DNA from: Leptonemataceae bacterium
GTDB lineage: Bacteria > Spirochaetota > Leptospiria > Leptospirales > Leptonemataceae
NCBI GenBank assembly: GCA_965227295.1
Contig: OZ245742.1
Location: forward strand, 4,288,001-4,352,000
Length of the DNA: 64,000 bases
Direction of reading: 5' to 3'
A program made the translations under genes and the position numbers. Positions 1 to 64,000 of this stretch are shown here, in pieces; the first letter of the stretch is position 1; every line of letters starts with the position of its first letter. The notes beneath the pieces are model-generated. The model did not search any database and had not been told where the DNA came from. It saw only the letters and a list, made by a program, of their open reading frames with translations.

Positions 1-1328
1 ACGTCCGCCTGAACCTGGTGAAACTCCTGGGGCGGGCGGTGCAGTACGACTCCGGCCTGGTGATCCATACGACCATCGACGGAGCGATGCAGGACGCCGC
101 CGTGCGCGAGACCGTGCGTTTCATCAACGAAATCGCCCCGCGTTATCCGCCGTATCGTATCGACGAAAACGGCAAACCGGTACGCAAGAGAAGTTACGGC
201 GGGCTCGTGGAGAGTTTCGAAGAGGCCCGCCTGGGGCTTGAGGTTCTCGGCGTGAACCTGCCGCGCTCGCGCAAGGCCCGCCTCCAGGCCGCCGCGGTAG
301 GCATCGATCCCGAGACGGGCGGCGTTTTATTTTTGCAGGGCGGCTCCGGCTTCGGCACGGACAATCAGTTGAATCGCGCGGTGACCATGCGCCGGCAAAC
401 CGGCAGCGCCATCAAACCGATCATCTTTTCCGCCGGCGTGGAAAGCGGGCGCATCTCCCCGGCCAGCATCATCGAGGACGAGGCCTTTCCGGAGGACGGC
501 CCGGGCCTGCCCGAGGATCCGGAGTGGAAACCGCGCAACTACAAGGACCGCTACCACGGCAAGGTTACCGCGAGATACGCTTTAGCAAAATCGCTGAACG
601 TGCCGTCGGTGAAGATCGGCTCACGCGTGGGCATGAGCCGCATCGCCGATCATTTTCGAAAGTTTTTCTTTCCGAACGAGCAGGTGTTCGCTAACCGCTT
701 TCGAAGGGATCTTACGGTGGCCATCGGTTCGCTGGAGATGTCGCCGCTGGAAATGGCGGCGGCCTACGCCGCCTTCGGCAACAACGGCGTGATTCACCGA
801 CCGCATTTGATCGAACGCATCGAAAGCGCCGACGGCGAGTTGCTTTTTTCCGGCACCGGTCGCGACGAGTTTTCCCTGCGCGTACCCGAGGAACGTACCG
901 CCATCTCCGGCGACGTCGCCCACGTTATGGCAAGCCTGCTCCGGGATTCGGCGAAGATGGGCGGCACCTACTACTCCAACGGCTCTCAGTTTCTCGGCAA
1001 GACCGGGACCTCGAACGCGAACCGCGACGCCTGGTTCGTCGGCGTCGTGCCCGGTCTTTCGGCGGCGGTGTGGGTCGGTTACGACAACCCCGCCAACAGC
1101 ATGGGTCGCGCCACGGGCGCATCCACGGCGGGGCCGCTGTGGGGCCGCATCGTTTCCCGCGGCTATCGCGTGGGCGGCAAACGTTTTCATTTTGATCCGC
1201 ACGGCGTGTATCGTACGGTATGCGTGAAGACCGGTCATCTCGCGCGCGCGCAGTGCCCGCACAAACGCGACGAGATCTTTCCGCGAAATGTGAAACCGCC
1301 GCGCTGCGAACGACACGGCGGCGAGTAA
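1..1328 (+). CDS. Penicillin-binding protein 1A-type, transpeptidase C-terminal part (5' truncated by window)
   Basis: RRQTGSAIKP (SxxK), SLN (SxN) and GKTGTSN (KTG) motifs, DAWFVG..VWVGYD. Confidence 0.9.
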   Translation, partial: VRLNLVKLLGRAVQYDSGLVIHTTIDGAMQDAAVRETVRFINEIAPRYPPYRIDENGKPVRKRSYGGLVESFEEARLGLEVLGVNLPRSRKARLQAAAVGIDPETGGVLFLQGGSGFGTDNQLNRAVTMRRQTGSAIKPIIFSAGVESGRISPASIIEDEAFPEDGPGLPEDPEWKPRNYKDRYHGKVTARYALAKSLNVPSVKIGSRVGMSRIADHFRKFFFPNEQVFANRFRRDLTVAIGSLEMSPLEMAAAYAAFGNNGVIHRPHLIERIESADGELLFSGTGRDEFSLRVPEERTAISGDVAHVMASLLRDSAKMGGTYYSNGSQFLGKTGTSNANRDAWFVGVVPGLSAAVWVGYDNPANSMGRATGASTAGPLWGRIVSRGYRVGGKRFHFDPHGVYRTVCVKTGHLARAQCPHKRDEIFPRNVKPPRCERHGGE

Positions 1329-1331
1329 CTG

Positions 1332-2456
1332 CTATTCTTCGATCATCCCGCCCACCGGTAGCACATGCACCCCGCTCGCGCCGCGCTCCTGCGCAAGTTG
1401 CGGCGTCAGTTCCAGCGGTTCCAGGATCGGTTCATCGGCTAAATCAAACGTGCCCCAGTGAATGCCGATCATGTGTTTGCCCTGCAAATCGAGAAATGCC
1501 TGCACGGCCTCGGGGGGATCGACGTGCACCTCACGCATGAACCAGCGCGGCGTGTAGGCGCCGATGGGAATCAGCGCCACGTCCGGCGCGCCCAGGCGCT
1601 CGCGAATTTTGGTAAAGTGATCGGAGTAACCGGTGTCTCCGGCGAAGTAAAACCTTAATGCATCATTGCCGGAAGTTAGTCTTTGTTCGATCATCCAGCT
1701 CGCCCAGAGCGTGCTGTTGCGATCCACACCGCTGCGTCCGGAAAAGTGCCGCGCCGGCGTACAGTGCACGCGCAGATCACGAAAGTCCGCGTACTGATTC
1801 CAGTCCATGGCCGTAATGCGCGAAGCCGGCACGCCGAAGGACCGCAGGCGTTGGTCGACGCCCAGGGGGACGAAGTACCGCGGACGATGGTGTTGCTCCA
1901 GGCCGTCGACGCTTTCCACGTCCAGATGATCGTAGTGATCATGCGAGATCACCACCGCGTCGACGTACGGAAGATCCTCGAGATCGACGGCCAGGGGAAC
2001 CAGGCGCTGCGGCCCCGCGAACGAAACCGGACTCGCGCGATTGCCGAAGATGGGGTCCGTAAGAACCGTGGTGGGACGCTCGCCGGCCCGACCGGAACGC
2101 AACACGATGTAAGCCGTGGCCTGGCCGAGCCAGTGCACGCGAAAACGCCGCGGCGCGGCCGCGTTACGTAAGTCGTTCGCGTCTATGGATTGATGCGGAA
2201 TGCCTTTGTAATCTTTACCGGACTCGAAGCCTTTGCCGGCCAACCAGCCCACGGCCCGCCAGGTGGAGTAATCGTTCTTCGGCCAGATGTTGCGATAACC
2301 CCCGGTGAGGTCGTGGTGTTTGGTATGATAGTACGGTTGCGTGATGATTTCCAGCGGTGGGACTTCCGTGGTGCTACCGCGATCGGCGGACAGCACGGCC
2401 GGAGCTACTGCGATCACGGCGCCGAGGAACAGGCGCAGGGCGAACGGTCGATTCAT
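1332..2456 (-). CDS. Secreted MBL-fold metallo-hydrolase (NAPE-PLD/RomA-like)
   Basis: ISHDHYDHLD (HxHxDH), FAGDTGY, IPIGAY, IHWGTF; signal peptide from ATG 2456 (ORF track starts at 2492). Confidence 0.88.
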   Translation of the reverse strand: MNRPFALRLFLGAVIAVAPAVLSADRGSTTEVPPLEIITQPYYHTKHHDLTGGYRNIWPKNDYSTWRAVGWLAGKGFESGKDYKGIPHQSIDANDLRNAAAPRRFRVHWLGQATAYIVLRSGRAGERPTTVLTDPIFGNRASPVSFAGPQRLVPLAVDLEDLPYVDAVVISHDHYDHLDVESVDGLEQHHRPRYFVPLGVDQRLRSFGVPASRITAMDWNQYADFRDLRVHCTPARHFSGRSGVDRNSTLWASWMIEQRLTSGNDALRFYFAGDTGYSDHFTKIRERLGAPDVALIPIGAYTPRWFMREVHVDPPEAVQAFLDLQGKHMIGIHWGTFDLADEPILEPLELTPQLAQERGASGVHVLPVGGMIEE

Positions 2457-2600
2457 AACATTTAAGTTACGAAGCGTGCGGGCATCCGTCACTCCCGATA
2501 CGAAAAATCGTTCTCGCGCATTGTGCCCCTGCGGCGCGGCCGGAACGTATTTTATGCATTCGTTGCTCGACTTCGGAGGCGCCCGATCTTTCTTTTACTC

Positions 2601-4985
2601 ATGCGCACAGCCCTGAGTCGTCCTCGACGCATCGCACTCATCTGTCTGATAGCCGTTGTCCTGGTGCCCCTCCTTGCCGTGGCCCGTTGCTCTCTGCTTA
2701 CGACGCGGCTGCCCGCGGAACGCAGCCGGGCCGAACGCCACGCCGACTTTCCCACGGGCCCGCTGCCCGTGCAACAATCTGTACACGTCTACTGGAACGA
2801 CGCTCAGGTACCGTTCATCGACGCGCGGGACGACCACGATCTCTTCTTCGCCCTGGGACTGGTCCATGCCCATCTGCGCCTGGGACAAATGGAAACCCTG
2901 CGCCGCATCGCGAAGGGACGCATCAGTGAAATGGCGGGTCCGCTGACGACGGACATCGATCATGCGCTGCGCATCATCGGGTTTGCCCGGGCCGGGGCGA
3001 GGAGCGTCGACGCCCTGCGTCCGGATACGCGCCGGTTCGTTGAAGAGTACGTGCGCGGCATTAATTTTTACGCAGCGAATCTTAAGAAAGAAGGGCGCCT
3101 GCCCTACGAGTTCGCCGCTCTGAACTTCGAGTGGGAACCCTGGAGCGTTGCCGATGTCATGACCCTCGGCCGTCTCGCCGCTACGGATGTGAACTGGCTG
3201 TTGTGGTTGCGCCTCTTGAGTTTTTCGGATCATCCGAAGTACGACGAACTCCGCGGTCGATACATGCGCATCGGCTCCGGATCCCTTCCGTCGTTTGCGG
3301 CCGGTGCTCTCAAGCGAAGTCCTGCGAATCGCGGCGCACAGCGCGAACTGCTCGCGTCGTTGCTCGCCGGCCACAGTCGCTCCGGTTCGAATTCGTTCGT
3401 CCTCGCCCGGGATCGCTTTCGCGCACCCGACGGCACGCCCGCCGCGGCGGTGGTCAGCGATCCGCACCTGGGCATTCTGATTCCGAACGTGTGGATTATC
3501 GCCGGTTACCGCTCGCCGTCGTTCCACGCCGTGGGACTCATGATCCCGGGCCTGCCGATCCTGGGCCTGGGTCGTAACCGGGACATCGCCTGGGGCGGCA
3601 CGAACATGCGCTCGCGCTCCAGCGACCTCTACGACGTCACTAACATTCCCGAATCAGAACTTACCATACAGACAGAACGCATTCGGGTCCGTTCTTTTTT
3701 CGATGAGGAACGCCGCGTACGCATGTCTCCTCACGGCCCGGTGCTCTCCGACGCCGCTCTCATCGAAGGCGCGGGGGAACGACGCATCGCGCTGCGCTGG
3801 GTGGGCCACGACGCCTCCGACGAGATCTCGGCCTTCCTGGATATGCAACGCGCAAGTGACTTCCAGGAATTCCGCCGCGCCTTTCAAAGCTACGCGGTAT
3901 CCGGGCAGAACTTCCTGTACGCCGACCGCCGGGGCAACATCGGCCAGATCGCGGCCTACCGGCAACCGTTGCGTCGGGCCTCGGAACATGATCCGCTGGT
4001 GCTGGATCCCGACAACCCGGCCCATCGCTGGAGCGGCTTTCGCGATCCCACGCAGTTGCCGTACGCCTACAATCCCGCGGAAGGTTTTCTCGCCTCGGCG
4101 AACAACAAACCCATGCACGTCGATCCGCCCATCTCGCCGTTCTTCGGCAGCAACGATCGCATCCGCCGCCTCAAACAATTGCTCGCCCGGGACCGCGGCG
4201 TGCTGGATCGTGAAGCCCTGAACGCCGTGCAACAGGACGTCTATTCCATCTCAGGTGTGGAGGTCCGCGACGCTTTGCTCGCGGCTTTGAATGCGAAAAA
4301 GACCGCGCACGCGAAAGTAAACAACCAGGCCGGTGAAGTTTACAGGGCCTTTGCTGATTGGGACGGCAACTATGATCGCGATTCCACCGGAGCGCTCGCC
4401 TTTCAGTTGATCATTAAGTATCTCGCAGAAGAAGTTTACGGAGATATCTACGGCGAAGAATTTCCTTCTGCGCTGCTGTCCTCGGAACTCACGCTGCGCT
4501 TTTTAAAGGATGATCTGAGCGGTCCGTATCGTCCGCGGATTCTTGCCGCCCTTCCCGCGGCCTTTCGCCGGGCGCGCGCGCCTTTCGAAGAATTCGGGGC
4601 CTGGGGTGAGATGCATCGCTTGCGACTGGCGCATCCCCTGGGGAACATTCCCTGGCTCGGCGCACGCTATCGTTTGTACGAGGCGCCGGCGGACGGTTCG
4701 GCGACGACCCTCTGGAAGACGGCGCATAACATTACGGACGAAAAGCACTACACCAGCTACGGCGCAAACGCCCGGCACATCTCTCTCATGCACGACGACG
4801 ACGCGAACTACTTTGTATTACTCGGCGGCCAGGACGGTCGCTTCTCCACGCCGAATCTGATCGACCAGACCGAACTCTGGATGCGCGGCGAGTTCATACG
4901 AGTGCCGCTGCGCCTGGAAACGGTACGGCGCGAGTTCACGTACGTTTCGAAACTCAGCCCGAACGCATCAGGCGGCGAACCATAA
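2601..4985 (+). CDS. Penicillin acylase family (Ntn hydrolase) protein
   Basis: GSNSFV autoprocessing motif, DPHL, SANN, N-terminal TM anchor; start chosen at ATG 2601. Confidence 0.9.
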   Translation: MRTALSRPRRIALICLIAVVLVPLLAVARCSLLTTRLPAERSRAERHADFPTGPLPVQQSVHVYWNDAQVPFIDARDDHDLFFALGLVHAHLRLGQMETLRRIAKGRISEMAGPLTTDIDHALRIIGFARAGARSVDALRPDTRRFVEEYVRGINFYAANLKKEGRLPYEFAALNFEWEPWSVADVMTLGRLAATDVNWLLWLRLLSFSDHPKYDELRGRYMRIGSGSLPSFAAGALKRSPANRGAQRELLASLLAGHSRSGSNSFVLARDRFRAPDGTPAAAVVSDPHLGILIPNVWIIAGYRSPSFHAVGLMIPGLPILGLGRNRDIAWGGTNMRSRSSDLYDVTNIPESELTIQTERIRVRSFFDEERRVRMSPHGPVLSDAALIEGAGERRIALRWVGHDASDEISAFLDMQRASDFQEFRRAFQSYAVSGQNFLYADRRGNIGQIAAYRQPLRRASEHDPLVLDPDNPAHRWSGFRDPTQLPYAYNPAEGFLASANNKPMHVDPPISPFFGSNDRIRRLKQLLARDRGVLDREALNAVQQDVYSISGVEVRDALLAALNAKKTAHAKVNNQAGEVYRAFADWDGNYDRDSTGALAFQLIIKYLAEEVYGDIYGEEFPSALLSSELTLRFLKDDLSGPYRPRILAALPAAFRRARAPFEEFGAWGEMHRLRLAHPLGNIPWLGARYRLYEAPADGSATTLWKTAHNITDEKHYTSYGANARHISLMHDDDANYFVLLGGQDGRFSTPNLIDQTELWMRGEFIRVPLRLETVRREFTYVSKLSPNASGGEP

Positions 4986-5024
4986 CGGCAGAATCATTCA
5001 AGTCGCGCGGAACCGGCGCGTGAT

Positions 5025-5915
5025 ATGCTCCATGCTCCTATGTTGCATCACAAATCCCCTGCTTACACCGTGGACGAATGGCAGGACCGCGGTAACTTCT
5101 TCGAACACAACGGTCACAACATCTTTTACATCGAAGCCGGCGCGGGGGATCCGCTGCTGTTGATCCACGGCTTTCCGACCTCGTCCTTCGATTGGAACTA
5201 CGTCTGGAACGATCTGAGCCGACGCTATCGAGTGATTGCTCCGGACCTGATCGGCTACGGTTTCTCGGCGAAACCGAAGGGCTACGCCTACTCGATCATG
5301 GACCAGGCCGATCTCTGCGAGGGCCTCTTACGGCACCTCGGCATTGCCACTGCCGGCACGGGCATCCTCGCCCACGACTACGGCGACACCGTGGCCCAGG
5401 AGCTGCTCGCGCGGCACGAAGATTGGAAGTTCATTTGTTTCTTGAACGGCGGTATCATGCCCGAGTCCCACCGCCCGCGTTTGATTCAGAAGTTGCTGCT
5501 GAGTCCCATCGGCTTTCTCGTAACGCGGCTCATCACCGAACGTACGTTTCGAAAAAACTTCGCCGCGGTCTTCGGACCGAACACGCAGCCGTCCGACGCA
5601 GAGCTGAAGGATTTCTGGCGCCTCATCGAACACAACGACGGCGTGCGGGTCTACCATCTTCTGATTCGCTACATCACGGAGCGGCACAAACATCGCGAGC
5701 GCTGGGTGGAACCGTTGCGCTCTTCAAAAGTTCCGCTGCGACTGATCGACGGGCCGGAGGATCCGGTCTCCGGTCGGCACCTGGCGGAACGTTATCGCGA
5801 ATATGCCGGCGAGAAAGCGGATGTGGTTCTGCTCGACGGCATCGGACACTATCCGCAAACGGAAGCGCCGGAAGACGTGCTGAAGGCATTTTTCGAATTT
5901 GTGGAACGACTGTAG
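5025..5915 (+). CDS. Alpha/beta hydrolase (epoxide hydrolase/MEST-like)
   Basis: HGFPTSS, AHDYG nucleophile, GHYPQ.E. Confidence 0.9.
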   Translation: MLHAPMLHHKSPAYTVDEWQDRGNFFEHNGHNIFYIEAGAGDPLLLIHGFPTSSFDWNYVWNDLSRRYRVIAPDLIGYGFSAKPKGYAYSIMDQADLCEGLLRHLGIATAGTGILAHDYGDTVAQELLARHEDWKFICFLNGGIMPESHRPRLIQKLLLSPIGFLVTRLITERTFRKNFAAVFGPNTQPSDAELKDFWRLIEHNDGVRVYHLLIRYITERHKHRERWVEPLRSSKVPLRLIDGPEDPVSGRHLAERYREYAGEKADVVLLDGIGHYPQTEAPEDVLKAFFEFVERL

Positions 5916-5966
5916 CCGTGGAGCCGTTTGCGTTGACGTTTCCGGTGTCCCACCGCGTCGTGTGAC

Positions 5967-6872
5967 ATGCCGAAGCGCAACCCGCTGTACCTCATCGACG
6001 CCAGTGTCTACATCTTCCGCGCTTACTTCTCGATCCCGGAAAGCATGCGCGACTCCGCAGGCCGGCCGGTGAACGCCCTCTACGGCTTCACCGATTTTCT
6101 TACAAAGTTTCTCGCGCAAACCAAAGCAACCCACGCGGCCGCCTTCTTCGACGAAAGCCTCACCACCTCGTTTCGTAACGACTTCTTCCCGGAGTACAAG
6201 GCCAACCGGGCCCTGCCGCCGGAAGATCTCAAGCGCCAGCTCCAACTCTGTCGTGAAGTCGCGTCGCTCCTGGGCCTCGCCGAATTCGCGGACAACGTCT
6301 ACGAGGCGGACGATCTCATCGGCACGGCCATGAAAAAATTGCGGCGTAGTGCTAAGTTTCGTTTTGTTATTGTTACTTCGGACAAGGATCTCGCGCAATT
6401 GATCGTCGCCAGAGACGGGGACGAGCTCTGGGACTACGCGAAAGACGTTCGGTACAATGCGAAGGCGGTGCGCGAAAAGTTCGGCGTCCCCCCGGAGGCC
6501 GTGGCGGATTACCTGGCATTGGCCGGGGATGCGGTGGACAACGTGCCGGGCCTGAAAGGCATCGGGGCGAAGACGGCGGCGACGTTGCTTGCGAAGTACG
6601 GCAGCCTCGAACAACTGCTCAAACATCCGGAGCGCATCGTCAAGGACGGCGCCGTACGCGGCGCGGAAAAAATCGCCCGCACCCTGAGCGAAAACGCGGA
6701 CGAGGCCCGGTTGTACCGGCGGGTCACGGAAATCGCCGTGAATGCCCCGGTAAGTGTTACCGAAAAAAAGTTACGCCGGCAGGGCCCTCGACTGAAAGAG
6801 CTGCGCGCTTTCTTCGAACGTGAAGGCTTCGGTTTGCGCCTGTATGAGCGCATCGAAAAAGAACTCGGCTGA
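5967..6872 (+). CDS. Stand-alone 5'-3' exonuclease / flap endonuclease
   Basis: LIDAS..FRAY, EYKANR, YEADDLI, SDKDL, GDAVDNVPG..GIG.KTA (H3TH); no polymerase domain. Confidence 0.92.
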   Translation: MPKRNPLYLIDASVYIFRAYFSIPESMRDSAGRPVNALYGFTDFLTKFLAQTKATHAAAFFDESLTTSFRNDFFPEYKANRALPPEDLKRQLQLCREVASLLGLAEFADNVYEADDLIGTAMKKLRRSAKFRFVIVTSDKDLAQLIVARDGDELWDYAKDVRYNAKAVREKFGVPPEAVADYLALAGDAVDNVPGLKGIGAKTAATLLAKYGSLEQLLKHPERIVKDGAVRGAEKIARTLSENADEARLYRRVTEIAVNAPVSVTEKKLRRQGPRLKELRAFFEREGFGLRLYERIEKELG

Positions 6873-6959
6873 CTACGCTGTGCCGAAAAACGGCTTGCCG
6901 ACCTTCCGCGCTGTGATGCACTGAGTCAGGTTCGGCGCGGATGCGCACACCTCCGGCCT

Positions 6960-7574
6960 ATGACCGAATTCGAAACCTTCCAGTTGATCGTCGTTGCGGT
7001 GGCCCTGAGTGCCGTCTGCGGCCTCCGTGTCTTCGTGCCGCCGCTCTTCTTAAGCATTACGGCACAGCTCGGCTGGATCGGCGTGGCCGAGGACTTCGCC
7101 TGGATGGCGACACCGGAAGCGTCGTTCGCCTTCGGCGCGGCCGTGTTGCTCGAAGTTTCCAGTTACTATATCCCCGTCCTCGACAATCTCTTCGATACCA
7201 TCGCGAGTCCTCTGGCCGTCATCGCGGGCAGCGTCATTGCCGCGTCGCAGTTGTTCGGCCTCGAACTGCTCGCCGATCAACCCGTGGCGGGTTGGGCCGT
7301 GGCGGTCGTCGCCGGCGGCGGCCTGGCCGGAATCATTCAGGCCGTCACCGTGGCCGTGCGCGCGGTGTCCACGTCCATGACCGCCGGCCTGGGCAACGCC
7401 CTCGTCGCCACTCTGGAACTGCTGGGCTCCATCGTCTTCGCCGTGCTGTCCGTGGTCGTCCCCTTCGTCGCGGTAACCTTGTTAATCGGTTTCATCTTCC
7501 TGGGCATGCACACGTGGCTCCGCCATCGCCATTCCCATAGAAAAGAAAAATCCGAGGACTCCGCTCAGGTATAA
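6960..7574 (+). CDS. DUF4126-like membrane protein
   Basis: GLRVFVP, YYIP.LDNL.D, RA.ST..TAGLGN.LVAT.E; multiple TM helices. Confidence 0.8.
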   Translation: MTEFETFQLIVVAVALSAVCGLRVFVPPLFLSITAQLGWIGVAEDFAWMATPEASFAFGAAVLLEVSSYYIPVLDNLFDTIASPLAVIAGSVIAASQLFGLELLADQPVAGWAVAVVAGGGLAGIIQAVTVAVRAVSTSMTAGLGNALVATLELLGSIVFAVLSVVVPFVAVTLLIGFIFLGMHTWLRHRHSHRKEKSEDSAQV

Positions 7575-7580
7575 ATCATT

Positions 7581-8096
7581 TTGTCTTACTACGGGAAGAC
7601 GATCTACATCCCCGGCGTTGATCGCGAGGACCAGGTTACCGGAAGGATCGAACGGCATCGGGCGCATCGTGAAGCTCTGCTGCACCGGGCCTTCACCGTC
7701 GCCGTGTACTACGACGATCGCATCGTCTGCCAGCATCGCCGGCATCCCGTCTTCGACGCCGTCCTGGACCTCACCGCTTCTTCGCATCCGTACTATGAAG
7801 GCGAGGAACTCATCGACTGCGCGTCCATGATTCTGCCCACGCTCCGGCGCGAATGGAGTTTCGTCGACGACCTGGTCGGCGCCGCGAGGCTCCTCGGCAA
7901 GGTCCACTACAAAGAACACGACGGCGAGTGGTGGGAACACGAGATCTGCGAGCTGTATGCCGTCGATTCTAAACATTTGCCCGCCGTAAACTACGAGTAC
8001 GCCTACGGCATGTCCCTTCTTTCTCCGGGCGAACTCCGTCGACAAAAACACCTGGCGCCGTGGGTGCGCGCCTTTCTGGAAGAGGGTCTGCTGTAA
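7581..8096 (+). CDS. Isopentenyl-diphosphate isomerase type 1-like NUDIX protein
   Basis: HRAFTV, ASSHP, EHEIC motifs; TTG start uncertain. Confidence 0.7.
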   Translation: MSYYGKTIYIPGVDREDQVTGRIERHRAHREALLHRAFTVAVYYDDRIVCQHRRHPVFDAVLDLTASSHPYYEGEELIDCASMILPTLRREWSFVDDLVGAARLLGKVHYKEHDGEWWEHEICELYAVDSKHLPAVNYEYAYGMSLLSPGELRRQKHLAPWVRAFLEEGLL

Positions 8097-8099
8097 TCC

Positions 8100-9197
8100 A
8101 TGTTTCGCAGCCTGCGCTCCCGCATTCCGGACATCGTCTACGCCGCCTGGCGCGAGTACGGTGATCCGCGTCGAATCACCGGCATCGTCGAGGTCAGCGC
8201 TCAGGTTTCCACGAACCAGGTCTTTCGCATCGAGCTGGAGGATCGCAGCACGCTCATCGCCAAGATTTCTTCGTACGGAAGTTACTATCTGTTTCGCGAG
8301 GATCACGATCGCATCGATCTTTTGCACCGCCTCCTGGCCGGCGGGCCGTACGAAAACTTTCTGGCCGGCTCGTTGCACAAGGACGGCCATCTGTTCATTT
8401 ATCACGACGAGTACGTCTGGGCCATCTTTTATCACGACATACCGAAGAAGCAATTTTTACCGCGCATCTTAACTGAAGAACAGATCCGCGGCCTCGCCCG
8501 GGAAATGGCCGCCTTTCACAACGCCTGCGATTCCGTGGCGGATCAGATGCCGCTCACGTCCAAGTCCATCAAGTCGGACATCATTCACCTGCTCGAACTG
8601 GTACGCGATCGCCACTTTTCGCGCCGGTTCCCGTTCGGTCGCAACCGTCGACGCCTGCTGGAATATCACTGCCACGAGTTTCTGGAAAATCTCACGCGCA
8701 TGCGCTACGGTTACTGGCGCAAGATCCCCGTGCTCATCGACTGGAACCTCGGCAATTTTTCCGTGGAATTTCCGCGCTGGGACGAATTCAACGAAGAAGA
8801 CCGCGACGCGAGCCGTCTGCCCGGCTTTCGTTTTTACAGCCGCTGGGACTACGATTGGTTTCGCATTGAACCGCCGGGCCTGGACTTTTACTTCTGTTCC
8901 CGCGTCGCCAGCAAAGTCGGCGATCGCACGGTCTTCAGTTATCTCGCCGATCCGCTGCTTGAGCCGCGCTTTCGCATCTTTCTGCGCGAGTACCACCGCG
9001 TTCGCGCGCTAACTTTAGATGATTTGCTCTTTCTGAAAGAATCGTACCGTTTTTTCATTCTAAACTACGTGATCCTCGAGGGCGATCACTTCTTTCGCAA
9101 AAGCTACTGCGACCGGTTGCGCAAGGAATCCGTAGACGTGTATTTGCCGGGGCTGGAGGAGCTGGACTTCGGGGATTTGCGTGAGGTGATTGAGTAA
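8100..9197 (+). CDS. Aminoglycoside/choline phosphotransferase-like kinase
   Basis: IAK, LAREMAAFH, IDWNLGNF catalytic-loop-like, WDYDW Mg-binding-like motifs. Confidence 0.65.
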   Translation: MFRSLRSRIPDIVYAAWREYGDPRRITGIVEVSAQVSTNQVFRIELEDRSTLIAKISSYGSYYLFREDHDRIDLLHRLLAGGPYENFLAGSLHKDGHLFIYHDEYVWAIFYHDIPKKQFLPRILTEEQIRGLAREMAAFHNACDSVADQMPLTSKSIKSDIIHLLELVRDRHFSRRFPFGRNRRRLLEYHCHEFLENLTRMRYGYWRKIPVLIDWNLGNFSVEFPRWDEFNEEDRDASRLPGFRFYSRWDYDWFRIEPPGLDFYFCSRVASKVGDRTVFSYLADPLLEPRFRIFLREYHRVRALTLDDLLFLKESYRFFILNYVILEGDHFFRKSYCDRLRKESVDVYLPGLEELDFGDLREVIE

Positions 9198-9224
9198 AAT
9201 CAGGTGAGCAACCTGAAACCAATT

Positions 9225-9355
9225 GGGCGTCTCGGAAGGCGCCAGGCCCAGGCGCCTTCCGACCGCGCTACTCCGGGCTCCGCTATCGCTTCGGTCCTCC
9301 GCTTCGCTCCGGACTCGCGGCTTCGCCGCGACCCTGCGTATCGCTGACGCAAAGA
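9225..9355 (+). repeat. Structured intergenic element, copy A
   Basis: GGGCGTC-hairpin-CCGCGCT...ATCGCTGACGC-AAAGA; aligns by eye with the six other copies. Confidence 0.9.
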
Positions 9356-9402
9356 CCTGACTCCCGTCGCCACCCCCTCGGCACCTCGGTGGTATCCAAT
9401 CC

Positions 9403-10242
9403 TCAAGTCATAATCGAATCAAACATGAACGTCGGGATAATGCCGCTGCTCCGAATCTGCATGCGCGCTTTCTCTTTCAGCGTGTTCCCGGAGAGCACCA
9501 GCGCCGTATCGATGCCGAACTGATTCGCCCCCAGAATGTCCGTGTGCAACGTATCGCCCACCATGAGTATCTCGGACTTCTTAACATCCGGCAAAAGTTC
9601 CTTAGCGCGAGCAAAAGCGTACGAGAAAATCTGCGTATCCGGTTTGCCGAAGCGCACGAACGTACGACCCAGAATGCTTTCGATCATGGTGGCGAGACTG
9701 CCCACGGCCACCGCGATCCGCCGGGAGTTCACCGGATACGAGGCGTCCGTGTTGGCGACGATTACGGGCACGTTCACCTCACGCAAAATATTCAAGGTTT
9801 CGTTCAAATGCAAAAACCAATCAAAACCCTCGTCGTCCATGAAAGCGACGGCACCCAGACCGTGCGCGTCACTGACTTCGGCGATGGGCACCGCGGTGCA
9901 ACCGGCGGATTCAATGTAGTACGCCGACGGCGGCTGACCGAGATAGGCCACCACGCGCCGGTCCCGGGGAACCTTGGCCGCGAGAAACTGCGCGGCGAGC
10001 ATGCCCGACGAAACGATCTGCTCACGCGGTACCAGTTCGTTGTACGATTTCACCATGACGTCCGGCGACTTCGAGGCGTCGTTGGTGATGACGTAACTGC
10101 GCACGCCGTCGGCCGTGAGACCGGCGAGGACTTCCGGCACGCCGTCGATGATGCCCCGGGAGTTACGCAAAACGCCGTAGGCGTCGAAGAAAATCACCCG
10201 GTAATGGCGGGCCGCGGCGGCGAAGGATACATCCGTTTTCAT
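9403..10242 (-). CDS. HAD-superfamily subfamily IIA hydrolase (NagD-like)
   Basis: FDAYGVL, ITND, GKP, MVGDTLHTDILGA. Confidence 0.92.
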   Translation of the reverse strand: MKTDVSFAAAARHYRVIFFDAYGVLRNSRGIIDGVPEVLAGLTADGVRSYVITNDASKSPDVMVKSYNELVPREQIVSSGMLAAQFLAAKVPRDRRVVAYLGQPPSAYYIESAGCTAVPIAEVSDAHGLGAVAFMDDEGFDWFLHLNETLNILREVNVPVIVANTDASYPVNSRRIAVAVGSLATMIESILGRTFVRFGKPDTQIFSYAFARAKELLPDVKKSEILMVGDTLHTDILGANQFGIDTALVLSGNTLKEKARMQIRSSGIIPTFMFDSIMT

Positions 10243-10268
10243 AGCTTATGTAGTACGATTCTCCAGGC

Positions 10269-10532
10269 TTAACTCAGCCGATCGATGACGGCCGCAACGA
10301 TGGGTGCCAGGGCTCCGATGAAAAAAGCCAGGCGCGGCCGCGGTACGCCCCGGACCAAAAACTGCGCGGCGAGAGCATAGCCCAGGCCGGCGACGAAACC
10401 CAGGATCGCTCCTGTAACCGCGCCGAGAATCAGCGCGGGCATCATGCCGCCCGGGCCCCCGCCGGTGGCCAGCGCCGCCGGTCCGCCGGCGATCAGTCCG
10501 CCCAGAAATCCCATCCCGATGCATTTCAACAT
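10269..10532 (-). CDS. Small hydrophobic membrane protein
   Basis: 87 aa Gly/Ala-rich ORF with about 3 hydrophobic segments filling the intergenic gap. Confidence 0.55.
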   Translation of the reverse strand: MLKCIGMGFLGGLIAGGPAALATGGGPGGMMPALILGAVTGAILGFVAGLGYALAAQFLVRGVPRPRLAFFIGALAPIVAAVIDRLS

Positions 10533-10576
10533 GTGTTACTACCTATCCGCTTTCCCTGCGCCGCCACAATTTCGGG

Positions 10577-10608
10577 CTTGAGTCTCCCCCGGGGGAGACT
10601 TCAAGATT
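10577..10608 (+). promoter_or_regulatory. MerR-type promoter/operator
   Basis: TTGAGT (10578-83), 19 bp spacer, AAGATT; perfect 20-bp dyad AGTCTCCCCC/GGGGGAGACT at 10581-10600; upstream of an operon encoding a MerR regulator. Confidence 0.75.
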
Positions 10609-10613
10609 GCAAA

Positions 10614-11036
10614 ATGCAAAGCTCATCCATCTTCCAACCGATCACAAGAATAATTTTGTACGGCTTCCTGGTCTGGCTCGTCCCCTTCCTGGCGGCCATG
10701 GCCTTTTTCACTCCCGAGGGCGAACTGAGCATCGACATCTTCTTGTTCAAGACGATCATGCTCCTCATCTCGACGCCGCTCGGTCTCTTCCTCATGGCCG
10801 TGCATCTGCGGCGTTGTCCGGATCGTTATCTACAGCGCGGCCTCTTCGCAGGGATCGTGTGGATCCTGATCAACTGGGGCCTGGACTTCGCGATTCTGCT
10901 GCAATTGAGCGGGCAAAGCCCCGGCGAGTACTTCGTGCAAATCGGCCTGCGCTACTTCGCAATGATCTTTAGCGGCCTCTTCATGGGCTACGCGATAGAC
11001 GGCGTACTCACCGCGAAATCCACGCCGGAGCGCTGA
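10614..11036 (+). CDS. Four-TM membrane protein
   Basis: Hydrophobic ORF; ATG 10614 just after the MerR-type promoter; 2 bp from the merR gene. Confidence 0.7.
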   Translation: MQSSSIFQPITRIILYGFLVWLVPFLAAMAFFTPEGELSIDIFLFKTIMLLISTPLGLFLMAVHLRRCPDRYLQRGLFAGIVWILINWGLDFAILLQLSGQSPGEYFVQIGLRYFAMIFSGLFMGYAIDGVLTAKSTPER

Positions 11037-11038
11037 GC

Positions 11039-11839
11039 ATGTACAGCATCGGGCAGTTCTCGTTGATCACCCGCATCCCGGTGCGCACGCTGCGGCGTTA
11101 TCACGAGAACGCCGTCTTGATTCCGGATCACGTCGACGAAGACAGCGGCTATCGTTACTATCGCGAAGCCGCCGTCGAACGCGCGCGCTTGATCAGCGCG
11201 CTGCGGGATCTGGACTTTCCGTTAAAAGATATTCAGAATATCTTAGCAAGTTGCGCCGAGGATGAGGACATCCTGGATCACTTGCTGAAGCGCCGGGACG
11301 AACTTGAGTCAGAGCTGCGTGACATGCAACGCCGGCGGGGCGGCCTCGCAAACGCCATCGAGCACATTCGCCGATTGCAGAAGCTTCCCTCCGCGGACGC
11401 CGTGGAGCTGAAAGATGTGCCGGCCCTGTACTTCGCCGGCCTGCGCAGCACCGGTCGCTGGGACGAGATCGGCGCAAACTTCAACACCGTGGGACGCAAG
11501 GCCGGACGCTGGATCGGCGGACCGGCCATGTCGTTGTGCTATGACGGCGAGTACAAAGACGACGCCGACTACGAGGCCGGCTTTCCCCTGCGACGACCGA
11601 AGGAGATCAGCGGCCTGGACTGCCGCGAGCTTCCCGCGGTCCGTTGTGTTACGTTAATTCACCGCGGCCCGTACACCGAACTCGGGCGAAGTTACGAACG
11701 GCTGCTGGAGTTCATCAACGCGCGTAAGTTAAGCTGGGGACCACCTACGCGGGAGGTCTACTTAAAAGGCCCCGGCATGTTCTTTCGCGGCAACCCGAAG
11801 AAGTACGCAACGGAAATTCAGATACCGGTGCGGGAGTAG
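11039..11839 (+). CDS. MerR family regulator with GyrI-like effector domain (BmrR-like)
   Basis: YSIGQFS..RTLRRY..GYRYY HTH; HRGPY, P.REVYL, TEIQIPV. Confidence 0.93.
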   Translation: MYSIGQFSLITRIPVRTLRRYHENAVLIPDHVDEDSGYRYYREAAVERARLISALRDLDFPLKDIQNILASCAEDEDILDHLLKRRDELESELRDMQRRRGGLANAIEHIRRLQKLPSADAVELKDVPALYFAGLRSTGRWDEIGANFNTVGRKAGRWIGGPAMSLCYDGEYKDDADYEAGFPLRRPKEISGLDCRELPAVRCVTLIHRGPYTELGRSYERLLEFINARKLSWGPPTREVYLKGPGMFFRGNPKKYATEIQIPVRE

Positions 11840-11843
11840 CCCT

Positions 11844-13736
11844 CTACTTACGTGCCGGTACGAACTCGTCTTTCAACAACGTATCCCGCGTAAACTGAAA
11901 GTAAGCGTAGAGCAAACGCCGGCGCTCGTCGAAGTTCACCCCGCCGCGGCACTCGAAGGCCGCGGCGGCATCCGCCGGATGAAAGACCGGCTGAAACGAG
12001 GCCGACTGCACGTTCCCGTGATACGCGCCGCAGCGGTCGATCCAGGAAATGCTGCGTCCGGCCGAGGCGAAGGCGAAACCCTCGTCCGGCGACTTGCGAA
12101 AGAAATCCGCGCCCACCGTACGCAGCGGCGGTTCCTGAAAATCAAACAGAGCCTGGATCGAAGGTAAAACATCCGGCTGGCCCGCCACCACCGAACGCTC
12201 ACCGTTTACTCCGCCCGGAGCGATCCAGAAAAACGGGACGTGAAACCGTTCCACCGGCGAAAGCCCCATCTGATGCGTATGATCCGCCGTCACGATAAAC
12301 AACGTCCGCCGCCCCGCCTCCGTGCGCCGCGCCCGCTCAATCATCTCCACCACGTGACGCCCCGTGAATCGCAACGTGCGCAGATAGTCCGCGCCGGTAT
12401 TCCCGCTAACTCCAGAAGACTGTTCATTAGCATCCTCCGGCAAACTGAACGGGGCGTGGGTACTGATCAACATGGTCACGATGAATTTCTTTGCGTCGTC
12501 CCGACTCAGCAATCGCAACGTTTCCGCGAGGGTAACGTCATCGTGCAACGCCTCGCCGAAACCCGTGGCCGGCGCCCGCGGATGGCGCTTCCGCATTTCA
12601 CGCCGACCCAGAATGTTCTCGGCCGGAACGCCCAGGCGCCGCATGAACCGATCGTAACCTTCGAACGAGGGATCGCCGCCGTAGATGAAGTACGGCGCAA
12701 AGCCGCGTTCCCCGAGGAACTCCGGCAGTGACGCAAAGTCGTGGTACATCGTGTAGGTCTTAACGGCGCTGTAGTTTACAAGATCGGGCCAGCCGGTCAG
12801 CAAAGCAAACAGACCGTTTCGTGTACGCAGACCGCTCGCATAGAAGTTCGAAAACGAAACGCCCTGCTCCCGCAAGACCAACAGTTCCGGAGCACGCTCC
12901 GCGCTCACGTCGCCGGCCCAGACGCCTTCGAGCAAGATCACGACGATGTTCTGAAGTTCGTCGCCGTGATTCAGACCGCGCTCCGCAATCGCGGCGTCAT
13001 CCGCTAACGTAATCGCCGCGAGCGTTCGCTCCCGCGCCTCCGTGTCGTCGGCATAACGCGGCAAAAACCAGAGCAACGCCCGCTCCACGACCAGGTTCAC
13101 CGCCAGGTTCTGCTCCACCTCCTGGTAGATCACCGCCGGACTGAAACGTTCCATGCGCGCGTAGTACGCGAGCGGAGAGAGTGCGAAGGCAACGGCCACC
13201 GCGATGACCAGGGCCGAAAGTTCCCGCCGCCCCTGCCCGAAAATCTGGCGCAGACGCACGGCGAGCAACACGCCGGCAATCACCACAACGCCGAAGAACA
13301 CGGCCAGCACCGGGGCCGCGGCGAACCCCGTGCGCAACACCGGAATCATGTCTGCGCCGAAAAAAGCGAAGACCTCGCCGCCCAGACGCCGCGCGCTAAA
13401 CCGAAAAAACACGGCGTCCGTGCAGTAAAACGCAAGATACCACACGCTAACAATCAAGGCATAGAACTTAAGCAGCAGCGCGGCAAACGACCACCGGCGC
13501 AGCTCCGCGACCGCGGCCAGGAGTACCGCCGGCAATGCAAGCACCACCGCCGCCGTGAGATCCTGAGCAAGGCCCGTGAGCAGGGTGAGCCCCGCCGCAA
13601 ACACGGAAAAGTCCGCGGCGGGAACGAACACGGCCAACATGTACAGACGAAAGATCGACGGCAAAAGCCCGAGCCAGAGCAGCAGTGCCGTGGCCGGGCG
13701 CACCGCCGGCATCGAAAACGAAAAGCGCGCGCTCAC
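11844..13736 (-). CDS. LTA synthase/sulfatase family membrane protein
   Basis: N-terminal TMs, NIVVILLEG, SGLRT, STHAPF, TADH. Confidence 0.85.
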   Translation of the reverse strand: MSARFSFSMPAVRPATALLLWLGLLPSIFRLYMLAVFVPAADFSVFAAGLTLLTGLAQDLTAAVVLALPAVLLAAVAELRRWSFAALLLKFYALIVSVWYLAFYCTDAVFFRFSARRLGGEVFAFFGADMIPVLRTGFAAAPVLAVFFGVVVIAGVLLAVRLRQIFGQGRRELSALVIAVAVAFALSPLAYYARMERFSPAVIYQEVEQNLAVNLVVERALLWFLPRYADDTEARERTLAAITLADDAAIAERGLNHGDELQNIVVILLEGVWAGDVSAERAPELLVLREQGVSFSNFYASGLRTRNGLFALLTGWPDLVNYSAVKTYTMYHDFASLPEFLGERGFAPYFIYGGDPSFEGYDRFMRRLGVPAENILGRREMRKRHPRAPATGFGEALHDDVTLAETLRLLSRDDAKKFIVTMLISTHAPFSLPEDANEQSSGVSGNTGADYLRTLRFTGRHVVEMIERARRTEAGRRTLFIVTADHTHQMGLSPVERFHVPFFWIAPGGVNGERSVVAGQPDVLPSIQALFDFQEPPLRTVGADFFRKSPDEGFAFASAGRSISWIDRCGAYHGNVQSASFQPVFHPADAAAAFECRGGVNFDERRRLLYAYFQFTRDTLLKDEFVPARK

Positions 13737-13739
13737 GAG

Positions 13740-14945
13740 TTACGGCGCGGGGGGCGGCGGCATCTTGACCCCGCTCTCAATCTCACGCTCCAGGAACTCG
13801 ATCTTCTTGCGCTTCTGCGCCGAGTCGTACTCCGCGTCGGAGAAGACCGTCGGGTCCGAATAGTTGCCGGTAGTCTGATAGCTGCCTTCGTACGACGGGA
13901 TCAACTGCCGGTCCGGGGACTGCCCCTCCAGCAAACGATAACCGCGCACGTTCTTCACGTAGAACGGCGGCGTGGGGTCCTGGTCGACGATGACCTTGCC
14001 GAAAAATTCCAGGTTCACCACCTGCTCCCCGCCCTCCAGGTCTCCTTTGAACCGCGTGTACGCCACCGGCTGGTCTTCGCTATCGAAGAGGTTCGCGTCG
14101 ATGATGTAATAGCCGGCCTTCTCGACTTTGATGCCGGCGCTTACGAGCAACGAACCTTCGCTCAAACGATCCGAAAAACGTCCGGTGAAACGCGCGGGAA
14201 TGGCCGACTCCGGAAAATACTCGAAGGGCACCAGGGCCTCGGTGGTCTCGTCGCCGATTTCGAATTTAACGTAGAGTTGCAGGCGACCCATGTAGTTGAT
14301 GAGCGGCGTGGACGACGGCTGGAACCGTAACGTGTAGATGAGATCCCCGGCTTTGCGATCGCCCTCGGAGCCCTCGTCATTGAAGCGCACGTCCATGAAC
14401 TTTTTGTAGTCGAGATGCGAACGCCCCTTGTTCACACTGGCGGACAACACCCGCATGGGAACCGGCGCGGCCTTCTTGGTGGGCAGCGGCGCGGCCTGCA
14501 GCGTAAAGGTAACCGCGCCGTCTCCTACGACGTAGTAACGATCGCCGGTGAGCAGATAATAGAACTCGGCCTTCGGCGGATTCTTCGGCGGATTGTTTTG
14601 ATCGAAGCCCTCCGGCGGCCCGCCGATGGGCAGAAAGTTTTCGTAACGGCGGTTCGGTTCCATGAGGCCGATCATTTCTTTTTTCAAGGGCCGCGACGTC
14701 GGCGGATAGATGGCATACTGTTTGTATTGCGTGAGAATGGCCTTCGGGTCCATCCGATCACCGGTAAAAAACGGTTCGGCGAAGTAGTTGTCCTCGCGGC
14801 CGGGTCCGTCGCCGCCGCCGGGACCTCCGCCCGGGCCTCCACTGTAATCGGGACCGGACGTCTCGCTCTGAACGATCAAAACAATAAGTACAGTAAAGAC
14901 CAGCACGGCCGTGATCGCGATGATGATGTAATGACGGGTTTTCAT
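13740..14945 (-). CDS. Membrane-anchored exported protein (choice-of-anchor X-like motif)
   Basis: N-terminal TM, Gly/Pro linker, FNDEGSEGDRKAGDLIYT motif, beta-rich body; start ATG 14945. Confidence 0.6.
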   Translation of the reverse strand: MKTRHYIIIAITAVLVFTVLIVLIVQSETSGPDYSGGPGGGPGGGDGPGREDNYFAEPFFTGDRMDPKAILTQYKQYAIYPPTSRPLKKEMIGLMEPNRRYENFLPIGGPPEGFDQNNPPKNPPKAEFYYLLTGDRYYVVGDGAVTFTLQAAPLPTKKAAPVPMRVLSASVNKGRSHLDYKKFMDVRFNDEGSEGDRKAGDLIYTLRFQPSSTPLINYMGRLQLYVKFEIGDETTEALVPFEYFPESAIPARFTGRFSDRLSEGSLLVSAGIKVEKAGYYIIDANLFDSEDQPVAYTRFKGDLEGGEQVVNLEFFGKVIVDQDPTPPFYVKNVRGYRLLEGQSPDRQLIPSYEGSYQTTGNYSDPTVFSDAEYDSAQKRKKIEFLEREIESGVKMPPPPAP

Positions 14946-15001
14946 AAACAGGCAAATCCAATACGGTAACGCAAAGCGTTGCAAGCGAAAAGTGCACGCA
15001 T

Positions 15002-15030
15002 AAAAAAGGCGCGCCCGAGAGCGCGCCCTT
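15002..15030 (-). terminator. Rho-independent terminator after the lipase-like gene
   Basis: Minus strand GGGCGCGC-TCTCGG-GCGCGCC followed by T6. Confidence 0.7.
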
Positions 15031-15094
15031 TCTGAAAGGCAAAGGACGGTAAAAAACGAAACGGCGCCGCCGGAGTCCGACGGCGCGCGATGTT

Positions 15095-15808
15095 TTACCA
15101 GCCCATGTTGTTGATGAATTTCATCTTCATGCCGTAGTGATCCAGGTCGTAACCATCGCAGGTCCAGGCCACCTGGTGACCGGAGTACCACGAGCAGGAG
15201 CACATGTTATTGTAGGAACCGGAGCTGGTGCAGCCCGAGGACGAGTGATAGCTCACCGCGCCGTCGTCTTCCCCCGGCAGATACCACGAGGAGTACCACC
15301 AGCCGTCGTAACCGGCGATGTGGTAGATGGTCTCACCGTTCGTGTCGTGGTGGTTGAACATGTTGCGGATGGTGGAGACCCACAGGTCGCCGGTGTAATC
15401 GCAGGTGAACAGTTCCGAAAGCCAGCCCAGGGCCAGTTCCGAACCGCCGCCCGCTCCGGCCGAGGTGCCGACCCATGCGATGTTCCAGTTCGTGTTGTAG
15501 GTGGACAGCACGTAACGTACGTTCGCGTCGCCGCCCGAGTAGTTGATCACGTAGCACCAGTTGCTGCCCGTGCAGTACTGGTCGAAACGTGCTTTGATTT
15601 GCGAGCCCGCGTTGGGCACGCTTACGGTGGTGTTGATGTTTGCGTCGATCGAGACCTTTCCGGAAGAGTTGGAAAGACGGGCGCCGGACTCGGCCCATTT
15701 CGTCGAGCACATCCCCCCGATGTGCAAAATGTAGGTGGCTGCATCCAGCGGGGATACGGCAAAGCCGACCCCGACCGCAAGAATGCCGGCCAGAATTCGA
15801 TTTTTCAT
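15095..15808 (-). CDS. Secreted lipase-like alpha/beta hydrolase
   Basis: Signal peptide with AGGAGA RBS; NYSGG elbow, GGSELA, EDDGAV, LDH; many Cys. Confidence 0.7.
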   Translation of the reverse strand: MKNRILAGILAVGVGFAVSPLDAATYILHIGGMCSTKWAESGARLSNSSGKVSIDANINTTVSVPNAGSQIKARFDQYCTGSNWCYVINYSGGDANVRYVLSTYNTNWNIAWVGTSAGAGGGSELALGWLSELFTCDYTGDLWVSTIRNMFNHHDTNGETIYHIAGYDGWWYSSWYLPGEDDGAVSYHSSSGCTSSGSYNNMCSCSWYSGHQVAWTCDGYDLDHYGMKMKFINNMGW

Positions 15809-15986
15809 GAACGCTCTCCTGATGAACAAACAAACACCGGCGAATATATGTGTACCGGTGCCTGCGGACACTGACACCGTGTCGGCGGAGATTGCAAGCA
15901 TAATTTGGGCCCCGCATCAAAGCTCTGCACCAGAAGATCACGGGAAACGCTTGCAATGAACCCGGCCCCTGACGGTATATAATCAC

Positions 15987-16520
15987 ATGGGCCACACCCC
16001 CGGGAAAGGGGCAGCGCCGGTGACGATTGCCATGGCGGTCCTCCTCCTGACGGCTCAGTGTTCCGGCGGACGCTATGTAAATTCGCAGACCTGGTACGCG
16101 GGCATCTACGCGCCGACGGATCAAGCGGACTTTGAGGAACGGTATCGATGCGAAGCACCGCGACAGCATACCGTGTACTATTTCTTCTTCGGCACCACCA
16201 TGCTCCGACGGGAAGATCCGAAAACGCTCTTCCCGGAGCCGGATCGCTATGTCTACGCCTTCGAACAAAAGAAAACGACCATGGACTGGATCATATCCAT
16301 TCTCTTCGGTACGATGTTCAGCGTAACACGCAATACCCTGGAAATCCGGCAGTGCGTCGGCACCCGCGAGGCCGACCGCATCGATGCCCGCAAGCGCGTC
16401 GAGGAAGCGCAACGCCGGGCCCGGGAACGCGCCGAGGCCGCCCGCGAGGCGGCAGAACGCGCCGCGGAGAGGGCCCGGCGCAATCAGGATCAGGGCGGAT
16501 CACAGGAGCAAGGTCGTTGA
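15987..16520 (+). CDS. Putative lipoprotein (Bor/TRL-like)
   Basis: Lipobox-like LTAQC, YYFFFG..TMDWIISILFG, charged coiled-coil tail. Confidence 0.6.
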   Translation: MGHTPGKGAAPVTIAMAVLLLTAQCSGGRYVNSQTWYAGIYAPTDQADFEERYRCEAPRQHTVYYFFFGTTMLRREDPKTLFPEPDRYVYAFEQKKTTMDWIISILFGTMFSVTRNTLEIRQCVGTREADRIDARKRVEEAQRRARERAEAAREAAERAAERARRNQDQGGSQEQGR

Positions 16521-17146
16521 ACCGGCGCTGGATCCTGCCCATCCTGCTCTATTTCGCCGCAACAACGTTGCCGGCGCAGAGCGAGTTGCGCCCGGTCTGC
16601 CTGCACGGCGATTGCCGGGACGGCCAGGGGCGGCTTCAGATCCAGAGTTCGTCCGGCCAGGTACGCTACGACTACTCCGGTGAATTTCGAGACGGGGCGC
16701 CGAACGGGCCGGGCCGGCTCAGCCTCGTCACAGGGTTGCGCTACTCCGGCGACTTTCAGGACGGGCGCTTTCACGGCCGCGGCATCCTCGAGTACCCGGA
16801 CGGCAGTCGGTACGAGGGCGAGTTCCAGGCCGGGCGCATGCACGGTGCCGGACTGTTCGCGTTCGCCGGCGGCGCCGAGTACGTCGGCCAGTTTCAGAAC
16901 GATCGCTTTCACGGAGCCGGGGCCTACACCTTTGCCGACGGGGCTCGCTACACCGGCGAGTTCCAGAACGGTCGCTTCCACGGCTACGGTCGTTTCGAGG
17001 GCAGCGACGGTTCCCTCTATGAAGGTCGTTATCGCGACGGCAAAAAAGACGGCCCGGGCACCCTCGTCCTCCCGGACGGCGTGCGGCGTCAGGGCATATT
17101 CGCCGGCAATCGATTGGTCCGCCTTACCTCGGAGGACGACGCTTGA
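16517..17146 (+). CDS. MORN repeat exported protein
   Basis: Signal peptide, CLHGDCRDGQG, about 6 repeats of YxGxFxxGxxHGxG; TTG start with CAGGAG RBS. Confidence 0.9.
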   Translation: MNRRWILPILLYFAATTLPAQSELRPVCLHGDCRDGQGRLQIQSSSGQVRYDYSGEFRDGAPNGPGRLSLVTGLRYSGDFQDGRFHGRGILEYPDGSRYEGEFQAGRMHGAGLFAFAGGAEYVGQFQNDRFHGAGAYTFADGARYTGEFQNGRFHGYGRFEGSDGSLYEGRYRDGKKDGPGTLVLPDGVRRQGIFAGNRLVRLTSEDDA

Positions 17147-18693
17147 ACGCAGGACAACCGGAATCCGTCGGCGAAAACAAACGGCGGCACCGCCTGGCGT
17201 GGCGCATCGGCCTGCTCTATACCGTGCTCGCCATGATCAACATCGTCTTTTTCTCGATCATGATCTTCGAGAACCAGACGGATCTTTTGCAAAACAATTT
17301 TCGTTATCTCTCCGACAGCGTGGTCAAAACGATCTTCGACGAACTGGCGGAGGTCCCGTTGCACCGCGAGGACACCGAAAACTTTGAACGCCTGCGTTCC
17401 AACCTGGCCGCTTACGATGTCGAACGCATTACGGTCTTCGACCTGGACGGCAATGTATGGCACACACACCCGATCGAACCCGCCGGCAGCACGACACAGG
17501 TGGATGAGCGCCTGCTCCGGCGCGCGAACGAAATGGCCAATCAAGAGTTGGTCTTTCGTTCGCGCTACTCGACGGAATTAAATGAGCAGGACTTTACGGT
17601 GGATTTGATCATTCCCTCGGAGTCCGACATCGACCAGGCCTTCGTTGCCGCCACCATCAGCATCGCCCCCATGCGAGACCGCCTCAACGCCCTCTATTAT
17701 CAAATGGGCATCGCCGTGGTCTGGGGCGTCATCTTTCATGTGCTGTTCGGCCTCTTCGTCTATCGAACGATCTTCCGCCGCCTGAATACACTGGACTCTG
17801 CCAGCGTGCGCATGGCCCAGGGAGAACTGGGCGCCCGGGCCGACTGGAAACGCCCGCCGGCGGGCGGGGACGAACTCGATGAACTCGGCGACCGCTTCAA
17901 CGCCATGGCCGACAACATCCAGACGAAGATCGAAACCATCAGCAAACAAAACACCATCATCGAAAAACTCAATCGTGACATGCAAACCGAACTGATGATC
18001 GGCCAGGAGGTCCAGGAATCGTTCAGCACCATCGAAGAAGGCCTGGAACGCTATCGACCCGCCATCTTTCACGAACCGCTGCGCGAGGTGAGCGGCGACA
18101 TCTATCACTTCTACAAATTTTCCCGCAGCCGCCACGGCCTGTTCTTCGCCGACGCCACGGGACACGGCGTCTCCGCCGCCCTGATCACGGCGCTGACTTC
18201 GTTTTCCCTCGAGGCCTGCCTCAAAGAAAGTCAGGAACCGGCGAAGGTCATGACGAAGTTGAACAACATGATCGCCGCGCGGCTGAATCCCTTTTTCAAC
18301 GCCACGGCCATCTTCCTGGTGTTTCAGAAGAACGGCCGCATCAGCTATTCCAACGCCGGGCACACGCCGTGTCTGATCGTGCGCCCGTCCACCGGCGAGC
18401 GCTTTGAACTGAACGCATCGGGCACCCCCCTGGGCATGGTGGAGGACATGGAGATCCACGGTGCCCGCCTGGATACGCAGTCCGGCGACAAGGTCCTCGT
18501 CTACTCCGACGGCTGGACCGAAGCCCTCAATGGCCAGGGCGAACTCTACGGGCGGGAACGGGCCTTCGAAGTGTTCGCCGAGAACGTACAAGAATCTCCT
18601 GAACGTATCTTAGAGATCATCCGCACGGATCTTTACGCGCACACCGAGGTCTTCGAAGACGACGTCAGCATCATCGTACTGGAGATTCCCTGA
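17143..18693 (+). CDS. Membrane HAMP + SpoIIE/PP2C phosphatase
   Basis: 2 TMs, HAMP (DELDELGDRFNAMA), VSGDIY, DATGHG, YSDG, DDVS. Confidence 0.92.
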   Translation: MNAGQPESVGENKRRHRLAWRIGLLYTVLAMINIVFFSIMIFENQTDLLQNNFRYLSDSVVKTIFDELAEVPLHREDTENFERLRSNLAAYDVERITVFDLDGNVWHTHPIEPAGSTTQVDERLLRRANEMANQELVFRSRYSTELNEQDFTVDLIIPSESDIDQAFVAATISIAPMRDRLNALYYQMGIAVVWGVIFHVLFGLFVYRTIFRRLNTLDSASVRMAQGELGARADWKRPPAGGDELDELGDRFNAMADNIQTKIETISKQNTIIEKLNRDMQTELMIGQEVQESFSTIEEGLERYRPAIFHEPLREVSGDIYHFYKFSRSRHGLFFADATGHGVSAALITALTSFSLEACLKESQEPAKVMTKLNNMIAARLNPFFNATAIFLVFQKNGRISYSNAGHTPCLIVRPSTGERFELNASGTPLGMVEDMEIHGARLDTQSGDKVLVYSDGWTEALNGQGELYGRERAFEVFAENVQESPERILEIIRTDLYAHTEVFEDDVSIIVLEIP

Positions 18694-20324
18694 TGCGCGG
18701 GCGGATTTTCAGTCCCGTGTTGGTCCTGCTGCTCGCGGCGTTCTTCGCCTTCGTGGCCCGCTCGGTGATCGAAGTGAAAATCCTGGAACTGCGCGCCGGC
18801 ATCCAGCGCGATCGCATTCTGAACCTGGAGCTTTCGTCCCGGGCTCTGGAGGCCCGCTCCCGGCGCCTCAGCACCCAACGCGAGGACTTTCGTGCCGAGA
18901 TCCGCCAGAGCGTTCTGGAATCCAGTCTCTTAAACGACGAACGCCCGAAAGCCCTCGAACCCGGCCTCCTGGAGTATACCGGCTACGTGGCGGTCAACAC
19001 CGCGCGGCTGTTATCACTGAAACCCCTGGTCCATCTGATCAGCGACACGGAGACGCTCGTCCTGCTGCGCTACGCCTTTTATATGGAAAGAAACCGGCGC
19101 TACGAGGCCGCAATCCAGCGCTACCGGGATCTCCTGACCAATCGCCTCTTCGGTACCGAGGGAGACCTGGACGCCTTCGTGAGCCTGCATCTCGGATACT
19201 GCCTCATGGCGGTGGGCCGCACGGACGAAGCCGCCGGCAGGCTGCGCGTGGTCCGCGAAACCTACGCCGGAACGCACTTTGCGACGACCGCCGCCGTCCT
19301 GCTCCACGTCCTGGAGGACGGCCGCCGCCGCCGGGAACGCATCCATTCTCGGACGGATTCCCCCCTCGCCCTCGCCCGGGAGTTGTTTCAGTCAGGACAG
19401 TGCCCGGCCGCCCTGCGCGCCTACGAACAGGCCGCAACGCACGGCTCGTTGCAGCTACTGGATCGCTACCGCCGGGCCCTGTGCCTCGAAGAAACGGGCC
19501 GCGTGGGAGCGGCCACAACGGAGTACCGCAACATCATCAGCACTTACGATACCGGTTTTGCCCCCGGCGGCATTGAAGCCGCGCGTCTGTCGAACCGGCG
19601 CCTGCTGATCCTCGGCCACTTCTACGCCGGCGATCCCGAACTCCGCTCCCAGGCCGAAATCGAGGCCAAACGGCTGGGCGATGCGACGGCTCTTGGAGAA
19701 ATCGTCGAGGTCGCCGAAGAAATGCAGCCCGCGCAAATCGTCGAAGAAATCCAGAAGCCGGACGGCCCTGCTCCCGATCTGCTGAACTCTCTGCGCGACG
19801 AACTGGCCAGTGCAACCGGGCCTGCGGCCCCCGAACGGGAGGGAACGAAACCCGAGCCGGTCCCGGCCGAACCGTCCGCGCAGGATTCAAAAAACGCTCA
19901 GGAGACCGCGGCGAACCGTCACCATCTCACACTGCCGGCAAGAGCTGTCCCGGAAGATCCGGAGCGCATCCGGCTCTCCGGCTCCGGCAGCGCCGGCAAC
20001 GCGGCCGAGGCCCTGACCCGCGTCATGCTCGGCGATGGCAGCGTCGTTCGCGTAAGCACCCTGGAGCACCGCTCCGGCAAAAGCATGTTCATTTCGGGGC
20101 CGGACGCGCGCATCCATCTCCCGGTGGCCCGCATTCGCCGCATCGTGCCGCCGCGTGCCGGTGAGTGGCCGGGACTCATCGAAGTCATTTCCCGGAAAGG
20201 CGGCACTGTCCGTTACTTCACGGAGTTGAGCTTCGAAAAGGGCAGGCTGATCGGTCGTTTACCGGCAGGCGGCGGTTCGGTCCCCGTTGCTCTGGAAGAG
20301 GTGCACATCATCCGCACACCGTAG
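18693..20324 (+). CDS. TPR-containing membrane-anchored protein
   Basis: N-terminal TM, TPR-like helices (LHLGYCLMAVG, RALCLEETG), Pro-rich linker. Confidence 0.7.
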   Translation: MRGRIFSPVLVLLLAAFFAFVARSVIEVKILELRAGIQRDRILNLELSSRALEARSRRLSTQREDFRAEIRQSVLESSLLNDERPKALEPGLLEYTGYVAVNTARLLSLKPLVHLISDTETLVLLRYAFYMERNRRYEAAIQRYRDLLTNRLFGTEGDLDAFVSLHLGYCLMAVGRTDEAAGRLRVVRETYAGTHFATTAAVLLHVLEDGRRRRERIHSRTDSPLALARELFQSGQCPAALRAYEQAATHGSLQLLDRYRRALCLEETGRVGAATTEYRNIISTYDTGFAPGGIEAARLSNRRLLILGHFYAGDPELRSQAEIEAKRLGDATALGEIVEVAEEMQPAQIVEEIQKPDGPAPDLLNSLRDELASATGPAAPEREGTKPEPVPAEPSAQDSKNAQETAANRHHLTLPARAVPEDPERIRLSGSGSAGNAAEALTRVMLGDGSVVRVSTLEHRSGKSMFISGPDARIHLPVARIRRIVPPRAGEWPGLIEVISRKGGTVRYFTELSFEKGRLIGRLPAGGGSVPVALEEVHIIRTP

Positions 20325-20382
20325 TTCGGCGTGCGCCGCGTTTTTTTGTTTACGATAGTTCACGACAACCCAACGTACCATC

Positions 20383-21315
20383 ATGTCATCTTTCCAGTTG
20401 CCGCGTAAAATTCTGGTCGGCGCCGCCCTCGGTGGGACCTCGCATCACAACGTCGCCGCCACCGATCAGGATCGCCGCATCCTCGAACGATCGTTGCGCA
20501 TCGCGGACCTCATCGGCGCCGAAGTGCGTTTGCTGCACATTGGTGAGTGGGCCGAGGCTCCGGGTGGGCTCGAAATCGAATCGGAGCTCATCGCCGAACG
20601 CGAGGCCGTATTGCAGTCATTTATCGACGAGACGCGAAAAAACACCGGCTTTACCGAAGTGAAGGTAAGCTACGGCATCAGCGTCGGCCGCCCCTGGGTG
20701 TGCCTGCTGGACGAGGCGCAGAAGTGGGACGCCGGGTTGATCGTCATCGGGCCGGTGGTGCATCGCCCGGGTATCGTGACCCGGCTCATCCACGGCAGCA
20801 CGGCGGGCCGGCTCATCCGCCAGTCGCCGGTGCCGGTCTTGAAGGTCTCCGGCGAACTCATCAGTGATACCATGCGAAACCTGCTCGTGCCGGTGGACTT
20901 TTCGCCGATGAGCGCGGACCTGGTGGCCGCCGCCAATGCCATCCACGAACGCCGGCCGGAGGTCCGCCGGTACCTGCTCCACTGCCTGCGTTTTCCCCAG
21001 GACATCGTCATGCATCGCACGCCGGACCCCCGCGAGGCCCTCCGGGAATATCACGCGCAGGTGGAGGCCGAGGCGCGCAGCAAAATCAACGCACTCCTGG
21101 GTGATCAGCGGGACGGCTGGGAGGTGATCATCGAACGCGATTGGATCGGCCGCGTGGCCCCGGAAGTCGTCCTCGAGTACCGCATCGACCTGATGATCAT
21201 CGCCGGGGTTTCGCTACCGCGCATCGCCGGCCTGCTGCTCGGCACCACGGCGGAGAAAATCCTGGAGTCCACCGACGTATCGGCCTACATCATTCGACCG
21301 CACGACGTTTCGTGA
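20383..21315 (+). CDS. Tandem-domain universal stress protein
   Basis: HGSTAGRLIRQSPVPVL, VPVDFS, LLGTTAEKIL. Confidence 0.9.
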   Translation: MSSFQLPRKILVGAALGGTSHHNVAATDQDRRILERSLRIADLIGAEVRLLHIGEWAEAPGGLEIESELIAEREAVLQSFIDETRKNTGFTEVKVSYGISVGRPWVCLLDEAQKWDAGLIVIGPVVHRPGIVTRLIHGSTAGRLIRQSPVPVLKVSGELISDTMRNLLVPVDFSPMSADLVAAANAIHERRPEVRRYLLHCLRFPQDIVMHRTPDPREALREYHAQVEAEARSKINALLGDQRDGWEVIIERDWIGRVAPEVVLEYRIDLMIIAGVSLPRIAGLLLGTTAEKILESTDVSAYIIRPHDVS

Positions 21316-21989
21316 ACGCAGGGAACCATGCCCACGACACCGCCCTCGTGGTGGTGGACATGCAGAAGTACTACCTGCGCCCCGAGTCGGATTTTCAACG
21401 CTACTGCGAGGCCCGGCGCCCCGGTTGCATGGCCTACATTTCGCGCCGTGCCAATTCCCTGGTCGTCCCGAATGTCGCCCGCCTGATCGAAGCCTTTCGG
21501 GCATCCGCCGCGCCGCTCATTTTTCTAAAGCTCTGCTCCCGGGATCCGGAGCGCGAAGATCTGCATCGTTTCTTTCGCGAGACCTGGAGCGCGGCGCGAA
21601 CCCACGGCTTTCGCAACGTTTATCCGCTGTTCGATCAGCCCATGGCGGACGTAGTCGACGAACTCGCGCCGCTGGAACGGGAGGGTGAAGCTGTCATCGA
21701 AAAGCGCACGTTCAGCGGGTTCACCGAAAGCGAACTGCACGATCATCTCCGGAGCCTGGGCGTCACGCGTTTGATCTTTACGGGCCTCGCCACGTCTCAG
21801 TGCGTGGAGACCACGGCCCGGGACGCCTCGGATCGCGGCTACGAGATCGTGCACATCGAAGACGCGCAGGCCGACTACGACGAACAAATGCATTTCGCAT
21901 CCCTCTACTCGTCCCAGGCCGTCTGCGGCGGAGACGTGCGCCGAACCCTGGAGTTCCTCGAAGAATTTTCTGTAGACATAAATGGTTAA
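21312..21989 (+). CDS. Isochorismatase family cysteine hydrolase
   Basis: ALVVVDMQ, K.TFSGF, GLATSQCVETTARDA; GTG start overlapping the usp stop. Confidence 0.9.
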   Translation: MNAGNHAHDTALVVVDMQKYYLRPESDFQRYCEARRPGCMAYISRRANSLVVPNVARLIEAFRASAAPLIFLKLCSRDPEREDLHRFFRETWSAARTHGFRNVYPLFDQPMADVVDELAPLEREGEAVIEKRTFSGFTESELHDHLRSLGVTRLIFTGLATSQCVETTARDASDRGYEIVHIEDAQADYDEQMHFASLYSSQAVCGGDVRRTLEFLEEFSVDING

Positions 21990-22010
21990 GATGAGCGAAG
22001 CTCGTTCCAT

Positions 22011-22589
22011 ATGGACGCAGCTTTTACCGCACACAACTCTTACTACTCCCGCAAGAAGTTCCTGAAAATCTTCGGCGGAGAAATCCGCATCTTCGACGAA
22101 GGCAAGAACAACCTGCTCTTCTTCGTCAAACAAAAGGCCTTTAAACTAAAAGAAGACATTACCATCTTCGGAGACGAGGGCCAGAGCCGGCCGTTGCTGA
22201 AGATCCAGGCCCGGAGCATCATCGACTTCGGCGCGACCTACGACGTCAGCGACGCGAACAGCGGTGAGAAAGTCGGCGCCCTGCGGCGTAAGGCCATGGC
22301 CTCGCTCATGCGCGATACCTGGCTCCTCCTCGACGCCAACGATAACGAAATCGGCACCGTCATGGAAGACAGCATGGGCATGGCTCTCTTGCGTCGCTTT
22401 CTCACGAACCTGGTGCCGCAGAACTTCACGATCCGCCTCGGCGAACAGGAAGCCGGCGAGATCAATCAAACGTTCAACCCGTTCATCGCGCAGTTCCGGG
22501 TCCACTTCAAGGCCGACAGCGCCCTGGACCGCCGCCTGGGAATCGCCGCGGTCGTACTGTTGCAGATAATCGAAGGACGCCAGGACTGA
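22011..22589 (+). CDS. LURP-one/scramblase-like protein
   Basis: VKQKAFKLKEDI, LDRRLGIAA. Confidence 0.75.
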   Translation: MDAAFTAHNSYYSRKKFLKIFGGEIRIFDEGKNNLLFFVKQKAFKLKEDITIFGDEGQSRPLLKIQARSIIDFGATYDVSDANSGEKVGALRRKAMASLMRDTWLLLDANDNEIGTVMEDSMGMALLRRFLTNLVPQNFTIRLGEQEAGEINQTFNPFIAQFRVHFKADSALDRRLGIAAVVLLQIIEGRQD

Positions 22590-22640
22590 GGGCTATTGCC
22601 GGGACGCCATCGATGACTACAAAGAGGCACACCGCGAAAC

Positions 22641-23570
22641 ATGAAAATCCGTACCCCCCTCACCGATCTTCTGAACATCGATCTGCCCATCGTCGGCGCG
22701 CCGATGTTCCTGGTTTCGTATCCGGACCTGGTCAGCGCGGTCTCCGAGGCCGGCGGCATCGGTTGTTTTCCGGCGTTGAACTATCGCACCTCGGAAGCAC
22801 TCCGCGACGGGCTCCAGGAAATGCGAGCGCGCACGCAAAAACCCATCGGCATAAATCTCATCTTACACAAAGAACACAACCCGCGCTGGGCGGAGCAGTA
22901 CGAGATCGCCATGCAGGAGAAGGTGGAGCTGGTCATCACCAGCCTGGGCAGTCCGCGCAGCATCGTCGGTGAAATCAAAAGCGCGGGCGCGAGCATCTTC
23001 TGTGACGTGACGACGCTGCGCCACGCGCAGGTGGTGGCCGAGGCCGGCGCCGACGCGTTGATCGCCGTGGCCGCCGGGGCCGGTGGTCACGCGGGGTCCA
23101 TCACGCCGTTCGCGTTATTTCCGTACTTGAAAGAACGGACCGGCCTGCCGGTGGTCGCGGCGGGGGCGATCAGCACGGGCAAACAAATGGCCGCGGCCCT
23201 GGCCCTGGGCGCGGACGCCGTCTATCTCGGCACGCGGTTGATTGCCACGCCCGAGGCGCAGGCCGCCGAAGGTTACAAGCAGATGCTGTTAGATGCGAAG
23301 CCGGAGGACATCGTCTACACCGACCGCGTGTCCGGCATTCCGGCCAACTGGATGCGGCAGAGCCTGGAACAATCGAAGGACATCATCGAGAACGCGACGG
23401 GACGCAAGTCCCTCGAAGACGTGCACGAGGATGCCAAACGCTGGCGGGACATCTGGTCGGCCGGGCACGGGGTGAGTGACATCGATCAACTGAAGCCGGC
23501 GGCGGAGATCGTCAAACGGATAGCTCAAGAGTATCTGGAAGTGCGCGTCGGGTTGCCGGGGGAATCTTAA
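22641..23570 (+). CDS. Nitronate monooxygenase/FabK-family flavin oxidoreductase
   Basis: GAPMFLVS, AGAGGHAG, AAGAI, YLGTR, WSAGHG. Confidence 0.9.
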   Translation: MKIRTPLTDLLNIDLPIVGAPMFLVSYPDLVSAVSEAGGIGCFPALNYRTSEALRDGLQEMRARTQKPIGINLILHKEHNPRWAEQYEIAMQEKVELVITSLGSPRSIVGEIKSAGASIFCDVTTLRHAQVVAEAGADALIAVAAGAGGHAGSITPFALFPYLKERTGLPVVAAGAISTGKQMAAALALGADAVYLGTRLIATPEAQAAEGYKQMLLDAKPEDIVYTDRVSGIPANWMRQSLEQSKDIIENATGRKSLEDVHEDAKRWRDIWSAGHGVSDIDQLKPAAEIVKRIAQEYLEVRVGLPGES

Positions 23571-23793
23571 CGGGTCGGCGTCGGCGCACAAGAGCCGCGG
23601 TTCGCGCAGTTTGCCGTGAGAAACATGAAGTAAATCGCGGAATTGAGAAGTGGATTTTTATGCTACGGCTCGCGGGAGTTGTGGATTTTCGTTTTGCTAA
23701 AAACGCCGCCTTCGACCCGGACGCGGATTTACGACTCAGCTACCGGCGGCGATTCAAAAATTCAGCGCGAACCAGCCATTGTGGCCCGTACAT

Positions 23794-23829
23794 AAAAAAC
23801 GGCAGGCCCGGGGAACCGGAACCTGCCGT
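23794..23829 (-). terminator. Terminator of the tRNA-Lys/tRNA-Glu transcript
   Basis: Minus strand ACGGCAGG...CCTGCCGT followed by a T-run. Confidence 0.75.
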
Positions 23830-23857
23830 CATCATAAGTCGTCGCCGGAGCGACATG

Positions 23858-23929
23858 CATCCCGTAGGGGAATCGAACCCCTGTTGCTGGAATGAAAATC
23901 CAGAGTCCTAACCGCTAGACGAACGGGAC
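23858..23929 (-). tRNA. tRNA-Glu (TTC)
   Basis: Reverse complement GTCCCGT..CTGGA-TTTTCAT-TCCAG..GGTTCGATTCC..ACGGGATG folds as a cloverleaf. Confidence 0.96.
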
Positions 23930-24067
23930 GTGTTATCTATCTATTTTCGAAACAGAAAATAAATGCGAACAGCAGTCAGGACCGTTCTCGAAGACCACCG
24001 GCGGGCCGGCGAACTTCGCTTTAATAGCCTCATTCCCGGCACGCGGCCGGAACTCAAGCTATTTTTG

Positions 24068-24140
24068 TGAGGCGTCAGGGGCTCGAACCCTGGACCACTT
24101 CCTTAAAAGGGAAATGCTCTACCAACTGAGCTAACGCCTC
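24068..24140 (-). tRNA. tRNA-Lys (TTT)
   Basis: Reverse complement GAGGCGTTAGCTCAGTTGGTAGAGC..CTTTTAA..GGTTCGAGCCC..CGCCTCA. Confidence 0.96.
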
Positions 24141-24239
24141 GCATCAGCAATCCCGGCCACGTTATGTAGCGTGCGCAACGGGTCAACCGGAAAAGTGTTT
24201 CAGCTTGCCCTCAGAGCCCCCGCCCCGTACACGAACGCG

Positions 24240-24845
24240 ATGCTCAATTCGATCACCAACGCCATGCACGCCGCCGCGCTGATTACCTATACCACGCTGG
24301 TCTACTATTACATGCAGGCCGGTGACGAGCGCTATACGGTCTGGATCTTCCTCACGTTCCTCTTCGTCTCCATCCTGAAGTTCCTGGGAATCATCGTGCA
24401 TCTGCCCTGGGTCGATCTGCCGAACCGGGAACGCCACAACTTCGTGTGGATTCTGATTTCGATTGGCCTGGTCTTTCTGAATTATGCGACGCTGCGGGCG
24501 ATCCACATTCCGATGTGGGCGCTGATCCTGGGCATGCTCATCACGGTGCTCTTCTGCGGTCTCTACGTACATTCCCTGTTCGTAAGAACCGGGACGTTTT
24601 TCTTGATTGCGATTGCCCTCGCCTCGGTCTACACGCTCTGCGCAATCTTCACGCAGGGCCTGCTGCAAATCGCCTGGATCTGCATGATCCTCTCGCACGT
24701 ACTGTGGCTCGGCCTGGAACGCGTGCCGTGGTTGGAACAACGCAAGTTGCACAACGACATCTATCACCTGGCGTTGATTGCGAGTAGCTTCATTCTGTAC
24801 AAATCCATCGCCGAAGGTCTGTGGGCTGCGGGACCGGCGTGGTAA
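24240..24845 (+). CDS. Multi-TM membrane protein with conserved His residues
   Basis: About 7 hydrophobic segments, HNDIYH motif; start ATG 24240. Confidence 0.7.
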   Translation: MLNSITNAMHAAALITYTTLVYYYMQAGDERYTVWIFLTFLFVSILKFLGIIVHLPWVDLPNRERHNFVWILISIGLVFLNYATLRAIHIPMWALILGMLITVLFCGLYVHSLFVRTGTFFLIAIALASVYTLCAIFTQGLLQIAWICMILSHVLWLGLERVPWLEQRKLHNDIYHLALIASSFILYKSIAEGLWAAGPAW

Positions 24846-24864
24846 GATGAAGTAAGAATTTCTC

Positions 24865-24977
24865 GGGCGCCCCCGCCCCTCCGGGGCGGTCGGGCTGCTC
24901 CGGGCGTGAAAGTAGCGACGCGTCTTACGCGTCGTCGGGTGGGGAATCCGCTGGCGCGGATTCCATGCTTCGCTGCG
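24865..24977 (+). repeat. Structured intergenic element, copy B 5' half (interrupted by IS)
   Basis: GGGCGCCCCCGCCCC-TCC-GGGGCGGTCGGGCTGCTCCGGG, nearly identical to the 5' end of copy G. Confidence 0.85.
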
Positions 24978-26134
24978 GGGGCTGACCAAAAAGTGGCCTG
25001 CCAGAAGAGATAGGGCATTCATTTTATTGGGGGGAGCTCCGCTCCCCCTGGCTCCGACCCGCGTCGCTACGCGAACGCCCGGGCCTCGCCTTCGGCGACC
25101 GGCTCACCCTCCGGGCAAGCCTGGCCCGGGCTCGCGGTTCTCCGCCACCCCCTCGGTGTGCAGGCTCCGTTCGCAGCTCATTCTTTTAACATTATGGGCA
25201 AGATAGAACAACCCGGCGTCGGCTTGTGCGCCGGCAAGGCCCCGGGTTACATACCGGCGCCGCTTTTGATTGAATTTGCCGTCTCCGAAAACGGTTTCCA
25301 CAGCATGGCCCCGCACTCGTTGAAACTCACGACCCTGCGGGCTGTTAAGATTCTCTCGTGTGATGTTACGCAGCCTCTCCAGATTCGGACGCACGGTCAG
25401 CGTGCCGGAACTACCCGGCGTGCATTTCTGCCGTAACGGACACTGTATGCAATCCGGAGGCGCGCTGTACTCACGGCTGTGCTCCACATACCCCGTGCGA
25501 CTCAGACGACTCTTCGTTCGCTGAAAAGGCAAACGTCCCCCGGCCGGGCAGGTATAGACGTCACTGAATTCATCATACGAAAAACGGTTCAAGCGTACAC
25601 GTTCTTCATTCCATTTTGGAGATCTTTCACGAGATGATGCCGTCTTTCATGCGCATCGGCCGGGCGTCATGATCCGTGCGCGAACAGCCATTGCGATTTT
25701 GCAGGATTTCCCGCTGTTTTTCGTACTTTTCGCGCCGGCGTTCTAACTCACGCGTTCTGCGGAGTTTTTTTTAGTGTCTGCGAGCATCATGCGCGGATCA
25801 TGCGCGGATCATACGCACTCGTGCCGCCGCCGCGATAGGCAGTGTAGAGTTCACTGAGGTCCATCCTGTCAATCAACTCGCTGACAATCCGTGCCAGATG
25901 CCCCGGCTCCACGTAGTCTTCTGTACTCGGCGGGAAAAGATAACTCTCGTTTTGAACATACGGCTTGAACTTCTGCGCCCTGGGCTTCCGCGAGGCACCA
26001 CTCAATTCGGTCGTTTCAGGGAAAAGTTCGTCTGCGTGCGGATCTGACATGGGCAGAGCCTCAACCGGCCATCGCCCTTTTCCAGGAATTTTCGTTGTGT
26101 CAAGTCCGTATCCAGGACCTTTTTGGTCAGCCCC
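24978..26134 (-). mobile_element. IS1182-family element, internally deleted (1157 bp)
   Basis: Perfect 16-bp terminal inverted repeats GGGGCTGACCAAAAAG (24978-24993 / 26119-26134) enclosing transposase fragments. Confidence 0.88.
25104..26050 (-). pseudogene. IS1182 transposase pseudogene (N-terminal fragment 25787-26050, C-terminal fragment 25104-~25631)
   Basis: FKPY.Q...LFPPS..DY...HLAR...AYDPRM (N-term); YTCPAG..C..CPLRQKC..VETVFG..K..AHN (C-term); central DDE region missing. Confidence 0.88.
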
Positions 26135-26169
26135 TGGCTTCGCCACCCTGCGCATCCCTGGCGCGAAGA
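26135..26169 (+). repeat. Structured intergenic element, copy B 3' half
   Basis: TGGCTTCGCCA-CCCTGCGCATCCCTGGCGC-GAAGA directly after the IS TIR; matches the 3' end of copy G. Confidence 0.88.
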
Positions 26170-26210
26170 GACGAGCAATATCATCCGCCCACCGACTCTC
26201 CCGATCTTCC

Positions 26211-26235
26211 CCTCGGCGACCTCGGTCCTCGGAGT
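26211..26235. repeat. CCTCGG tandem motif (second repeat family)
   Basis: CCTCGGCGA-CCTCGGT-CCTCGGAGT; the 15-mer CTCGGTCCTCGGAGT recurs at 40604-40618 and inverted at 40505-40519. Confidence 0.7.
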
Positions 26236-26247
26236 GAACCCTCTTCC

Positions 26248-26862
26248 TCACTGCGGCACGTGAAACAAACCGGAGATCTCGTCCTCGGTGAACAGATGAT
26301 TCAGATTCATCAACACCACGAACTCATCTTTGTTCTTACCGACGCCGGTTACAAACTTACTCGCGGCGGACTTTAAGGACGGCGGGCCCGGGTCGATGGA
26401 TTCCGGTGGGAAACGAACGACGTGCGAAACCTGGTCGACGGCCAGGCCGATGCGGCGGCCGCTCATGTTGATGATGATGGCGCGGTCCAGTTTCTTGCGT
26501 GCGTTGCGCACGGCCTGGGCGGCCGCGGTCTCGGGCTTTGCGCCTTCCCCGGTGGACGACGCGTCGGCCTGCTTCGCACCGACTTCCGGCGGCCGATCTT
26601 CGTCGTCCGTCTGAATGGCCAGCTTGCGCTTGAGGTCGACGATGGGCAGGACCTTGCCCCGAATGTCCATGAGGCCCAGAAAATAATTGCGTGAGTGCGG
26701 GATCTTGATGAGGTTCTCGACCTTGACGATCTCGGCCACCTGCAGGACGGGGATGCCGTACTCCTCTTCCCCCAACATGAACGTGAGGTACTTCTGCTGG
26801 ATTTCCTGCTGGGCCTTCTCGTGGGCCCGCTCCTGCGCTCTACCCGTGCCGGGGGACTTCAT
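26248..26862 (-). CDS. cheW: Chemotaxis coupling protein CheW
   Basis: YLTFMLGEEEYGI..V.EI, GLMDIRGKVLPIVDL, IGLAVDQV. Confidence 0.93.
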   Translation of the reverse strand: MKSPGTGRAQERAHEKAQQEIQQKYLTFMLGEEEYGIPVLQVAEIVKVENLIKIPHSRNYFLGLMDIRGKVLPIVDLKRKLAIQTDDEDRPPEVGAKQADASSTGEGAKPETAAAQAVRNARKKLDRAIIINMSGRRIGLAVDQVSHVVRFPPESIDPGPPSLKSAASKFVTGVGKNKDEFVVLMNLNHLFTEDEISGLFHVPQ

Positions 26863-26917
26863 GCGAACACCTTATCAAAGACGTCCGCTGCAAGCAAGCC
26901 ATCCGCAGCCGCTCCGA

Positions 26918-27691
26918 TCAAAGAAAAACGCCCCACATGCGGTACTGGATCTGCCAGTAGACCGTCACAGCGCTCGCACACATCAGGATCATGACCTTCG
27001 GCAGGAACGGATCGCGCTGGCGCCACAGCCAGTCGGTGGCCCCGGCGAAGACCCCCAGGGCACCCAGGTATCCGGCGAGTTCGGTGACACCAAACATGTT
27101 CTGTAAATAAGCCCAGTACAGCCACAGGCCCACGCTCAGATCGGTCAGCTCCGCCGGCATGCGCCGGAGGAGTCGGCTGTACCATGGCGCGTAGCGTTCT
27201 TTCCGCGCGCGGTCCCGCTTCTTCGCCAGGTACTCCCGGATGAGCTCCAGGAGACTGAAGCGCGTGGTGATGGGCAGCACGTCGGATCCGCGCCCGCCCC
27301 GATCCCGGCCCGCCGGGAACAGCGGTTCCTCGGGCAGGCCGTAGCATCCGCCGATGGCCTCGAGTACCGGGGCTTCCGGCAAGAATGCGAAGTACTGCGC
27401 GAAGCGACTCAGGCGCGAGGTCAGGTCCACCGAACGTTTGCCGGCCACCTCGCGTTCCTGCAAGATCGTCCCGCCCTTGATCAACGAGACGTACTCCCGG
27501 CCGTTTTCCGACGCCGAACGCAGGCAGATGCGCACCATCCGCCGGGCAAAGCTGAAATCGACCTCCAGCTCGTCCCCTTCCGGGGTCTCGGTGTAGTAGG
27601 TCCGGGTGAAGCCTTCCTGCTGGGACTGCCGCGTTTTCCAGAGATTGTGGAGCTGCCCGCTGTCGGGGAGAGATACGCCGGGTTGAATCAT
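26918..27691 (-). CDS. Hypothetical protein with C-terminal TM helices
   Basis: 257 aa ORF with coding-like codon usage, soluble N-terminus and about 3 TMs. Confidence 0.65.
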   Translation of the reverse strand: MIQPGVSLPDSGQLHNLWKTRQSQQEGFTRTYYTETPEGDELEVDFSFARRMVRICLRSASENGREYVSLIKGGTILQEREVAGKRSVDLTSRLSRFAQYFAFLPEAPVLEAIGGCYGLPEEPLFPAGRDRGGRGSDVLPITTRFSLLELIREYLAKKRDRARKERYAPWYSRLLRRMPAELTDLSVGLWLYWAYLQNMFGVTELAGYLGALGVFAGATDWLWRQRDPFLPKVMILMCASAVTVYWQIQYRMWGVFL

Positions 27692-27807
27692 GGGATTTCT
27701 TCAGGCCGCGCAACTCGCGGCTATTCTGTATAACGGCCGACCCGGCGTGACCGTTGAGAAAGAATTTTCGAATTGACCGCATCCTTCCCGGGACGGATGA
27801 CGAAATT

Positions 27808-28137
27808 ATGGCATCCGACGATCGTGAGATCGATACCGTCCTGGGCGACGACATCAGCTTCCGCGGGAAGCTGCATTTCAAAAAGACGCTGCAGATCAAC
27901 GGCCGCTTTAAGGGCTTCATCAGCACCGGCGGTCATCTGATCATCGGCTCCGGCGCAAAGGTCGATGCGGACATTGAAGCCGGGGACGTCTCCGTTCACG
28001 GCGAGCTGCACGGCAACGTGGCGGCCCAGAAGCGCATCGATCTTACGAAAACGGCCCGTCTGCGCGGCGACGTCCGCACGCCGGATCTCAGCATCGAGCC
28101 GGGTTCCAAATTCAACGGCAACTGCATCATGAACTGA
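27808..28137 (+). CDS. Bactofilin (polymer-forming cytoskeletal protein)
   Basis: IDTVLG.DI.F.G.L..LQING, IEPGSKFNGNC.M. Confidence 0.92.
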   Translation: MASDDREIDTVLGDDISFRGKLHFKKTLQINGRFKGFISTGGHLIIGSGAKVDADIEAGDVSVHGELHGNVAAQKRIDLTKTARLRGDVRTPDLSIEPGSKFNGNCIMN

Positions 28138-28147
28138 GCGGGTTACC

Positions 28148-29125
28148 GTGTCCCTACTGAGCATCCGCGTACCAGCCACGAGCGCCAACCTCGGCCCGGG
28201 CTTTGATATGTTCGGCGTCGCGCTGAGCCTGCATACGTCCTATCATTTCAACTTTGACGAGGCGCCGGGAACTACCGCCCTCTTCGATCGCACGGGCGCC
28301 CCCCTGCCCATCCCGGAAGAGCACAACCTCATCGCCACGGCCTTTCGTTCCTTTCGCGACCGCAACAGTCCGGAGCGGGCCGGCGAGCCGCGTCCCGGCT
28401 TCTCCGTGCGGGTGGAAAACGACGTGCCCACCGGCCGCGGCTTCGGTTCCTCGGCGAGCGCCCTCGTGGCCGGCATCGCCGCGGCGCGCTACTCCCTGGA
28501 TCTGGACGTCTTCGCAGACGGTGACGGAGATGTGCAAATCTTGAACGAACTGGAAGGCCATCCGGACAACGTGGCGCCGGCCCGCCTGGGCGGTTTCGTC
28601 CTGGGCTATGCACAATCGAACGGGCGCATTATTACCATCCGCAAACGCCTGCCCGACGAACTCGGCCTGGCCGTGTTGTTTCCGAACTTCAATATCTCCA
28701 CGCACGTCAGCCGCACAAAGTTGCCCGAGTCTATTCCCATGCCCGATTGCCTCATGACAATGAAGGGTGTGCTTCTGTGGCGTGAGTACTTAGAAGACGG
28801 CAACGTCGCTCATCTCATCGAAGCCCTGGCATCGGATCGCCTGCACGAACCGTATCGCGGCCAGGACATTCCCGGCTTCCAGGAGTTGCGTGATCGGGCC
28901 CAGGACATTGGATTGTACGGGGTAACGATCTCCGGTTCAGGGCCGTCGCTGCTGGTGTACTTCGACCGCTCCCGGGAATCCGAGATCCTGCCGAAGGTCC
29001 AGCAAATCCTGGAGTCGCGCTGCGCGGATCGGGCGTTTCAGATTCAACCGTGCAGTGTGGATTATGACGGGCTGTGCGCTGTAACGGCGGACGCGGTGGC
29101 CGGAGAATCGCGGACGCCTGGGTGA
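28148..29125 (+). CDS. thrB: Homoserine kinase
   Basis: PATSANLGPGFD, GRGFGSSA, EGHPDN, LHEPYR, ISGSGPS. Confidence 0.95.
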   Translation: MSLLSIRVPATSANLGPGFDMFGVALSLHTSYHFNFDEAPGTTALFDRTGAPLPIPEEHNLIATAFRSFRDRNSPERAGEPRPGFSVRVENDVPTGRGFGSSASALVAGIAAARYSLDLDVFADGDGDVQILNELEGHPDNVAPARLGGFVLGYAQSNGRIITIRKRLPDELGLAVLFPNFNISTHVSRTKLPESIPMPDCLMTMKGVLLWREYLEDGNVAHLIEALASDRLHEPYRGQDIPGFQELRDRAQDIGLYGVTISGSGPSLLVYFDRSRESEILPKVQQILESRCADRAFQIQPCSVDYDGLCAVTADAVAGESRTPG

Positions 29126-29278
29126 TTGATTCCATCGCTAACGCAAGAAGAAATGCACTCCGGATTCCGCTGGTCAGTGCGGGCGTTCTGGATTTTCCTG
29201 CTATAGAATTCGAAACCCCGCCTGCTCCCGGTTCGTCCAATCCGGAGCAGTCTTTTTATTAGAACAGGAGTATTTCTC

Positions 29279-30295
29279 ATGCGCATTTCGATCCGCCACC
29301 TCCCGGCCGTAGCTCTGATCGCCCTCTTCGGCCTCACGGCCTGCGGCGAGCCGGGTCCCAGTGTGGTCATCAACGGCAAAACCTACACCGAATCCGATCT
29401 CAAAAGCCAGAGCCCGTCTCGCTACGAATCCATCCGCGACGAGTACAACAAAAACATCTACGGCGCGCTCCAGCAAATGGGCACCCAGAAACTCTTCGAG
29501 CTGGAAGCCGAAGAAAAAGGACAGAGCATTGACGAGTACATGGGTACTCTCCGCAGCCAGGCGAAGCCGCCCTCCGAGCAGGAACTCCTCGAAACCTACA
29601 ACGATCTCAAAGCCACCGGCCAGATCAGCACGGAAAGCTACCCGGAAGTCCGTGACCGCATTGCTCAGTTTTTGATGGGGCAGCAGTCCCAGGAAATAAT
29701 GGGCCGTGAGGTGAGCCGCCTGAAAGAAAAATACGGCTACAGGGCCAGCATGGGCCCGGTGCAACGCAAAGAGGTCGCCATCGAAGACGACCCGTACCGT
29801 CTCCAGGAAAAAGGCAAGGTCACGATCATCGAATTCTCGGACTTCGAGTGCCCGTTCTGCACGCGCGTCCAGGCCACGGCCTCGCGCCTGCGCGAAAAGT
29901 ACGGCGATCAGATGACCTGGGTGGTCAAAGACTTCCCGCTCTCCTTTCACGAAAATGCCATGCAGGCCCACGTCGCGGCGAACTGCGTGCTCGCCCAGGA
30001 CAAAGAGAAGTACTGGGCCTTCTTCGACGGTCTCTTCGCCGAAGACCGCCCGGCGGACTACCTGGCGCCGGAAGAACTGAACTCTCTGGCCGCGCGCGTC
30101 GGTGCCGACATGAAGGATTACAGCATCTGCATGTCGAATCCGGACGTAATGCGCGCGGAGATCGAGAAGGACATCGCCCAGGGCGAGGCGGTGGGTGTGC
30201 GCGGAACGCCGGCCTTCTTCATCAACGGCCGCTTCGTTTCCGGCGCGTTGCCGTACGAAGATTTCGAGTCCATCATCGAAGAAGAACTGAATTAG
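29279..30295 (+). CDS. DsbA/thioredoxin-family lipoprotein
   Basis: Lipobox LTAC, FSDFECPFC, GTPAFFING. Confidence 0.9.
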   Translation: MRISIRHLPAVALIALFGLTACGEPGPSVVINGKTYTESDLKSQSPSRYESIRDEYNKNIYGALQQMGTQKLFELEAEEKGQSIDEYMGTLRSQAKPPSEQELLETYNDLKATGQISTESYPEVRDRIAQFLMGQQSQEIMGREVSRLKEKYGYRASMGPVQRKEVAIEDDPYRLQEKGKVTIIEFSDFECPFCTRVQATASRLREKYGDQMTWVVKDFPLSFHENAMQAHVAANCVLAQDKEKYWAFFDGLFAEDRPADYLAPEELNSLAARVGADMKDYSICMSNPDVMRAEIEKDIAQGEAVGVRGTPAFFINGRFVSGALPYEDFESIIEEELN

Positions 30296-30300
30296 CGACT

Positions 30301-30355
30301 TCCCCACCCCCGGGGAGACGCGCGGGTGCGCATAAAGCGTCCCCCGGGGTGGGGA
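30301..30355. repeat. Long GC-rich inverted repeat between the DsbA paralogs
   Basis: TCCCCACCCCCGGGGAGACGC...GCGTCCCCCGGGGTGGGGA. Confidence 0.7.
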
Positions 30356-30420
30356 CGTCGCCCGCGTGGGGGGACCGGGTAGTTCCTGATGGCCGCTCCA
30401 GTCCCGAGGATCTCTTTATC

Positions 30421-31443
30421 GTGTCATATCGTACTTTCTTAATTGTGGCTTTTCTTTTGTTAGTCACCGGGGTTCCTGCTCAGGATTCGCAGGAGGAGCC
30501 GTTTGTTGAGGTCGACGGCAAACGTTATACCGGGGCGGACCTGAAGGATTCGCCGGAGTTCGCGGCTTTGCAGCAGCACTATCGCGAACAGCTGACCGAG
30601 CTGCTGAAGTCCTTCGGCCGCGAGAAGCTGTTTGAACGCGAGGCCCGGGCTCAGAACATTTCGGTAGAATCTTACAAAGAAAAGTTACGTAAGAAAGCGG
30701 GAGAACCTTCCGAGGAGGAAATTCGCGAGGCCTATGATCGTCTGCAAGCCGCGGGACGGTTTGAGGACGGCCAGAGCTTCGAGGATCTGCGCGACTCCGT
30801 GGCGAACTATCTGCGCGCGCTTAAGTTCAGCGAGGTGATGGACGCCGAGCGTCGTCGACTGGAAAAGAAGTACGGCTTCAAATCCCACAGCGGGCCGGTG
30901 GTGCGCCACGACGTGCCCGTCGACAATGAACCGGTGCGGCCCGGCGCACGCAAAAACGCGGAGATCACCATCGTGGAATTCGCCGACTTCGAGTGCCCGT
31001 TTTGCCGCCGCGTACAGGACACCAGCCGACGCCTGCGCGAGCGCTACGGCGATCGCATCCGCTGGATCGTCAAAGACTTCCCGCTCTCGTTTCACGCAAA
31101 CGCCATGCCGGCTCACGTTGCCGCGAATTGCGTGGGTCGACAGAGTGCTTCGGCTTACTTTCAGTTCTTTGACGGTTTGTACCGACACGATCAGCCCGAG
31201 GACTATCTGTCCGCCGCGAATCTGCGCAGGCTCGCCGGTAAGTCAGGGGCGGACCTGGCAAAGTTCGATGAATGCGTCAAAGATGCCGATGCGATCATAG
31301 CGGAGATCGAAGAGGACATTGATCAGGGCCAGGCAATCGGGGTGCAGGGCACGCCTTCGTTTTTTATTAACGGTCGGTTGATTGCCGGGGCACAGGACTA
31401 CGAGGCGTTTGTGGGTGTGATTGAAGAAGAACTGAGGCGCTGA
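30421..31443 (+). CDS. DsbA/thioredoxin-family exported protein (paralog)
   Basis: Sec signal from GTG 30421, FADFECPFC, KDFPLSFH, GTPSFFING. Confidence 0.88.
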   Translation: MSYRTFLIVAFLLLVTGVPAQDSQEEPFVEVDGKRYTGADLKDSPEFAALQQHYREQLTELLKSFGREKLFEREARAQNISVESYKEKLRKKAGEPSEEEIREAYDRLQAAGRFEDGQSFEDLRDSVANYLRALKFSEVMDAERRRLEKKYGFKSHSGPVVRHDVPVDNEPVRPGARKNAEITIVEFADFECPFCRRVQDTSRRLRERYGDRIRWIVKDFPLSFHANAMPAHVAANCVGRQSASAYFQFFDGLYRHDQPEDYLSAANLRRLAGKSGADLAKFDECVKDADAIIAEIEEDIDQGQAIGVQGTPSFFINGRLIAGAQDYEAFVGVIEEELRR

Positions 31444-31462
31444 TCGCCGTCGCCATCGAGGC

Positions 31463-33679
31463 ATGTTTTCCTACGCTTTTTTGCCGTACGCCACGGCTCT
31501 CGTTTCCGTGGCGAATATTTTCGTAGCCCTGCGGTTCCGCCGGACGACAGCCGCGGCACCTTTCCTCGGCATGATCGTCGCGACGACGCTCTATTCTCTG
31601 GGGCACGCCTTTGAACTTGCGAGCCGGGATCTGGCGGGCGCCGTTTTTTGGGACAACGCTCAGTTTCTGCCGACCCTGCTCGCTCCCGGTTGCGTGTTAT
31701 CCTTCGCCATTTCCTACTGCTTTCCGCAGGCCCGACAACGCTGGCTCGTGACTCTGATTGGAATTCTGATCGTCGTCGACCAGGCTGTGGTCTGGCTCGG
31801 TCCGGACAATCTGCTGCGTCGCAACGTCCGCATGCTCAGCAGCAACGGCATCGAGTACCTGGTCTATGACTACGGCCCGTGGTTGTGGTTCCTCGTAGTG
31901 TTGACTTATTTGCAGCTACTGAGCGTGGTCGTATTGCTCGGTCATCGTTTTGTTTTCGCCGGGCGTCTGTCCCGGCGACAGATCGGTCTGGTGTTGATCG
32001 GTGTACTGGTTCCCTGGGTCGGCACGGTTCTCACGGTCAGCGGCGCCGTTCCGTTTTCCCATCCCGGCCTGGATCTTACGCCGATCACGTTTACGTTTAC
32101 GAACATCATCCTGTCCGTGGCCCTGTTCCGCTTTCGTTTGTTGGATCTCGTTCCCATCGCCCGGGAACGCGTGCTGGAAGTGATGGTGGACGGAGTTCTC
32201 GTCACCGCTTTTCCGAATCACGAACTGGTAGACTGGAACCCTGCCGCGCGAACCATGCTCGCGCCGTACGCCCGACGGCGCTGGGAAGCCGGGACTCCGC
32301 TAACCGCTCTGGTTCCCGAACTGTACGCGCTCGCAGACCCAGGCGAGTCCATCGACCTCGGCGACGGCGCGAACCAAATATCCCTCGTCGTCCGCCGAAC
32401 GATTCTACGCGATTCCGATCGGGCCACCCGCGGTGAAGTCTGGACCGTGCAGGATGTCACCGAACGGATCCAGGCGTATCGCGAACTTGAAGCGGAACGC
32501 CGACGCGCGGAAGAAGCCAACGCCGCAAAGAGCCGGTTCATCGCCATGATCAGTCATGAGATTCGCACGCCCATGAACGCGATCCTGGGTTCGGCGGATC
32601 TCTTAAGCGAGTCGCCGTTAAACCAGGACCAACACGAGCTCGTGCGCATCTTTCGCACCGCGGGACGTACGTTGTTGAACATGCTGAACGACGTTCTGGA
32701 TATTTCGCGCATCGAGGCCGGCCGGGTCACGCTGCAACCCGAGGACTTTCGCCCGGCCGAGCTGCTCGCGGACCTGCAGGGCATCTTCCAGGGCCGGGCC
32801 GCCGAAGCAGGCACTACGCTGCGTTTCAGCATTGCGGAGAATACGCCGGAACTCATACGCGCCGATGCCCAGCGAATCACCCAGGTGCTTTCGAATCTTA
32901 TGAGCAACGCGATTAAGTTTACATCGCAGGGTTTTATTGATATTAATCTAAGAAAACCGGCGGACGGACGGTTGGAATTCACCGTGGAAGATTCAGGAAC
33001 CGGAATTCCCGAAGACTTTCTCCAGCATCTCTTCGATCCCTTCAGCCAGGCCGGCAGCGACCAGCCGCGCGAGGGGGCCGGCCTCGGCCTGGCGATCACG
33101 AAACACCTGGTGCATATTATGGGCGGAGAGATCGAAGCCCGCAACCGCACTCCGGCGGAGGGACGCTCCGGGGCCTGCTTTCGTTTTACGGTAGCTTACG
33201 AAGCGCCGTCCGCCGTCGAAGACCAGGGTGAATCGGAACCGGCCGACGCAGGGCACAGCCGGGAACGCGCAGCCCGCGCCAGGCGACCGGGAAAACAACC
33301 GGTACGCGCGCTCATTGCCGAGGATACCGAGGTGAATCGGGTACTCATCGAACGTTTTCTTAAGAATAGCTCAGTAGAACTTACCTTCGCCCACGACGGT
33401 CGCGAGGCCGTGGATTGTTTCGAGCAGGCCCGCTTCGACATCGTATTCCTCGACGTGCAGATGCCGGAACTGGACGGCTACGCCGCCGCCCGGGAAATGC
33501 GCCGCCACGAAGTCAGTACCGGTAAGCCGCGCACGCCGATCCTGGCGCTCACCGCCTACGCCATGCAGGAAGAACGGCGGCGCGCCCTGGACGCGGGAAT
33601 GGACGATCATCTGACGAAACCGATCGATCGGAAGACGCTGGAAGCGGCGATTGAAAGGTTTGTGGGGGGACCGGAATAA
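31463..33679 (+). CDS. Hybrid sensor histidine kinase (HisKA_7TM-PAS-HK-REC)
   Basis: 7TM N-terminus, SHEIRTPMN, NAIKFT, DSGTGI, GAGLGL, DVQMP, KP. Confidence 0.93.
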   Translation: MFSYAFLPYATALVSVANIFVALRFRRTTAAAPFLGMIVATTLYSLGHAFELASRDLAGAVFWDNAQFLPTLLAPGCVLSFAISYCFPQARQRWLVTLIGILIVVDQAVVWLGPDNLLRRNVRMLSSNGIEYLVYDYGPWLWFLVVLTYLQLLSVVVLLGHRFVFAGRLSRRQIGLVLIGVLVPWVGTVLTVSGAVPFSHPGLDLTPITFTFTNIILSVALFRFRLLDLVPIARERVLEVMVDGVLVTAFPNHELVDWNPAARTMLAPYARRRWEAGTPLTALVPELYALADPGESIDLGDGANQISLVVRRTILRDSDRATRGEVWTVQDVTERIQAYRELEAERRRAEEANAAKSRFIAMISHEIRTPMNAILGSADLLSESPLNQDQHELVRIFRTAGRTLLNMLNDVLDISRIEAGRVTLQPEDFRPAELLADLQGIFQGRAAEAGTTLRFSIAENTPELIRADAQRITQVLSNLMSNAIKFTSQGFIDINLRKPADGRLEFTVEDSGTGIPEDFLQHLFDPFSQAGSDQPREGAGLGLAITKHLVHIMGGEIEARNRTPAEGRSGACFRFTVAYEAPSAVEDQGESEPADAGHSRERAARARRPGKQPVRALIAEDTEVNRVLIERFLKNSSVELTFAHDGREAVDCFEQARFDIVFLDVQMPELDGYAAAREMRRHEVSTGKPRTPILALTAYAMQEERRRALDAGMDDHLTKPIDRKTLEAAIERFVGGPE

Positions 33680-33688
33680 GCCGGAATT

Positions 33689-34846
33689 TTAAGATCGACC
33701 CACCTTCTCCTGATAACCGAAGTAGTAACGATCCTTCAACGGTTCCTCCGCCGCGGCACGCAGCCGGTCCTCGACGCCCTTGTGCTCCGGAACGTGGGCC
33801 GGGTCGATGTCGAAGTGCACGGCGTTTTCGAAAGGTCGTAACAGCAACTCCGCGTCACTTAAGTCGCTCAACGCTTCGGTAAAAAGGATCTCCCGGTACA
33901 ATTCCAGGTTCGCGGGGTTCAGGCAACGACTGCCGAGAGACAGAGGCTCCACCGCCACCTGAACCAGCAGTTTACTCTGCAACCAGGGATCCGCGAGCAT
34001 GGTGTCATAGTCGAGATCGAAGAGTTGCTGTACGGTGCCGTACGTCCGCCGTACGTTTTCCCGCGCGATGATGAAGGCCGGCACGTACTTCTCCAGCTCC
34101 TGGCCGGTCCACACAATCTGCTTGCACCGAACGTAACCGAGCAAAGCGTGCGCCAGGTTGAGCGGCGCATGCATGCGCGCGTTGAAACGATAGGTGCGTT
34201 GCTGGTTTTCCTGAACGAGCACCTCCGTCCGATACTCCAGTTCTTCGTCGGTGCGGTATTCTTCGGCGAGTTGCATGAGGCTCTGGAACTGCTCACGAAC
34301 GCCCGCATGATTCGGATCGCTGGCATCGTAGTGGAGCCTGTTGATATCGTAGAGGGCTTCCGCCGTGAGTCCGCGCAGCAGCCCCTCTTCTTCTAAGATG
34401 ATGTGCATTTCCAGCAGGTCGTCCGTGCGATCGGCGACGGCGAACAGCTTTTCGTAGGCCGCGACGGCGCGATCCTGGTAGCCGTGGCTCTGCGCGGCCT
34501 CGTAGGATGCACGGTACTGCTCCAGGAACTCGCTTACGGTGGGGAGTTTCGGCGCCGTTTCCCCGGCCGGCGGCGCATCCGCGGCCGCGGCGGGCGCACT
34601 CGCGGCCTGAGACGCGCGAGTCATTAAGTCCGTTTGTTTTTGCATTAAGCCGGAAGATTGCAGCTCCGTCATGAACGCGCCGACGTCGCCGGCTCGCTCT
34701 CCCAGGGCGTACATCTCTTCACGAAAGGCGTCAATCTCCGCCTGCACTCCCGGATCGCTCACCTGCACATGCGCGAAGCCGGACAGCATTCCGTCGATGG
34801 TCTGTTGAATCATGGCGTCCATAACGTCCTCCTGTCGGTTGCTCAC
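33689..34846 (-). CDS. Hypothetical helical protein
   Basis: 385 aa ORF overlapping the upstream gene by 4 bp; alternative ATG 34822 with GGAGG RBS. Confidence 0.75.
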   Translation of the reverse strand: MSNRQEDVMDAMIQQTIDGMLSGFAHVQVSDPGVQAEIDAFREEMYALGERAGDVGAFMTELQSSGLMQKQTDLMTRASQAASAPAAAADAPPAGETAPKLPTVSEFLEQYRASYEAAQSHGYQDRAVAAYEKLFAVADRTDDLLEMHIILEEEGLLRGLTAEALYDINRLHYDASDPNHAGVREQFQSLMQLAEEYRTDEELEYRTEVLVQENQQRTYRFNARMHAPLNLAHALLGYVRCKQIVWTGQELEKYVPAFIIARENVRRTYGTVQQLFDLDYDTMLADPWLQSKLLVQVAVEPLSLGSRCLNPANLELYREILFTEALSDLSDAELLLRPFENAVHFDIDPAHVPEHKGVEDRLRAAAEEPLKDRYYFGYQEKVGRS

Positions 34847-35652
34847 ACCGGCCCCGAATAGAATTCCTTGCGATCATACTCGCCCGGCTCCTTTTCCGGC
34901 GCCCAGGCCAGGTAGACGGTTCGCGTGCAGCGCCCTTCAAATTCGCGACCCATCTGTTTAAGATCTTCTGCGCGTGACTTAACAACTTCCAGGGCCGCCC
35001 GGCTGCGTTCCTGCAGCTCCGCTTCCGCCGCCGTACGATCCGGGTCCGCCGCGAGTACGTCCTGAATGTCCCGCACGGCCGCGGCGTACTGTTCGTCTCC
35101 GAGCACCGAATGTTTGCGAAAGTAGTCCTGGCCCACGGCCTCCGCGAAACTACTGCCCGCGCCTTCGATGCGCCGTGCGAGATCGCGCAACCGCTGCACG
35201 GCCTTCGCATGCCCCGGGTCCGCCGGAAACAAACCGCGCAGTTGCAGGACCAGCGCGAGCATTTCATCCAGCGCGCCGACGATGTCCCCGACGCGATTGA
35301 GTTCCTTTGCAACGTCCTGGTCCCAGCCGGTGACGTACGCGGCCTGGTAGTCGGCGGCCACGCGGTCGTGTTGCGCGCGGTAGAGATCGGCCGCGCCGTC
35401 GAGGGTCGGCGCGAATTCCCGCGCGGCCTTTTCCCGGGCGTGCATTTTGTCGAGGTAGAGGGCCTGGGCCGGTTTTTCCCAATAGCCCTCGGCCTTCATG
35501 CGGCTCTGGATTTCTTCGTAACTTGCGCACTCGCCCACGAGCTTTGCGAGATCGGAGTAGACCTGCGCCTGGTTCGGAGCGAGGCCGCTCTCTGTGTGTT
35601 TCTGTGCGAGGAGTTCGTAGTAGTAGACGCTGCGCTGGATCTTATCGGCCAT
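34843..35652 (-). CDS. Hypothetical helical protein
   Basis: 269 aa ORF, operonic with the previous gene. Confidence 0.75.
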   Translation of the reverse strand: MADKIQRSVYYYELLAQKHTESGLAPNQAQVYSDLAKLVGECASYEEIQSRMKAEGYWEKPAQALYLDKMHAREKAAREFAPTLDGAADLYRAQHDRVAADYQAAYVTGWDQDVAKELNRVGDIVGALDEMLALVLQLRGLFPADPGHAKAVQRLRDLARRIEGAGSSFAEAVGQDYFRKHSVLGDEQYAAAVRDIQDVLAADPDRTAAEAELQERSRAALEVVKSRAEDLKQMGREFEGRCTRTVYLAWAPEKEPGEYDRKEFYSGPV

Positions 35653-35697
35653 GACGTTTTTTGATGATGCAGTCGAGAACCGACAAGCGCTTTTCGC

Positions 35698-36096
35698 TCA
35701 GCGCTCGCGATGCCGGGTCCCGACTCCGGCCGTAATAAACAGGGCCGTGCACTCGCCGTCGACATCCGCCGTATGCCAGACGCCCGGCGCATTGATCGCG
35801 TACTCTCCGGCCTCAAGCCGGACACGATTCTCGCCGGCCTGCGTTTCCTGGATCAGCACCATACTCCCGCGGAGGCAATACACGACCTCGGCCCCGGAGG
35901 GATGCATCTCCCAACTCGTCCAGGATTCATGAAACGTGTACTCGGCGACCAGTCGCGCCTCTAAGCCGTCGGACTCGTGACGCTGCACGTAGTCCGCGAA
36001 CCACTCAAACCCGGTGATCGTCGACTCCGGAACGGCCGTGGCCCCGAGACCCAGGTGGATGGGATGCGAACTCAGTTTGTAAGATGATTGGTCCAT
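35698..36096 (-). CDS. Cupin domain protein
   Basis: WEMHPSGAEVV, INAPGVWHTAD; start ATG 36096. Confidence 0.88.
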   Translation of the reverse strand: MDQSSYKLSSHPIHLGLGATAVPESTITGFEWFADYVQRHESDGLEARLVAEYTFHESWTSWEMHPSGAEVVYCLRGSMVLIQETQAGENRVRLEAGEYAINAPGVWHTADVDGECTALFITAGVGTRHRER

Positions 36097-36122
36097 GGAT
36101 GATCGCCTGTCCTGCGCGGTCG

Positions 36123-36157
36123 AAAAAAAACGGCGCGCCCGAAATCGGAACGCGCCG
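36123..36157 (-). terminator. Rho-independent terminator of mdh
   Basis: Minus strand CGGCGCG-TTCCGATTTCGGG-CGCGCCG followed by T8. Confidence 0.8.
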
Positions 36158-36189
36158 CCTTTCATCAGCTAACTTATGCCGGCCGAATC

Positions 36190-37212
<1,023 letters not shown>

Positions 37213-37242
37213 TCAAGTCACTTATAGGGGGAAAATACGCTT

Positions 37243-37347
37243 TCTTCGCGCCAGGGTGGTCGCGAAGCGAGTCTTTGCGCAGCAAAGACCGAAGCCGAAG
37301 GCGGAGCCCTGGAAAGCCCGGTCGACGCCGAAGGCGGCGAGGCGCCC
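37243..37347 (-). repeat. Structured intergenic element, copy C
   Basis: Reverse complement GGGCGCC-hairpin-CCGGGCTTTCCAGGGCTCCGCC...CCCTGGCGC-GAAGA. Confidence 0.85.
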
Positions 37348-37437
37348 TGAAAAAATCTCCGGTGACAACACGCGGCTTAGCTTAACTTAAGTTGATATTT
37401 ACCGGGGCGACCCGCCCGCCCGGCAGAGTGGAATTGG

Positions 37438-38313
37438 TCATTTCCGCAGCTGCTCGATGATCTCCGGAAAGTTCTCGTGGTTCCCGGCGGCCGCCGCTTC
37501 TTTCGAGTATTCCTGCGCGTACAATGCCAGTTCGTACGCGTTGCTGCCGTACATGTTCACATACTCCAGGCTCGCGCCCCGGTTTACGAGCAAACGCACC
37601 GTATCGACGTGCCCGAACCAGATGGCGTGATGCAGCGCCGTCATCTTTGAGTCGCCAGGCGCATCGATGTCGAAGATCTGCGGCGCCGAATCCAGCAAAC
37701 GTTCGATGAACGCCGTGCGCCCCTCTTTCGCGAGGTCCGTGTGGATTATACGCACGTATTCGGAGGCTTCCGCGTGCGGCGGGACGTGGGCGGTCTTGCC
37801 GTTCGCGCAAACAACCACCGCCGCCTCAACCGGCGACAGCGCGGTGCGCACACCCGCGGCCAGCGTGCCAATCACTTGCGGATCGCGGTCGAGCATTACG
37901 GCCAGGGCGTAGGCCGTGTGGCCGTGCCAGGTCGCGGCGACGTTCGCGCCGGCTTTGATTAACATGTTAATCGAAACCACGCCCCGCCCCCGGCGCACGG
38001 CGTGGTGCAGGGCCGTGCCGGAGTTGTTGAGATCCTCGTCCGGATCGGCGCCGGCGTCGAGGAGCAGTTGCAGGCCCTCCCGGTGGCCGCCGGTTTCATC
38101 GTGCGGGTCGTCCTCGAAGTCGAGCTTGCGTTTCAGGGCGTTGGTACCTTCGGGCCGCGCGCCGGCTTCCAACAATATGCGCAGATAGACCGGGTCCTGG
38201 TGTTCGGCGGCGTGATACAGGGACTCGTTATCGTTCGGGTCCCGGCCGGCAGCCAGGAGCTCGCGTACGCGTTCCAGTTCGCCGCGCGCCACGGCCGCGT
38301 AGAGTTCGCTCAC
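37438..38313 (-). CDS. Ankyrin repeat protein
   Basis: TALHHAV, MTALHHAI..GH...V.LL, LL.AGA.P. Confidence 0.9.
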   Translation of the reverse strand: MSELYAAVARGELERVRELLAAGRDPNDNESLYHAAEHQDPVYLRILLEAGARPEGTNALKRKLDFEDDPHDETGGHREGLQLLLDAGADPDEDLNNSGTALHHAVRRGRGVVSINMLIKAGANVAATWHGHTAYALAVMLDRDPQVIGTLAAGVRTALSPVEAAVVVCANGKTAHVPPHAEASEYVRIIHTDLAKEGRTAFIERLLDSAPQIFDIDAPGDSKMTALHHAIWFGHVDTVRLLVNRGASLEYVNMYGSNAYELALYAQEYSKEAAAAGNHENFPEIIEQLRK

Positions 38314-38981
38314 AGGATGTTACTCAGGTCTTTGATGTCTTGAATCACGGCCGCGGCCCCCTCCCATTCCTCGACCGTGCCGTGGCCGTACGCCGCCGCA
38401 ATGAACGGCACGCCGTTCGAGATCGCCGCGTCGCGATCCGAGGTCCGGTCGCCGATTACCACGGCTTCGTCGGCCGCGTAGCCGCCGGCACGCAGGCAGT
38501 ACGCCACGAGCTCGTTTTTATTGTGAATGGTGCGATTGTCCACGAACGGCACGTCACGAAATAGGGCGTACGTGCCGTTCTTTCTCAAGATCGCCTCTAC
38601 GTACGGATAGCGCCCGTTGGAGACGCCCCAGAATTCGTAACCGCGCTCGCGTAACTTACGCAGAGTTTCAGTTACCCCGTCGTAGTGCTCGCCCTCCCCG
38701 AACGTAATGCCGCGCACCAGGCCGTGCAGGATCGTAAGGCTCAACTGCGATCGTTCGCGTTCGTCCAGGTCCGGCGCCAGGTTTTCGAAGATCACCTTCA
38801 CGGGCTTGCCGACCTGTTCCATAATCTCGGGAAGCGACGGCACCTTCTTCGGCTTGCCGTAGGTACTTCGAAACTCGTGGAACGACCGGGCGTAGATGGT
38901 GTGGATCATGCCCTCGCTGGAAAAAAGGGTGCCGTCCACGTCCCATAAGATGGCTTTGATTTTCGCTTTATTGAATGTCAT
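38310..38981 (-). CDS. HAD family hydrolase (phosphoglycolate phosphatase-like)
   Basis: WDVDGTL, SNG, IGDRTSD, YGHG. Confidence 0.9.
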   Translation of the reverse strand: MTFNKAKIKAILWDVDGTLFSSEGMIHTIYARSFHEFRSTYGKPKKVPSLPEIMEQVGKPVKVIFENLAPDLDERERSQLSLTILHGLVRGITFGEGEHYDGVTETLRKLRERGYEFWGVSNGRYPYVEAILRKNGTYALFRDVPFVDNRTIHNKNELVAYCLRAGGYAADEAVVIGDRTSDRDAAISNGVPFIAAAYGHGTVEEWEGAAAVIQDIKDLSNIL

Positions 38982-38994
38982 ACAGATTTCTTAA

Positions 38995-39105
38995 CTCTTG
39001 CGCCAGGGATTGAAGCGATGGCCGAAGGCCAGTCTCACCGCAGGTGAGACCGAAGCGATAGCGGAGTCGCGCAAAGCCCGGTCGCCGCGTAGCGGCGAGG
39101 CGCCC
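38995..39105 (-). repeat. Structured intergenic element, copy D
   Basis: Reverse complement GGGCGCC-hairpin-CCGGGCT..CGA-CTCCGCTATCGC...TCG..ATCCCTGGCGC-AAGAG. Confidence 0.9.
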
Positions 39106-39147
39106 AAACAAATCTTCCTGAATCTTATCTTAACCGCCTCTTTATTT

Positions 39148-39358
39148 GGGCGCCCCCGCCACGGGTCCGCTCTCGGCATCCATGCCTCCGCGGACACTTC
39201 CAACGTCTTGTTGGTCGCCTGGCGGTCGGGCTACTCCGCACTCCGCTATCGGCCAGTGGGGAACATCTACCGCGGCCACGACAAGCGTGGCCTTGCTGGT
39301 CCTCCGCTTCGCTCCGGACTGGCGCTTCGCGCCATGCTACGTATCCCTGGCGCGAAGA
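39148..39358 (+). repeat. Structured intergenic element, copy E (expanded)
   Basis: Same termini and core motifs, with extra hairpins inserted in two arms. Confidence 0.88.
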
Positions 39359-39384
39359 TTTAAGAGACGCACTCAGCAAATCTT

Positions 39385-40488
39385 TCACCGGTCCAACTCA
39401 AACGATTCAATGAACCGTTCAATCACTTCAATATGATCCTTCTCCGGGCTGTCGTGTATGTTCGAAGGTTCGTAGAGATGCTCGTCGAACAAATGAAAGT
39501 CGAAGATCTTTAACTGAAAGTCCGGCAACGTAATGATGATGTTTTCCGTGTGAATGTCCAGGATCAAGCGATCCCGCGTGGCGAGCAGTTCCGTGAACTT
39601 GATCAACCGGCGGAAATCCTCCGTAATTTTCAAGAGCACTTTTTTTTTGATCTTCCCGAAACGGCCGATGTCGAATTCGAAATCGTAAGCCGGCATGAAC
39701 GTGCGGCCCAGAAGGCCCTGATCGCGTTTGCGACCGGCCGTGGCGAATTCTTTCAGGTGTTTGCCCATGAGCAGGACCTGGGAGTCCATGGGCATCATCT
39801 TGCGCGAATAGAAGTCCTCATTCAAGCGGCGCCGGTAGCGCACGCCCATAAAAAACTTCGTGGGCAGCACCAGATCTCGCAGTTGCTCACGCACGATCCA
39901 GTAATGATACCGCTCCAGGCCCAGGCGGTAGAACTTACCCCGCAGACGTTCCCGGCGCCAGCGCGGGAGCCGGCTTTCGTAATGATCCAGTAAGTGCAAC
40001 TCTTCGGGTCTTAAGAAACCTTCTTTGTTGTCGACCACCTCCCGGTACAACGAGCCGAAGACCGGGTCCGAGCCGAGGATGTCCTTCGAAACCTTGACGA
40101 CCATCTGCCACGGGAGTTTGTAGACGAACTTGTACGAACCGCGCCCGATGTACGACTCCGGCGTAATCGGCATGAAATCTTCAAGAAACTCGCGATCGTG
40201 TTTGTAGTTCAAACGGAAGATGTGCGTGATCGGAAAGAGGTGCTCGTAGAGCCGCCGCGGCCAGGAGGACTGGCGCAACTGAAAATCCACGGGCAGTTGT
40301 TCGATGGACGGGGCCGTGAGTTCCCGGGCGCGATCGAAGGCCTGTTCGATCCACTTCTCGTCCGAGAACGAATCCATGAGCGAGCGCATGTAGGCCCCGG
40401 CATCCTGGCCGCTCTGTTCGACGCGCTTCCGGCCGCGACGGAGCCGATCGCGGACGCGGTCGTAAAATTTTCTGAATTCACCGGGCAT
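39385..40488 (-). CDS. Atypical protein-kinase-like protein
   Basis: IGRGSYKFVY Gly-loop, VVKV, LDIHTENI, IFDFH. Confidence 0.65.
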   Translation of the reverse strand: MPGEFRKFYDRVRDRLRRGRKRVEQSGQDAGAYMRSLMDSFSDEKWIEQAFDRARELTAPSIEQLPVDFQLRQSSWPRRLYEHLFPITHIFRLNYKHDREFLEDFMPITPESYIGRGSYKFVYKLPWQMVVKVSKDILGSDPVFGSLYREVVDNKEGFLRPEELHLLDHYESRLPRWRRERLRGKFYRLGLERYHYWIVREQLRDLVLPTKFFMGVRYRRRLNEDFYSRKMMPMDSQVLLMGKHLKEFATAGRKRDQGLLGRTFMPAYDFEFDIGRFGKIKKKVLLKITEDFRRLIKFTELLATRDRLILDIHTENIIITLPDFQLKIFDFHLFDEHLYEPSNIHDSPEKDHIEVIERFIESFELDR

Positions 40489-40504
40489 GTTCTAAACCTT
40501 TTCC

Positions 40505-40618
40505 ACTCCGAGGACCGAGGTACCGAGGTAAAAAAGAAAACTGAAAGCTCCCATAACCTGAACGCTTTCCCATCACGCACGCCCTCCCCGAAAACCTCGA
40601 ACTCTCGGTCCTCGGAGT
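40505..40618. repeat. MITE-like element bounded by 15-bp perfect inverted repeats
   Basis: ACTCCGAGGACCGAG (40505-19) and CTCGGTCCTCGGAGT (40604-18). Confidence 0.7.
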
Positions 40619-40622
40619 CCAT

Positions 40623-41753
40623 TCATCTTCCCTCAAGCACCTCACGATACACGGCCATCGTATCCCTTACGGTCGCCTCTTTGCTGAACTTCTTCACGCG
40701 CTCTCGATTCAAGTTACCGAACTTCGCACGCAAACCCGCATCCGTCAACAAGCGCGCCATGTTTTCCGCGAGCGCGCCCGGATCCTCCGCCGGACTCAAA
40801 AGCCCGCCCTCGCCGTCCACGATCATTTCCGGGATACCGCCGGCCGCCGTCGCCGCCACCGGCAGGCCGTAGCCCATGGCGTCCAAAACCGCCGTGCCCA
40901 GGCCCTCTTCGTTCGACGACATCACAAAAACATCGAAGAGACCGTAGAGATCGTCCACGTCGTTGCGATAGCCTGTGAATGTTAGAAAACCGCCCTCGAG
41001 CAAACCCGCGGCGTCGGCCTGGACCTCCAGGCTTTCGCGTAACTTACCTTCACCTGCAATTAAGACGTGGAACGCGGGGAGCTGATCTTTGCGGCGCGCG
41101 AGTTCCGCCGTGGCCGCGACCAGGGTCTTCTGATCCTTATGCCCCACCAGCATGGCCACGTTGCCGAAGACGATCGTCTCATCCGCCAGGCCCAACTCCG
41201 CGCGCAGACGCCCGATGGCCGTCGCATCATGCTTTTTCTCAAAACGTTCGAGGTCGATGCCCGAATACGCAATGCGGATGCGCTCTTCCGGAATGCCGTC
41301 CAGCATGAGGATGCGCTTCACGTTCTCGGAGATGGCGATGTACATCGCCACGTGCGGGCTCAGATACTTGCGCCGGGAAAGAAAGTTCGTGCCGGCCGGG
41401 AAATCCACGCGCCGCGAAACGATGAGTTTCGTTTTGGGCAGACCGCGCACCGCCATGAGGCCCAGGCCGTGGGCGCGCGAAGTATGGGCGTGCACGAGGT
41501 TCGCCCCGAACTCCCGCGCGATGTTCCGAATGCGTCGCGCGGCCAGGAGGTCCCACTCGCCGCCCATGCGTACAGCACGGAACGGCAGACCGGCCTCTTC
41601 ACAACGCGCCTGGAGTTCCGAGTCCGGCCGGCCGACGACGAGCTGCTGAATTTCGGGGCCGACGTCGCGCAAACCTTGCGCCAGAAATAAAACCTGGCGT
41701 TCGCCGCCGCGCCAGGTCTTCGCCGTATTCAAATGCAGGACGCGCGGATTCAT
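40623..41753 (-). CDS. Glycosyltransferase family 4
   Basis: WRGGERQ, HAH, SNEEGLGTAVLDAM, GGIPE. Confidence 0.92.
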   Translation of the reverse strand: MNPRVLHLNTAKTWRGGERQVLFLAQGLRDVGPEIQQLVVGRPDSELQARCEEAGLPFRAVRMGGEWDLLAARRIRNIAREFGANLVHAHTSRAHGLGLMAVRGLPKTKLIVSRRVDFPAGTNFLSRRKYLSPHVAMYIAISENVKRILMLDGIPEERIRIAYSGIDLERFEKKHDATAIGRLRAELGLADETIVFGNVAMLVGHKDQKTLVAATAELARRKDQLPAFHVLIAGEGKLRESLEVQADAAGLLEGGFLTFTGYRNDVDDLYGLFDVFVMSSNEEGLGTAVLDAMGYGLPVAATAAGGIPEMIVDGEGGLLSPAEDPGALAENMARLLTDAGLRAKFGNLNRERVKKFSKEATVRDTMAVYREVLEGR

Positions 41754-41773
41754 GAACGTGCGCCCTTAGCAGA

Positions 41774-42790
41774 TTATCCCAGAATGTTAGCGACGTGATC
41801 TTTGTACGTATTCTGCAAACGCGCGCCGTGGACCTGGACGATCTGGGAGCCCATGTAGTTGCCCCAGCGCGCCGCCTTCGCGTTGTCGTAACCGTGAGTC
41901 AGCGCATACAATACGCCGCCGGCGAAGGCGTCTCCGGCTCCGTTCGTATCGACGGCCTTGACCGGAAAGCCCGGCTCCAGGTGTACTTCCGTGCCCTTGT
42001 GCTCGCAGACGTAGGCGCCCTTCTCGGAACTGGTTACGAACACGAGTTCGCAGAGCGTCGCGATTTCTTTAACGACGGCGTCCATATCGTCCCAGCCGGT
42101 AAAGTGTTTCGCTTCCTCGGCATTGCAAAAGACGATGTCGCAGTAATCTTTGACGATCTTCTTGAAGTCGTCGCGGAAATTGTTTACCAAGAAGGGGTCC
42201 GAGAACGTGAACGCCACGGTGACGTCGTTCTTCTTCGCCTGCTCGAAGGCCTCGATGGACGCCTTCTGCGTATCCGGGCCGGCCCAGAGATAACCCTCGA
42301 CGTAGACAATCTTGCTGTCCTTGAGCACGTCCGTGTCGATGTCGGATTTTTGCAACTGCGTGGACACGCCGAGGTGCGTGCACATGGTCCGCTGGGAGTC
42401 CGGCGTCGTAAGAACGACACAGGTACCGGTGGGGCCGGTGGATTCGGGCACGGCCTGGACCTCGAAGCCGATGCCGGCCTTCGTGAGGTCGCGCCGGTAG
42501 AACTCGCCGTTCGCGTCGTCGGCGACTTTGCCGGTATAAACGCCGGAACCACCGGACAATGCAATGTTGTACATGGTGTTGCAGGCCGATCCGCCGGACC
42601 GCAGCTCCATGGTTTTGTCCTGGAGATCGTAGAGGATGTCCCCCTGGCGGTCGCCTTCGACCAGGGTCATGATGCCCTTTGCCAGGCCGTGTTTTTCGAG
42701 AAAGTCATCGTCCACGAAGACGATGGTGTCCACGAGGGCGTTGCCCACTCCGTAGACGTCATATTTGCGATTTTGATTTATACTTGCCAC
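41774..42790 (-). CDS. PfkB family (adenosine kinase-like) kinase
   Basis: GNALVD, GGSACNT, EGYLW, DTNGAGDAFAGG; GTG start 42790. Confidence 0.92.
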   Translation of the reverse strand: MASINQNRKYDVYGVGNALVDTIVFVDDDFLEKHGLAKGIMTLVEGDRQGDILYDLQDKTMELRSGGSACNTMYNIALSGGSGVYTGKVADDANGEFYRRDLTKAGIGFEVQAVPESTGPTGTCVVLTTPDSQRTMCTHLGVSTQLQKSDIDTDVLKDSKIVYVEGYLWAGPDTQKASIEAFEQAKKNDVTVAFTFSDPFLVNNFRDDFKKIVKDYCDIVFCNAEEAKHFTGWDDMDAVVKEIATLCELVFVTSSEKGAYVCEHKGTEVHLEPGFPVKAVDTNGAGDAFAGGVLYALTHGYDNAKAARWGNYMGSQIVQVHGARLQNTYKDHVANILG

Positions 42791-42829
42791 TCGTTCACAT
42801 TTTCGCGCCGCTATCTCAGGGCAACCAAA

Positions 42830-44899
42830 ATGACCGACACCGGATCTCCGGTCAGACACGCATGCAAACAGCTTCTGGACTGGACTCTACGCTGCTGGAT
42901 CGTGCTTCTGGCGCACCGGCTCCTCTTCACCCTGGCCTACCTGCCGGCAAACACCGATCTCGTCACCCTCGCGGAGCAGTTTTGCCTGGGTTTTTGGTTT
43001 GATTTCTCCACGCTTCCGGTGCTACTTTTACCAATAGCGCTGTTTCTTCCACTATACAGCGCCGGCTGGCCGCTGACGAACCGCCTTGTGCGGGCATTCG
43101 AACTGGCCCAGTGGATCTATCTCGGCGTATGCAACGTCGTTCTGGCCGCGAGCACATACAATTTCGCCTTCAACGGCAAACACCTCGGATGGGAGCTTTT
43201 TGCCTATCTGAACGATCTATCCACGTTGATCGGCGGGGTCGCGGAGCGCTCCCCGCTGCTCCTGCCCCTGGCCGTGCTCATCGCGCTCGGATTCGCGGCA
43301 GGGGGGTGGCTCCTGCTCCGCCGCTCGCCCGCCCCGGTTTACTCACAGGAAACTCGCACGTTTTCCCTGCCCCTGCGGATTTTTGCTATCTTTCTGTCCC
43401 AGGTATGCATCATGGGCATTATGTCCCTCGCGATCCGCGGAGGATTCCAGGACACTCCGCTCCGCTCGCCCGACGCCATTCGGTACGGGACGGCGTATCT
43501 AAACAACGTGCCGCTGAACGGTCTGTTCACCGTCAGCCGGGACGCCGAGGATCGCTCCGACTTCGTAAGATTCTACGACCCCGCGGAGAACGTGGCCGCC
43601 GTGCGCACGCTCCTGGACCCGCGACCGAACGCCTTCCTTTCGGACGAGTATCCCCTGCTCCGCCGCATGCCCCCGCGTCGCCTCGCCGGCGAACGCAAGG
43701 CACCGAACATCGTCCTGGTCATCCTGGAATCGTTCACGGCGAAGTACCTGGCCACCCACGGCGGCGATCCGCGCATTGCACCGAACTTCGAGCGGCTCTC
43801 GCGCGACGGGCTCTACTTCGAGCGCTTCATGGCCTCGGGCGGGCGCAGCGCCAACGGCCTCTTCTGCATGTTCGCCGGCCTGCCGGACCGCGCCAATCGT
43901 ACCATCCTGCGCAGCAACGAGGCGCAGAATCGCATGGGCGGGCTCGCGCGCATCTTACGCGACAACCACGAGTACCGAACGATCTTCGTGCACGGCGGGG
44001 ACCTGCGCTTCGACAGCCTGGACCGCATGCTGCCGCACCTGGGATTCGAAACGGCCGTGGGCTGGCGCGAAATGGAGGCAGATCGCGCGGGCCTGGGACT
44101 GAACGAAGACGACCGGCGCACGAGCTGGGGTTTCTTGGATCACGTGAGCTTCCGCGTCGCGGAAACGTTGATCGACGACGCGGCGAAACGGGACGACGGG
44201 CGGCCGTTTTTCGCGACGGTCTTTACGCTAAATACACATCATCCGTACTTAGTGCCGAACGGCGACGAGCGTATCTTCGATGCCGCGCAGCCCCAGCACG
44301 ATTTTCTGAACTCGTACCACGCCACGGACAAAGCGCTCGGCGCATTTCTCGACAAACTGCGTACGAAATCATATTACAACAATACGATCTTCGTCTTCAC
44401 GGCGGACCACGCGCATCATGCGCAGTTGAACTACCTCGAAGATCGACACATTCCGCTCCTGATCTACGCGCCGGGCCGCAACGATGCGCGCTTGCGCGGG
44501 CGACGCACGGACCTGGCGAGTCAACTGGATCTGCTGCCGACGATCTTCGGCCTCGCCGGCGGCGACGGCGTATACGCGGCCATGGGTCGCGACCTGCTGC
44601 ACGAAGACACCCCGTCACCGCACGCCTACTATGCCGGCGGTTCCGGTACCGGGGCCATCGGCTGGATTCAGGGCGAGCTCATGCTGATGCAGTGGATCGG
44701 CGCGGAGAATCGCATTTTACTTACGGCACGCCACCCGGCCGACGTCAGCGATTTGTTTCCGGAGCATCCGGACATCGGCGCGGCCTTCGTGGAACGCAGT
44801 CGCCACTTCCACCAGTTCGCACGTTATCTCGAACAAAACAATCGCATCTGGCCCCCCGCTTCCACCGGGGAATCCGATCTGCAAACGACACAACCTTGA
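42830..44899 (+). CDS. LTA synthase/sulfatase family membrane protein
   Basis: TMs, IRGG, NIVLVILES, SGGRS, THHPY, TADH; ATG 42830 (the longer ORF is antisense to pfkB). Confidence 0.87.
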   Translation: MTDTGSPVRHACKQLLDWTLRCWIVLLAHRLLFTLAYLPANTDLVTLAEQFCLGFWFDFSTLPVLLLPIALFLPLYSAGWPLTNRLVRAFELAQWIYLGVCNVVLAASTYNFAFNGKHLGWELFAYLNDLSTLIGGVAERSPLLLPLAVLIALGFAAGGWLLLRRSPAPVYSQETRTFSLPLRIFAIFLSQVCIMGIMSLAIRGGFQDTPLRSPDAIRYGTAYLNNVPLNGLFTVSRDAEDRSDFVRFYDPAENVAAVRTLLDPRPNAFLSDEYPLLRRMPPRRLAGERKAPNIVLVILESFTAKYLATHGGDPRIAPNFERLSRDGLYFERFMASGGRSANGLFCMFAGLPDRANRTILRSNEAQNRMGGLARILRDNHEYRTIFVHGGDLRFDSLDRMLPHLGFETAVGWREMEADRAGLGLNEDDRRTSWGFLDHVSFRVAETLIDDAAKRDDGRPFFATVFTLNTHHPYLVPNGDERIFDAAQPQHDFLNSYHATDKALGAFLDKLRTKSYYNNTIFVFTADHAHHAQLNYLEDRHIPLLIYAPGRNDARLRGRRTDLASQLDLLPTIFGLAGGDGVYAAMGRDLLHEDTPSPHAYYAGGSGTGAIGWIQGELMLMQWIGAENRILLTARHPADVSDLFPEHPDIGAAFVERSRHFHQFARYLEQNNRIWPPASTGESDLQTTQP

Positions 44900-44916
44900 C
44901 GGGAGTCCCATAACGT

Positions 44917-46158
44917 ATGGAAACACACATCCTGGGAAAATATAAAACGTACAAACACAACGACGATCGCGACGCGGGCCGGGAAATTGCACATTACATG
45001 TACCACGAGTTGGGCCGCTGGCTGGAACAGGGCAAACCCGACGAGAAGTTCCTCCAGGCGTTCAACGAGTTTTTTACGAAGACCGAGGAATACCAGTTTT
45101 CGAGCCAGGACTTGATCGACCTCGGCCTCATGCATACGGCGGAGGCGGTATCGAGCTACCAGCCGAAGGACGATCCGGAACAACAGATTACGAAGTTTTA
45201 CTTAAACGAGGCGCGGTTGCCGTTCTTCGCGAGCATCGACGATGAAGCCTATCGCATGCTGAAAAACTTCGAGTTTTCGGAGATCGACTTTCAGATTTAC
45301 GAAATCATCGGCGGCGATTTTCCCCACGACGCGGCGCAGAACTTTTTGATGCACAACGAGTGGGTGGATATCTGGATCGCCCTGCGTTACCTGGACACGA
45401 TGCCCGACGCGCACTTCGACCTGGAACTCATCGAACGCATGATGGCCGGCCGTGACAGCATACACGAAAAGTTGATTTTGCTGGGTTATCTCTGCGTGGT
45501 GGACCTGGACTTGATCGAAGAGTCCCTCGACGAAAACATCGGCCGCAGCCGCTTTAACTTTCCGTCCCGGATTACCCGGCCCATGCTCGCCGCGATTCAC
45601 AAGATGATTCGCGATCACGTGCACGACGGCGAGCTGGACGTCCACTGGGAACAGGACCTGGATCCGCAGTTCCTCCACGAGACGGTGTTCGTATTGCTCG
45701 TGTACTTCGAGATCACGCATGCTTCGCTGTTGCCGGGCTGGATTCGCCTGCTTGAGTCGGGCATGCTCTCGACCTGGACGACGAAGTCCGTCGAGGACGG
45801 CCACGAAATCGTTTACCAGCCCATCGCCGAATTTACCGGGAGCATCCTGTCGCTCTTAACCGAAGAAGACCTGCACTTTCTTCTGGAGACGTCGTTGATT
45901 CTGCCGTCATTCTTTGAGAGCTTGCCGAACTACAACCCCGAGGCGTTCCAGAACTTTCTGCTCGCCTTCGTGCGCGAAGATCAGTTATTGCTGGCCGAAC
46001 TGGAGCTGGCATTGCCGACGGACGCCGAAACCTATCGCGATCGCGGGGACGATCTCGGCCCGGCACGCTGGAGCGCCTGCGCCGGCGCCGTGGGTTTTCA
46101 GATCATCCTCGATAACGAGGGCCGGCCGAAGCTCATGCCGGCCGGGGGGCACAACTGA
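44917..46158 (+). CDS. Hypothetical acidic protein
   Basis: 413 aa ORF with GGGAG RBS and coding-like codon usage; no motif recognised. Confidence 0.75.
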   Translation: METHILGKYKTYKHNDDRDAGREIAHYMYHELGRWLEQGKPDEKFLQAFNEFFTKTEEYQFSSQDLIDLGLMHTAEAVSSYQPKDDPEQQITKFYLNEARLPFFASIDDEAYRMLKNFEFSEIDFQIYEIIGGDFPHDAAQNFLMHNEWVDIWIALRYLDTMPDAHFDLELIERMMAGRDSIHEKLILLGYLCVVDLDLIEESLDENIGRSRFNFPSRITRPMLAAIHKMIRDHVHDGELDVHWEQDLDPQFLHETVFVLLVYFEITHASLLPGWIRLLESGMLSTWTTKSVEDGHEIVYQPIAEFTGSILSLLTEEDLHFLLETSLILPSFFESLPNYNPEAFQNFLLAFVREDQLLLAELELALPTDAETYRDRGDDLGPARWSACAGAVGFQIILDNEGRPKLMPAGGHN

Positions 46159-46163
46159 GCGAC

Positions 46164-46619
46164 GTGTCCCGCGGCCCCGGCGATGCGGCACCAGGCCAGC
46201 CCGGTGTCTTTCAGATTACGCTGAAGGTTTTTTTGCGACGGGGCGACGAGTTCCTGGTGCTCCGGGACGCGAAGGCCGGCGTCGGCGACCTGCCCGGCGG
46301 GCGGCTGAATCCCGGCGAGATCTACGAGCCGTGGGTAGATTCCGTTCGACGTGAGTTAAGCGAGGAACTGGGCGACGGTTTCGAGTTCGAGATCGCAAAC
46401 GGCGGCGAACCGATTTTTATTTTTCCGCATTTTATTCAGGAAAGCGGATACGAGGGCCTGGGCATCGCGTATCTGGCGGAATTCCTGGGCGGCGAGGTGC
46501 GGCTTTCGGATGAGCATGATGATATGCGGTGGGTGTCCGTGAAGGAGTGGGATGCGTCGGAGATGTTCGTGACGCATTTGCTCGGGGCAGTGCAGCGGTT
46601 TCAGCGGGAGTTCGATTGA
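46164..46619 (+). CDS. NUDIX hydrolase
   Basis: PGGRLNPGE......RRELSEELG Nudix box, SDEH. Confidence 0.88.
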   Translation: MSRGPGDAAPGQPGVFQITLKVFLRRGDEFLVLRDAKAGVGDLPGGRLNPGEIYEPWVDSVRRELSEELGDGFEFEIANGGEPIFIFPHFIQESGYEGLGIAYLAEFLGGEVRLSDEHDDMRWVSVKEWDASEMFVTHLLGAVQRFQREFD

Positions 46620-46904
46620 AGTACGGGAAACGATGTTGTATGGTCGCCGGCCTGCTGCTGGCCGGCAAGAGCGCCGGAAAAATACCGACGTCGATGTCCA
46701 GACGCTGCTGGATCAAATCGACCAACGCCGGCAAACGTCCTGAAACGCAAGATGTGGCTGTACCACTACGACACGGAGCCGGTCTACGAAGACGGCGAGT
46801 TCGGCGGCACGTTACGCGTCGAGGAACATCAGCGCATCGCTCCGAATGACTTAAGGCGATCGGAGAGTAGCGCAAACGGAACAAGGCCGCGTCGTGAATC
46901 ACAA

Positions 46905-47024
46905 CTCTTGCGTCAGCGATTGGAAGGGTGGCCGAAGGCCAGTCTCGCGCAGCGAGACCGGAGCGAAGCGGAGCCCTGGAAAGCGCGGTGCCCGGCGGCT
47001 TCCGACGCCGCCGGGCAGACGCCC
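46905..47024 (-). repeat. Structured intergenic element, copy F
   Basis: Reverse complement GGGCGTC-hairpin-CCGCGCTTTCCAGGG...CCCTTCCAATCGCTGACGC-AAGAG. Confidence 0.9.
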
Positions 47025-47069
47025 ATCATCCCAATTAAGATTTTCCAGATGAATCTTAAGAATTAATTT

Positions 47070-47187
47070 GGGCGCCCCCGCCCCTGTGGGGCGGTCGGGC
47101 TGCTCCGGGCTCCGCTTCGCTTCGGTCCTCCGCCTTCGGCTCCGGACTCGCGCTAACGCGCGACCCTGCGCATCCCTGGCGCAAAGA
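47070..47187 (+). repeat. Structured intergenic element, copy G
   Basis: GGGCGCC-hairpin-TCGGGCTGCTCCGGG...CCCTGCGCATCCCTGGCGC-AAAGA. Confidence 0.9.
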
Positions 47188-47199
47188 GTCGAACTTCGC

Positions 47200-47685
47200 T
47201 CACTCCCCGTCGGACTCGAACGCCAGCGCGATCTGACCGGTGCGGGCCATCTCCGTAATCCCGAACTTCTTGAGTAAACCGATGGCCCCGCTGATGCGAC
47301 GGTTGTTGCCGTTGATCTCGATTAACATGGATGTCTCGCTCAGCTCGGCGACCTTGCCTTCGAAGACTTCGACGACAGCCATGATCTCGTTGCGGTTCTC
47401 GGCCGAGGCCTGCACGCGCACGAGCATGAGCTCGCGCGTAACCGAACCGTGATACGGCAGCGCGCGGACTTCCATGACGTCCGCGAGTTTGAGCAACTGT
47501 CCCTGGAATTGCCGCAGATCGTTCTCGTCACCTTTCATGACGATGGTCATCGTCGAAACCTCGGGATCCTCGGTGGTGCCGACGGCGATGCTGTCGATGT
47601 TAAAGGCCCGGCGGGTGAACAGGCCGGAGACGGACGACATGACGCCCGGACGGTTCTTCACGTAAATGGACAGGATGTGCTTCAC
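47200..47685 (-). CDS. ilvN: Acetolactate synthase small subunit
   Basis: V.NRPGV...SGLFTRRAFNIDS ACT domain, RELML, EMARTG. Confidence 0.95.
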   Translation of the reverse strand: MKHILSIYVKNRPGVMSSVSGLFTRRAFNIDSIAVGTTEDPEVSTMTIVMKGDENDLRQFQGQLLKLADVMEVRALPYHGSVTRELMLVRVQASAENRNEIMAVVEVFEGKVAELSETSMLIEINGNNRRISGAIGLLKKFGITEMARTGQIALAFESDGE

Positions 47686-47794
47686 GCCCGCTTATCTCTC
47701 GCCAGGCCAGGTCCCGTCAAGCCGCTTTCATCTTCTCCTTGCCGCGCATCACCGCGCCGGAATATCGTCCTCCACGTTCTGTTTGGGTTGATAC

Positions 47795-49681
47795 ATGATG
47801 TGGTTCCTCCGATTGATCTTTCTCCCGCTGCGCCTCCTCTGGTTCGCATACGTGCGCTTACGCAACCTGCGCCGCCCCGGTAGCGTTCTGTTTCACCGCC
47901 TGCCCGATCGTTTTACCATGGTCCGCCCCGCGGGTTTCTTCGCGTTTTTTCTGCCGCGTCAGGAAACACACTTTCTCGAGTACCTGGGCTTTCTGCGTCT
48001 CTTACAGGAGAGCCCGACGCTCCGACACCTCGTCTACACCGTGCCGGACCTGGAACAGGCCTCCTGGACCGAGGTCGCGGAAATCGGTCGCTGCCTGGAG
48101 ACGCTCTCCCATCAGAACATCCAGCTTACGGCGTACACCGAGGGCGGCGGACTGAAAAGTCTCTATCTCATGAGTTACGCCGGCCGGCGCCTGGCCGCTC
48201 CCCACGCGAGCTTTTCCTTTCTGCTGCCGGCTCTCGACGGTTACTTCGTCAAGGACACCCTGGCGAAGTTCGGCGTCGCCGTGGAAACCTACACCGCCGG
48301 CAAACACAAGGGCGAAAGCTACGAGATGTTCACGCGCAACGGCTTCTCGCCGGCCGCGCGCAAGAACCTCCAGGAGCTCACCGGCGACTTTCGCAAACAC
48401 ATCGAAGAACGTTTGGGCGCGGCCCGCAATCTCGAAACAAGCGCGCAGAAGAAGTTAAGTAAACTCATCGGCGGGCAGATCCTGGGCGAGAGTGCCGACC
48501 TCAAAACCGCCGGCTACTTCGACGATCTCGTGCAGGCTTCGCGACTCCAGGATTTCGTACTGACCGGCGATCATCCGGATTGGTCCCACGACGTGCAGCA
48601 CGGCTACGCCCCGGACCAGGCCCAGGACACAAGCAATGAGGAAGCGGAGCCCACGCCGGAAGAGGCCCGCCGGACGCTCAAAGAACTTCAGCAACAACTC
48701 AAACACAAGGTGCGCGCGAGCAAAAAACTCACGAACGAAAGCGCGCTCTACAACTACTGGCGCCGCTCCCGCTACAATCCTCTGCGCATTCGTTCGTTGC
48801 CGTCCCTGGCATTCGTAACCCTGGAGGGCCCCATCGTCACCGGCCGGCCCGGTGACCCGCATCGTTCACACAACATCGCCGCACTGAACCTGCGCGATTT
48901 GTTCTACAATCTGGCCGACTCCCGCGAAGAGGCGGTGATCGTATACATCAACAGCCCCGGCGGAAGCGCGGACGCATCCGAACTGCTCTTCGAAAGCATC
49001 TACACGCTTTCCCGGGTAAAACCGGTCATCGCCGTCGTCGGCACCGTGGCCGCCTCGGGCGGGTACTACCTGGCCTGTGCCGCGAATCGCATCTACGCCT
49101 CGCCGTTTTCCATCGTCGGCAGCATCGGCGTCATTCGTGTGCGACCGAACATCGGCGGGCTCTACAAAAAACTCGGCGTTAAAAGAGAAGATCTGGGCAA
49201 GCAGCCGACCCGGGAACTGCTCTCGGAAGTCGGTCGCTACGGCCCCGCGGCGCAGCGTTTGCTCAAACATTCACTCAAAGTAACTTACGATCTCTTTCTC
49301 AATCGCGTGGCCCTGGGCCGGGCCACCACCGCGAAAGAAGTCCAGCGCATGGCCGAGGGTCGCATCTTCGCGGGACAGCGCTTCGCCGACGCCGGCATGA
49401 TCGACGGTTGCGCGGGCTTCTACGATGTCGTGGCGGAGTACCGTCGCATGAGCGGGTACCGGGAGGACCAGGAGTTCGCCATGAACTTCTATCCCGAAAT
49501 CAAGGCGGACGCGCGCACGCTCATCGCCCCGGCGGGCCTGCCCTTCGGCGCATCGGCGGCGGTGCGTTCGCTGGTTCCGGAACCGGCCCGTAACGTCGCG
49601 GATCTCGTGGAAGATTTGACGGCCGGCGATGCGGGCAGCAGACTCTATTCACCCGTGGCGCGGTTGTTGGGACGATGGTGA
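47795..49681 (+). CDS. sppA: Signal peptide peptidase SppA (S49, two domains)
   Basis: INSPGGS, AASGGYY, GSIGV, AEGRIF.G. Confidence 0.88.
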   Translation: MMWFLRLIFLPLRLLWFAYVRLRNLRRPGSVLFHRLPDRFTMVRPAGFFAFFLPRQETHFLEYLGFLRLLQESPTLRHLVYTVPDLEQASWTEVAEIGRCLETLSHQNIQLTAYTEGGGLKSLYLMSYAGRRLAAPHASFSFLLPALDGYFVKDTLAKFGVAVETYTAGKHKGESYEMFTRNGFSPAARKNLQELTGDFRKHIEERLGAARNLETSAQKKLSKLIGGQILGESADLKTAGYFDDLVQASRLQDFVLTGDHPDWSHDVQHGYAPDQAQDTSNEEAEPTPEEARRTLKELQQQLKHKVRASKKLTNESALYNYWRRSRYNPLRIRSLPSLAFVTLEGPIVTGRPGDPHRSHNIAALNLRDLFYNLADSREEAVIVYINSPGGSADASELLFESIYTLSRVKPVIAVVGTVAASGGYYLACAANRIYASPFSIVGSIGVIRVRPNIGGLYKKLGVKREDLGKQPTRELLSEVGRYGPAAQRLLKHSLKVTYDLFLNRVALGRATTAKEVQRMAEGRIFAGQRFADAGMIDGCAGFYDVVAEYRRMSGYREDQEFAMNFYPEIKADARTLIAPAGLPFGASAAVRSLVPEPARNVADLVEDLTAGDAGSRLYSPVARLLGRW

Positions 49682-50490
49682 TGTCTTCCGTTTCGTACAG
49701 TGACCAGGCACTGACTTTCGCCGGGCGGCTGTTAGTCGTAACGGTCTGGATCAGTGCGATCCTGTTCGGTTTGTTCATCCTCGCGTTTTACTTCGCGGCG
49801 CTGTTGCAGGGGAACACGGCGCAGTGGAACGAAATTCTGCCCGGCCTGTTCGATTCAGGCACCCGCTCGGCCACGTGGGGCATCGGCCTGCATTTCGCCG
49901 GCGGAGGAATCATCTTAATCCTCGGTTTCGTGCAGTTAATTCAGCCGCTGCGAACTCGTTATCCCGCCGTGCATCGCTGGCTGGGACGTGTGTACGTACT
50001 GGCGGCGCTGCTCACCGCCGTGGGCGGGCTGGTGTTCATCTTCGTAAAGGGAACGATCGGCGGGCTGGTGATGGACATCGGATTCGCCGGTTACGGTATA
50101 TTGATGCTGCTCGCCGCCGTGCAAACCATCCGCCATGCGCGGGCGAGCCGCTTCGAAGCGCACCGCGCATGGGCCATTCGGCTCTTCGCCCTCGCCCTGG
50201 GATCCTGGCTGTATCGCATGGACTACGGCTTCTGGTACATGCTGACCGGCGCCGTCGGACACACCGCTGATTTCACCGGCCCCTTCGATTACTTCATGGA
50301 TTTTTTCTTTTATCTTCCGAACCTGGCCGTTGCCGAGGTCTTCATTCGACGCCGGGAACTCCTGCGCTCGGACATCGCGAAGTGGCTCAGCACCGCCGGG
50401 CTGCTCAGCGTCGTACTGTTCCTGGTCGTGGCCACGTACTTTTTTACGAAGCGTTTCTGGGGCCCGGCGATTCTGGATCTGGTGATGTAA
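49675..50490 (+). CDS. DUF2306-like membrane protein
   Basis: H..GG..LG..Q, HRWLGRVY, H.AWAIR. Confidence 0.85.
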   Translation: MVMSSVSYSDQALTFAGRLLVVTVWISAILFGLFILAFYFAALLQGNTAQWNEILPGLFDSGTRSATWGIGLHFAGGGIILILGFVQLIQPLRTRYPAVHRWLGRVYVLAALLTAVGGLVFIFVKGTIGGLVMDIGFAGYGILMLLAAVQTIRHARASRFEAHRAWAIRLFALALGSWLYRMDYGFWYMLTGAVGHTADFTGPFDYFMDFFFYLPNLAVAEVFIRRRELLRSDIAKWLSTAGLLSVVLFLVVATYFFTKRFWGPAILDLVM

Positions 50491-50581
50491 GGCGATAGCC
50501 TGACCACCGTCCGGACGTTTGCGAAATTCGCAGCGGGGTCGTCAAAAATCAAGCGGCCGCATCCGAAAATAATGCATCCCC

Positions 50582-52561
50582 ATGCGCCCGGCCGTTGCGA
50601 TCTTCCTTACCCTGGCTGCCGCTCACTGCACGGCGAACCCGACGCCCCCCACCGAAACCCGCATCTCCGAAGACAAACTTTATGTCATCTACGACTACAC
50701 CCGGCCTCCCGCCGCCGTAGAGATCACCGAGCTACCCGGCACCGCCGTGGTCCTCTGGAACGGTAGCACCCTGGCCACGATCCGCGACAGCCGTGATCCC
50801 CACACTCGCATCCCGCCGGCCATCGTCGAACTACCGGACGCCGAACCCGGCCGCCTGGAACTCCGCCTCAGTCATGTCCCCTCACCGCGACATGCCGGAG
50901 TCATCCTGCGTACCGGCAGTGCCGCAGAACTGCGTCAGCAGCACGCGAACCACCGGCTCGTCGACGGGGTGATCCTGGGCATCCTGCTTCTGGCCGGAAC
51001 GTTTAACATGTTATTATTAAGCGCGAATCCGCGGAATACATCCCACCTGTGGTTCGGTGTGCTGACCCTGCTGGCTGCCGGCATGCACGCTCGCCGGCAG
51101 CATCTCCTGGAAGCATTCGTCACTCCGCACCTGGGAGTGGCCCCGGAACAACTCGCGCAGTGGTTTTTCGCGTTGGAGATCTGGATGATCGCCGTCGCCC
51201 TGCCCGTGCTCTTATGCTCGTTCCTGTACGTACTCTTCCCGGGACTCGGCGCCGACCCGGGGCCGCGCAACAAGATCGGCACCCCGTATACCCGGCGCAT
51301 GCGCATCATCCTGGGACTCGTCCGCGGCTGCGCCGTGGTGTTGAGCGTGATTATTTTTGGCACGCCCCCGGGCGCATACGCGCCGTACCTGAACATTATC
51401 TTCTACGGTTATTCCACGCCGGTGATGATCCTGGCCGCGGTCCCCGTGTTGCTCGCTCTGCACAGGAAATATCGCGTGTCGTTGCTGGCCGCCGTGGGCG
51501 GCGGCGGCACGGCAATCGCCCTCATCGCCGACTACGGACTGATTCTGGACGGCCGGAGCCCGCTCTACGCCTCCGCCGGTGCGCTGGTCCTGGTCTTCTC
51601 CAGCATGGCGCTCATGCGGCCGCAGCGTTATCACATGCATCGCGAACTCAAGACCTCCCGCAGCACACTAAGAGACTCTAACAAGAAGTTAATGCTCGCC
51701 GACCGCCAGAAGAACCGCTACATCGTGGGCAGTGCCCGGGAGATGATCGCGCCGCTACAGGATATGCTGGCGCACTGTCTCGACATCGTCGGCGATCCGG
51801 CGTACCGGTTGCACTCCACGCAGCTTTCGGTGCTCTCTCACATGATGGATACGGCCAAACGCATGTTGCGGAGATTCCAGCGCATCCAGTTGCACTTCGG
51901 CGGCGACGGGGCGGACCGCCCGGCGAACTTTCAGACCGTGGACGCGGTATTCTTTCTGAACAGTCAGGCCATTGTCTTCGAAGAACGCCATCCGGAGCTG
52001 AATCTTCGCGTCCGCGTCCTGGATGATCCCGGTCGCCTGCACGCGGATCCGGAGTTGCTGGAAATCTGCCTGGCCGAACTGGTAGACAACGTCGCCGCCC
52101 ACGGCCGCGCCGGTACCGTGACCCTGGAAGCCGGTCGCCGGGGCAACGGACGCGCGTATCTTTGCGTGCACGAACGCGAATCCCGGCTGAACGTCGACGA
52201 AGCCGCGGAGCTGATCGAAGAGTTTCGCACGGGGGCCAGGGCGGACAGCGAACGCATCGGCCTCGGCTTCTCGCTCGTGCGGCGCATTGCCGAGATTCAC
52301 GGCTCGGATTTTACGATCCGCCGCGACGAAAACGAGGACGGACTGCGTTACGAGATTACGGTACCGCTGGTACCGGCAGCATCGACGGATCAACCACCGA
52401 CAGACGTGAGTTCACTCCGGCACATCCAGTTTCTCGGCGAGATCGGTTTTGATCGCCAGGCGCGGCAGGAGGCGAAGGCACTCCTGCGACGCGAGCCGGC
52501 CATGCGGGCCATGGTGGACGCGGCGCTCAAAAACGATGCGCGTCCGCGCTCAAAATCTTAG
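50582..52561 (+). CDS. 7TM sensor with degenerate histidine kinase domain
   Basis: Signal/lipobox, 7TM-DISM-like region, ELVDN N-box, IGLGF G2 box; H-box lacks His. Confidence 0.75.
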   Translation: MRPAVAIFLTLAAAHCTANPTPPTETRISEDKLYVIYDYTRPPAAVEITELPGTAVVLWNGSTLATIRDSRDPHTRIPPAIVELPDAEPGRLELRLSHVPSPRHAGVILRTGSAAELRQQHANHRLVDGVILGILLLAGTFNMLLLSANPRNTSHLWFGVLTLLAAGMHARRQHLLEAFVTPHLGVAPEQLAQWFFALEIWMIAVALPVLLCSFLYVLFPGLGADPGPRNKIGTPYTRRMRIILGLVRGCAVVLSVIIFGTPPGAYAPYLNIIFYGYSTPVMILAAVPVLLALHRKYRVSLLAAVGGGGTAIALIADYGLILDGRSPLYASAGALVLVFSSMALMRPQRYHMHRELKTSRSTLRDSNKKLMLADRQKNRYIVGSAREMIAPLQDMLAHCLDIVGDPAYRLHSTQLSVLSHMMDTAKRMLRRFQRIQLHFGGDGADRPANFQTVDAVFFLNSQAIVFEERHPELNLRVRVLDDPGRLHADPELLEICLAELVDNVAAHGRAGTVTLEAGRRGNGRAYLCVHERESRLNVDEAAELIEEFRTGARADSERIGLGFSLVRRIAEIHGSDFTIRRDENEDGLRYEITVPLVPAASTDQPPTDVSSLRHIQFLGEIGFDRQARQEAKALLRREPAMRAMVDAALKNDARPRSKS

Positions 52562-53221
52562 GACGTCGCCGAAGCCGCGCAGTTTTCGAAACCACTCCGC
52601 GGCAATCGCATCCATCTCGATCTTCTCGTCGATGTCCTCGTCGTTGAGTTTCGGCTGGGGCAATGAATCGAAGAGCTTGCGCACGATCGAATAAAAACCC
52701 GCGACGTACGGCCGCGTCTCCGCTCCGTAGCGGTTGGCGTAGTTCGCAATGGTCTTTTCGAGATCATCGTCTTTCACGTCATACTCGTTCTCGGCGACGG
52801 CCTCCCACACCAGCGTACCGTTTTCGCAGTCGTTCAGCTTCGCCTGAATGCGCACTTCCAGTTCGTCCGCGCCCAGGCGCAGATTTTCAAACGTGCTCGC
52901 GACGATGCCGTGGGGTAACTTGCCGTTCGCCTTCCTCTGGCACAACTCTTCGAAACCGTTCGGGTCCTGAATGACTTTCGTATCGAGGATGATGTACTCG
53001 TTGTGATGCGAAACGAACTCGCGCACGACGCCCAGATAGAGTTCCATCACGTCCTTGCCCGCCGTCGGCGGTTCCGAAACCGCGAGCACCACCCGCTTCA
53101 AACGATTGCGTTCGTCCTGGGCGTAACCCGGTTTCGTATACGTATGCTTCACGGTACACGCGCTCATCATCACGGCGACCAGGGCCGTAGCGCCGATACG
53201 CAGGGTCGTAGACGTTTTCAT
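52550..53221 (-). CDS. Lipoprotein (MXAN_6521/LA_1396-like)
   Basis: Lipobox MSAC, WEA..E..Y...DDDL...I.NY, DEDIDEKIE tail; family assignment from recall. Confidence 0.7.
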   Translation of the reverse strand: MKTSTTLRIGATALVAVMMSACTVKHTYTKPGYAQDERNRLKRVVLAVSEPPTAGKDVMELYLGVVREFVSHHNEYIILDTKVIQDPNGFEELCQRKANGKLPHGIVASTFENLRLGADELEVRIQAKLNDCENGTLVWEAVAENEYDVKDDDLEKTIANYANRYGAETRPYVAGFYSIVRKLFDSLPQPKLNDEDIDEKIEMDAIAAEWFRKLRGFGDVLRF

Positions 53222-56085
53222 TGGGAACCTCCGGGGGCTGAGATCAGTTCGATGCCGTGCTTCGCGCGCATTGTGTCGAAGACCTGCGGACGCTTTTCGC
53301 TGAGGAACGCCAGGATTGCCGGGAAGAGCACCAGGGTTGCAGACATCATCGAAAGCAAACCGACGCAGGCCAGGATGCCCATGCTTTCCAGGCCGGGGTG
53401 ATCGGCCATGGCCAGGGCCCCCCAGCCGGCCACCGACGTAAGCGAGGACGCGAGCGCCGCCTGGCCGGTGTGATACAACGTGTGATAGATCGAACCGTTC
53501 TCCAGGTAACGATAAAAAACGAAGATGCCGTTGTTGATGCCGTAGCCGACGACGATGGGCAGCACCATAACATTAAAATAGTTCACCTTAACGCCCAGTA
53601 GCACCATCAGCGCCGCCATGATCACGGCGCCGGCAATGAGCGGCACAAGGGCGAGCACCGACGACAGCACGTTCCGAAACGTGATGAACAGGATCAGGAG
53701 AACCAGGACGAACGTACTGATCACGAGGTTGCGCGATTCTTTCAGGATGATGTACGTAAATTTCGCAACGATCACCACGGAGCCCGTGCCGATGGCGCTC
53801 AGCCTATGCGATTGCAGGTCGGCGACGCTTTCGAACGGACGTTCTTTCAGGATCGTCCGCACGGCCAGGTCGCTCAGGCCGGTGCGCTGCAGTTCTTTTT
53901 CCGTTGCGCGGTTCGCTATGTCCAGCAGGCCGTTGATGTCGCGTTCGGAAAGTTCCACGCCGCGAGTTCCGGGCACCTCTTCGACTTTCCGCGAGCCGCT
54001 AATGCGCGTCCGGCGCAGGCGCTCCCATTCCGGAACGAAGTAGGCCAGGTCTTTCAGACTGTGCCGGCCGACGATGGGATACTCGAAGTCGCCGATCAAC
54101 TGATCCAGGCGCGCCACGCCCTCCTGGCGGTACAATTGCGAGACCTCGGGGTAGACGAAGGTCAGCCAGCCCTCGTACTTACTTTCCGGAATGCTCCGGA
54201 ACTGGTACTTGATGTCCTCGGGCAGATCCTCGAACGTAAACGGACGCTGGGCCACGACGCGCTGGTACTGCCCCCAGTACTGTTGGTACTGCTGCGGAAT
54301 GAGCGAACGTTTCACGATCTCGCTTTCGCGTCGGAATCTTTGAATGAGCCTGTAGTTCTCGCGCTGTTGATGCACCGGCGGCACGAACTGATAGACAGAC
54401 ACCACCTGGGCAACACTCTGATCCAGTTCTTCCGTCAACGGATCGAAGAACTCCCAGAGCGCCCGGGCTTCGTCTTTCGTTTCCACGGCGATGGCCACCG
54501 GCGATCCGATCAAATCGTAACGCAGCGCGATCTCGTCCTGCAGCCGCTCGGACGGGATGTCGTAGTCGAGCATGTTACGAACGTCGTTGTCCCACTCTAC
54601 TCGCGGCGCGATGATCGCCGCGGCGATGACGAGCAACGCCGAGGCGATGAGCACCCCGCGCGTGACCAGCGGGAAGTTGATGCGATGTTCCAGGCCGTCC
54701 TCGAAGCTGTGATCGCGGTCGGACTTCGCGTACTTGTTCAGGATGTTCGGAAAGATGCGAACGATGACGGCGAGAATCAGCGGCGTCAAAAAGAACATGC
54801 AGAGCGCCGTGGTGATGATGCCGTAGGCGGAGATGATGCCGAAGTCGGAAAAGCCGCGGAACTCGGAGAGAATCAGCGAAATGAACGCCGCCGTCGTCGT
54901 CATGGCGGAGTAGATCGCCGCGCGGCCGGTGTGCAGGATGGACTCTTTCACCGCCGGGATAAAGTCCGGGTTCGCCGAGTATTCCTCGCGGAAGCGGTAA
55001 ATCAGATGTATGCCGAAGTCGATGCCCAGGCCGGCCAGAATACCGCCGAACATGGACGTGATTAAGTTTAGCTCACCAACAGTTAAGTACGTGATGCCGA
55101 AAGTAAGGACGATGGCGTAGATGAGCGCGATGAGCATCGACGCGATGAGCGTGATGCGGCGAATGAACAGCAACAACACAAAGGCGATGCCCACGAGGGC
55201 GTAGATCAACGTCGGCTGGATGCTCTCCTGGATGGAGTCGTAGGCGTCGGCGTAGAGCACGTAGCCGCCGGTGAAACCCACCTCGATGCCGCGTTGTTCG
55301 AACTTCTTTTCTTTCGCGATGGCGCGGATCTTTTTAACGAAGGCCTGGGTCTTGTCGATCTCCTGGAGCGAAAACCAGGGCTTGCAGATCATCGTGACCA
55401 TTTTACGGTCGGGAGAGACGTAGTAGTCGTCGGTGATCTCTTTGCGACCCACCACGCGATACTTGTTAATGAGATCGTTTAAGTTAAGGCTGTACTGCGG
55501 CTGTCCGAGGTCGATGAAGAACGGCGACGCGCGTTCCACCATATCGTCGCGCTTCTTCGAAACGCGGCGCAGGCCTTCCCGGAGGTCCGGCGTCTTCACG
55601 TAAAAGAGAATGCGTTCCAGAACCGAGGAAAGATCCACCTTATGCTGGATGAACCGCACCTCTTCCAGTTCGCGAAGTTCGGCCACCATCTCGTCGACGG
55701 CGGTCTTGAGTTTCGTGACGTCCTTCGCGTTTTCCTGCTGGAGGTTATCGTAGATCTCGTTCGCTTCTTTAATGAGTTCGTCCGCCTCGGCGTCCTTGCT
55801 CTTGCGTTTGAGATCGAGGGCCCGGTAAAAAATCTCATCGCCCTCGTCGCGTTCCTGCATGCGAAATGCCAGGATCACGAAGCCGGCCCCGCCGATCATG
55901 TTCTCGACCTTGCGGGCCTCCTCGACCTGGGGCAGATCCGGAGGCAGTGTGTCGAGCTGGTTCGAATTGATGGACAGACGCGACGCGAAGAACGCACCGA
56001 CGGCGAAGACCACGAGCGCGACGGCCGCGCTCGTGAACGGACGGGATAGGTAAAAATCGCAGAAACGAGAGACGAGTTCGCGCAT
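53218..56085 (-). CDS. MMPL/RND family transporter (HpnN-like)
   Basis: Two TM bundles, GLGIDFGIHL, GYGINNG, two periplasmic domains. Confidence 0.92.
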   Translation of the reverse strand: MRELVSRFCDFYLSRPFTSAAVALVVFAVGAFFASRLSINSNQLDTLPPDLPQVEEARKVENMIGGAGFVILAFRMQERDEGDEIFYRALDLKRKSKDAEADELIKEANEIYDNLQQENAKDVTKLKTAVDEMVAELRELEEVRFIQHKVDLSSVLERILFYVKTPDLREGLRRVSKKRDDMVERASPFFIDLGQPQYSLNLNDLINKYRVVGRKEITDDYYVSPDRKMVTMICKPWFSLQEIDKTQAFVKKIRAIAKEKKFEQRGIEVGFTGGYVLYADAYDSIQESIQPTLIYALVGIAFVLLLFIRRITLIASMLIALIYAIVLTFGITYLTVGELNLITSMFGGILAGLGIDFGIHLIYRFREEYSANPDFIPAVKESILHTGRAAIYSAMTTTAAFISLILSEFRGFSDFGIISAYGIITTALCMFFLTPLILAVIVRIFPNILNKYAKSDRDHSFEDGLEHRINFPLVTRGVLIASALLVIAAAIIAPRVEWDNDVRNMLDYDIPSERLQDEIALRYDLIGSPVAIAVETKDEARALWEFFDPLTEELDQSVAQVVSVYQFVPPVHQQRENYRLIQRFRRESEIVKRSLIPQQYQQYWGQYQRVVAQRPFTFEDLPEDIKYQFRSIPESKYEGWLTFVYPEVSQLYRQEGVARLDQLIGDFEYPIVGRHSLKDLAYFVPEWERLRRTRISGSRKVEEVPGTRGVELSERDINGLLDIANRATEKELQRTGLSDLAVRTILKERPFESVADLQSHRLSAIGTGSVVIVAKFTYIILKESRNLVISTFVLVLLILFITFRNVLSSVLALVPLIAGAVIMAALMVLLGVKVNYFNVMVLPIVVGYGINNGIFVFYRYLENGSIYHTLYHTGQAALASSLTSVAGWGALAMADHPGLESMGILACVGLLSMMSATLVLFPAILAFLSEKRPQVFDTMRAKHGIELISAPGGSQ

Positions 56086-56094
56086 GCGGCGTGT

Positions 56095-56670
56095 TTACCG
56101 GTCGCGCAACTTCGCGACGACTTTTTCCAACTGCGCGATGAGGCCGTCCACGCCGCTCTTCTTCAGCACCGGCTGGACCTGCTTATCGCGGCTGGCTTTC
56201 ATGGAAGAAACACCGCGCTCATCGAGGAAGTCGGTGACGACCCACTCGCCGTCCACTTCAGTAAGGACCCAGGTAAAGACTACGCGCTCGGAGCCGGCGT
56301 AGAGCAGCGTCGAGCGAATGTGCACGTCGTTGCCCTGTTCTTTGGGCTCATCGTAAGCGAGGTCGATGTCCTTGAAGTACTTCAGGGCCAGGGGGAAAGC
56401 CTGGAGTTCGATATACTCGCCCATGAGCGCCGAGACGCGGTCTTTTTGCTCCGGCGTCGCTTTACTATAGTAAGAACCCATCAGAAATTCCGAGATGGCT
56501 TCCAGGCCGACCTGTTCGAGGGCCTTATCGTTCTTTTCGTAGCGGATGAAGCCGACCAGCTTCTTCACGGATGTGAGGGCGGCGGAACCGTCGGCGGCCA
56601 GGGGCGTGCCGGCGAGCAGCGTGAGGATGATCAGAATGGCGGTGATGCGAATGCGTTGCATGAGGTACAT
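56095..56670 (-). CDS. MlaC/Ttg2D-like periplasmic lipid-binding protein
   Basis: Signal peptide, W.VTDF..GVS.....Q...L..SGVDGLIAQLE. Confidence 0.8.
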   Translation of the reverse strand: MYLMQRIRITAILIILTLLAGTPLAADGSAALTSVKKLVGFIRYEKNDKALEQVGLEAISEFLMGSYYSKATPEQKDRVSALMGEYIELQAFPLALKYFKDIDLAYDEPKEQGNDVHIRSTLLYAGSERVVFTWVLTEVDGEWVVTDFLDERGVSSMKASRDKQVQPVLKKSGVDGLIAQLEKVVAKLRDR

Positions 56671-56811
56671 GTTTCCAGCTCCGGAGTTTTTTCTCTATTA
56701 ATAGACCGCCCGGATCGGTCAGGGTTCAGGATTTTTCGCACAGCAGCCGGTTGCAACCTTTTCTGCATCGCCCGCCAGACCGAGATTATTAGTAGAAGGT
56801 TAAAATTACCG

Positions 56812-57876
56812 ATGATTCGACGCGCAGCAACTGTCCTTTTCGTACTCACCTGTTTCTCTTCGATTCACTCCGAGGAGGCCGCCGACCCGGCCGGTGAATG
56901 CAAGGCCTATCTCTACATCGCCCAAAACGCGACGATTGCCGTGGAACGCGAGTACGCCCTGGCGGCCCTGGGCGAATGCCCGTCGTCCTCCGGGGCCGCA
57001 CGCATCCTCGAAGCGGCCATCCGGAGCGACGACGCGGGCTCCCGACGCGCGGCCTTCGGCTCTCTGGGGCGGCACCTCGACGCCATGAGCCCGGCTTTCC
57101 TCACGGAACTCTATCACGTCCCGGACGGCGGCCCCGCGAAGACCGAGGCGGAACTCTACTACGAGTACCTGTCACGCGTCGCCGCGCCGGCTTATTCCGA
57201 GGGCCTGGCACCGATCCTGGTCCGCGGCCTCTTTCACAAGAACGTGCAGGTCCGCCGGTACGCGCTCATCGGCCTCGGCCGCCTGGAGCAACGTGAGCAC
57301 TGGCCGCACGTCCGCGACATGCTGGACCGCGATCCGGCCGTCACCGCCGCCGCCCTCACCGCGGCGCGGCGGATCGGCCATCCGGAATCATTAACATACG
57401 CTCTCCGATACTTAAAAGACGAGGCCGTGCAGGCGCCCGTCGAAGCCGCGGCGATCGAACTGCTTGCGAAACTCGGCGGCCCCACGGCCCGGGAAAGTTT
57501 GATGATCCACTCGCTCCGCCGGCCGGACGGCGAGAACGCAAGACTCATTCGCCGGCGCATCCAGGAACTGCACGATCCGAAGATCGTCGCGGCCTACACG
57601 GACGGCCCGGCCATGCTGCACGCAGAACCCACGGAGCGCGCACGCATCAAAGGCGTGGTCGAACGTTATACGATTCTTTACATCGAAGAAGCGACGGACA
57701 AAGAGTACCGCATCGAACGCGAGCGCGGGGAAACCATGGCATCGAACTGGCTGTGGGTGCGCACGAGCAACGGGCTGACCGGCTGGGTCCATGAGTCATC
57801 GGTACGCAGGTATCCCATCGCGTCGGCCGCAGATAAAGCCACCACCGGATCGCCGGAGACACGGGACGCAGAGTGA
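56812..57876 (+). CDS. Exported HEAT-repeat protein with C-terminal SH3-like domain
   Basis: Signal peptide, VRRYALIGLGRL repeats, NWLWVRTSNGLTGWV; ATG 56812. Confidence 0.75.
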   Translation: MIRRAATVLFVLTCFSSIHSEEAADPAGECKAYLYIAQNATIAVEREYALAALGECPSSSGAARILEAAIRSDDAGSRRAAFGSLGRHLDAMSPAFLTELYHVPDGGPAKTEAELYYEYLSRVAAPAYSEGLAPILVRGLFHKNVQVRRYALIGLGRLEQREHWPHVRDMLDRDPAVTAAALTAARRIGHPESLTYALRYLKDEAVQAPVEAAAIELLAKLGGPTARESLMIHSLRRPDGENARLIRRRIQELHDPKIVAAYTDGPAMLHAEPTERARIKGVVERYTILYIEEATDKEYRIERERGETMASNWLWVRTSNGLTGWVHESSVRRYPIASAADKATTGSPETRDAE

Positions 57877-58583
57877 AGGCCAGCGCCCGGGTGGAGATCC
57901 AGGATGGTCTCGGGATTCTCGATATTTCCGAAGGCATCTTCGAAAGCGCCCTGCTCTGCAACGGCAAGGTCGCCGCGGTCTGCTGGCCGGACTTCCAGGG
58001 TTCCGTTGCCGAATACCTCAAGATCGCCGGAATCCCGGAAGCGCAGCGCCGGGAATTCCTGGCGGAGGTCCGCACGACGGTGGAACGCGAAGTCCGTGAG
58101 TACAATCTACTCGAACTGGCCTGGCCGTTTCTGCGGCTGTTCACGAACGGCACGTATCGCATCGCTTGCGAGGAATTGGAACGCGGCCAGGACGAAATCT
58201 ACTACGACGACAACATCCGCTCGGGCATGGATGGCTTCTATCCCCTCGAGGGATTCAATATCCTCAGCACACAATCGCGGGGCGTCATCCGGAACGATCG
58301 TGTCGAATTCTACAAACAAAGCATTGCCGACGGCGCGAAACCGTTCGTCGTCATCGCCGATCAATACTGTCCGGAACTCGAGCAGCAATCCCACGCGTTC
58401 TTGATCGACGGCCATCACAAGGCGCTGGCGTACACCGCCCTGCAACGTAACATCCCCGCGCTGATCCTTACGAGAATCGCCGCGCGCGATCAGCTACGCT
58501 GCCTGCCGGCGCAGATTCTCGAAGAAACGTTGAGCCCCGAGCAGATGAAACATTTGCGCAAGCACCGCAAGATCGATCGCTGA
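57873..58583 (+). CDS. Hypothetical protein with ParB/Srx-like motif
   Basis: FLIDGHHKALAY; start overlaps the previous stop. Confidence 0.65.
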   Translation: MKASARVEIQDGLGILDISEGIFESALLCNGKVAAVCWPDFQGSVAEYLKIAGIPEAQRREFLAEVRTTVEREVREYNLLELAWPFLRLFTNGTYRIACEELERGQDEIYYDDNIRSGMDGFYPLEGFNILSTQSRGVIRNDRVEFYKQSIADGAKPFVVIADQYCPELEQQSHAFLIDGHHKALAYTALQRNIPALILTRIAARDQLRCLPAQILEETLSPEQMKHLRKHRKIDR

Positions 58584-58602
58584 TCCGGCGCCGTGTGTAA
58601 AC

Positions 58603-59022
58603 TCAGGCCGACGTCGATTTCGGGCGCGCTTCGAGCACTTCCACTTCCACCGCGCGCGACATGGTATTGTGATCCCAGGCGGCCGGCTGCCAGTTCGCGC
58701 CGTTCTCGCTGCGATAGACGGCAAGGCTTTGCATCGGCCCACCGACATTCCACTCGGCATCGCTGTGACTGCACACAACAATCGCAAGGCCGGCGTCACC
58801 AGGCAACTCCAGCAGGCGCGCCGACTGAACCTCGCAACATTCCCAGGCGTCATAGAACGGCCGGCGATCGTACTCTTCTAACGCGGCCACGGCAACCCAC
58901 TGTCCCTCGTGATGATAGTACAGCTGCAGGGTGCCATCGACTTCGCCACGCCCGCCGGTAAACGCGCCAACGGACGGGCCAGATGCAAAACTGAGTTTGT
59001 TGCCGGTAACCTGCACGGACAC
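58603..59022 (-). CDS. Hypothetical protein, possibly the 3' remnant of a frameshifted gene
   Basis: The frame stays open upstream of 59022 without a start codon, and an adjacent ORF (59118-59309) lies in another frame. Confidence 0.4.
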   Translation of the reverse strand: MSVQVTGNKLSFASGPSVGAFTGGRGEVDGTLQLYYHHEGQWVAVAALEEYDRRPFYDAWECCEVQSARLLELPGDAGLAIVVCSHSDAEWNVGGPMQSLAVYRSENGANWQPAAWDHNTMSRAVEVEVLEARPKSTSA

Positions 59023-59463
59023 ACTTCGCCCACCCCCGAGGGTGGCTCTTCTCTGGTGGAGGGATGATATAAATGATCTGTTCTGGCGGCGGCGCGGCCC
59101 GAACTCCGTCCCGTTTATCAGAAATCCTGCCGGGAGTCCACCGAAAATGTCACACCCTTGTAGTATGATGTACCCTGGGAGACTTTAGCCCATTCAGCCG
59201 CCGTTTCGAGGCCGAGCCGCCACGATTTGCGGAAATCCGGACCGGCATGCTCATTCGTGAGGAGCGGTTCCAGGGCGGCCGGTCCCCGCGGGGACCGAGG
59301 GATCCTCACCGGGCAAAGACTGCACTAACATAATCTAACTGCCTGTCAGCGATAATGTCTACTGTCATGTACTTAACATTTTCCCCGAGACCGAATAATT
59401 CCTTGCGGCAGTTTTTCGCACCGGGCAGAACGGATTTGATTCGAACATTAAGAGGCAGGTGCC

Positions 59464-60705
59464 ATGAGCAGCATCGCAAAAATCGAAAACGATCCGGAGA
59501 TCCAAAAAGCCGTGAAGCGCATCGAAAAACGCTTCCGGGAGAACCCGTACATCGTTTCGGACATCATCGAAGAACGCGACGGGCGCACGTATCAATACGT
59601 CGACGTGGTCATGGAAGGCGGCGGCGTCCTCGGCGTCGCGCTCATCGGTTATCTCTACGCCCTGGAACGCGCCGGCATCCGCTTCCTGAGCATCGGCGGC
59701 ACCTCGGCGGGCTCTATCGCTGCGCTCCTGCTCATGGCCGTGGCGGATCGCGAGGAACCCCGGGCGGAGAAACTCGTGGAAATCCTGTTCCACATGAACC
59801 TGCACGATTTCATCGACGGAGACTCCGATGCTCAGGACTTCTCGCGTTTCCTGGCCGAGGGCGACCTCAAGAATCAAAAATTCAAGGCGGTCTGGAAGGG
59901 AGCGCAGGTGGTCGACAACGTCCTGAACGACTTCGGTCTGAACCCCGGCGACGCCTTCTGCCGGTGGATCCACGGCCACCTGGAAAACTTCGAAACCGAA
60001 ACCCTCCAGAAACTCAACGAGCGCATTCGGCGCAATCCGCCGGGCCTGAAGCATCGCCGAAGCGGCAAGTCCATGCGGAACACGCAGTCGAAACTCGCGC
60101 TGGTCGCGGCGGATATCACAACGGAAACCAAGGCGGTATTCCCGCGCATGGCGCCCATGTACTGGAAAAAGCCGGAAGAGAAATCTCCGGCCCTGTTCGT
60201 ACGCGCGTCCATGTCGATCCCGCTGTTCTTTCATCCGTTGAAAGTGGAAGGCGTTGCGCGCATTCGCGGCGTCAAGAAGCACTGGCAGGACGAAGGCCGC
60301 TACACCGGAAAAATTCCCGCGGCGGTCTACTTCGCCGACGGCGGCATCATGTCAAACTTTCCGATCAGCCTCTTTCACGAACACAAGGTGCCTGACGCAC
60401 CAACCCTGGGCGTCAAGCTGTCGCCCTTTGAACGTCAGTTGAACGAGATCGCGGACCTCACCGGGTACGGCATGGCCGTCTTTTCGGCAATTCGCCACTA
60501 TGCCGACTACGATTTCCTCTACAATAACCAGGATTACAACAAGCTGATCACTTACATCAACACGGCGTCTCATAACTGGCTGAACTTTTCCATGCAGGAG
60601 GCGGAAAAGCTGAGCCTCTTTCGCAAAGGCGTACTCGCCGCGGAACAATTCCTGAACGGCTTCGATTGGGAAGATTACAAAAGAATTCGCAAGAAGCTGC
60701 TGTGA
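59464..60705 (+). CDS. Patatin-like phospholipase
   Basis: EGGGVLG, GTSAG, RASMSIP, DGG. Confidence 0.92.
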   Translation: MSSIAKIENDPEIQKAVKRIEKRFRENPYIVSDIIEERDGRTYQYVDVVMEGGGVLGVALIGYLYALERAGIRFLSIGGTSAGSIAALLLMAVADREEPRAEKLVEILFHMNLHDFIDGDSDAQDFSRFLAEGDLKNQKFKAVWKGAQVVDNVLNDFGLNPGDAFCRWIHGHLENFETETLQKLNERIRRNPPGLKHRRSGKSMRNTQSKLALVAADITTETKAVFPRMAPMYWKKPEEKSPALFVRASMSIPLFFHPLKVEGVARIRGVKKHWQDEGRYTGKIPAAVYFADGGIMSNFPISLFHEHKVPDAPTLGVKLSPFERQLNEIADLTGYGMAVFSAIRHYADYDFLYNNQDYNKLITYINTASHNWLNFSMQEAEKLSLFRKGVLAAEQFLNGFDWEDYKRIRKKLL

Positions 60706-60724
60706 CACCGGCGTCGCGCCGTTT

Positions 60725-62044
60725 CTAAAATCCCGCCCGCGCCAGATAGCCGTCGAGCACATCCCGCCAGTCCCCGCTTGCCCCCAGCCGCGCCAGGTTT
60801 CCCGACGTCCCCGCAAAGGTCCGGTGCACCATCAAAATATCCGCGGGAAAGACAATTCCCAGGGACTCGTACCAATAATCCCCCGCCAGCCGCATCAGCC
60901 TGTCGCCCAGCTCCGGGTCCGAGCCGAAGCGATACGAACCACCGCCGAAGGGTTGCTCGAACAAAAACGCATGGTCTTTCACGAAGTTCACGGACAGCGG
61001 CGAACCGTCGCGCATATGAATGCCGGCGTCCTTCACGATCTCCGGCACGTCGCCGTAGCGCCGTTCCAGCAACGCCCGGGCCATCCGACCGTAGGCCGCG
61101 GCGAGACGATCGGGCACCGTCTTCACACAGCCGAAATCGTACAACACGATGCGACCGTCCTCACGATACGCGAAGTTGCCGGGATTCGGATCCGCGTGCA
61201 GAAAACGATGAATGAGCAGATTTTCCAGCGTCGTCTCGACAATCACCCGGCCCCAGCGATCGCGAAGTTCCTGGGAATAACCGCTGCTCGTCGCATCGTC
61301 CAGGCCCGGTTCGAAGGACATGGCCAGCACCCGCGGACCGGAGAGTTCGTCGATGACCTCGGGAATGATTACGCGGTCGTTGTCCCGATGCAGCGCGGCC
61401 ATCTTCTTGATGTGGCGGGCCTCGGCCTCGTAGTCCAGTTCTTCGTGCAGGCGGTCTTCCAGTTCCTGCCAGATCGGCTCGACGTCCCGGACGCCCAGGA
61501 TCATCAGCAGCGGGGCGGCGAGAATCTTTAAGTTGCGAATATCGGAAGTTACCACCCGCGGCATATCAGGGAACTGAATCTTCAGTGCGATCTCCCGGCC
61601 GTCGCGCATGCGTCCGCGGTGAACCTGGCCGATGCTCGCCGAGGCGAAGGCCGTTTCGTCGATGCTTTCGAGCAACGCGAAGTTATCGCCGAGTTCTGCG
61701 CGGAGCGCCGCTTCGATCTTCGGCCGGTAGGCGATGGGCTGCGCGTCCTTTTGCAGGGCGCTTAAGATCTGCGTGACCTCGGGCGGCAGAAAACCCTCGG
61801 CGCCGTGGATGCTCAGCATCTGCCCGAACTTCATGGCCGCGCCCTTCATGCTGCCCAGGCGTTCCACCAGACGTTCGGCCTCGCGAACATAAACTTTCTG
61901 AACTAATTCGGTCTTCGCGAGATCGTCAAGAAACGGAAGGCGCAGCTTCGTGCCGAACCAGGACGTTCCCAGGCGACCGGCGAGCCCGCCCAGGGCCATT
62001 GCCCGGCCGAAGGCGGAAGTGAGGATGTCTTCGCGGTCACTCAT
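60725..62044 (-). CDS. ABC1/UbiB/AarF family kinase
   Basis: MKFGQ, ASASIGQVH, ELDY..EA, HADPNPGN, YDFG. Confidence 0.93.
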   Translation of the reverse strand: MSDREDILTSAFGRAMALGGLAGRLGTSWFGTKLRLPFLDDLAKTELVQKVYVREAERLVERLGSMKGAAMKFGQMLSIHGAEGFLPPEVTQILSALQKDAQPIAYRPKIEAALRAELGDNFALLESIDETAFASASIGQVHRGRMRDGREIALKIQFPDMPRVVTSDIRNLKILAAPLLMILGVRDVEPIWQELEDRLHEELDYEAEARHIKKMAALHRDNDRVIIPEVIDELSGPRVLAMSFEPGLDDATSSGYSQELRDRWGRVIVETTLENLLIHRFLHADPNPGNFAYREDGRIVLYDFGCVKTVPDRLAAAYGRMARALLERRYGDVPEIVKDAGIHMRDGSPLSVNFVKDHAFLFEQPFGGGSYRFGSDPELGDRLMRLAGDYWYESLGIVFPADILMVHRTFAGTSGNLARLGASGDWRDVLDGYLARAGF

Positions 62045-62117
62045 ACTTCCTTACAATATAGGCGCTCAGGATTCCATTGGAGGGAGATTTTTTCGTTCGC
62101 AGAACAAAGACGGATCA

Positions 62118-62139
62118 ACCACCGAGGCGCCTCGGTGGT
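62118..62139. repeat. Perfect 22-bp palindrome of the CCTCGG family
   Basis: ACCACCGAGGCGCCTCGGTGGT; its right arm also occurs at about 9384-9392. Confidence 0.6.
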
Positions 62140-62151
62140 AAAAAAAGCCTT

Positions 62152-62847
62152 TCAGGAGTTCGTCACCCCGCAGGCCTGGTTGGCCGGCACGGCGATGTCC
62201 ATCATCTTCGGGTTCGGCAGATTCAGGTTGTTCATCAGCTCCACATACTCGGCCTTCGATTTCACCTGCAGTCGCGGATTGAGCGCCCGCTCTTCGGCGA
62301 TCGTGCTCACCGTGCGCCCGCGGTAGTCGTGGGCCGGATAGACAAAGGTATCGTCCGGCAGGGTCAGCAGTTTTTCGAAAATGCTGTCGTAAGAATCTTC
62401 GGGCGAACCGTTCTGAAAATCCGTACGCCCGGTACCGCGAATCAAAAGCGTGTCGCCGGTAAAGACCGAACCGTTCCAGAGAAAGCAGTACGAGTCGTCG
62501 GTATGACCGGGCGTATACATCGCTCGAAGCTGCACGCCGTCGATCGTGAGTGTCTCGCCGTCGGAGACCCGCATGGAAACGCAGTCCGCCCTGGACTGTG
62601 CCCCCATGACGGTGACACATTCCGTCTGCTCCCGCAGGGCGCCGAGGGCGGTGATGTGGTCCGCGTGCACGTGGGTGTCCACGGCCTGTACGAGTTTCAG
62701 ATCGAAGAAACGGATCAACTCCAAATACTGCTCCACATTCTCGACGACCGGATCGATCAGCAGGGCCTCCCGGCCCGGCCCGGAGGCAATCAAATAGGTA
62801 TACGTACTGGAAGTGGGATCATAAAACTGTCGAAAAATCGGCGCCAT
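62152..62847 (-). CDS. Persulfide dioxygenase (ETHE1-like MBL)
   Basis: FRQFYD..SSTYTY, IDPV, THVHADH, TPGHT, GRTDFQ, PAHDY, AVPAN..CG. Confidence 0.9.
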   Translation of the reverse strand: MAPIFRQFYDPTSSTYTYLIASGPGREALLIDPVVENVEQYLELIRFFDLKLVQAVDTHVHADHITALGALREQTECVTVMGAQSRADCVSMRVSDGETLTIDGVQLRAMYTPGHTDDSYCFLWNGSVFTGDTLLIRGTGRTDFQNGSPEDSYDSIFEKLLTLPDDTFVYPAHDYRGRTVSTIAEERALNPRLQVKSKAEYVELMNNLNLPNPKMMDIAVPANQACGVTNS

Positions 62848-62867
62848 ACAAACCTCCGGAAAACGGT

Positions 62868-62898
62868 GGGCATATCATACCCCATATGGTATATACCC
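62868..62898. promoter_or_regulatory. CsoR/CstR-like operator in a divergent promoter
   Basis: ATACC-CCATAT-GGTAT (62877-62892) with outer arms GGGCATAT/ATATACCC. Confidence 0.6.
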
Positions 62899-62929
62899 GA
62901 AATAACGTTCTTCGTTCCCGGCGTCAAGC

Positions 62930-64000
62930 ATGATGCGGCTCACCGAATACTTCACATCTCACCTGCGCGGCGATATCAACGCCGGTTTCACCGTGGGCGT
63001 GCTGCTCATCCCCCAGGGCATGGCTTACGCCTCCATTGCCGGCCTGCCGCCGGTCTACGGACTCTACACCGCCCTCGTCCCCCTGCTCGTCTACGCCGTC
63101 TTCGGTACGTCCCGGCAACTCGCCGTGGGCCCGGTGGCCATGGATTCCCTGCTCGTGGCGAGCGGCGTCTCCGCCCTGGCCCTGGCCGGCAGTGATCGCT
63201 ACATCGAACTGGCCCTGGGTCTGGCCCTACTCACCGGTACGTTTCAGTTTCTCTTCGGCCTCCTGCGTCTGGGGTTCCTCGTACACTTCCTGTCCCGACC
63301 GGTCATCAGCGGGTTCACGTCCGCTGCGGCGGTGATCATCAGTCTACACCAGGTGCCGAATCTCCTGGGCATCCCCGTGGAACGCGCGTCCACGCCTCTA
63401 ATGTTCGGCAAGATTTTATTAAGTCTGCCCGACGCGCATCTGAGCACGGCGTTCCTCGGCCTCGCTTCCATCGCCGTCATCCTGCTGTTCAAACGGCGGC
63501 TCCCGAAGGTTCCCGCGGCCCTGGCCGTGGTTGTCGCCGGCATCCTGTTTGTGCGTTTGCTGGGCCTCAAGGACATCGGCGTGGACATCGTCGGTGCGGT
63601 GCCCGCCGGTCTGCCTGAGTTTCACTTGCCGAGCATTAGCGTCGCCGACGCGCAGTTGCTCCTGCCGGCGGCACTCTCCCTGGCATTGATGGGTTACCTC
63701 GAAGCCGTATCCATCGCGCAGTCCGTGCGACCGCCGGACGAACAACCGGACGGCGACAGCAACCGCGAGCTGATCGCCCTCGGGATCAGCAACGCCGTCG
63801 GCGCCGTCTTTCAATCGTATGCCATGACCGGCAGCTTTTCGCGTTCGGCGGTCAACGCCCAGGCCGGGGCGCGCACGAAGTTCGCCGCGGTGATCAGCGC
63901 CGGCATCGTCGCCCTGGTCCTCCTGTTTTTCGCCGATTGGTTTTATCATTTGCCCAAAGCCGTGCTCGCCGCCATCATTGTCGTGGCCGTTTCGGGCCTG
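62930..64000 (+). CDS. SulP family anion transporter (3' truncated)
   Basis: GDINAGFTVGVLLIPQGMAYA, YA.FGTSR...GP, NRELIALG..N, GSFSRSAVN; absent from the ORF track because the stop lies outside the window. Confidence 0.93.
   Translation, partial: MMRLTEYFTSHLRGDINAGFTVGVLLIPQGMAYASIAGLPPVYGLYTALVPLLVYAVFGTSRQLAVGPVAMDSLLVASGVSALALAGSDRYIELALGLALLTGTFQFLFGLLRLGFLVHFLSRPVISGFTSAAAVIISLHQVPNLLGIPVERASTPLMFGKILLSLPDAHLSTAFLGLASIAVILLFKRRLPKVPAALAVVVAGILFVRLLGLKDIGVDIVGAVPAGLPEFHLPSISVADAQLLLPAALSLALMGYLEAVSIAQSVRPPDEQPDGDSNRELIALGISNAVGAVFQSYAMTGSFSRSAVNAQAGARTKFAAVISAGIVALVLLFFADWFYHLPKAVLAAIIVVAVSGL

Follow-up and report, generated by a model that had tools for sequence, protein, structure and literature searches.

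The seven intergenic repeats of the 64-kb window (the whole 64,000-nucleotide stretch that was analysed) belong to a family of about 200 copies in this genome that resembles REP, REPIN or MITE elements in its behaviour, although its units are larger and their fold is branched. The family occurs in several phyla and is the long form of Rfam Flavo-1 (RF01705), read on the opposite strand. We put at roughly 0.5 the probability that it is mobile DNA of a non-autonomous kind, which spreads horizontally, needs to fold as a single strand for its propagation and is moved by a putative enzyme.

Copies in the window

All seven copies reported in an earlier note on this DNA were recovered at their positions (Table 1): six are intact, scoring 77.6-118.3 bits with model R1, and copy B is split by an insertion sequence (IS). 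No further convincing copy was found in the window with R1, the next match scoring 15.1 bits (E 0.07). Copy E was absent from the R1 training set, and its match spans the full model. Copy A sits between convergent genes, as far as crude gene calls can place its flanks.

What the earlier note described as a differing middle in copy B is an alternative core and, in addition, a decayed IS1182-type insertion of 1,157 bp, whose terminal inverted repeats are 16 nt long (GGGGCTGACCAAAAAG) and whose transposase frames are broken. A PF13751 (DDE_Tnp_1_6) match lies within it at 25104-25646 on the minus strand (Pfam, E 2.4e-22). This fragment, which interrupts copy B, is unrelated to the element and is not its partner; it is the sole transposase remnant in the window, in agreement with the earlier statement that the window holds no partner enzyme. 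The short 3' deletion noted in copy C measures 7 nt and is shared with one other genomic copy (L057), so the deletion is a variant rather than a private lesion.

Table 1. Positions of the element copies, the doublet spacers and the interrupting insertion sequence in the window.
Feature	Position	Strand	Evidence
Copy A, intact long-form element (GGGCGTC ... GACGCAAAGA)	9225..9355	+	R1 105.7 bits at 9215-9360
Copy B, 5' part: usual outer scaffold (P1, P2, P3, N5), then alternative core	24865..24977	+	R1 30.0 bits at 24855-24967
Decayed IS1182-family insertion sequence splitting copy B	24978..26134	-	sequence, open frames, Pfam
Copy B, 3' part (TGGCTTCGCCA CCC TGCGC ATCCCTGGCGCGAAGA)	26135..26169	+	R1 10.9 bits at 26085-26174
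Copy C, 7 nt deleted from the 3' N5 segment	37243..37347	-	R1 80.9 bits at 37238-37357
Copy D, left partner in head-to-head doublet with E	38995..39105	-	R1 112.5 bits at 38991-39115
D/E head-to-head spacer, AT-rich, 42 nt	39106..39147		doublet listing
Copy E, expanded, 211 nt; extra sequence in the P2 hairpin and P6/P7 region	39148..39358	+	R1 77.6 bits at 39138-39363
Copy F, left partner in head-to-head doublet with G	46905..47024	-	R1 87.8 bits at 46901-47034
F/G head-to-head spacer, AT-rich, 45 nt, partly palindromic (TTAAGATT ... AATCTTAA)	47025..47069		sequence, doublet listing
Copy G, intact long-form element	47070..47187	+	R1 118.3 bits at 47060-47192

Unit anatomy and fold

The unit, 105-130 nt in length, begins with GGGCG and finishes with CGC, after which GAAGA is usually found; as a rule it lies directly 3' of a T-rich tract. 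Helices P1, P3, P4 and P5 join its two conserved ends by pairing and surround a 5' hairpin (P2) as well as a variable core. The core in this genome comprises hairpins P6, P7 and P8, joined by conserved CTCCGC ... GCTNCGG; these joining nucleotides are kept across phyla. The ends are conserved and the core is exchangeable: copy B has a different core, and in the Flavo-1 form the core is one hairpin. In near-identical copies at unlinked loci, identity is confined to GGGCG-CGC plus 5-6 nt; because such copies differ in the T/A-run, this run acts as a flank and not as a tail. Read on the opposite strand, the unit closes with ...GGCGCCC, and an A-run comes next. In 74 of 76 copies the Flavo-1 strand is the more stable of the two; it is also more often mRNA-sense. 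An intrinsic terminator was rejected, as on neither strand does a U-run follow a hairpin.

Support for the multibranch fold is strong. Alignment A1 (MAFFT, not fitted to structure) takes the 76 best full-length copies of the 211 genomic matches, a choice that favours intact folds; 88.6% of its 2,700 cells pair, compared to 35.4-46.1% with the partners slid. It contains 292 double-change cells versus 87 in shuffles, of which 0 of 500 came up to the observed count; this test overstates significance, since the copies are kin by descent within one genome. Only five cells are changed on one side. The four long-range pairings said earlier to covary all do so genome-wide on A1: the terminal helix (columns 28/180: CG 58, UA 15; columns 30/179: CG 42, GC 18, AU 5), the second (columns 76/176: GC 55, CG 18), the third (columns 80/172: UA 37, GC 21, AU 9, CG 3) and the fourth (columns 85/167: GC 67, AU 5, CG 2; columns 97/165: GC 69, AU 6). 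In A3 (48 copies, 13 genomes), the paired cells amount to 95.5%, and both sides vary in 35 of 36 pairs; covariation of these helices is seen independently in other genera and phyla, where further pair types occur. When 2,211 column pairs are ordered by MI-APC, structure pairs hold ranks 1, 2 and 3 and the long-range pairs ranks 2, 3, 10, 28, 34 and 36, the other high pairs being neighbouring columns within one module. Together, A1, A3 and MI-APC support the proposal of selection on a folded single strand that unites both ends.

Modules reassort, as had been suspected from the window alone: 62 combinations occur among 75 copies, and the P1 type is near random with respect to P4, P7 and P8. The two sides of P1, approximately 110 nt apart, are nonetheless still matched, as are helix partners generally. 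The pairing looks DNA-like rather than RNA-like, as G·T and A·C cells are equally rare (10 versus 21 of 2,552 in A1; 27 versus 21 of 1,228 in A2), and Watson-Crick pairing is equally good on both strands. We infer that DNA, not RNA, is the folded form.

Copy number and layout in the genome

A search with nhmmer gave 211 matches in the 5.94-Mb genome, and R1 matched 150 of 150 scored candidates from it; the size of the family is far above chance, and its first description as a seven-copy element was an understatement. Copies are intergenic (an overlap of >30 nt with a called gene is seen for 9 of 211) and are found in either orientation, with 35 of the 211 between divergent genes. Seventy-one copies genome-wide lie in inverted doublets. 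The 36 inverted pairs are tail-to-tail in 15 cases, mostly about 14 nt apart, and head-to-head in 21, and there are no true direct tandem copies among the 211 matches. No replication-strand or positional pattern is seen genome-wide. Singletons between co-directional genes are sense in 26 cases and antisense in 55 (p = 0.0017); this bias is independent of replication direction and suggests an interplay with transcription that a mobile-DNA model does not predict. The element also serves as a target for other mobile DNA, namely the IS1182 fragment in copy B and one group II intron family, present at the identical position GGG^CG in two separate copies outside the window.

Distribution and kinship to Flavo-1

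The family extends to Leptospira and other Spirochaetota, Bacteroidota, Myxococcota and further lineages. Of the genomes of the order, 23 of 31 carry it, as do 4 of 100 other Bacteroidota genomes, and four genomes from other lineages have at least 74, 40, 39 and 147 copies. Copy number varies approximately 100-fold within one genus: this genome has at least 150 copies, and two genomes of the same genus have 2 matches each (110 candidates scored). One orthologous site in Leptospira has the element in four genomes and lacks it in two, and this copy shows compensatory changes in P2 among the four.

With filters off, R1 matched five of five Flavo-1 instances along its full length, each on the opposite strand (18.3-26.9 bits, E 3.7e-5 to 3.8e-3), and P1 to P4 are common to both in the alignment. 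Rfam's Flavo-1 corresponds to the Bacteroidota short form, whose core has one hairpin, read on the opposite strand. This kinship reduces the novelty claimed earlier, but no copy from this genome, those of the window included, scores against any Rfam model: RF01705 matched 0 of 150 scored candidates from this genome and, at E <= 1, none of 14 long-form copies (3 from this genome, 11 from other genomes).

The two forms have the same outer scaffold on opposite strands (GCGCC, xGGAU, N5 ... N5, AGCCx, hairpin, GGCGCCC, A-run). Flavo-1 is also high-copy (at least 92, 78 and 36 matches in three genomes), forms inverted doublets and is frequently located 2-30 nt 3' of a copy of the long form. It has one central hairpin where the element described here has a three-hairpin junction with the conserved joints, and its Rfam model leaves the terminal helix P1 and the P2 hairpin unannotated. 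Weinberg et al. 2010 (PMC2864571) proposed Flavo-1 as a non-coding RNA and gave its range, in a table, as Bacteroidetes. In Flavobacterium psychrophilum, Flavo-1 matches are reported to be sense or antisense to transcribed regions, many of them untranscribed (PMC9723704).

Proposed propagation and alternative explanations

Under the mobile-DNA reading, the element would be a selfish, non-autonomous DNA, spreading within genomes and on rare occasions from one phylum to another. Copying or moving would require one strand to be folded with its ends meeting at the base of P1, where a putative dedicated enzyme, not a RAYT, would act in trans. Copies with unmatched helices would not be propagated, and the partners of a helix would for this reason stay complementary despite shuffling by recombination. 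The difference between at least 150 and 2 same-genus copies, the patchy occurrence, the filled and empty Leptospira site, the limitation of identity to the unit in near-identical copies, and kept ends with an exchangeable core all count for this reading. Counting against it are the orientation bias and the lack of an enzyme match, target duplication or autonomous copy. PF01797 (Y1/RAYT) had 0 matches in this genome and in Leptospira G024; where genomes do have Y1 genes (G043-G046), no element lies within 1.5 kb of Y1. PF07282 (TnpB) likewise had 0 matches in this genome; PF04986 (Y2) also had 0, a count that carries no weight, as its control was silent too. Neither a copy-specific target-site duplication nor an autonomous copy was found, strain-level insertion polymorphism was not demonstrated, and genes flanked by two copies are housekeeping genes. 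The non-autonomous mobile reading of the earlier note remains the best hypothesis.

The core joints CTCCGC and GCTNCGG, conserved across phyla, also weigh against mobility, as they suggest a functional RNA or a protein-bound structure more than they do transposon ends. It is possible, if doubtful, that the element is a structured RNA, either a small RNA or a cis-acting UTR element (stabiliser, processing or protein-binding site), whose fold is kept for its role as RNA and whose high copy number is secondary. Eight helices and the joining nucleotides are common to several phyla, Rfam classes the related Flavo-1 as a non-coding RNA, as was first proposed, and the orientation bias is linked to transcription and not to replication; the more stable strand is also the more often mRNA-sense, and the orthologous Leptospira copy has been kept in four genomes with compensatory changes. 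However, G·U is nearly absent and no commoner than A·C, and one-sided changes are confined to the five cells in A1. One third of the co-directional singletons point the other way, other copies lie between divergent genes, and the missing U-run, the exchangeable core between conserved ends, the 100-fold difference in copy number and the F. psychrophilum matches noted above speak against an RNA as well. A DNA-level site serving the host in either orientation (a cruciform or a binding site for a nucleoid protein, gyrase or recombination protein, double-stranded or extruded) would accommodate strict Watson-Crick pairing on both strands and intergenic copies in both orientations. A cruciform or protein-binding role has been proposed for BIMEs, whose organisation the regularly spaced inverted doublets resemble. 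We nevertheless regard such a site as unlikely, because a needed chromosomal function would not vary from 0 to >150 copies among relatives, with patchy occurrence across phyla; there is no replication-strand or positional pattern, and a simple cruciform needs no branched structure with conserved single-stranded joints.

Quite improbable, in our view, is a SINE-like retroelement in which RNA of the Flavo-1 strand, with its terminal A-run, is reverse-transcribed by a resident reverse transcriptase (RT). The strand does end in GGCGCCC and an A-run, this genome has 10 RT genes (several in identical group II intron copies), and 4 of the 5 further element-bearing genomes that were tested have RT genes. 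On the other hand, target-site duplication is lacking, the T/A-run varies between near-identical copies, just one intron family touches the element, and then as its target, and a Chitinophaga-labelled, possibly incomplete genome with at least 74 copies shows no RT. We know of no precedent for SINE-like, RNA-mediated spread of such an element. It is hardly credible that the covariation reflects only shared subfamily ancestry, or local palindrome correction by template switching, with no selection on the whole fold. Descent does relate the copies within the genome and inflates the shuffle test, and quasipalindrome correction can produce compensatory changes in short hairpins. Against this, modules are near linkage equilibrium, yet partners 90-150 columns apart are matched, structure pairs head the MI-APC ranking, and the helices covary independently in other genera and phyla.

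Comparison with other known systems

Like REP, REPIN and BIME elements (Di Nocera et al. 2013, PMC3733652; Bertels & Rainey 2011, PMC3116915), the present element is GC-rich, intergenic and high-copy, occurs as singletons or as head-to-head or tail-to-tail inverted dimers, with direct dimers almost never seen, and is a target for IS insertion. The earlier note's view that it is more complex than a REP palindrome is upheld: a REP consists of one hairpin of 20-40 bp tagged with GTAG or CGTC, in contrast to eight helices in 105-130 nt and no such tag, and the element flanks no RAYT gene. According to Di Nocera et al. 2013 (PMC3733652), REPs of the CGTC type are found in five phyla, Bacteroidetes and Spirochaetes among them, without a dedicated transposase. 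Their stems open with A/T pairs and close with a CCA tail, both absent here.

MITEs such as Correia/NEMIS and ERIC are also small, non-coding, intergenic, high-copy and foldable. One census (PMC11602168) reports Leptospirales as unusually rich in MITE-like repeats (mean 154 per genome) and MITE clusters as mostly genus-specific. The present family, in contrast, spans phyla, inverted identity between its ends extends to only about 5 bp, and it has neither a target duplication nor a parent IS with the same ends. PATEs derived from IS200/IS605 ('peel and paste') resemble it in lacking a target duplication, in a sequence preference directly 5' of the left end (here the T-rich tract) and in structured ends that would work as a folded single strand. 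They differ in having two separate subterminal hairpins, where the ends pair together here; the element also shows no lagging-strand orientation bias, and Y1 (this genome and Leptospira G024) and TnpB (this genome) are missing.

Integron attC sites lie in same-orientation arrays beside cassettes and intI and have RYYYAAC/GTTRRRY core sites; the element is dispersed in both orientations and, by inspection, has no such core. Both are imperfect palindromes in the range of about 60-140 nt that are active, or would be, as a folded single strand, with conserved pairing ends and a variable, sometimes branched, centre. Integron attC sites are targeted by hairpin-seeking group II introns, a further likeness to the element.

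Copies in the window and in its genome

All seven copies described in the window by the earlier note (A to G) were confirmed by sequence, and a repeat scan of the window already ties them together (families D3, D7, D10, D16, D18, D20, I2, I6 and I14). Searched with R1, a covariance model of the element, the six intact copies score 77.6-118.3 bits; these include copy E, which was absent from the training set of the model and reaches 77.6 bits over its full length. The two halves of copy B score 30.0 and 10.9 bits, and R1 found no further convincing copy in the window. The framing as a seven-copy element was wrong: the genome containing the window (G000, a single contig of 5.94 Mb with 59.8% G+C) has 211 nhmmer matches after two rounds, dispersed over the entire chromosome (112 plus-strand, 99 minus-strand), and R1 matched all 150 candidates scored in its G000 search.

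Gene context was taken from our own crude gene caller (4,906 calls, 88.7% coding). Nine of the 211 matches overlap a called gene by more than 30 nt; neighbouring genes are co-directional for 124 matches, convergent for 52 and divergent for 35, against a background of 66%, 17% and 17%. Inverted pairs contain 71 copies, with 15 pairs tail-to-tail, mostly approximately 14 nt apart, and 21 head-to-head, spaced by 27-78 nt after exact end placement. What looked like the only direct tandem proved to be a split copy.

In some tail-to-tail doublets, the GAAGA tail is missing from one partner. The 13-15-nt spacer of these doublets is a semi-conserved palindrome of the TTGTGAWTCACAA type, which from its sequence looks like a protein-binding site. 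Two local arrays of paralogous genes have an element copy after each gene, the element being duplicated here together with the adjoining gene; one array gene carries pretoxin-HINT and DUF6973 domains.

Coordinates of features noted in the window and in G000
Sequence	Feature	Coordinates (strand)	Size	Remarks
Window	Tandem units	16673-16983	69-nt period	Five units, within called gene 16517-17146 (+)
Window	Two tRNA genes	23858-23929 and 24068-24140 (-)		RF00005, 59.5 and 70.8 bits; approximately 700 nt upstream of copy B, gene 24171-24845 intervening
Window	Decayed IS1182-family IS	24978-26134	1,157 bp	Inside copy B; 16-nt inverted ends (GGGGCTGACCAAAAAG)
Window	PF13751 match in this IS	25104-25646 (-)		E 2.4e-22
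Window	Direct repeat	29808-29989 and 30953-31134	182 nt	77% identity; in neighbouring called genes 29279-30295 and 30349-31443
G000	Reverse-transcriptase genes (examples)	40883-41494 and 765390-766001
G000	Group II intron copies	G000:C1:2020482-2022484 and 2367717-2369727		98.6% identical; in different element copies
G000	Tail-to-tail doublets (examples)	921788, 4972891 and 5334028		13-15-nt spacer
G000	Paralogous-gene arrays	2279490-2292900 and 4962815-4965777

Fold and covariation

The layout was derived from 76 full-length copies (five from the window and 71 of the 73 other full-length matches, two copies with large insertions being excluded). The element is 105-130 nt in size and has eight helices. 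In order, the layout consists of a T-rich tract, GGGCGYN (the 5' strand of P1), the hairpin P2 and C-C-G-S-G-C-T (P3), followed by N5 (the first two bases of which belong to P4), XYZ (P5), CT-CCGC-loop-GC (P6) and T-N-C-G-G. Next come the hairpin P7, the abutting hairpin P8, Z'Y'X', N5, A-T-C-S-C-T (P3') and N'RCGC (P1'), with GAAGA usually next after the P1' strand. The predicted fold is a four-way junction closed by P5, with P7 beside P8 and both ends brought together by P1.

That this fold is conserved by compensatory substitutions, as the earlier note had proposed, is borne out more strongly than could have been known from the copies then at hand. The structure tested (37 pairs) was drawn by hand on A1, a MAFFT alignment of 76 G000 copies that was not fitted to structure. 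Pairing is present in 88.6% of 2,700 cells, versus 35.4-46.1% with the 3' partners slid by 1-3 columns; changes on both sides of a pair occur in 292 cells, versus 87.3 in shuffles (none of 500 reaching the observed value) and 14-52 after sliding. RNAalifold recovered the long-range helices unaided (17 pairs, 10 with compensatory changes). Pairs 81/171 and 83/169 are valid in one subfamily only, and 83/169 was removed from the model. Because copies in one genome are kin, the partner specificity of the covariation was examined: when 2,211 pairs of variable columns are ranked by MI with APC, the first three are P8 147/163, P4 80/172 and P1 30/179, all of them predicted, and long-range pairs hold ranks 2, 3, 10, 28, 34 and 36. 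The remaining high-MI pairs are adjacent columns within one module. A further alignment, A3 (48 copies from 13 genomes, retrieved by model and not by pattern), has 95.5% of cells paired versus 41.5-47.8% slid, a figure flattered by an alignment fitted to the model; both sides change in 35 of its 36 pairs, and extra pair types appear in P1, P3, P5 and P6.

Copy A had been read as the termini of copy F joined to the interior of copies G and E, and such mixing is general across the family: with six modules typed in 75 copies (copy F was omitted, its 5' end having been misaligned by MAFFT), 62 distinct combinations are found. The type of P1 is approximately random against those of P4, P7 and P8, with partial linkage between P1 and P3. 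The two sides of P1 lie approximately 110 nt apart and are near-perfectly matched despite this shuffling, which excludes inherited linkage; the match is maintained either by selection or by a copying process. The element is an unusually clean natural case in which modules are shuffled and long-range partners stay matched, so that selection on the fold can be separated from ancestry.

Distribution

Within the same order, R1 matches were found in 23 of 31 genomes (G000 counted), with only two matches in each of the two same-genus genomes among 110 scored candidates. In a second family, that of Leptospira, all 12 genomes were positive, with 3-51 matches each and one copy adjoining the OmpL1 porin gene. 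A strict pattern scan over 185,579 species genomes gave at least 106 loci; 43 of the first 100 are R1 matches (40 to the full model, three at a contig end) and 57 are chance. Among the matches listed, R1-positive records are labelled Spirochaetales, Treponema, Leptospira, Chitinophaga, Flavobacterium, Sediminibacterium, Hymenobacter, Sphingobacteriaceae, Saprospiraceae, Polyangia, Myxococcota, Deltaproteobacteria, Planctomycetales and Hydrocarboniphaga. Per 150 scored candidates, there were at least 147 matches in a Spirochaetales genome, at least 74 in a Chitinophaga-labelled, at least 40 in a Flavobacterium-labelled and at least 39 in a Hydrocarboniphaga-labelled genome, and two in Hymenobacter gummosus. 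An even sample of Bacteroidota had a match at E <= 1e-6 in four of 100 other genomes. The plasmid collection yielded one partial match of 35 nt and nothing more, and none of nine pattern matches in viral contigs was confirmed by R1.

One orthologous Leptospira intergenic site, next to the gene for serine hydroxymethyltransferase, carries the element in four genomes and lacks it in two, in a variable region where exact junctions are not readable; the four orthologues show compensatory differences in P2. No empty site was demonstrable within the genus of G000: relatives there share only approximately 69% identity, and their synteny breaks down at copy A. In contigs from two DNA runs, the repeats coincided only with assembly breaks, and no strain polymorphism was seen. 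The same Leptospira region (loci L198-L203) also contains several copies of another short repeat, of the GTGGGAACTCC / GTAGGAACTAC type, which corresponds to a motif that a Leptospira interrogans TSS paper assigns to an intergenic repeated element (PMC5243855).

Relationship to Flavo-1

Rfam gave no match in the window at gathering threshold (42 bits for RF01705), 14 long-form copies drew none at E <= 1, and RF01705 matched none of 150 scored candidates in G000. The only sub-threshold Rfam match is to RF01705 itself, the Flavo-1 motif, at 32 bits and directly adjoining a copy at one locus. RF01705 is high-copy in the same Bacteroidota genomes as the element (at least 92, 78 and 36 matches, with five genomes searched), and one Leptospira genome has seven weak matches, the best at 40.6 bits and under the 42-bit threshold. 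Flavo-1 matches are frequently found 2-30 nt 3' of an R1 copy that carries an identical strand label, and they also pair with one another in inverted orientation.

Full novelty had been claimed for the element and is not borne out: with filters off, R1 recognised, on the opposite strand and along the full length of the model, all five of the Flavo-1 instances above threshold (18.3-26.9 bits, E 3.7e-5 to 3.8e-3 in 18.5 kb). The two have P1, P2, P3 and P4 in common in this alignment, in which 56 central model positions correspond to a 42-nt hairpin. Among the Flavo-1 helices ccG/Cgg, Uu/aA and Gc/gC, with their GAU, GGA and AG joints, the outer ones are shared on the opposite strand, whereas the single central hairpin of Flavo-1 stands in place of three in the element. 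These full-model matches and common helices suggest that Flavo-1 is a short form of the family that was described on the other strand. Reports of Flavo-1 include Spirochaetes. The available text of the 2010 paper treats it as no more than a candidate RNA, of Bacteroidetes (PMC2864571), and the parts of a Flavobacterium psychrophilum transcriptome study at hand place its matches sense or antisense to transcribed regions, many of them untranscribed (PMC9723704). In main texts, the 11-mers ATCCCTGGCGC and GCGCCAGGGAT were not found, nor was a description of the long form in papers on Leptospira repeats, MITEs and cross-phylum repeats; such a family is also not mentioned in the available text of two Leptospira sRNA/TSS papers. 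These results tie an orphan Rfam motif of unknown function since 2010 to a larger, branched element with the behaviour of mobile DNA, and they call for Flavo-1 to be treated as a repeat family and analysed on both strands.

Ends and flanks

Sequence common to near-identical copies from unlinked loci (93-98.5% identity) extends from position -1/0 of GGGCG to 5-6 nt past CGC. T makes up 62-89% at upstream positions -6 to -1; since this tract differs between near-identical copies, it behaves as flank or target preference. No target duplication was found: beyond the consensus, the left and right flanks of one copy are no more similar than permuted pairs (best z = 3.0 among 45 tests; 8/12 matches reached in just two of 125 copies). 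The element is not a MITE as defined by terminal inverted repeats and target-site duplication, as its ends have only GCGCC in common.

Three further readings were set aside. An intrinsic (Rho-independent) terminator was rejected because a hairpin followed by a U-run occurs on neither strand; the structure has a T-run before it on one strand and an A-run after it on the opposite strand. A promoter in the T-rich leader had a TAAnAT-like box at -12 to -7 in G000 and was dropped because conservation of the T-run extends to phyla that have other promoter types. A tRNA-like reading was also dropped.

Mobilising enzymes and insertions

PF01797 (Y1/RAYT) has no matches in G000 or in the Leptospira genome G024, and the Y1 genes of four other genomes (G043-G046) have no R1 match within 1.5 kb. 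PF07282 (TnpB) had none in G000; PF04986 (Y2) also gave no matches, an uninformative result as control genomes were equally silent. A split-match search produced no autonomous copy, and loose regular-expression pairing was too unspecific. Genes bracketed by two copies encode flagellin, thiolase, epimerase and the like, and those adjoining copies in low-copy relatives have unrelated housekeeping functions.

G000 has one IS110-type gene and ten reverse-transcriptase genes of at least five families, one of them with four copies. The reverse transcriptase checked has RVT_1, GIIM and HNH domains, and the near-identical copies of several of these genes indicate active group II introns. A single intron family touches the element, as target: two of its copies are inserted between GGG and CG of the 5' GGGCG, in the orientation running from GGGCG to CGC (on the intron strand ...GGAACG^CCCAAAA, 6 nt past the P2 hairpin). 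Insertion at an identical point of different copies argues that the element is a homing target, in a manner reminiscent of hairpin-seeking introns. The decayed IS in copy B has broken transposase frames and, from its length, no room for a full transposase; the core of this copy between scaffold and IS is unlike that of other copies. The element is a landing pad for IS elements and a group II intron and also disrupts short-read assemblies, both being relevant to genome annotation.

Nature of the element

We consider the element most likely to be non-autonomous, horizontally spread mobile DNA, its folded single strand being the substrate of a putative enzyme (probability roughly 0.5). The main rival, a functional RNA, appears unlikely and draws its remaining support from the conserved junction nucleotides and from a transcription-linked orientation bias: 81 singletons between co-directional genes divide into 26 sense and 55 antisense in the GGGCG-to-CGC orientation (p = 0.0017), with the bias present for genes on either replication strand. 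Mobile DNA leaves this 26 versus 55 division unexplained, and indeed none of the models considered explains it. Under selection on one RNA strand, G·U pairs should far outnumber A·C. The counts are G·T 10 versus A·C 21 of 2,552 paired cells in A1 and G·T 27 versus A·C 21 of 1,228 in a second alignment (A2), and one-side changes (G·U intermediates) number five cells in A1 and 11 in A3; this equal rarity is consistent with Watson-Crick complementarity holding well on both strands. Predictions give the strand opposite to GGGCG-to-CGC the greater stability in 74 of 76 copies (by a mean of 4.3 kcal/mol with RNA parameters; DNA parameters agree). In the minimum-energy fold, the two ends are paired for 47 of 76 copies under RNA parameters and for 50 of 76 under DNA parameters.

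The element was compared with known systems of mobile or recombining DNA. REP/REPIN sequences are single hairpins of 20-40 bp with a GTAG/CGTC tag and a RAYT gene flanked by the repeats, whereas the element has eight helices, CGTC starts only some P2 hairpins and no such gene was found; inverted doublets at regular spacing and rare direct dimers are common to both. CGTC-tagged REPs, which in the available text occur in five phyla and likewise lack a dedicated transposase, are the closest printed precedent (PMC3733652). IS200/IS605 derivatives have a Y1 transposase and a lagging-strand orientation bias, and the element shows neither: the forward strand is leading in 63 of 140 singletons when GC skew is used to place the origin at approximately 1.18 Mb and the terminus at approximately 4.09 Mb. 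Integron attC sites, of which a RYYYAAC/GTTRRRY core, same-orientation arrays and adjacent cassettes or intI are expected, were rejected on orientation and ends: the element is dispersed in both orientations with GGGCG / CGC ends. Its carriage by Spirochaetota (including Leptospira), Bacteroidota, Myxococcota and others, with no known mobilising enzyme found, makes it a concrete starting point for finding a mobilisation mechanism not yet described. A bolder and quite improbable proposal is that the long form and Flavo-1 are one cross-phylum superfamily of structured, self-propagating nucleic-acid elements, whose conserved and mutually pairing ends would be the substrate of a novel machinery mobilising single-strand DNA (or RNA) that is not RAYT, TnpA/TnpB or a DDE transposase; alternatively, the conserved junction would itself be catalytic. 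In either form, this would account for what Flavo-1 is.

Other features of the window

Two further repeats lie in called genes of the window. The 69-nt tandem units, judged from DNA, resemble a protein repeat of 23 residues, patterned as Y-x-G-x-F ... G-x-x-H-G, and the neighbouring genes that contain the 182-nt direct repeat are probably tandem paralogues.

Follow-up and report, generated by a model that had tools for sequence, protein, structure and literature searches.

A dispersed intergenic repeat with a conserved fold and one-strand GNA loops in a Leptonemataceae genome, possibly read as single-stranded DNA

Positions 37243-37347 of the window, a 64-kb stretch of DNA (4,288,001-4,352,000) taken from the single-contig genome (5.94 Mb, 59.8% G+C) of a Leptonemataceae bacterium, hold one internally deleted member of an intergenic repeat family, ~105-135 nt in length, that is dispersed through the genome. 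The element works as a folded single strand whose polarity is fixed, and the strand is probably DNA rather than RNA. We propose, with a probability of roughly 0.4, that the family is a new REP/BIME-like mobile repeat, read as a folded single strand, probably of DNA, and that its partner enzyme is not a Y1-HUH transposase. Most dispersed repeats of bacteria are simple hairpins confined to one species. A REP is a 20-40-nt hairpin with a fixed tag, is species-specific and is accompanied by a Y1-HUH gene, and recognition of the folded single strand is the accepted model; BIMEs consist of alternating REP types and bind IHF and gyrase. Within the literature searched the present family is undescribed: the 16-base core string was not found, and publications on repeats, GNA triloops and Leptospira repeats or MITEs held no description of the element. 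The REP/BIME-like kind is thus known, but the architecture and the cross-phylum core are not.

Results

Copies of the element in the window

Seven copies or fragments of the element were located in the window, plus one further fragment at 24865-24905. Copy C (37243-37347, + strand, TCTTCGCGCCAGGG...GAGGCGCCC) spans the full length of the family but has lost ~7 nt internally after CAGGG. Its helix P1 pairs GCGCC (37248-37252) with GGCGC (37341-37345), and the same + strand carries the hairpins TCGC-GAA-GCGA (TCGCGAAGCGA, 37260-37270, cGAAg loop) and TCTTTGC-GCA-GCAAAGA (TCTTTGCGCAGCAAAGA, 37272-37288, cGCAg loop), the mini-hairpin GCC-GAA-GGC (GCCGAAGGC, 37294-37302), whose flanks GAA and GGA make up a 3x3 purine loop, and the terminal hairpin H4, CGACGCC-GAA-GGCGGCG (37323-37339). 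The string GCCGAAGGC also occurs at 37327-37335 (+). Because the ~7 nt after CAGGG are absent, the minimum-energy fold of copy C is unlike the family fold. The minimum-energy structure of copy D (38996-39105, + strand) is the whole family architecture, with helices P1 (39000-39004 with 39099-39103), P2 (39006-39008 with 39077-39079), P3 (39010-39012 with 39072-39074) and P4 (39015-39018 with 39067-39070) and hairpins H1 (39019-39031, loop GAA), H2 (39032-39050, GCA), H3 (39055-39062, GATA) and H4 (39082-39098, GTA), all on the + strand, where the strings CACCGCAGGTG (39036-39046) and CCGCGTAGCGG (39085-39095) are also found. A sequence-only reading of this DNA had quoted hairpin strings from copies C and D, and all of them are present on the + strand.

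Copy D is paired across an A+T-rich spacer (39106-39147) with a convergent 211-nt copy (39148-39358, - strand) that contains extra sequence within its arms. This amounts to ~90 nt of additional hairpin-forming sequence in two arms, and similar nested additions were observed in several genomic copies. Another convergent pair is formed by the full copies at 46906-47024 (+, GCGTC...GACGC type) and 47070-47187 (-, GCGCC...GGCGC type). The A+T-rich spacers of convergent pairs (39106-39147, 47025-47069 and other loci) are partly conserved between loci (CAATTTCA..GATTTTTAG..GCTAACTTATA..), and a TATAAT-like box is present in some of them. A full copy with a long terminal hairpin lies at 9225-9355 (-), and the 5' part of a copy at 26120-26169 (-) is fused to another repeated module (GGGGCTGACCAAAAAGGTC...). 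The second repeated module, GGGGCTGACCAAAAAGTCGCGGG..GACG..GTCGC.., present at 26100-26169 (-) of the window and at other loci of the genome, is fused to truncated 5' parts of the element; elsewhere it lies directly upstream of full copies. The fragment at 24865-24905 (+) matches the complement of the 3' end of the copy at 47070-47187 with 95% identity, and hence represents a partial copy on the - strand; it is adjoined by two tRNA genes (23858-23929 and 24068-24140, both -). At the gathering score, Rfam 15 recovered two tRNAs alone in the whole window, leaving the element with no family, and a search up to E = 10 over 36900-39500 returned nothing relevant.

Family size and conserved fold

A regular expression for the 5' motif identified 98 sites in the genome, 52 on the + strand and 46 on the - strand, and at 74 of them the 3' motif followed 101-226 nt downstream (median 122). 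A sequence profile built from 67 copies gave 212 genome matches that were merged to 211. Full-length copies account for 116 of these, and 113 of the 116 are intergenic according to the analysis's own gene calls. A covariance model built from 45 copies gave at least 150 matches in the genome.

The architecture consists of four long-range helices and three to four hairpins. P1 has the form GCGNN/NNCGC, followed by CCA, and its N-N positions pair as CG, UA, GC and AU; in the 116 full copies the dinucleotide was CC (44), TC (22), TT (21), TG (13), CG (9) or CA (6). P2 is GSG/CSC (27 GC, 17 CG), and P3, P4 and hairpin H1 vary likewise. The order along the irregular arm is P2, an A-G mismatch, P3, a 3x3 GNA/GNA loop and P4. 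A three-way junction bears the variable terminal hairpin, and a distal junction holds two or three mini-hairpins, including the near-invariant CC-GAA-GC-GAA-GC-GGA-GG. Internal 3x3 loops with GNA on both sides are found between P3 and P4 and beneath two hairpins.

Across the 45 copies, 15 of the 21 modelled pairs stay paired despite changes on both sides. The fold was also recovered in 31 copies from other genomes belonging to several phyla: 94.9% of the cells across the 21 modelled pairs are paired, none of 500 shuffles attained the observed pairing or covariation, and pairing falls to 30-44% when the partner columns are shifted by 1-3. The GCGAAGC core is invariant in 30/30 distinct cross-phylum rows. 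Whatever the working molecule, template-switch correction of palindromes could be an alternative source of the near-perfect stems.

GNA loops and purine internal loops lie on one strand

Loops were counted in minimum-energy folds of the 116 full copies restricted to Watson-Crick pairs, with stems of at least 2 bp, a restriction chosen so that both strands were handled alike. The TCTT strand formed 430 hairpins, of which 205 carried GNA and 53 GNNA loops (258 in all, 255 of them closed by C-G), and only one TNC and one TNNC loop, corresponding to GNA/GNNA read on the opposite strand. When the complement was folded, a single GNA/GNNA loop was obtained among 456 hairpins. The one-strand bias proposed by the sequence-only reading is therefore stronger than first stated (258 of 430 versus 2). 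Its description of the loops also holds: the G, the A and the C-G closure are kept, as in the d(GCGNAGC) mini-hairpin, while the middle base of the GNA loops varies (A 91, C 70, T 40, G 4), and the complement gives the triloops cTTCg, cTGCg and cTACg, not cUUCGg. GNRA makes up 16/53 GNNA loops, i.e. 16/430 hairpin loops. The same asymmetry was observed in a low-GC genome of the order (28/71 GNA/GNNA loops versus 1/73 on the complement) and in the 31 copies from several phyla (30/97 versus 1/104). Furthermore, 168 hairpins of the 116 copies are stacked on C-G-closed 3x3 GNA/GNA internal loops, compared to none on the complement. Since all the non-canonical purine motifs are on the TCTT..GCGNN..NNCGCCC strand, the element works as a folded single strand with that polarity.

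In near-identical close pairs of copies, the middle base of the GNA loop differs at 16/64 sites, roughly fivefold more often than stem positions do, and changes at the G and A loop ends are no commoner than in stems. Hypermutability of the middle base was considered (16/64 versus 91/1026 other unpaired sites), but no such claim is made because the other unpaired sites include constrained bases.

The strand is probably DNA

The sequence-only reading had proposed folded single-stranded DNA as the active form. The single strand is borne out by the counts above, and DNA as its chemistry is supported in part. The chemistry fits DNA better than RNA, as cGNAg triloops dominate and GNRA loops are rare. 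In the available part of one review, d(GCGAAGC) melts at 76.5 C and r(GCGAAAGC), a near relative of r(GCGAAGC), at 39 C (PMC13037366). In Watson-Crick-only folds, isolated stem mismatches in the element were G-T in 8 cases and A-C in 6, whereas the same procedure applied to 81 tRNA calls of the genome gave 20 G-T and 2 A-C, mirrored on the antisense strand; an RNA-type wobble signal is thus detectable in this genome and is absent from the element. Ordinary minimum-energy folds gave inconsistent G-T counts through register shifts (99 and 139 for the two strands), and were replaced by the Watson-Crick-only folds. Nearest-neighbour DNA energies differ only slightly between the two strands (-31.4 versus -30.0 and -32.8 versus -30.6 kcal/mol). 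Upstream of the element nothing is conserved, and hence no promoter motif is seen, and downstream a T-run is absent. After one Hymenobacter copy there is a terminator, with an A-run before the stem and a T-run after it, which may belong to a convergent Toprim gene and was not taken as RNA evidence.

Position relative to replication and genes

The origin and terminus were placed by GC skew at 1.18 and 4.10 Mb. The sequence-only reading had called for orientation to be compared with leading and lagging strands, and the comparison revealed no replication bias: 65/116 full copies (p = 0.23), 109/211 matches and 42/73 single copies have their TCTT strand on the lagging-strand template. Orientation relative to genes is biased. 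Of 49 singles that lie between co-directional genes, 34 are mRNA-sense and 15 antisense (p = 0.009), and in a second genome six were sense and none antisense. The core starts 8-20 nt past the stop codon of a co-oriented gene in 13/68 copies, and singles were found 9 times in 568 divergent gaps versus 15 times in 269 convergent gaps. Antisense singles (15) and sense singles (34) are folded equally well. The sense bias, the proximity to stop codons and the avoidance of divergent gaps may reflect an RNA role, a filter of insertion tolerance or folding of the non-template strand during transcription.

Of the 35 close pairs, 34 are inverted (20 convergently and 14 divergently) and one is tandem. 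Spacers measure 37-125 nt in convergent pairs, where they are A+T-rich and partly conserved, and 9-21 nt in divergent pairs. In 13 of the 18 convergent pairs that could be typed, a CAGGG-type copy (S=G) is joined with an AGCG-type copy (S=C).

Distribution and recent movement

The family extends across the order, is patchy across the phylum and also occurs in records of Bacteroidota, Planctomycetota and Proteobacteria. At E <= 0.001 the model matched 28/41 genomes of the order, the present genome included, with 12/24 in its own family and 15/16 in a second family. In a sample of the phylum, with the best 23 candidates per genome scored, 19/151 genomes matched at E <= 1e-5. The exact 21-base core was found in 34 records of the species collection, mostly titled Spirochaetota, and 31/34 match the whole model; others bearing the core are two Hymenobacter isolates, Planctomycetota, one Deltaproteobacteria record, one Methylococcaceae record and one archaeal bin.

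The family has moved, and recently. Five relatives contain 2, 2, 6, 8 and 35 copies (150 candidates scored in each) compared to at least 150 in the present genome. A pair of copies from distant loci shows 100% identity over 124 nt, with different flanks. In two congeners the copies are absent from the orthologous gaps; in this comparison the flanking mdh is ~80% identical and the gaps are not alignable, so that insertion boundaries and target duplications are unreadable.

Mobile DNA and candidate enzymes

A group II intron of ~1.9 kb, encoding a 471-aa RT/maturase that has no HNH domain and with RNA domains matching RF02001 and RF00029, is present outside the window in two copies (2020597-~2022490 and 2367840-~2369730), each inserted in a different copy of the element. 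In both cases insertion occurred at the NNCG^CCCA bond with the polarity of the TCTT strand, and the element resumes as CCCA. Both intron copies are on the + strand of the replichore in which + is the lagging-strand template. For group IIC introns, a DNA hairpin before the site is reported as a recognition feature in the part of PMC3898094 available. The genome also has ten genes for reverse transcriptases, which fall into five groups and include four identical frames of 456 aa, and so carries several active retroelements.

In other phyla the element lies within ~250 nt of IS66, IS110 and ISAs1-like transposase genes. In Hymenobacter two plasmid-like copies are beside Rep3 initiator and Toprim genes, on a contig that also has LPD29. 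A Planctomycetota record (L097) contains three copies in one orientation within 6.3 kb (4586-4685, 10029-10127 and 10786-10884), beside a complete IS66 (tnpA, tnpB, tnpC) and around DUF3732 and ABC-3C middle-component genes, a region that looks like a defence island. In the present genome, PT-HINT polymorphic-toxin cassettes, followed by small ORFs, are arrayed at positions 2279781-2289696. A copy of the element lies 64-211 nt upstream of every cassette in the same orientation, belonging to a subfamily with an extra 5'-side GCTAAC...GTTAGC hairpin; similar subfamily copies precede genes of 921 and 837 aa that have no Pfam family. We considered whether distant inverted copies act as transposon ends and rejected this, as the 0.5-4 kb gaps between them contain ordinary genes, toxin cassettes or the intron, and no shared transposase.

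Searches for candidate enzymes gave 0 matches in the complete genome for Y1-HUH (PF01797), for which the control matched in 6/14 genomes, and 0 for TnpB (PF07282), with working controls; the Y2 transposase (PF04986) also gave 0 matches, and its control likewise had no match anywhere. A 130-aa GIY-YIG gene is present at 308786-309175; its product has a lysine-rich N-terminal tail and matches only PF01541 in Pfam and no NCBIfam family. The nearest copies of the element are at 301789-301895 and 312834-312945, none within ~3.5 kb. A homologue occurs in most genera of the family. It was not found in two congeners with 2 element matches each, in 10/10 genomes of genus g22, all of which matched the model at E <= 0.001, or in genome G026, which has 35 copies.

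Discussion

The element shares with REP, BIME and REPIN sequences its hundreds of intergenic copies, mostly behind genes, and its use as a target by an intron and insertion sequences; with BIMEs it also shares inverted pairs, set spacers and alternating subtypes. Unlike REP, it is a multi-helix junction of 105-135 nt with a core common to several phyla, and a Y1-HUH gene was not found in the genome. In the mobile repeat that we favour, the fold would be what the copying or moving machinery recognises, and would form in DNA that is single-stranded for a time, and selection would retain copies mainly behind genes. A census of the Leptospirales reports a median of 154 MITEs per genome (PMC11602168); the inverted pairs of the element would resemble MITEs to such a tool, and the fold and loop bias are not described in the available part of that study. 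The loops also recall the d(GCGNAGC)/d(GCGNNAGC) mini-hairpins of the phage G4 origin, the RSF1010 ssiA and the phage N4 early promoters, as presented in the accessible text of Kimoto and Hirao 2026 (PMC13037366), since the cGNAg/cGNNAg form with a free middle base is the same and GCGAAGC itself is the invariant core. Those signals, by contrast, are single phage or plasmid sites with a known enzyme, and the element is chromosome-wide with no orientation to replication. It is conceivable, at rather low odds, that the element is a natural cross-phylum multi-helix DNA junction, made of GNA mini-hairpins and GNA/GNA purine zippers on a non-template or otherwise exposed strand and read by a class of enzyme that has yet to be connected with repeats. 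Such a junction might, for example, mark gene ends during transcription or be a site of single-strand initiation or cleavage.

Structured RNAs typically look like this, with unpaired bases conserved in a multi-helix junction that is itself conserved, and REP sequences in E. coli mRNAs can act as an exonuclease barrier or as the source of a processed small RNA. An RNA element transcribed with the upstream gene and acting as sense RNA in the 3' untranslated region, in either of these two ways, is accordingly a serious if doubtful contender, in which the DNA-type loops would be incidental or owed to a binding protein. The sense bias in both genomes, the cores close behind stop codons, the scarcity in divergent gaps and the strong covariation would all follow from it. 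It is harder to reconcile with the lack of a wobble excess seen in tRNAs, the near absence of GNRA and UNCG loops where triloops dominate, the absence of both a promoter motif and a T-run, and the absence of a matching Rfam family; moreover, 15 of the 49 singles, and one copy in every one of the 34 inverted pairs, oppose the transcription of their neighbour and yet fold equally well. Binding of the palindromic modules as a duplex or cruciform by a host protein, with purine loops that merely ease extrusion, would suit the strand-symmetric Watson-Crick stems, the fixed spacer classes of inverted pairs (14-21 nt and 37-125 nt) and the indifference to replication. We consider it improbable, because a double-stranded site has no need for G and A to be kept on one strand only in 258 loops and 168 internal loops, nor for an irregular arm of purine mismatches conserved across phyla.

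Two kinds of known enzyme could also be invoked for a folded strand. In Neisseria, the NTS/SRM hairpins are recognised by SsnA, a GIY-YIG nuclease specific to single-stranded DNA (Chenal et al. 2025, PMC11893778, from the portion available). The Ssn repeats, as far as the accessible text describes them, resemble the element in being hundreds of strand-specific hairpins without replication bias, present in many phyla and read as single-stranded DNA, and the present genome encodes the 130-aa GIY-YIG protein, whose homologue was not found in the two congeners with 2 element matches each. That the repeats are sites of this small nuclease, modulating the uptake or recombination of incoming single strands, is nevertheless quite improbable: the SRM is ~30 nt, has a CGTC tag and flanks the ssn gene according to the same text, whereas the element is about four times as long and lacks the tag, the GIY-YIG gene is unflanked, and the two do not co-occur, as in g22 and G026 the element is present and the homologue was not found. 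The sequence-only reading had compared the element to substrates of HUH transposases or to attC sites. The latter are recombination sites formed by a folded single strand; their stems covary, they have extrahelical bases and conserved core sites at both ends, and they form arrays in one orientation beside an integrase. They also host group IIC introns (PMC3898094, in the part available). The folded strand, the covarying stems and the hosting of a group II intron are common to both, and one-strand hairpins, dispersed intergenic copies in inverted pairs and a few places with same-orientation copies between gene cassettes (the toxin array and the three copies of the Planctomycetota record) would be compatible with a Y1-HUH substrate, such as a REP/RAYT or an IS200/IS605 relic, or an attC-type site. 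This likeness was weakened by the analysis and such an origin is most improbable: PF01797 and PF07282 gave no match with working controls, the insertion bias towards the lagging-strand template that marks IS200/IS605 ends and PATE was not seen, the lagging-strand logic of attC is absent, the P1 dinucleotide varies so freely that there is no fixed attC-like core site, and with 34 inverted pairs and 1 tandem among 35 the close pairs are not attC-like, nor do most copies form same-orientation arrays.

As a mobile repeat probably read in single-stranded DNA, the element differs from the usual dispersed repeat in having a conserved, covarying architecture of ~120 nt, common to distant phyla and with no entry in Rfam. 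Its signature of d(GNA) triloops, purine zippers and no wobble may separate DNA from RNA folding computationally and, if it holds experimentally, would allow further single-strand DNA signals to be found; the signature points, too, to an enzyme that reads them. If the reading as a DNA junction is true, the element would be the largest conserved single-stranded DNA tertiary motif known in bacterial chromosomes. As a landing site of a group II intron and a neighbour of insertion sequences, the element shapes where mobile DNA settles.
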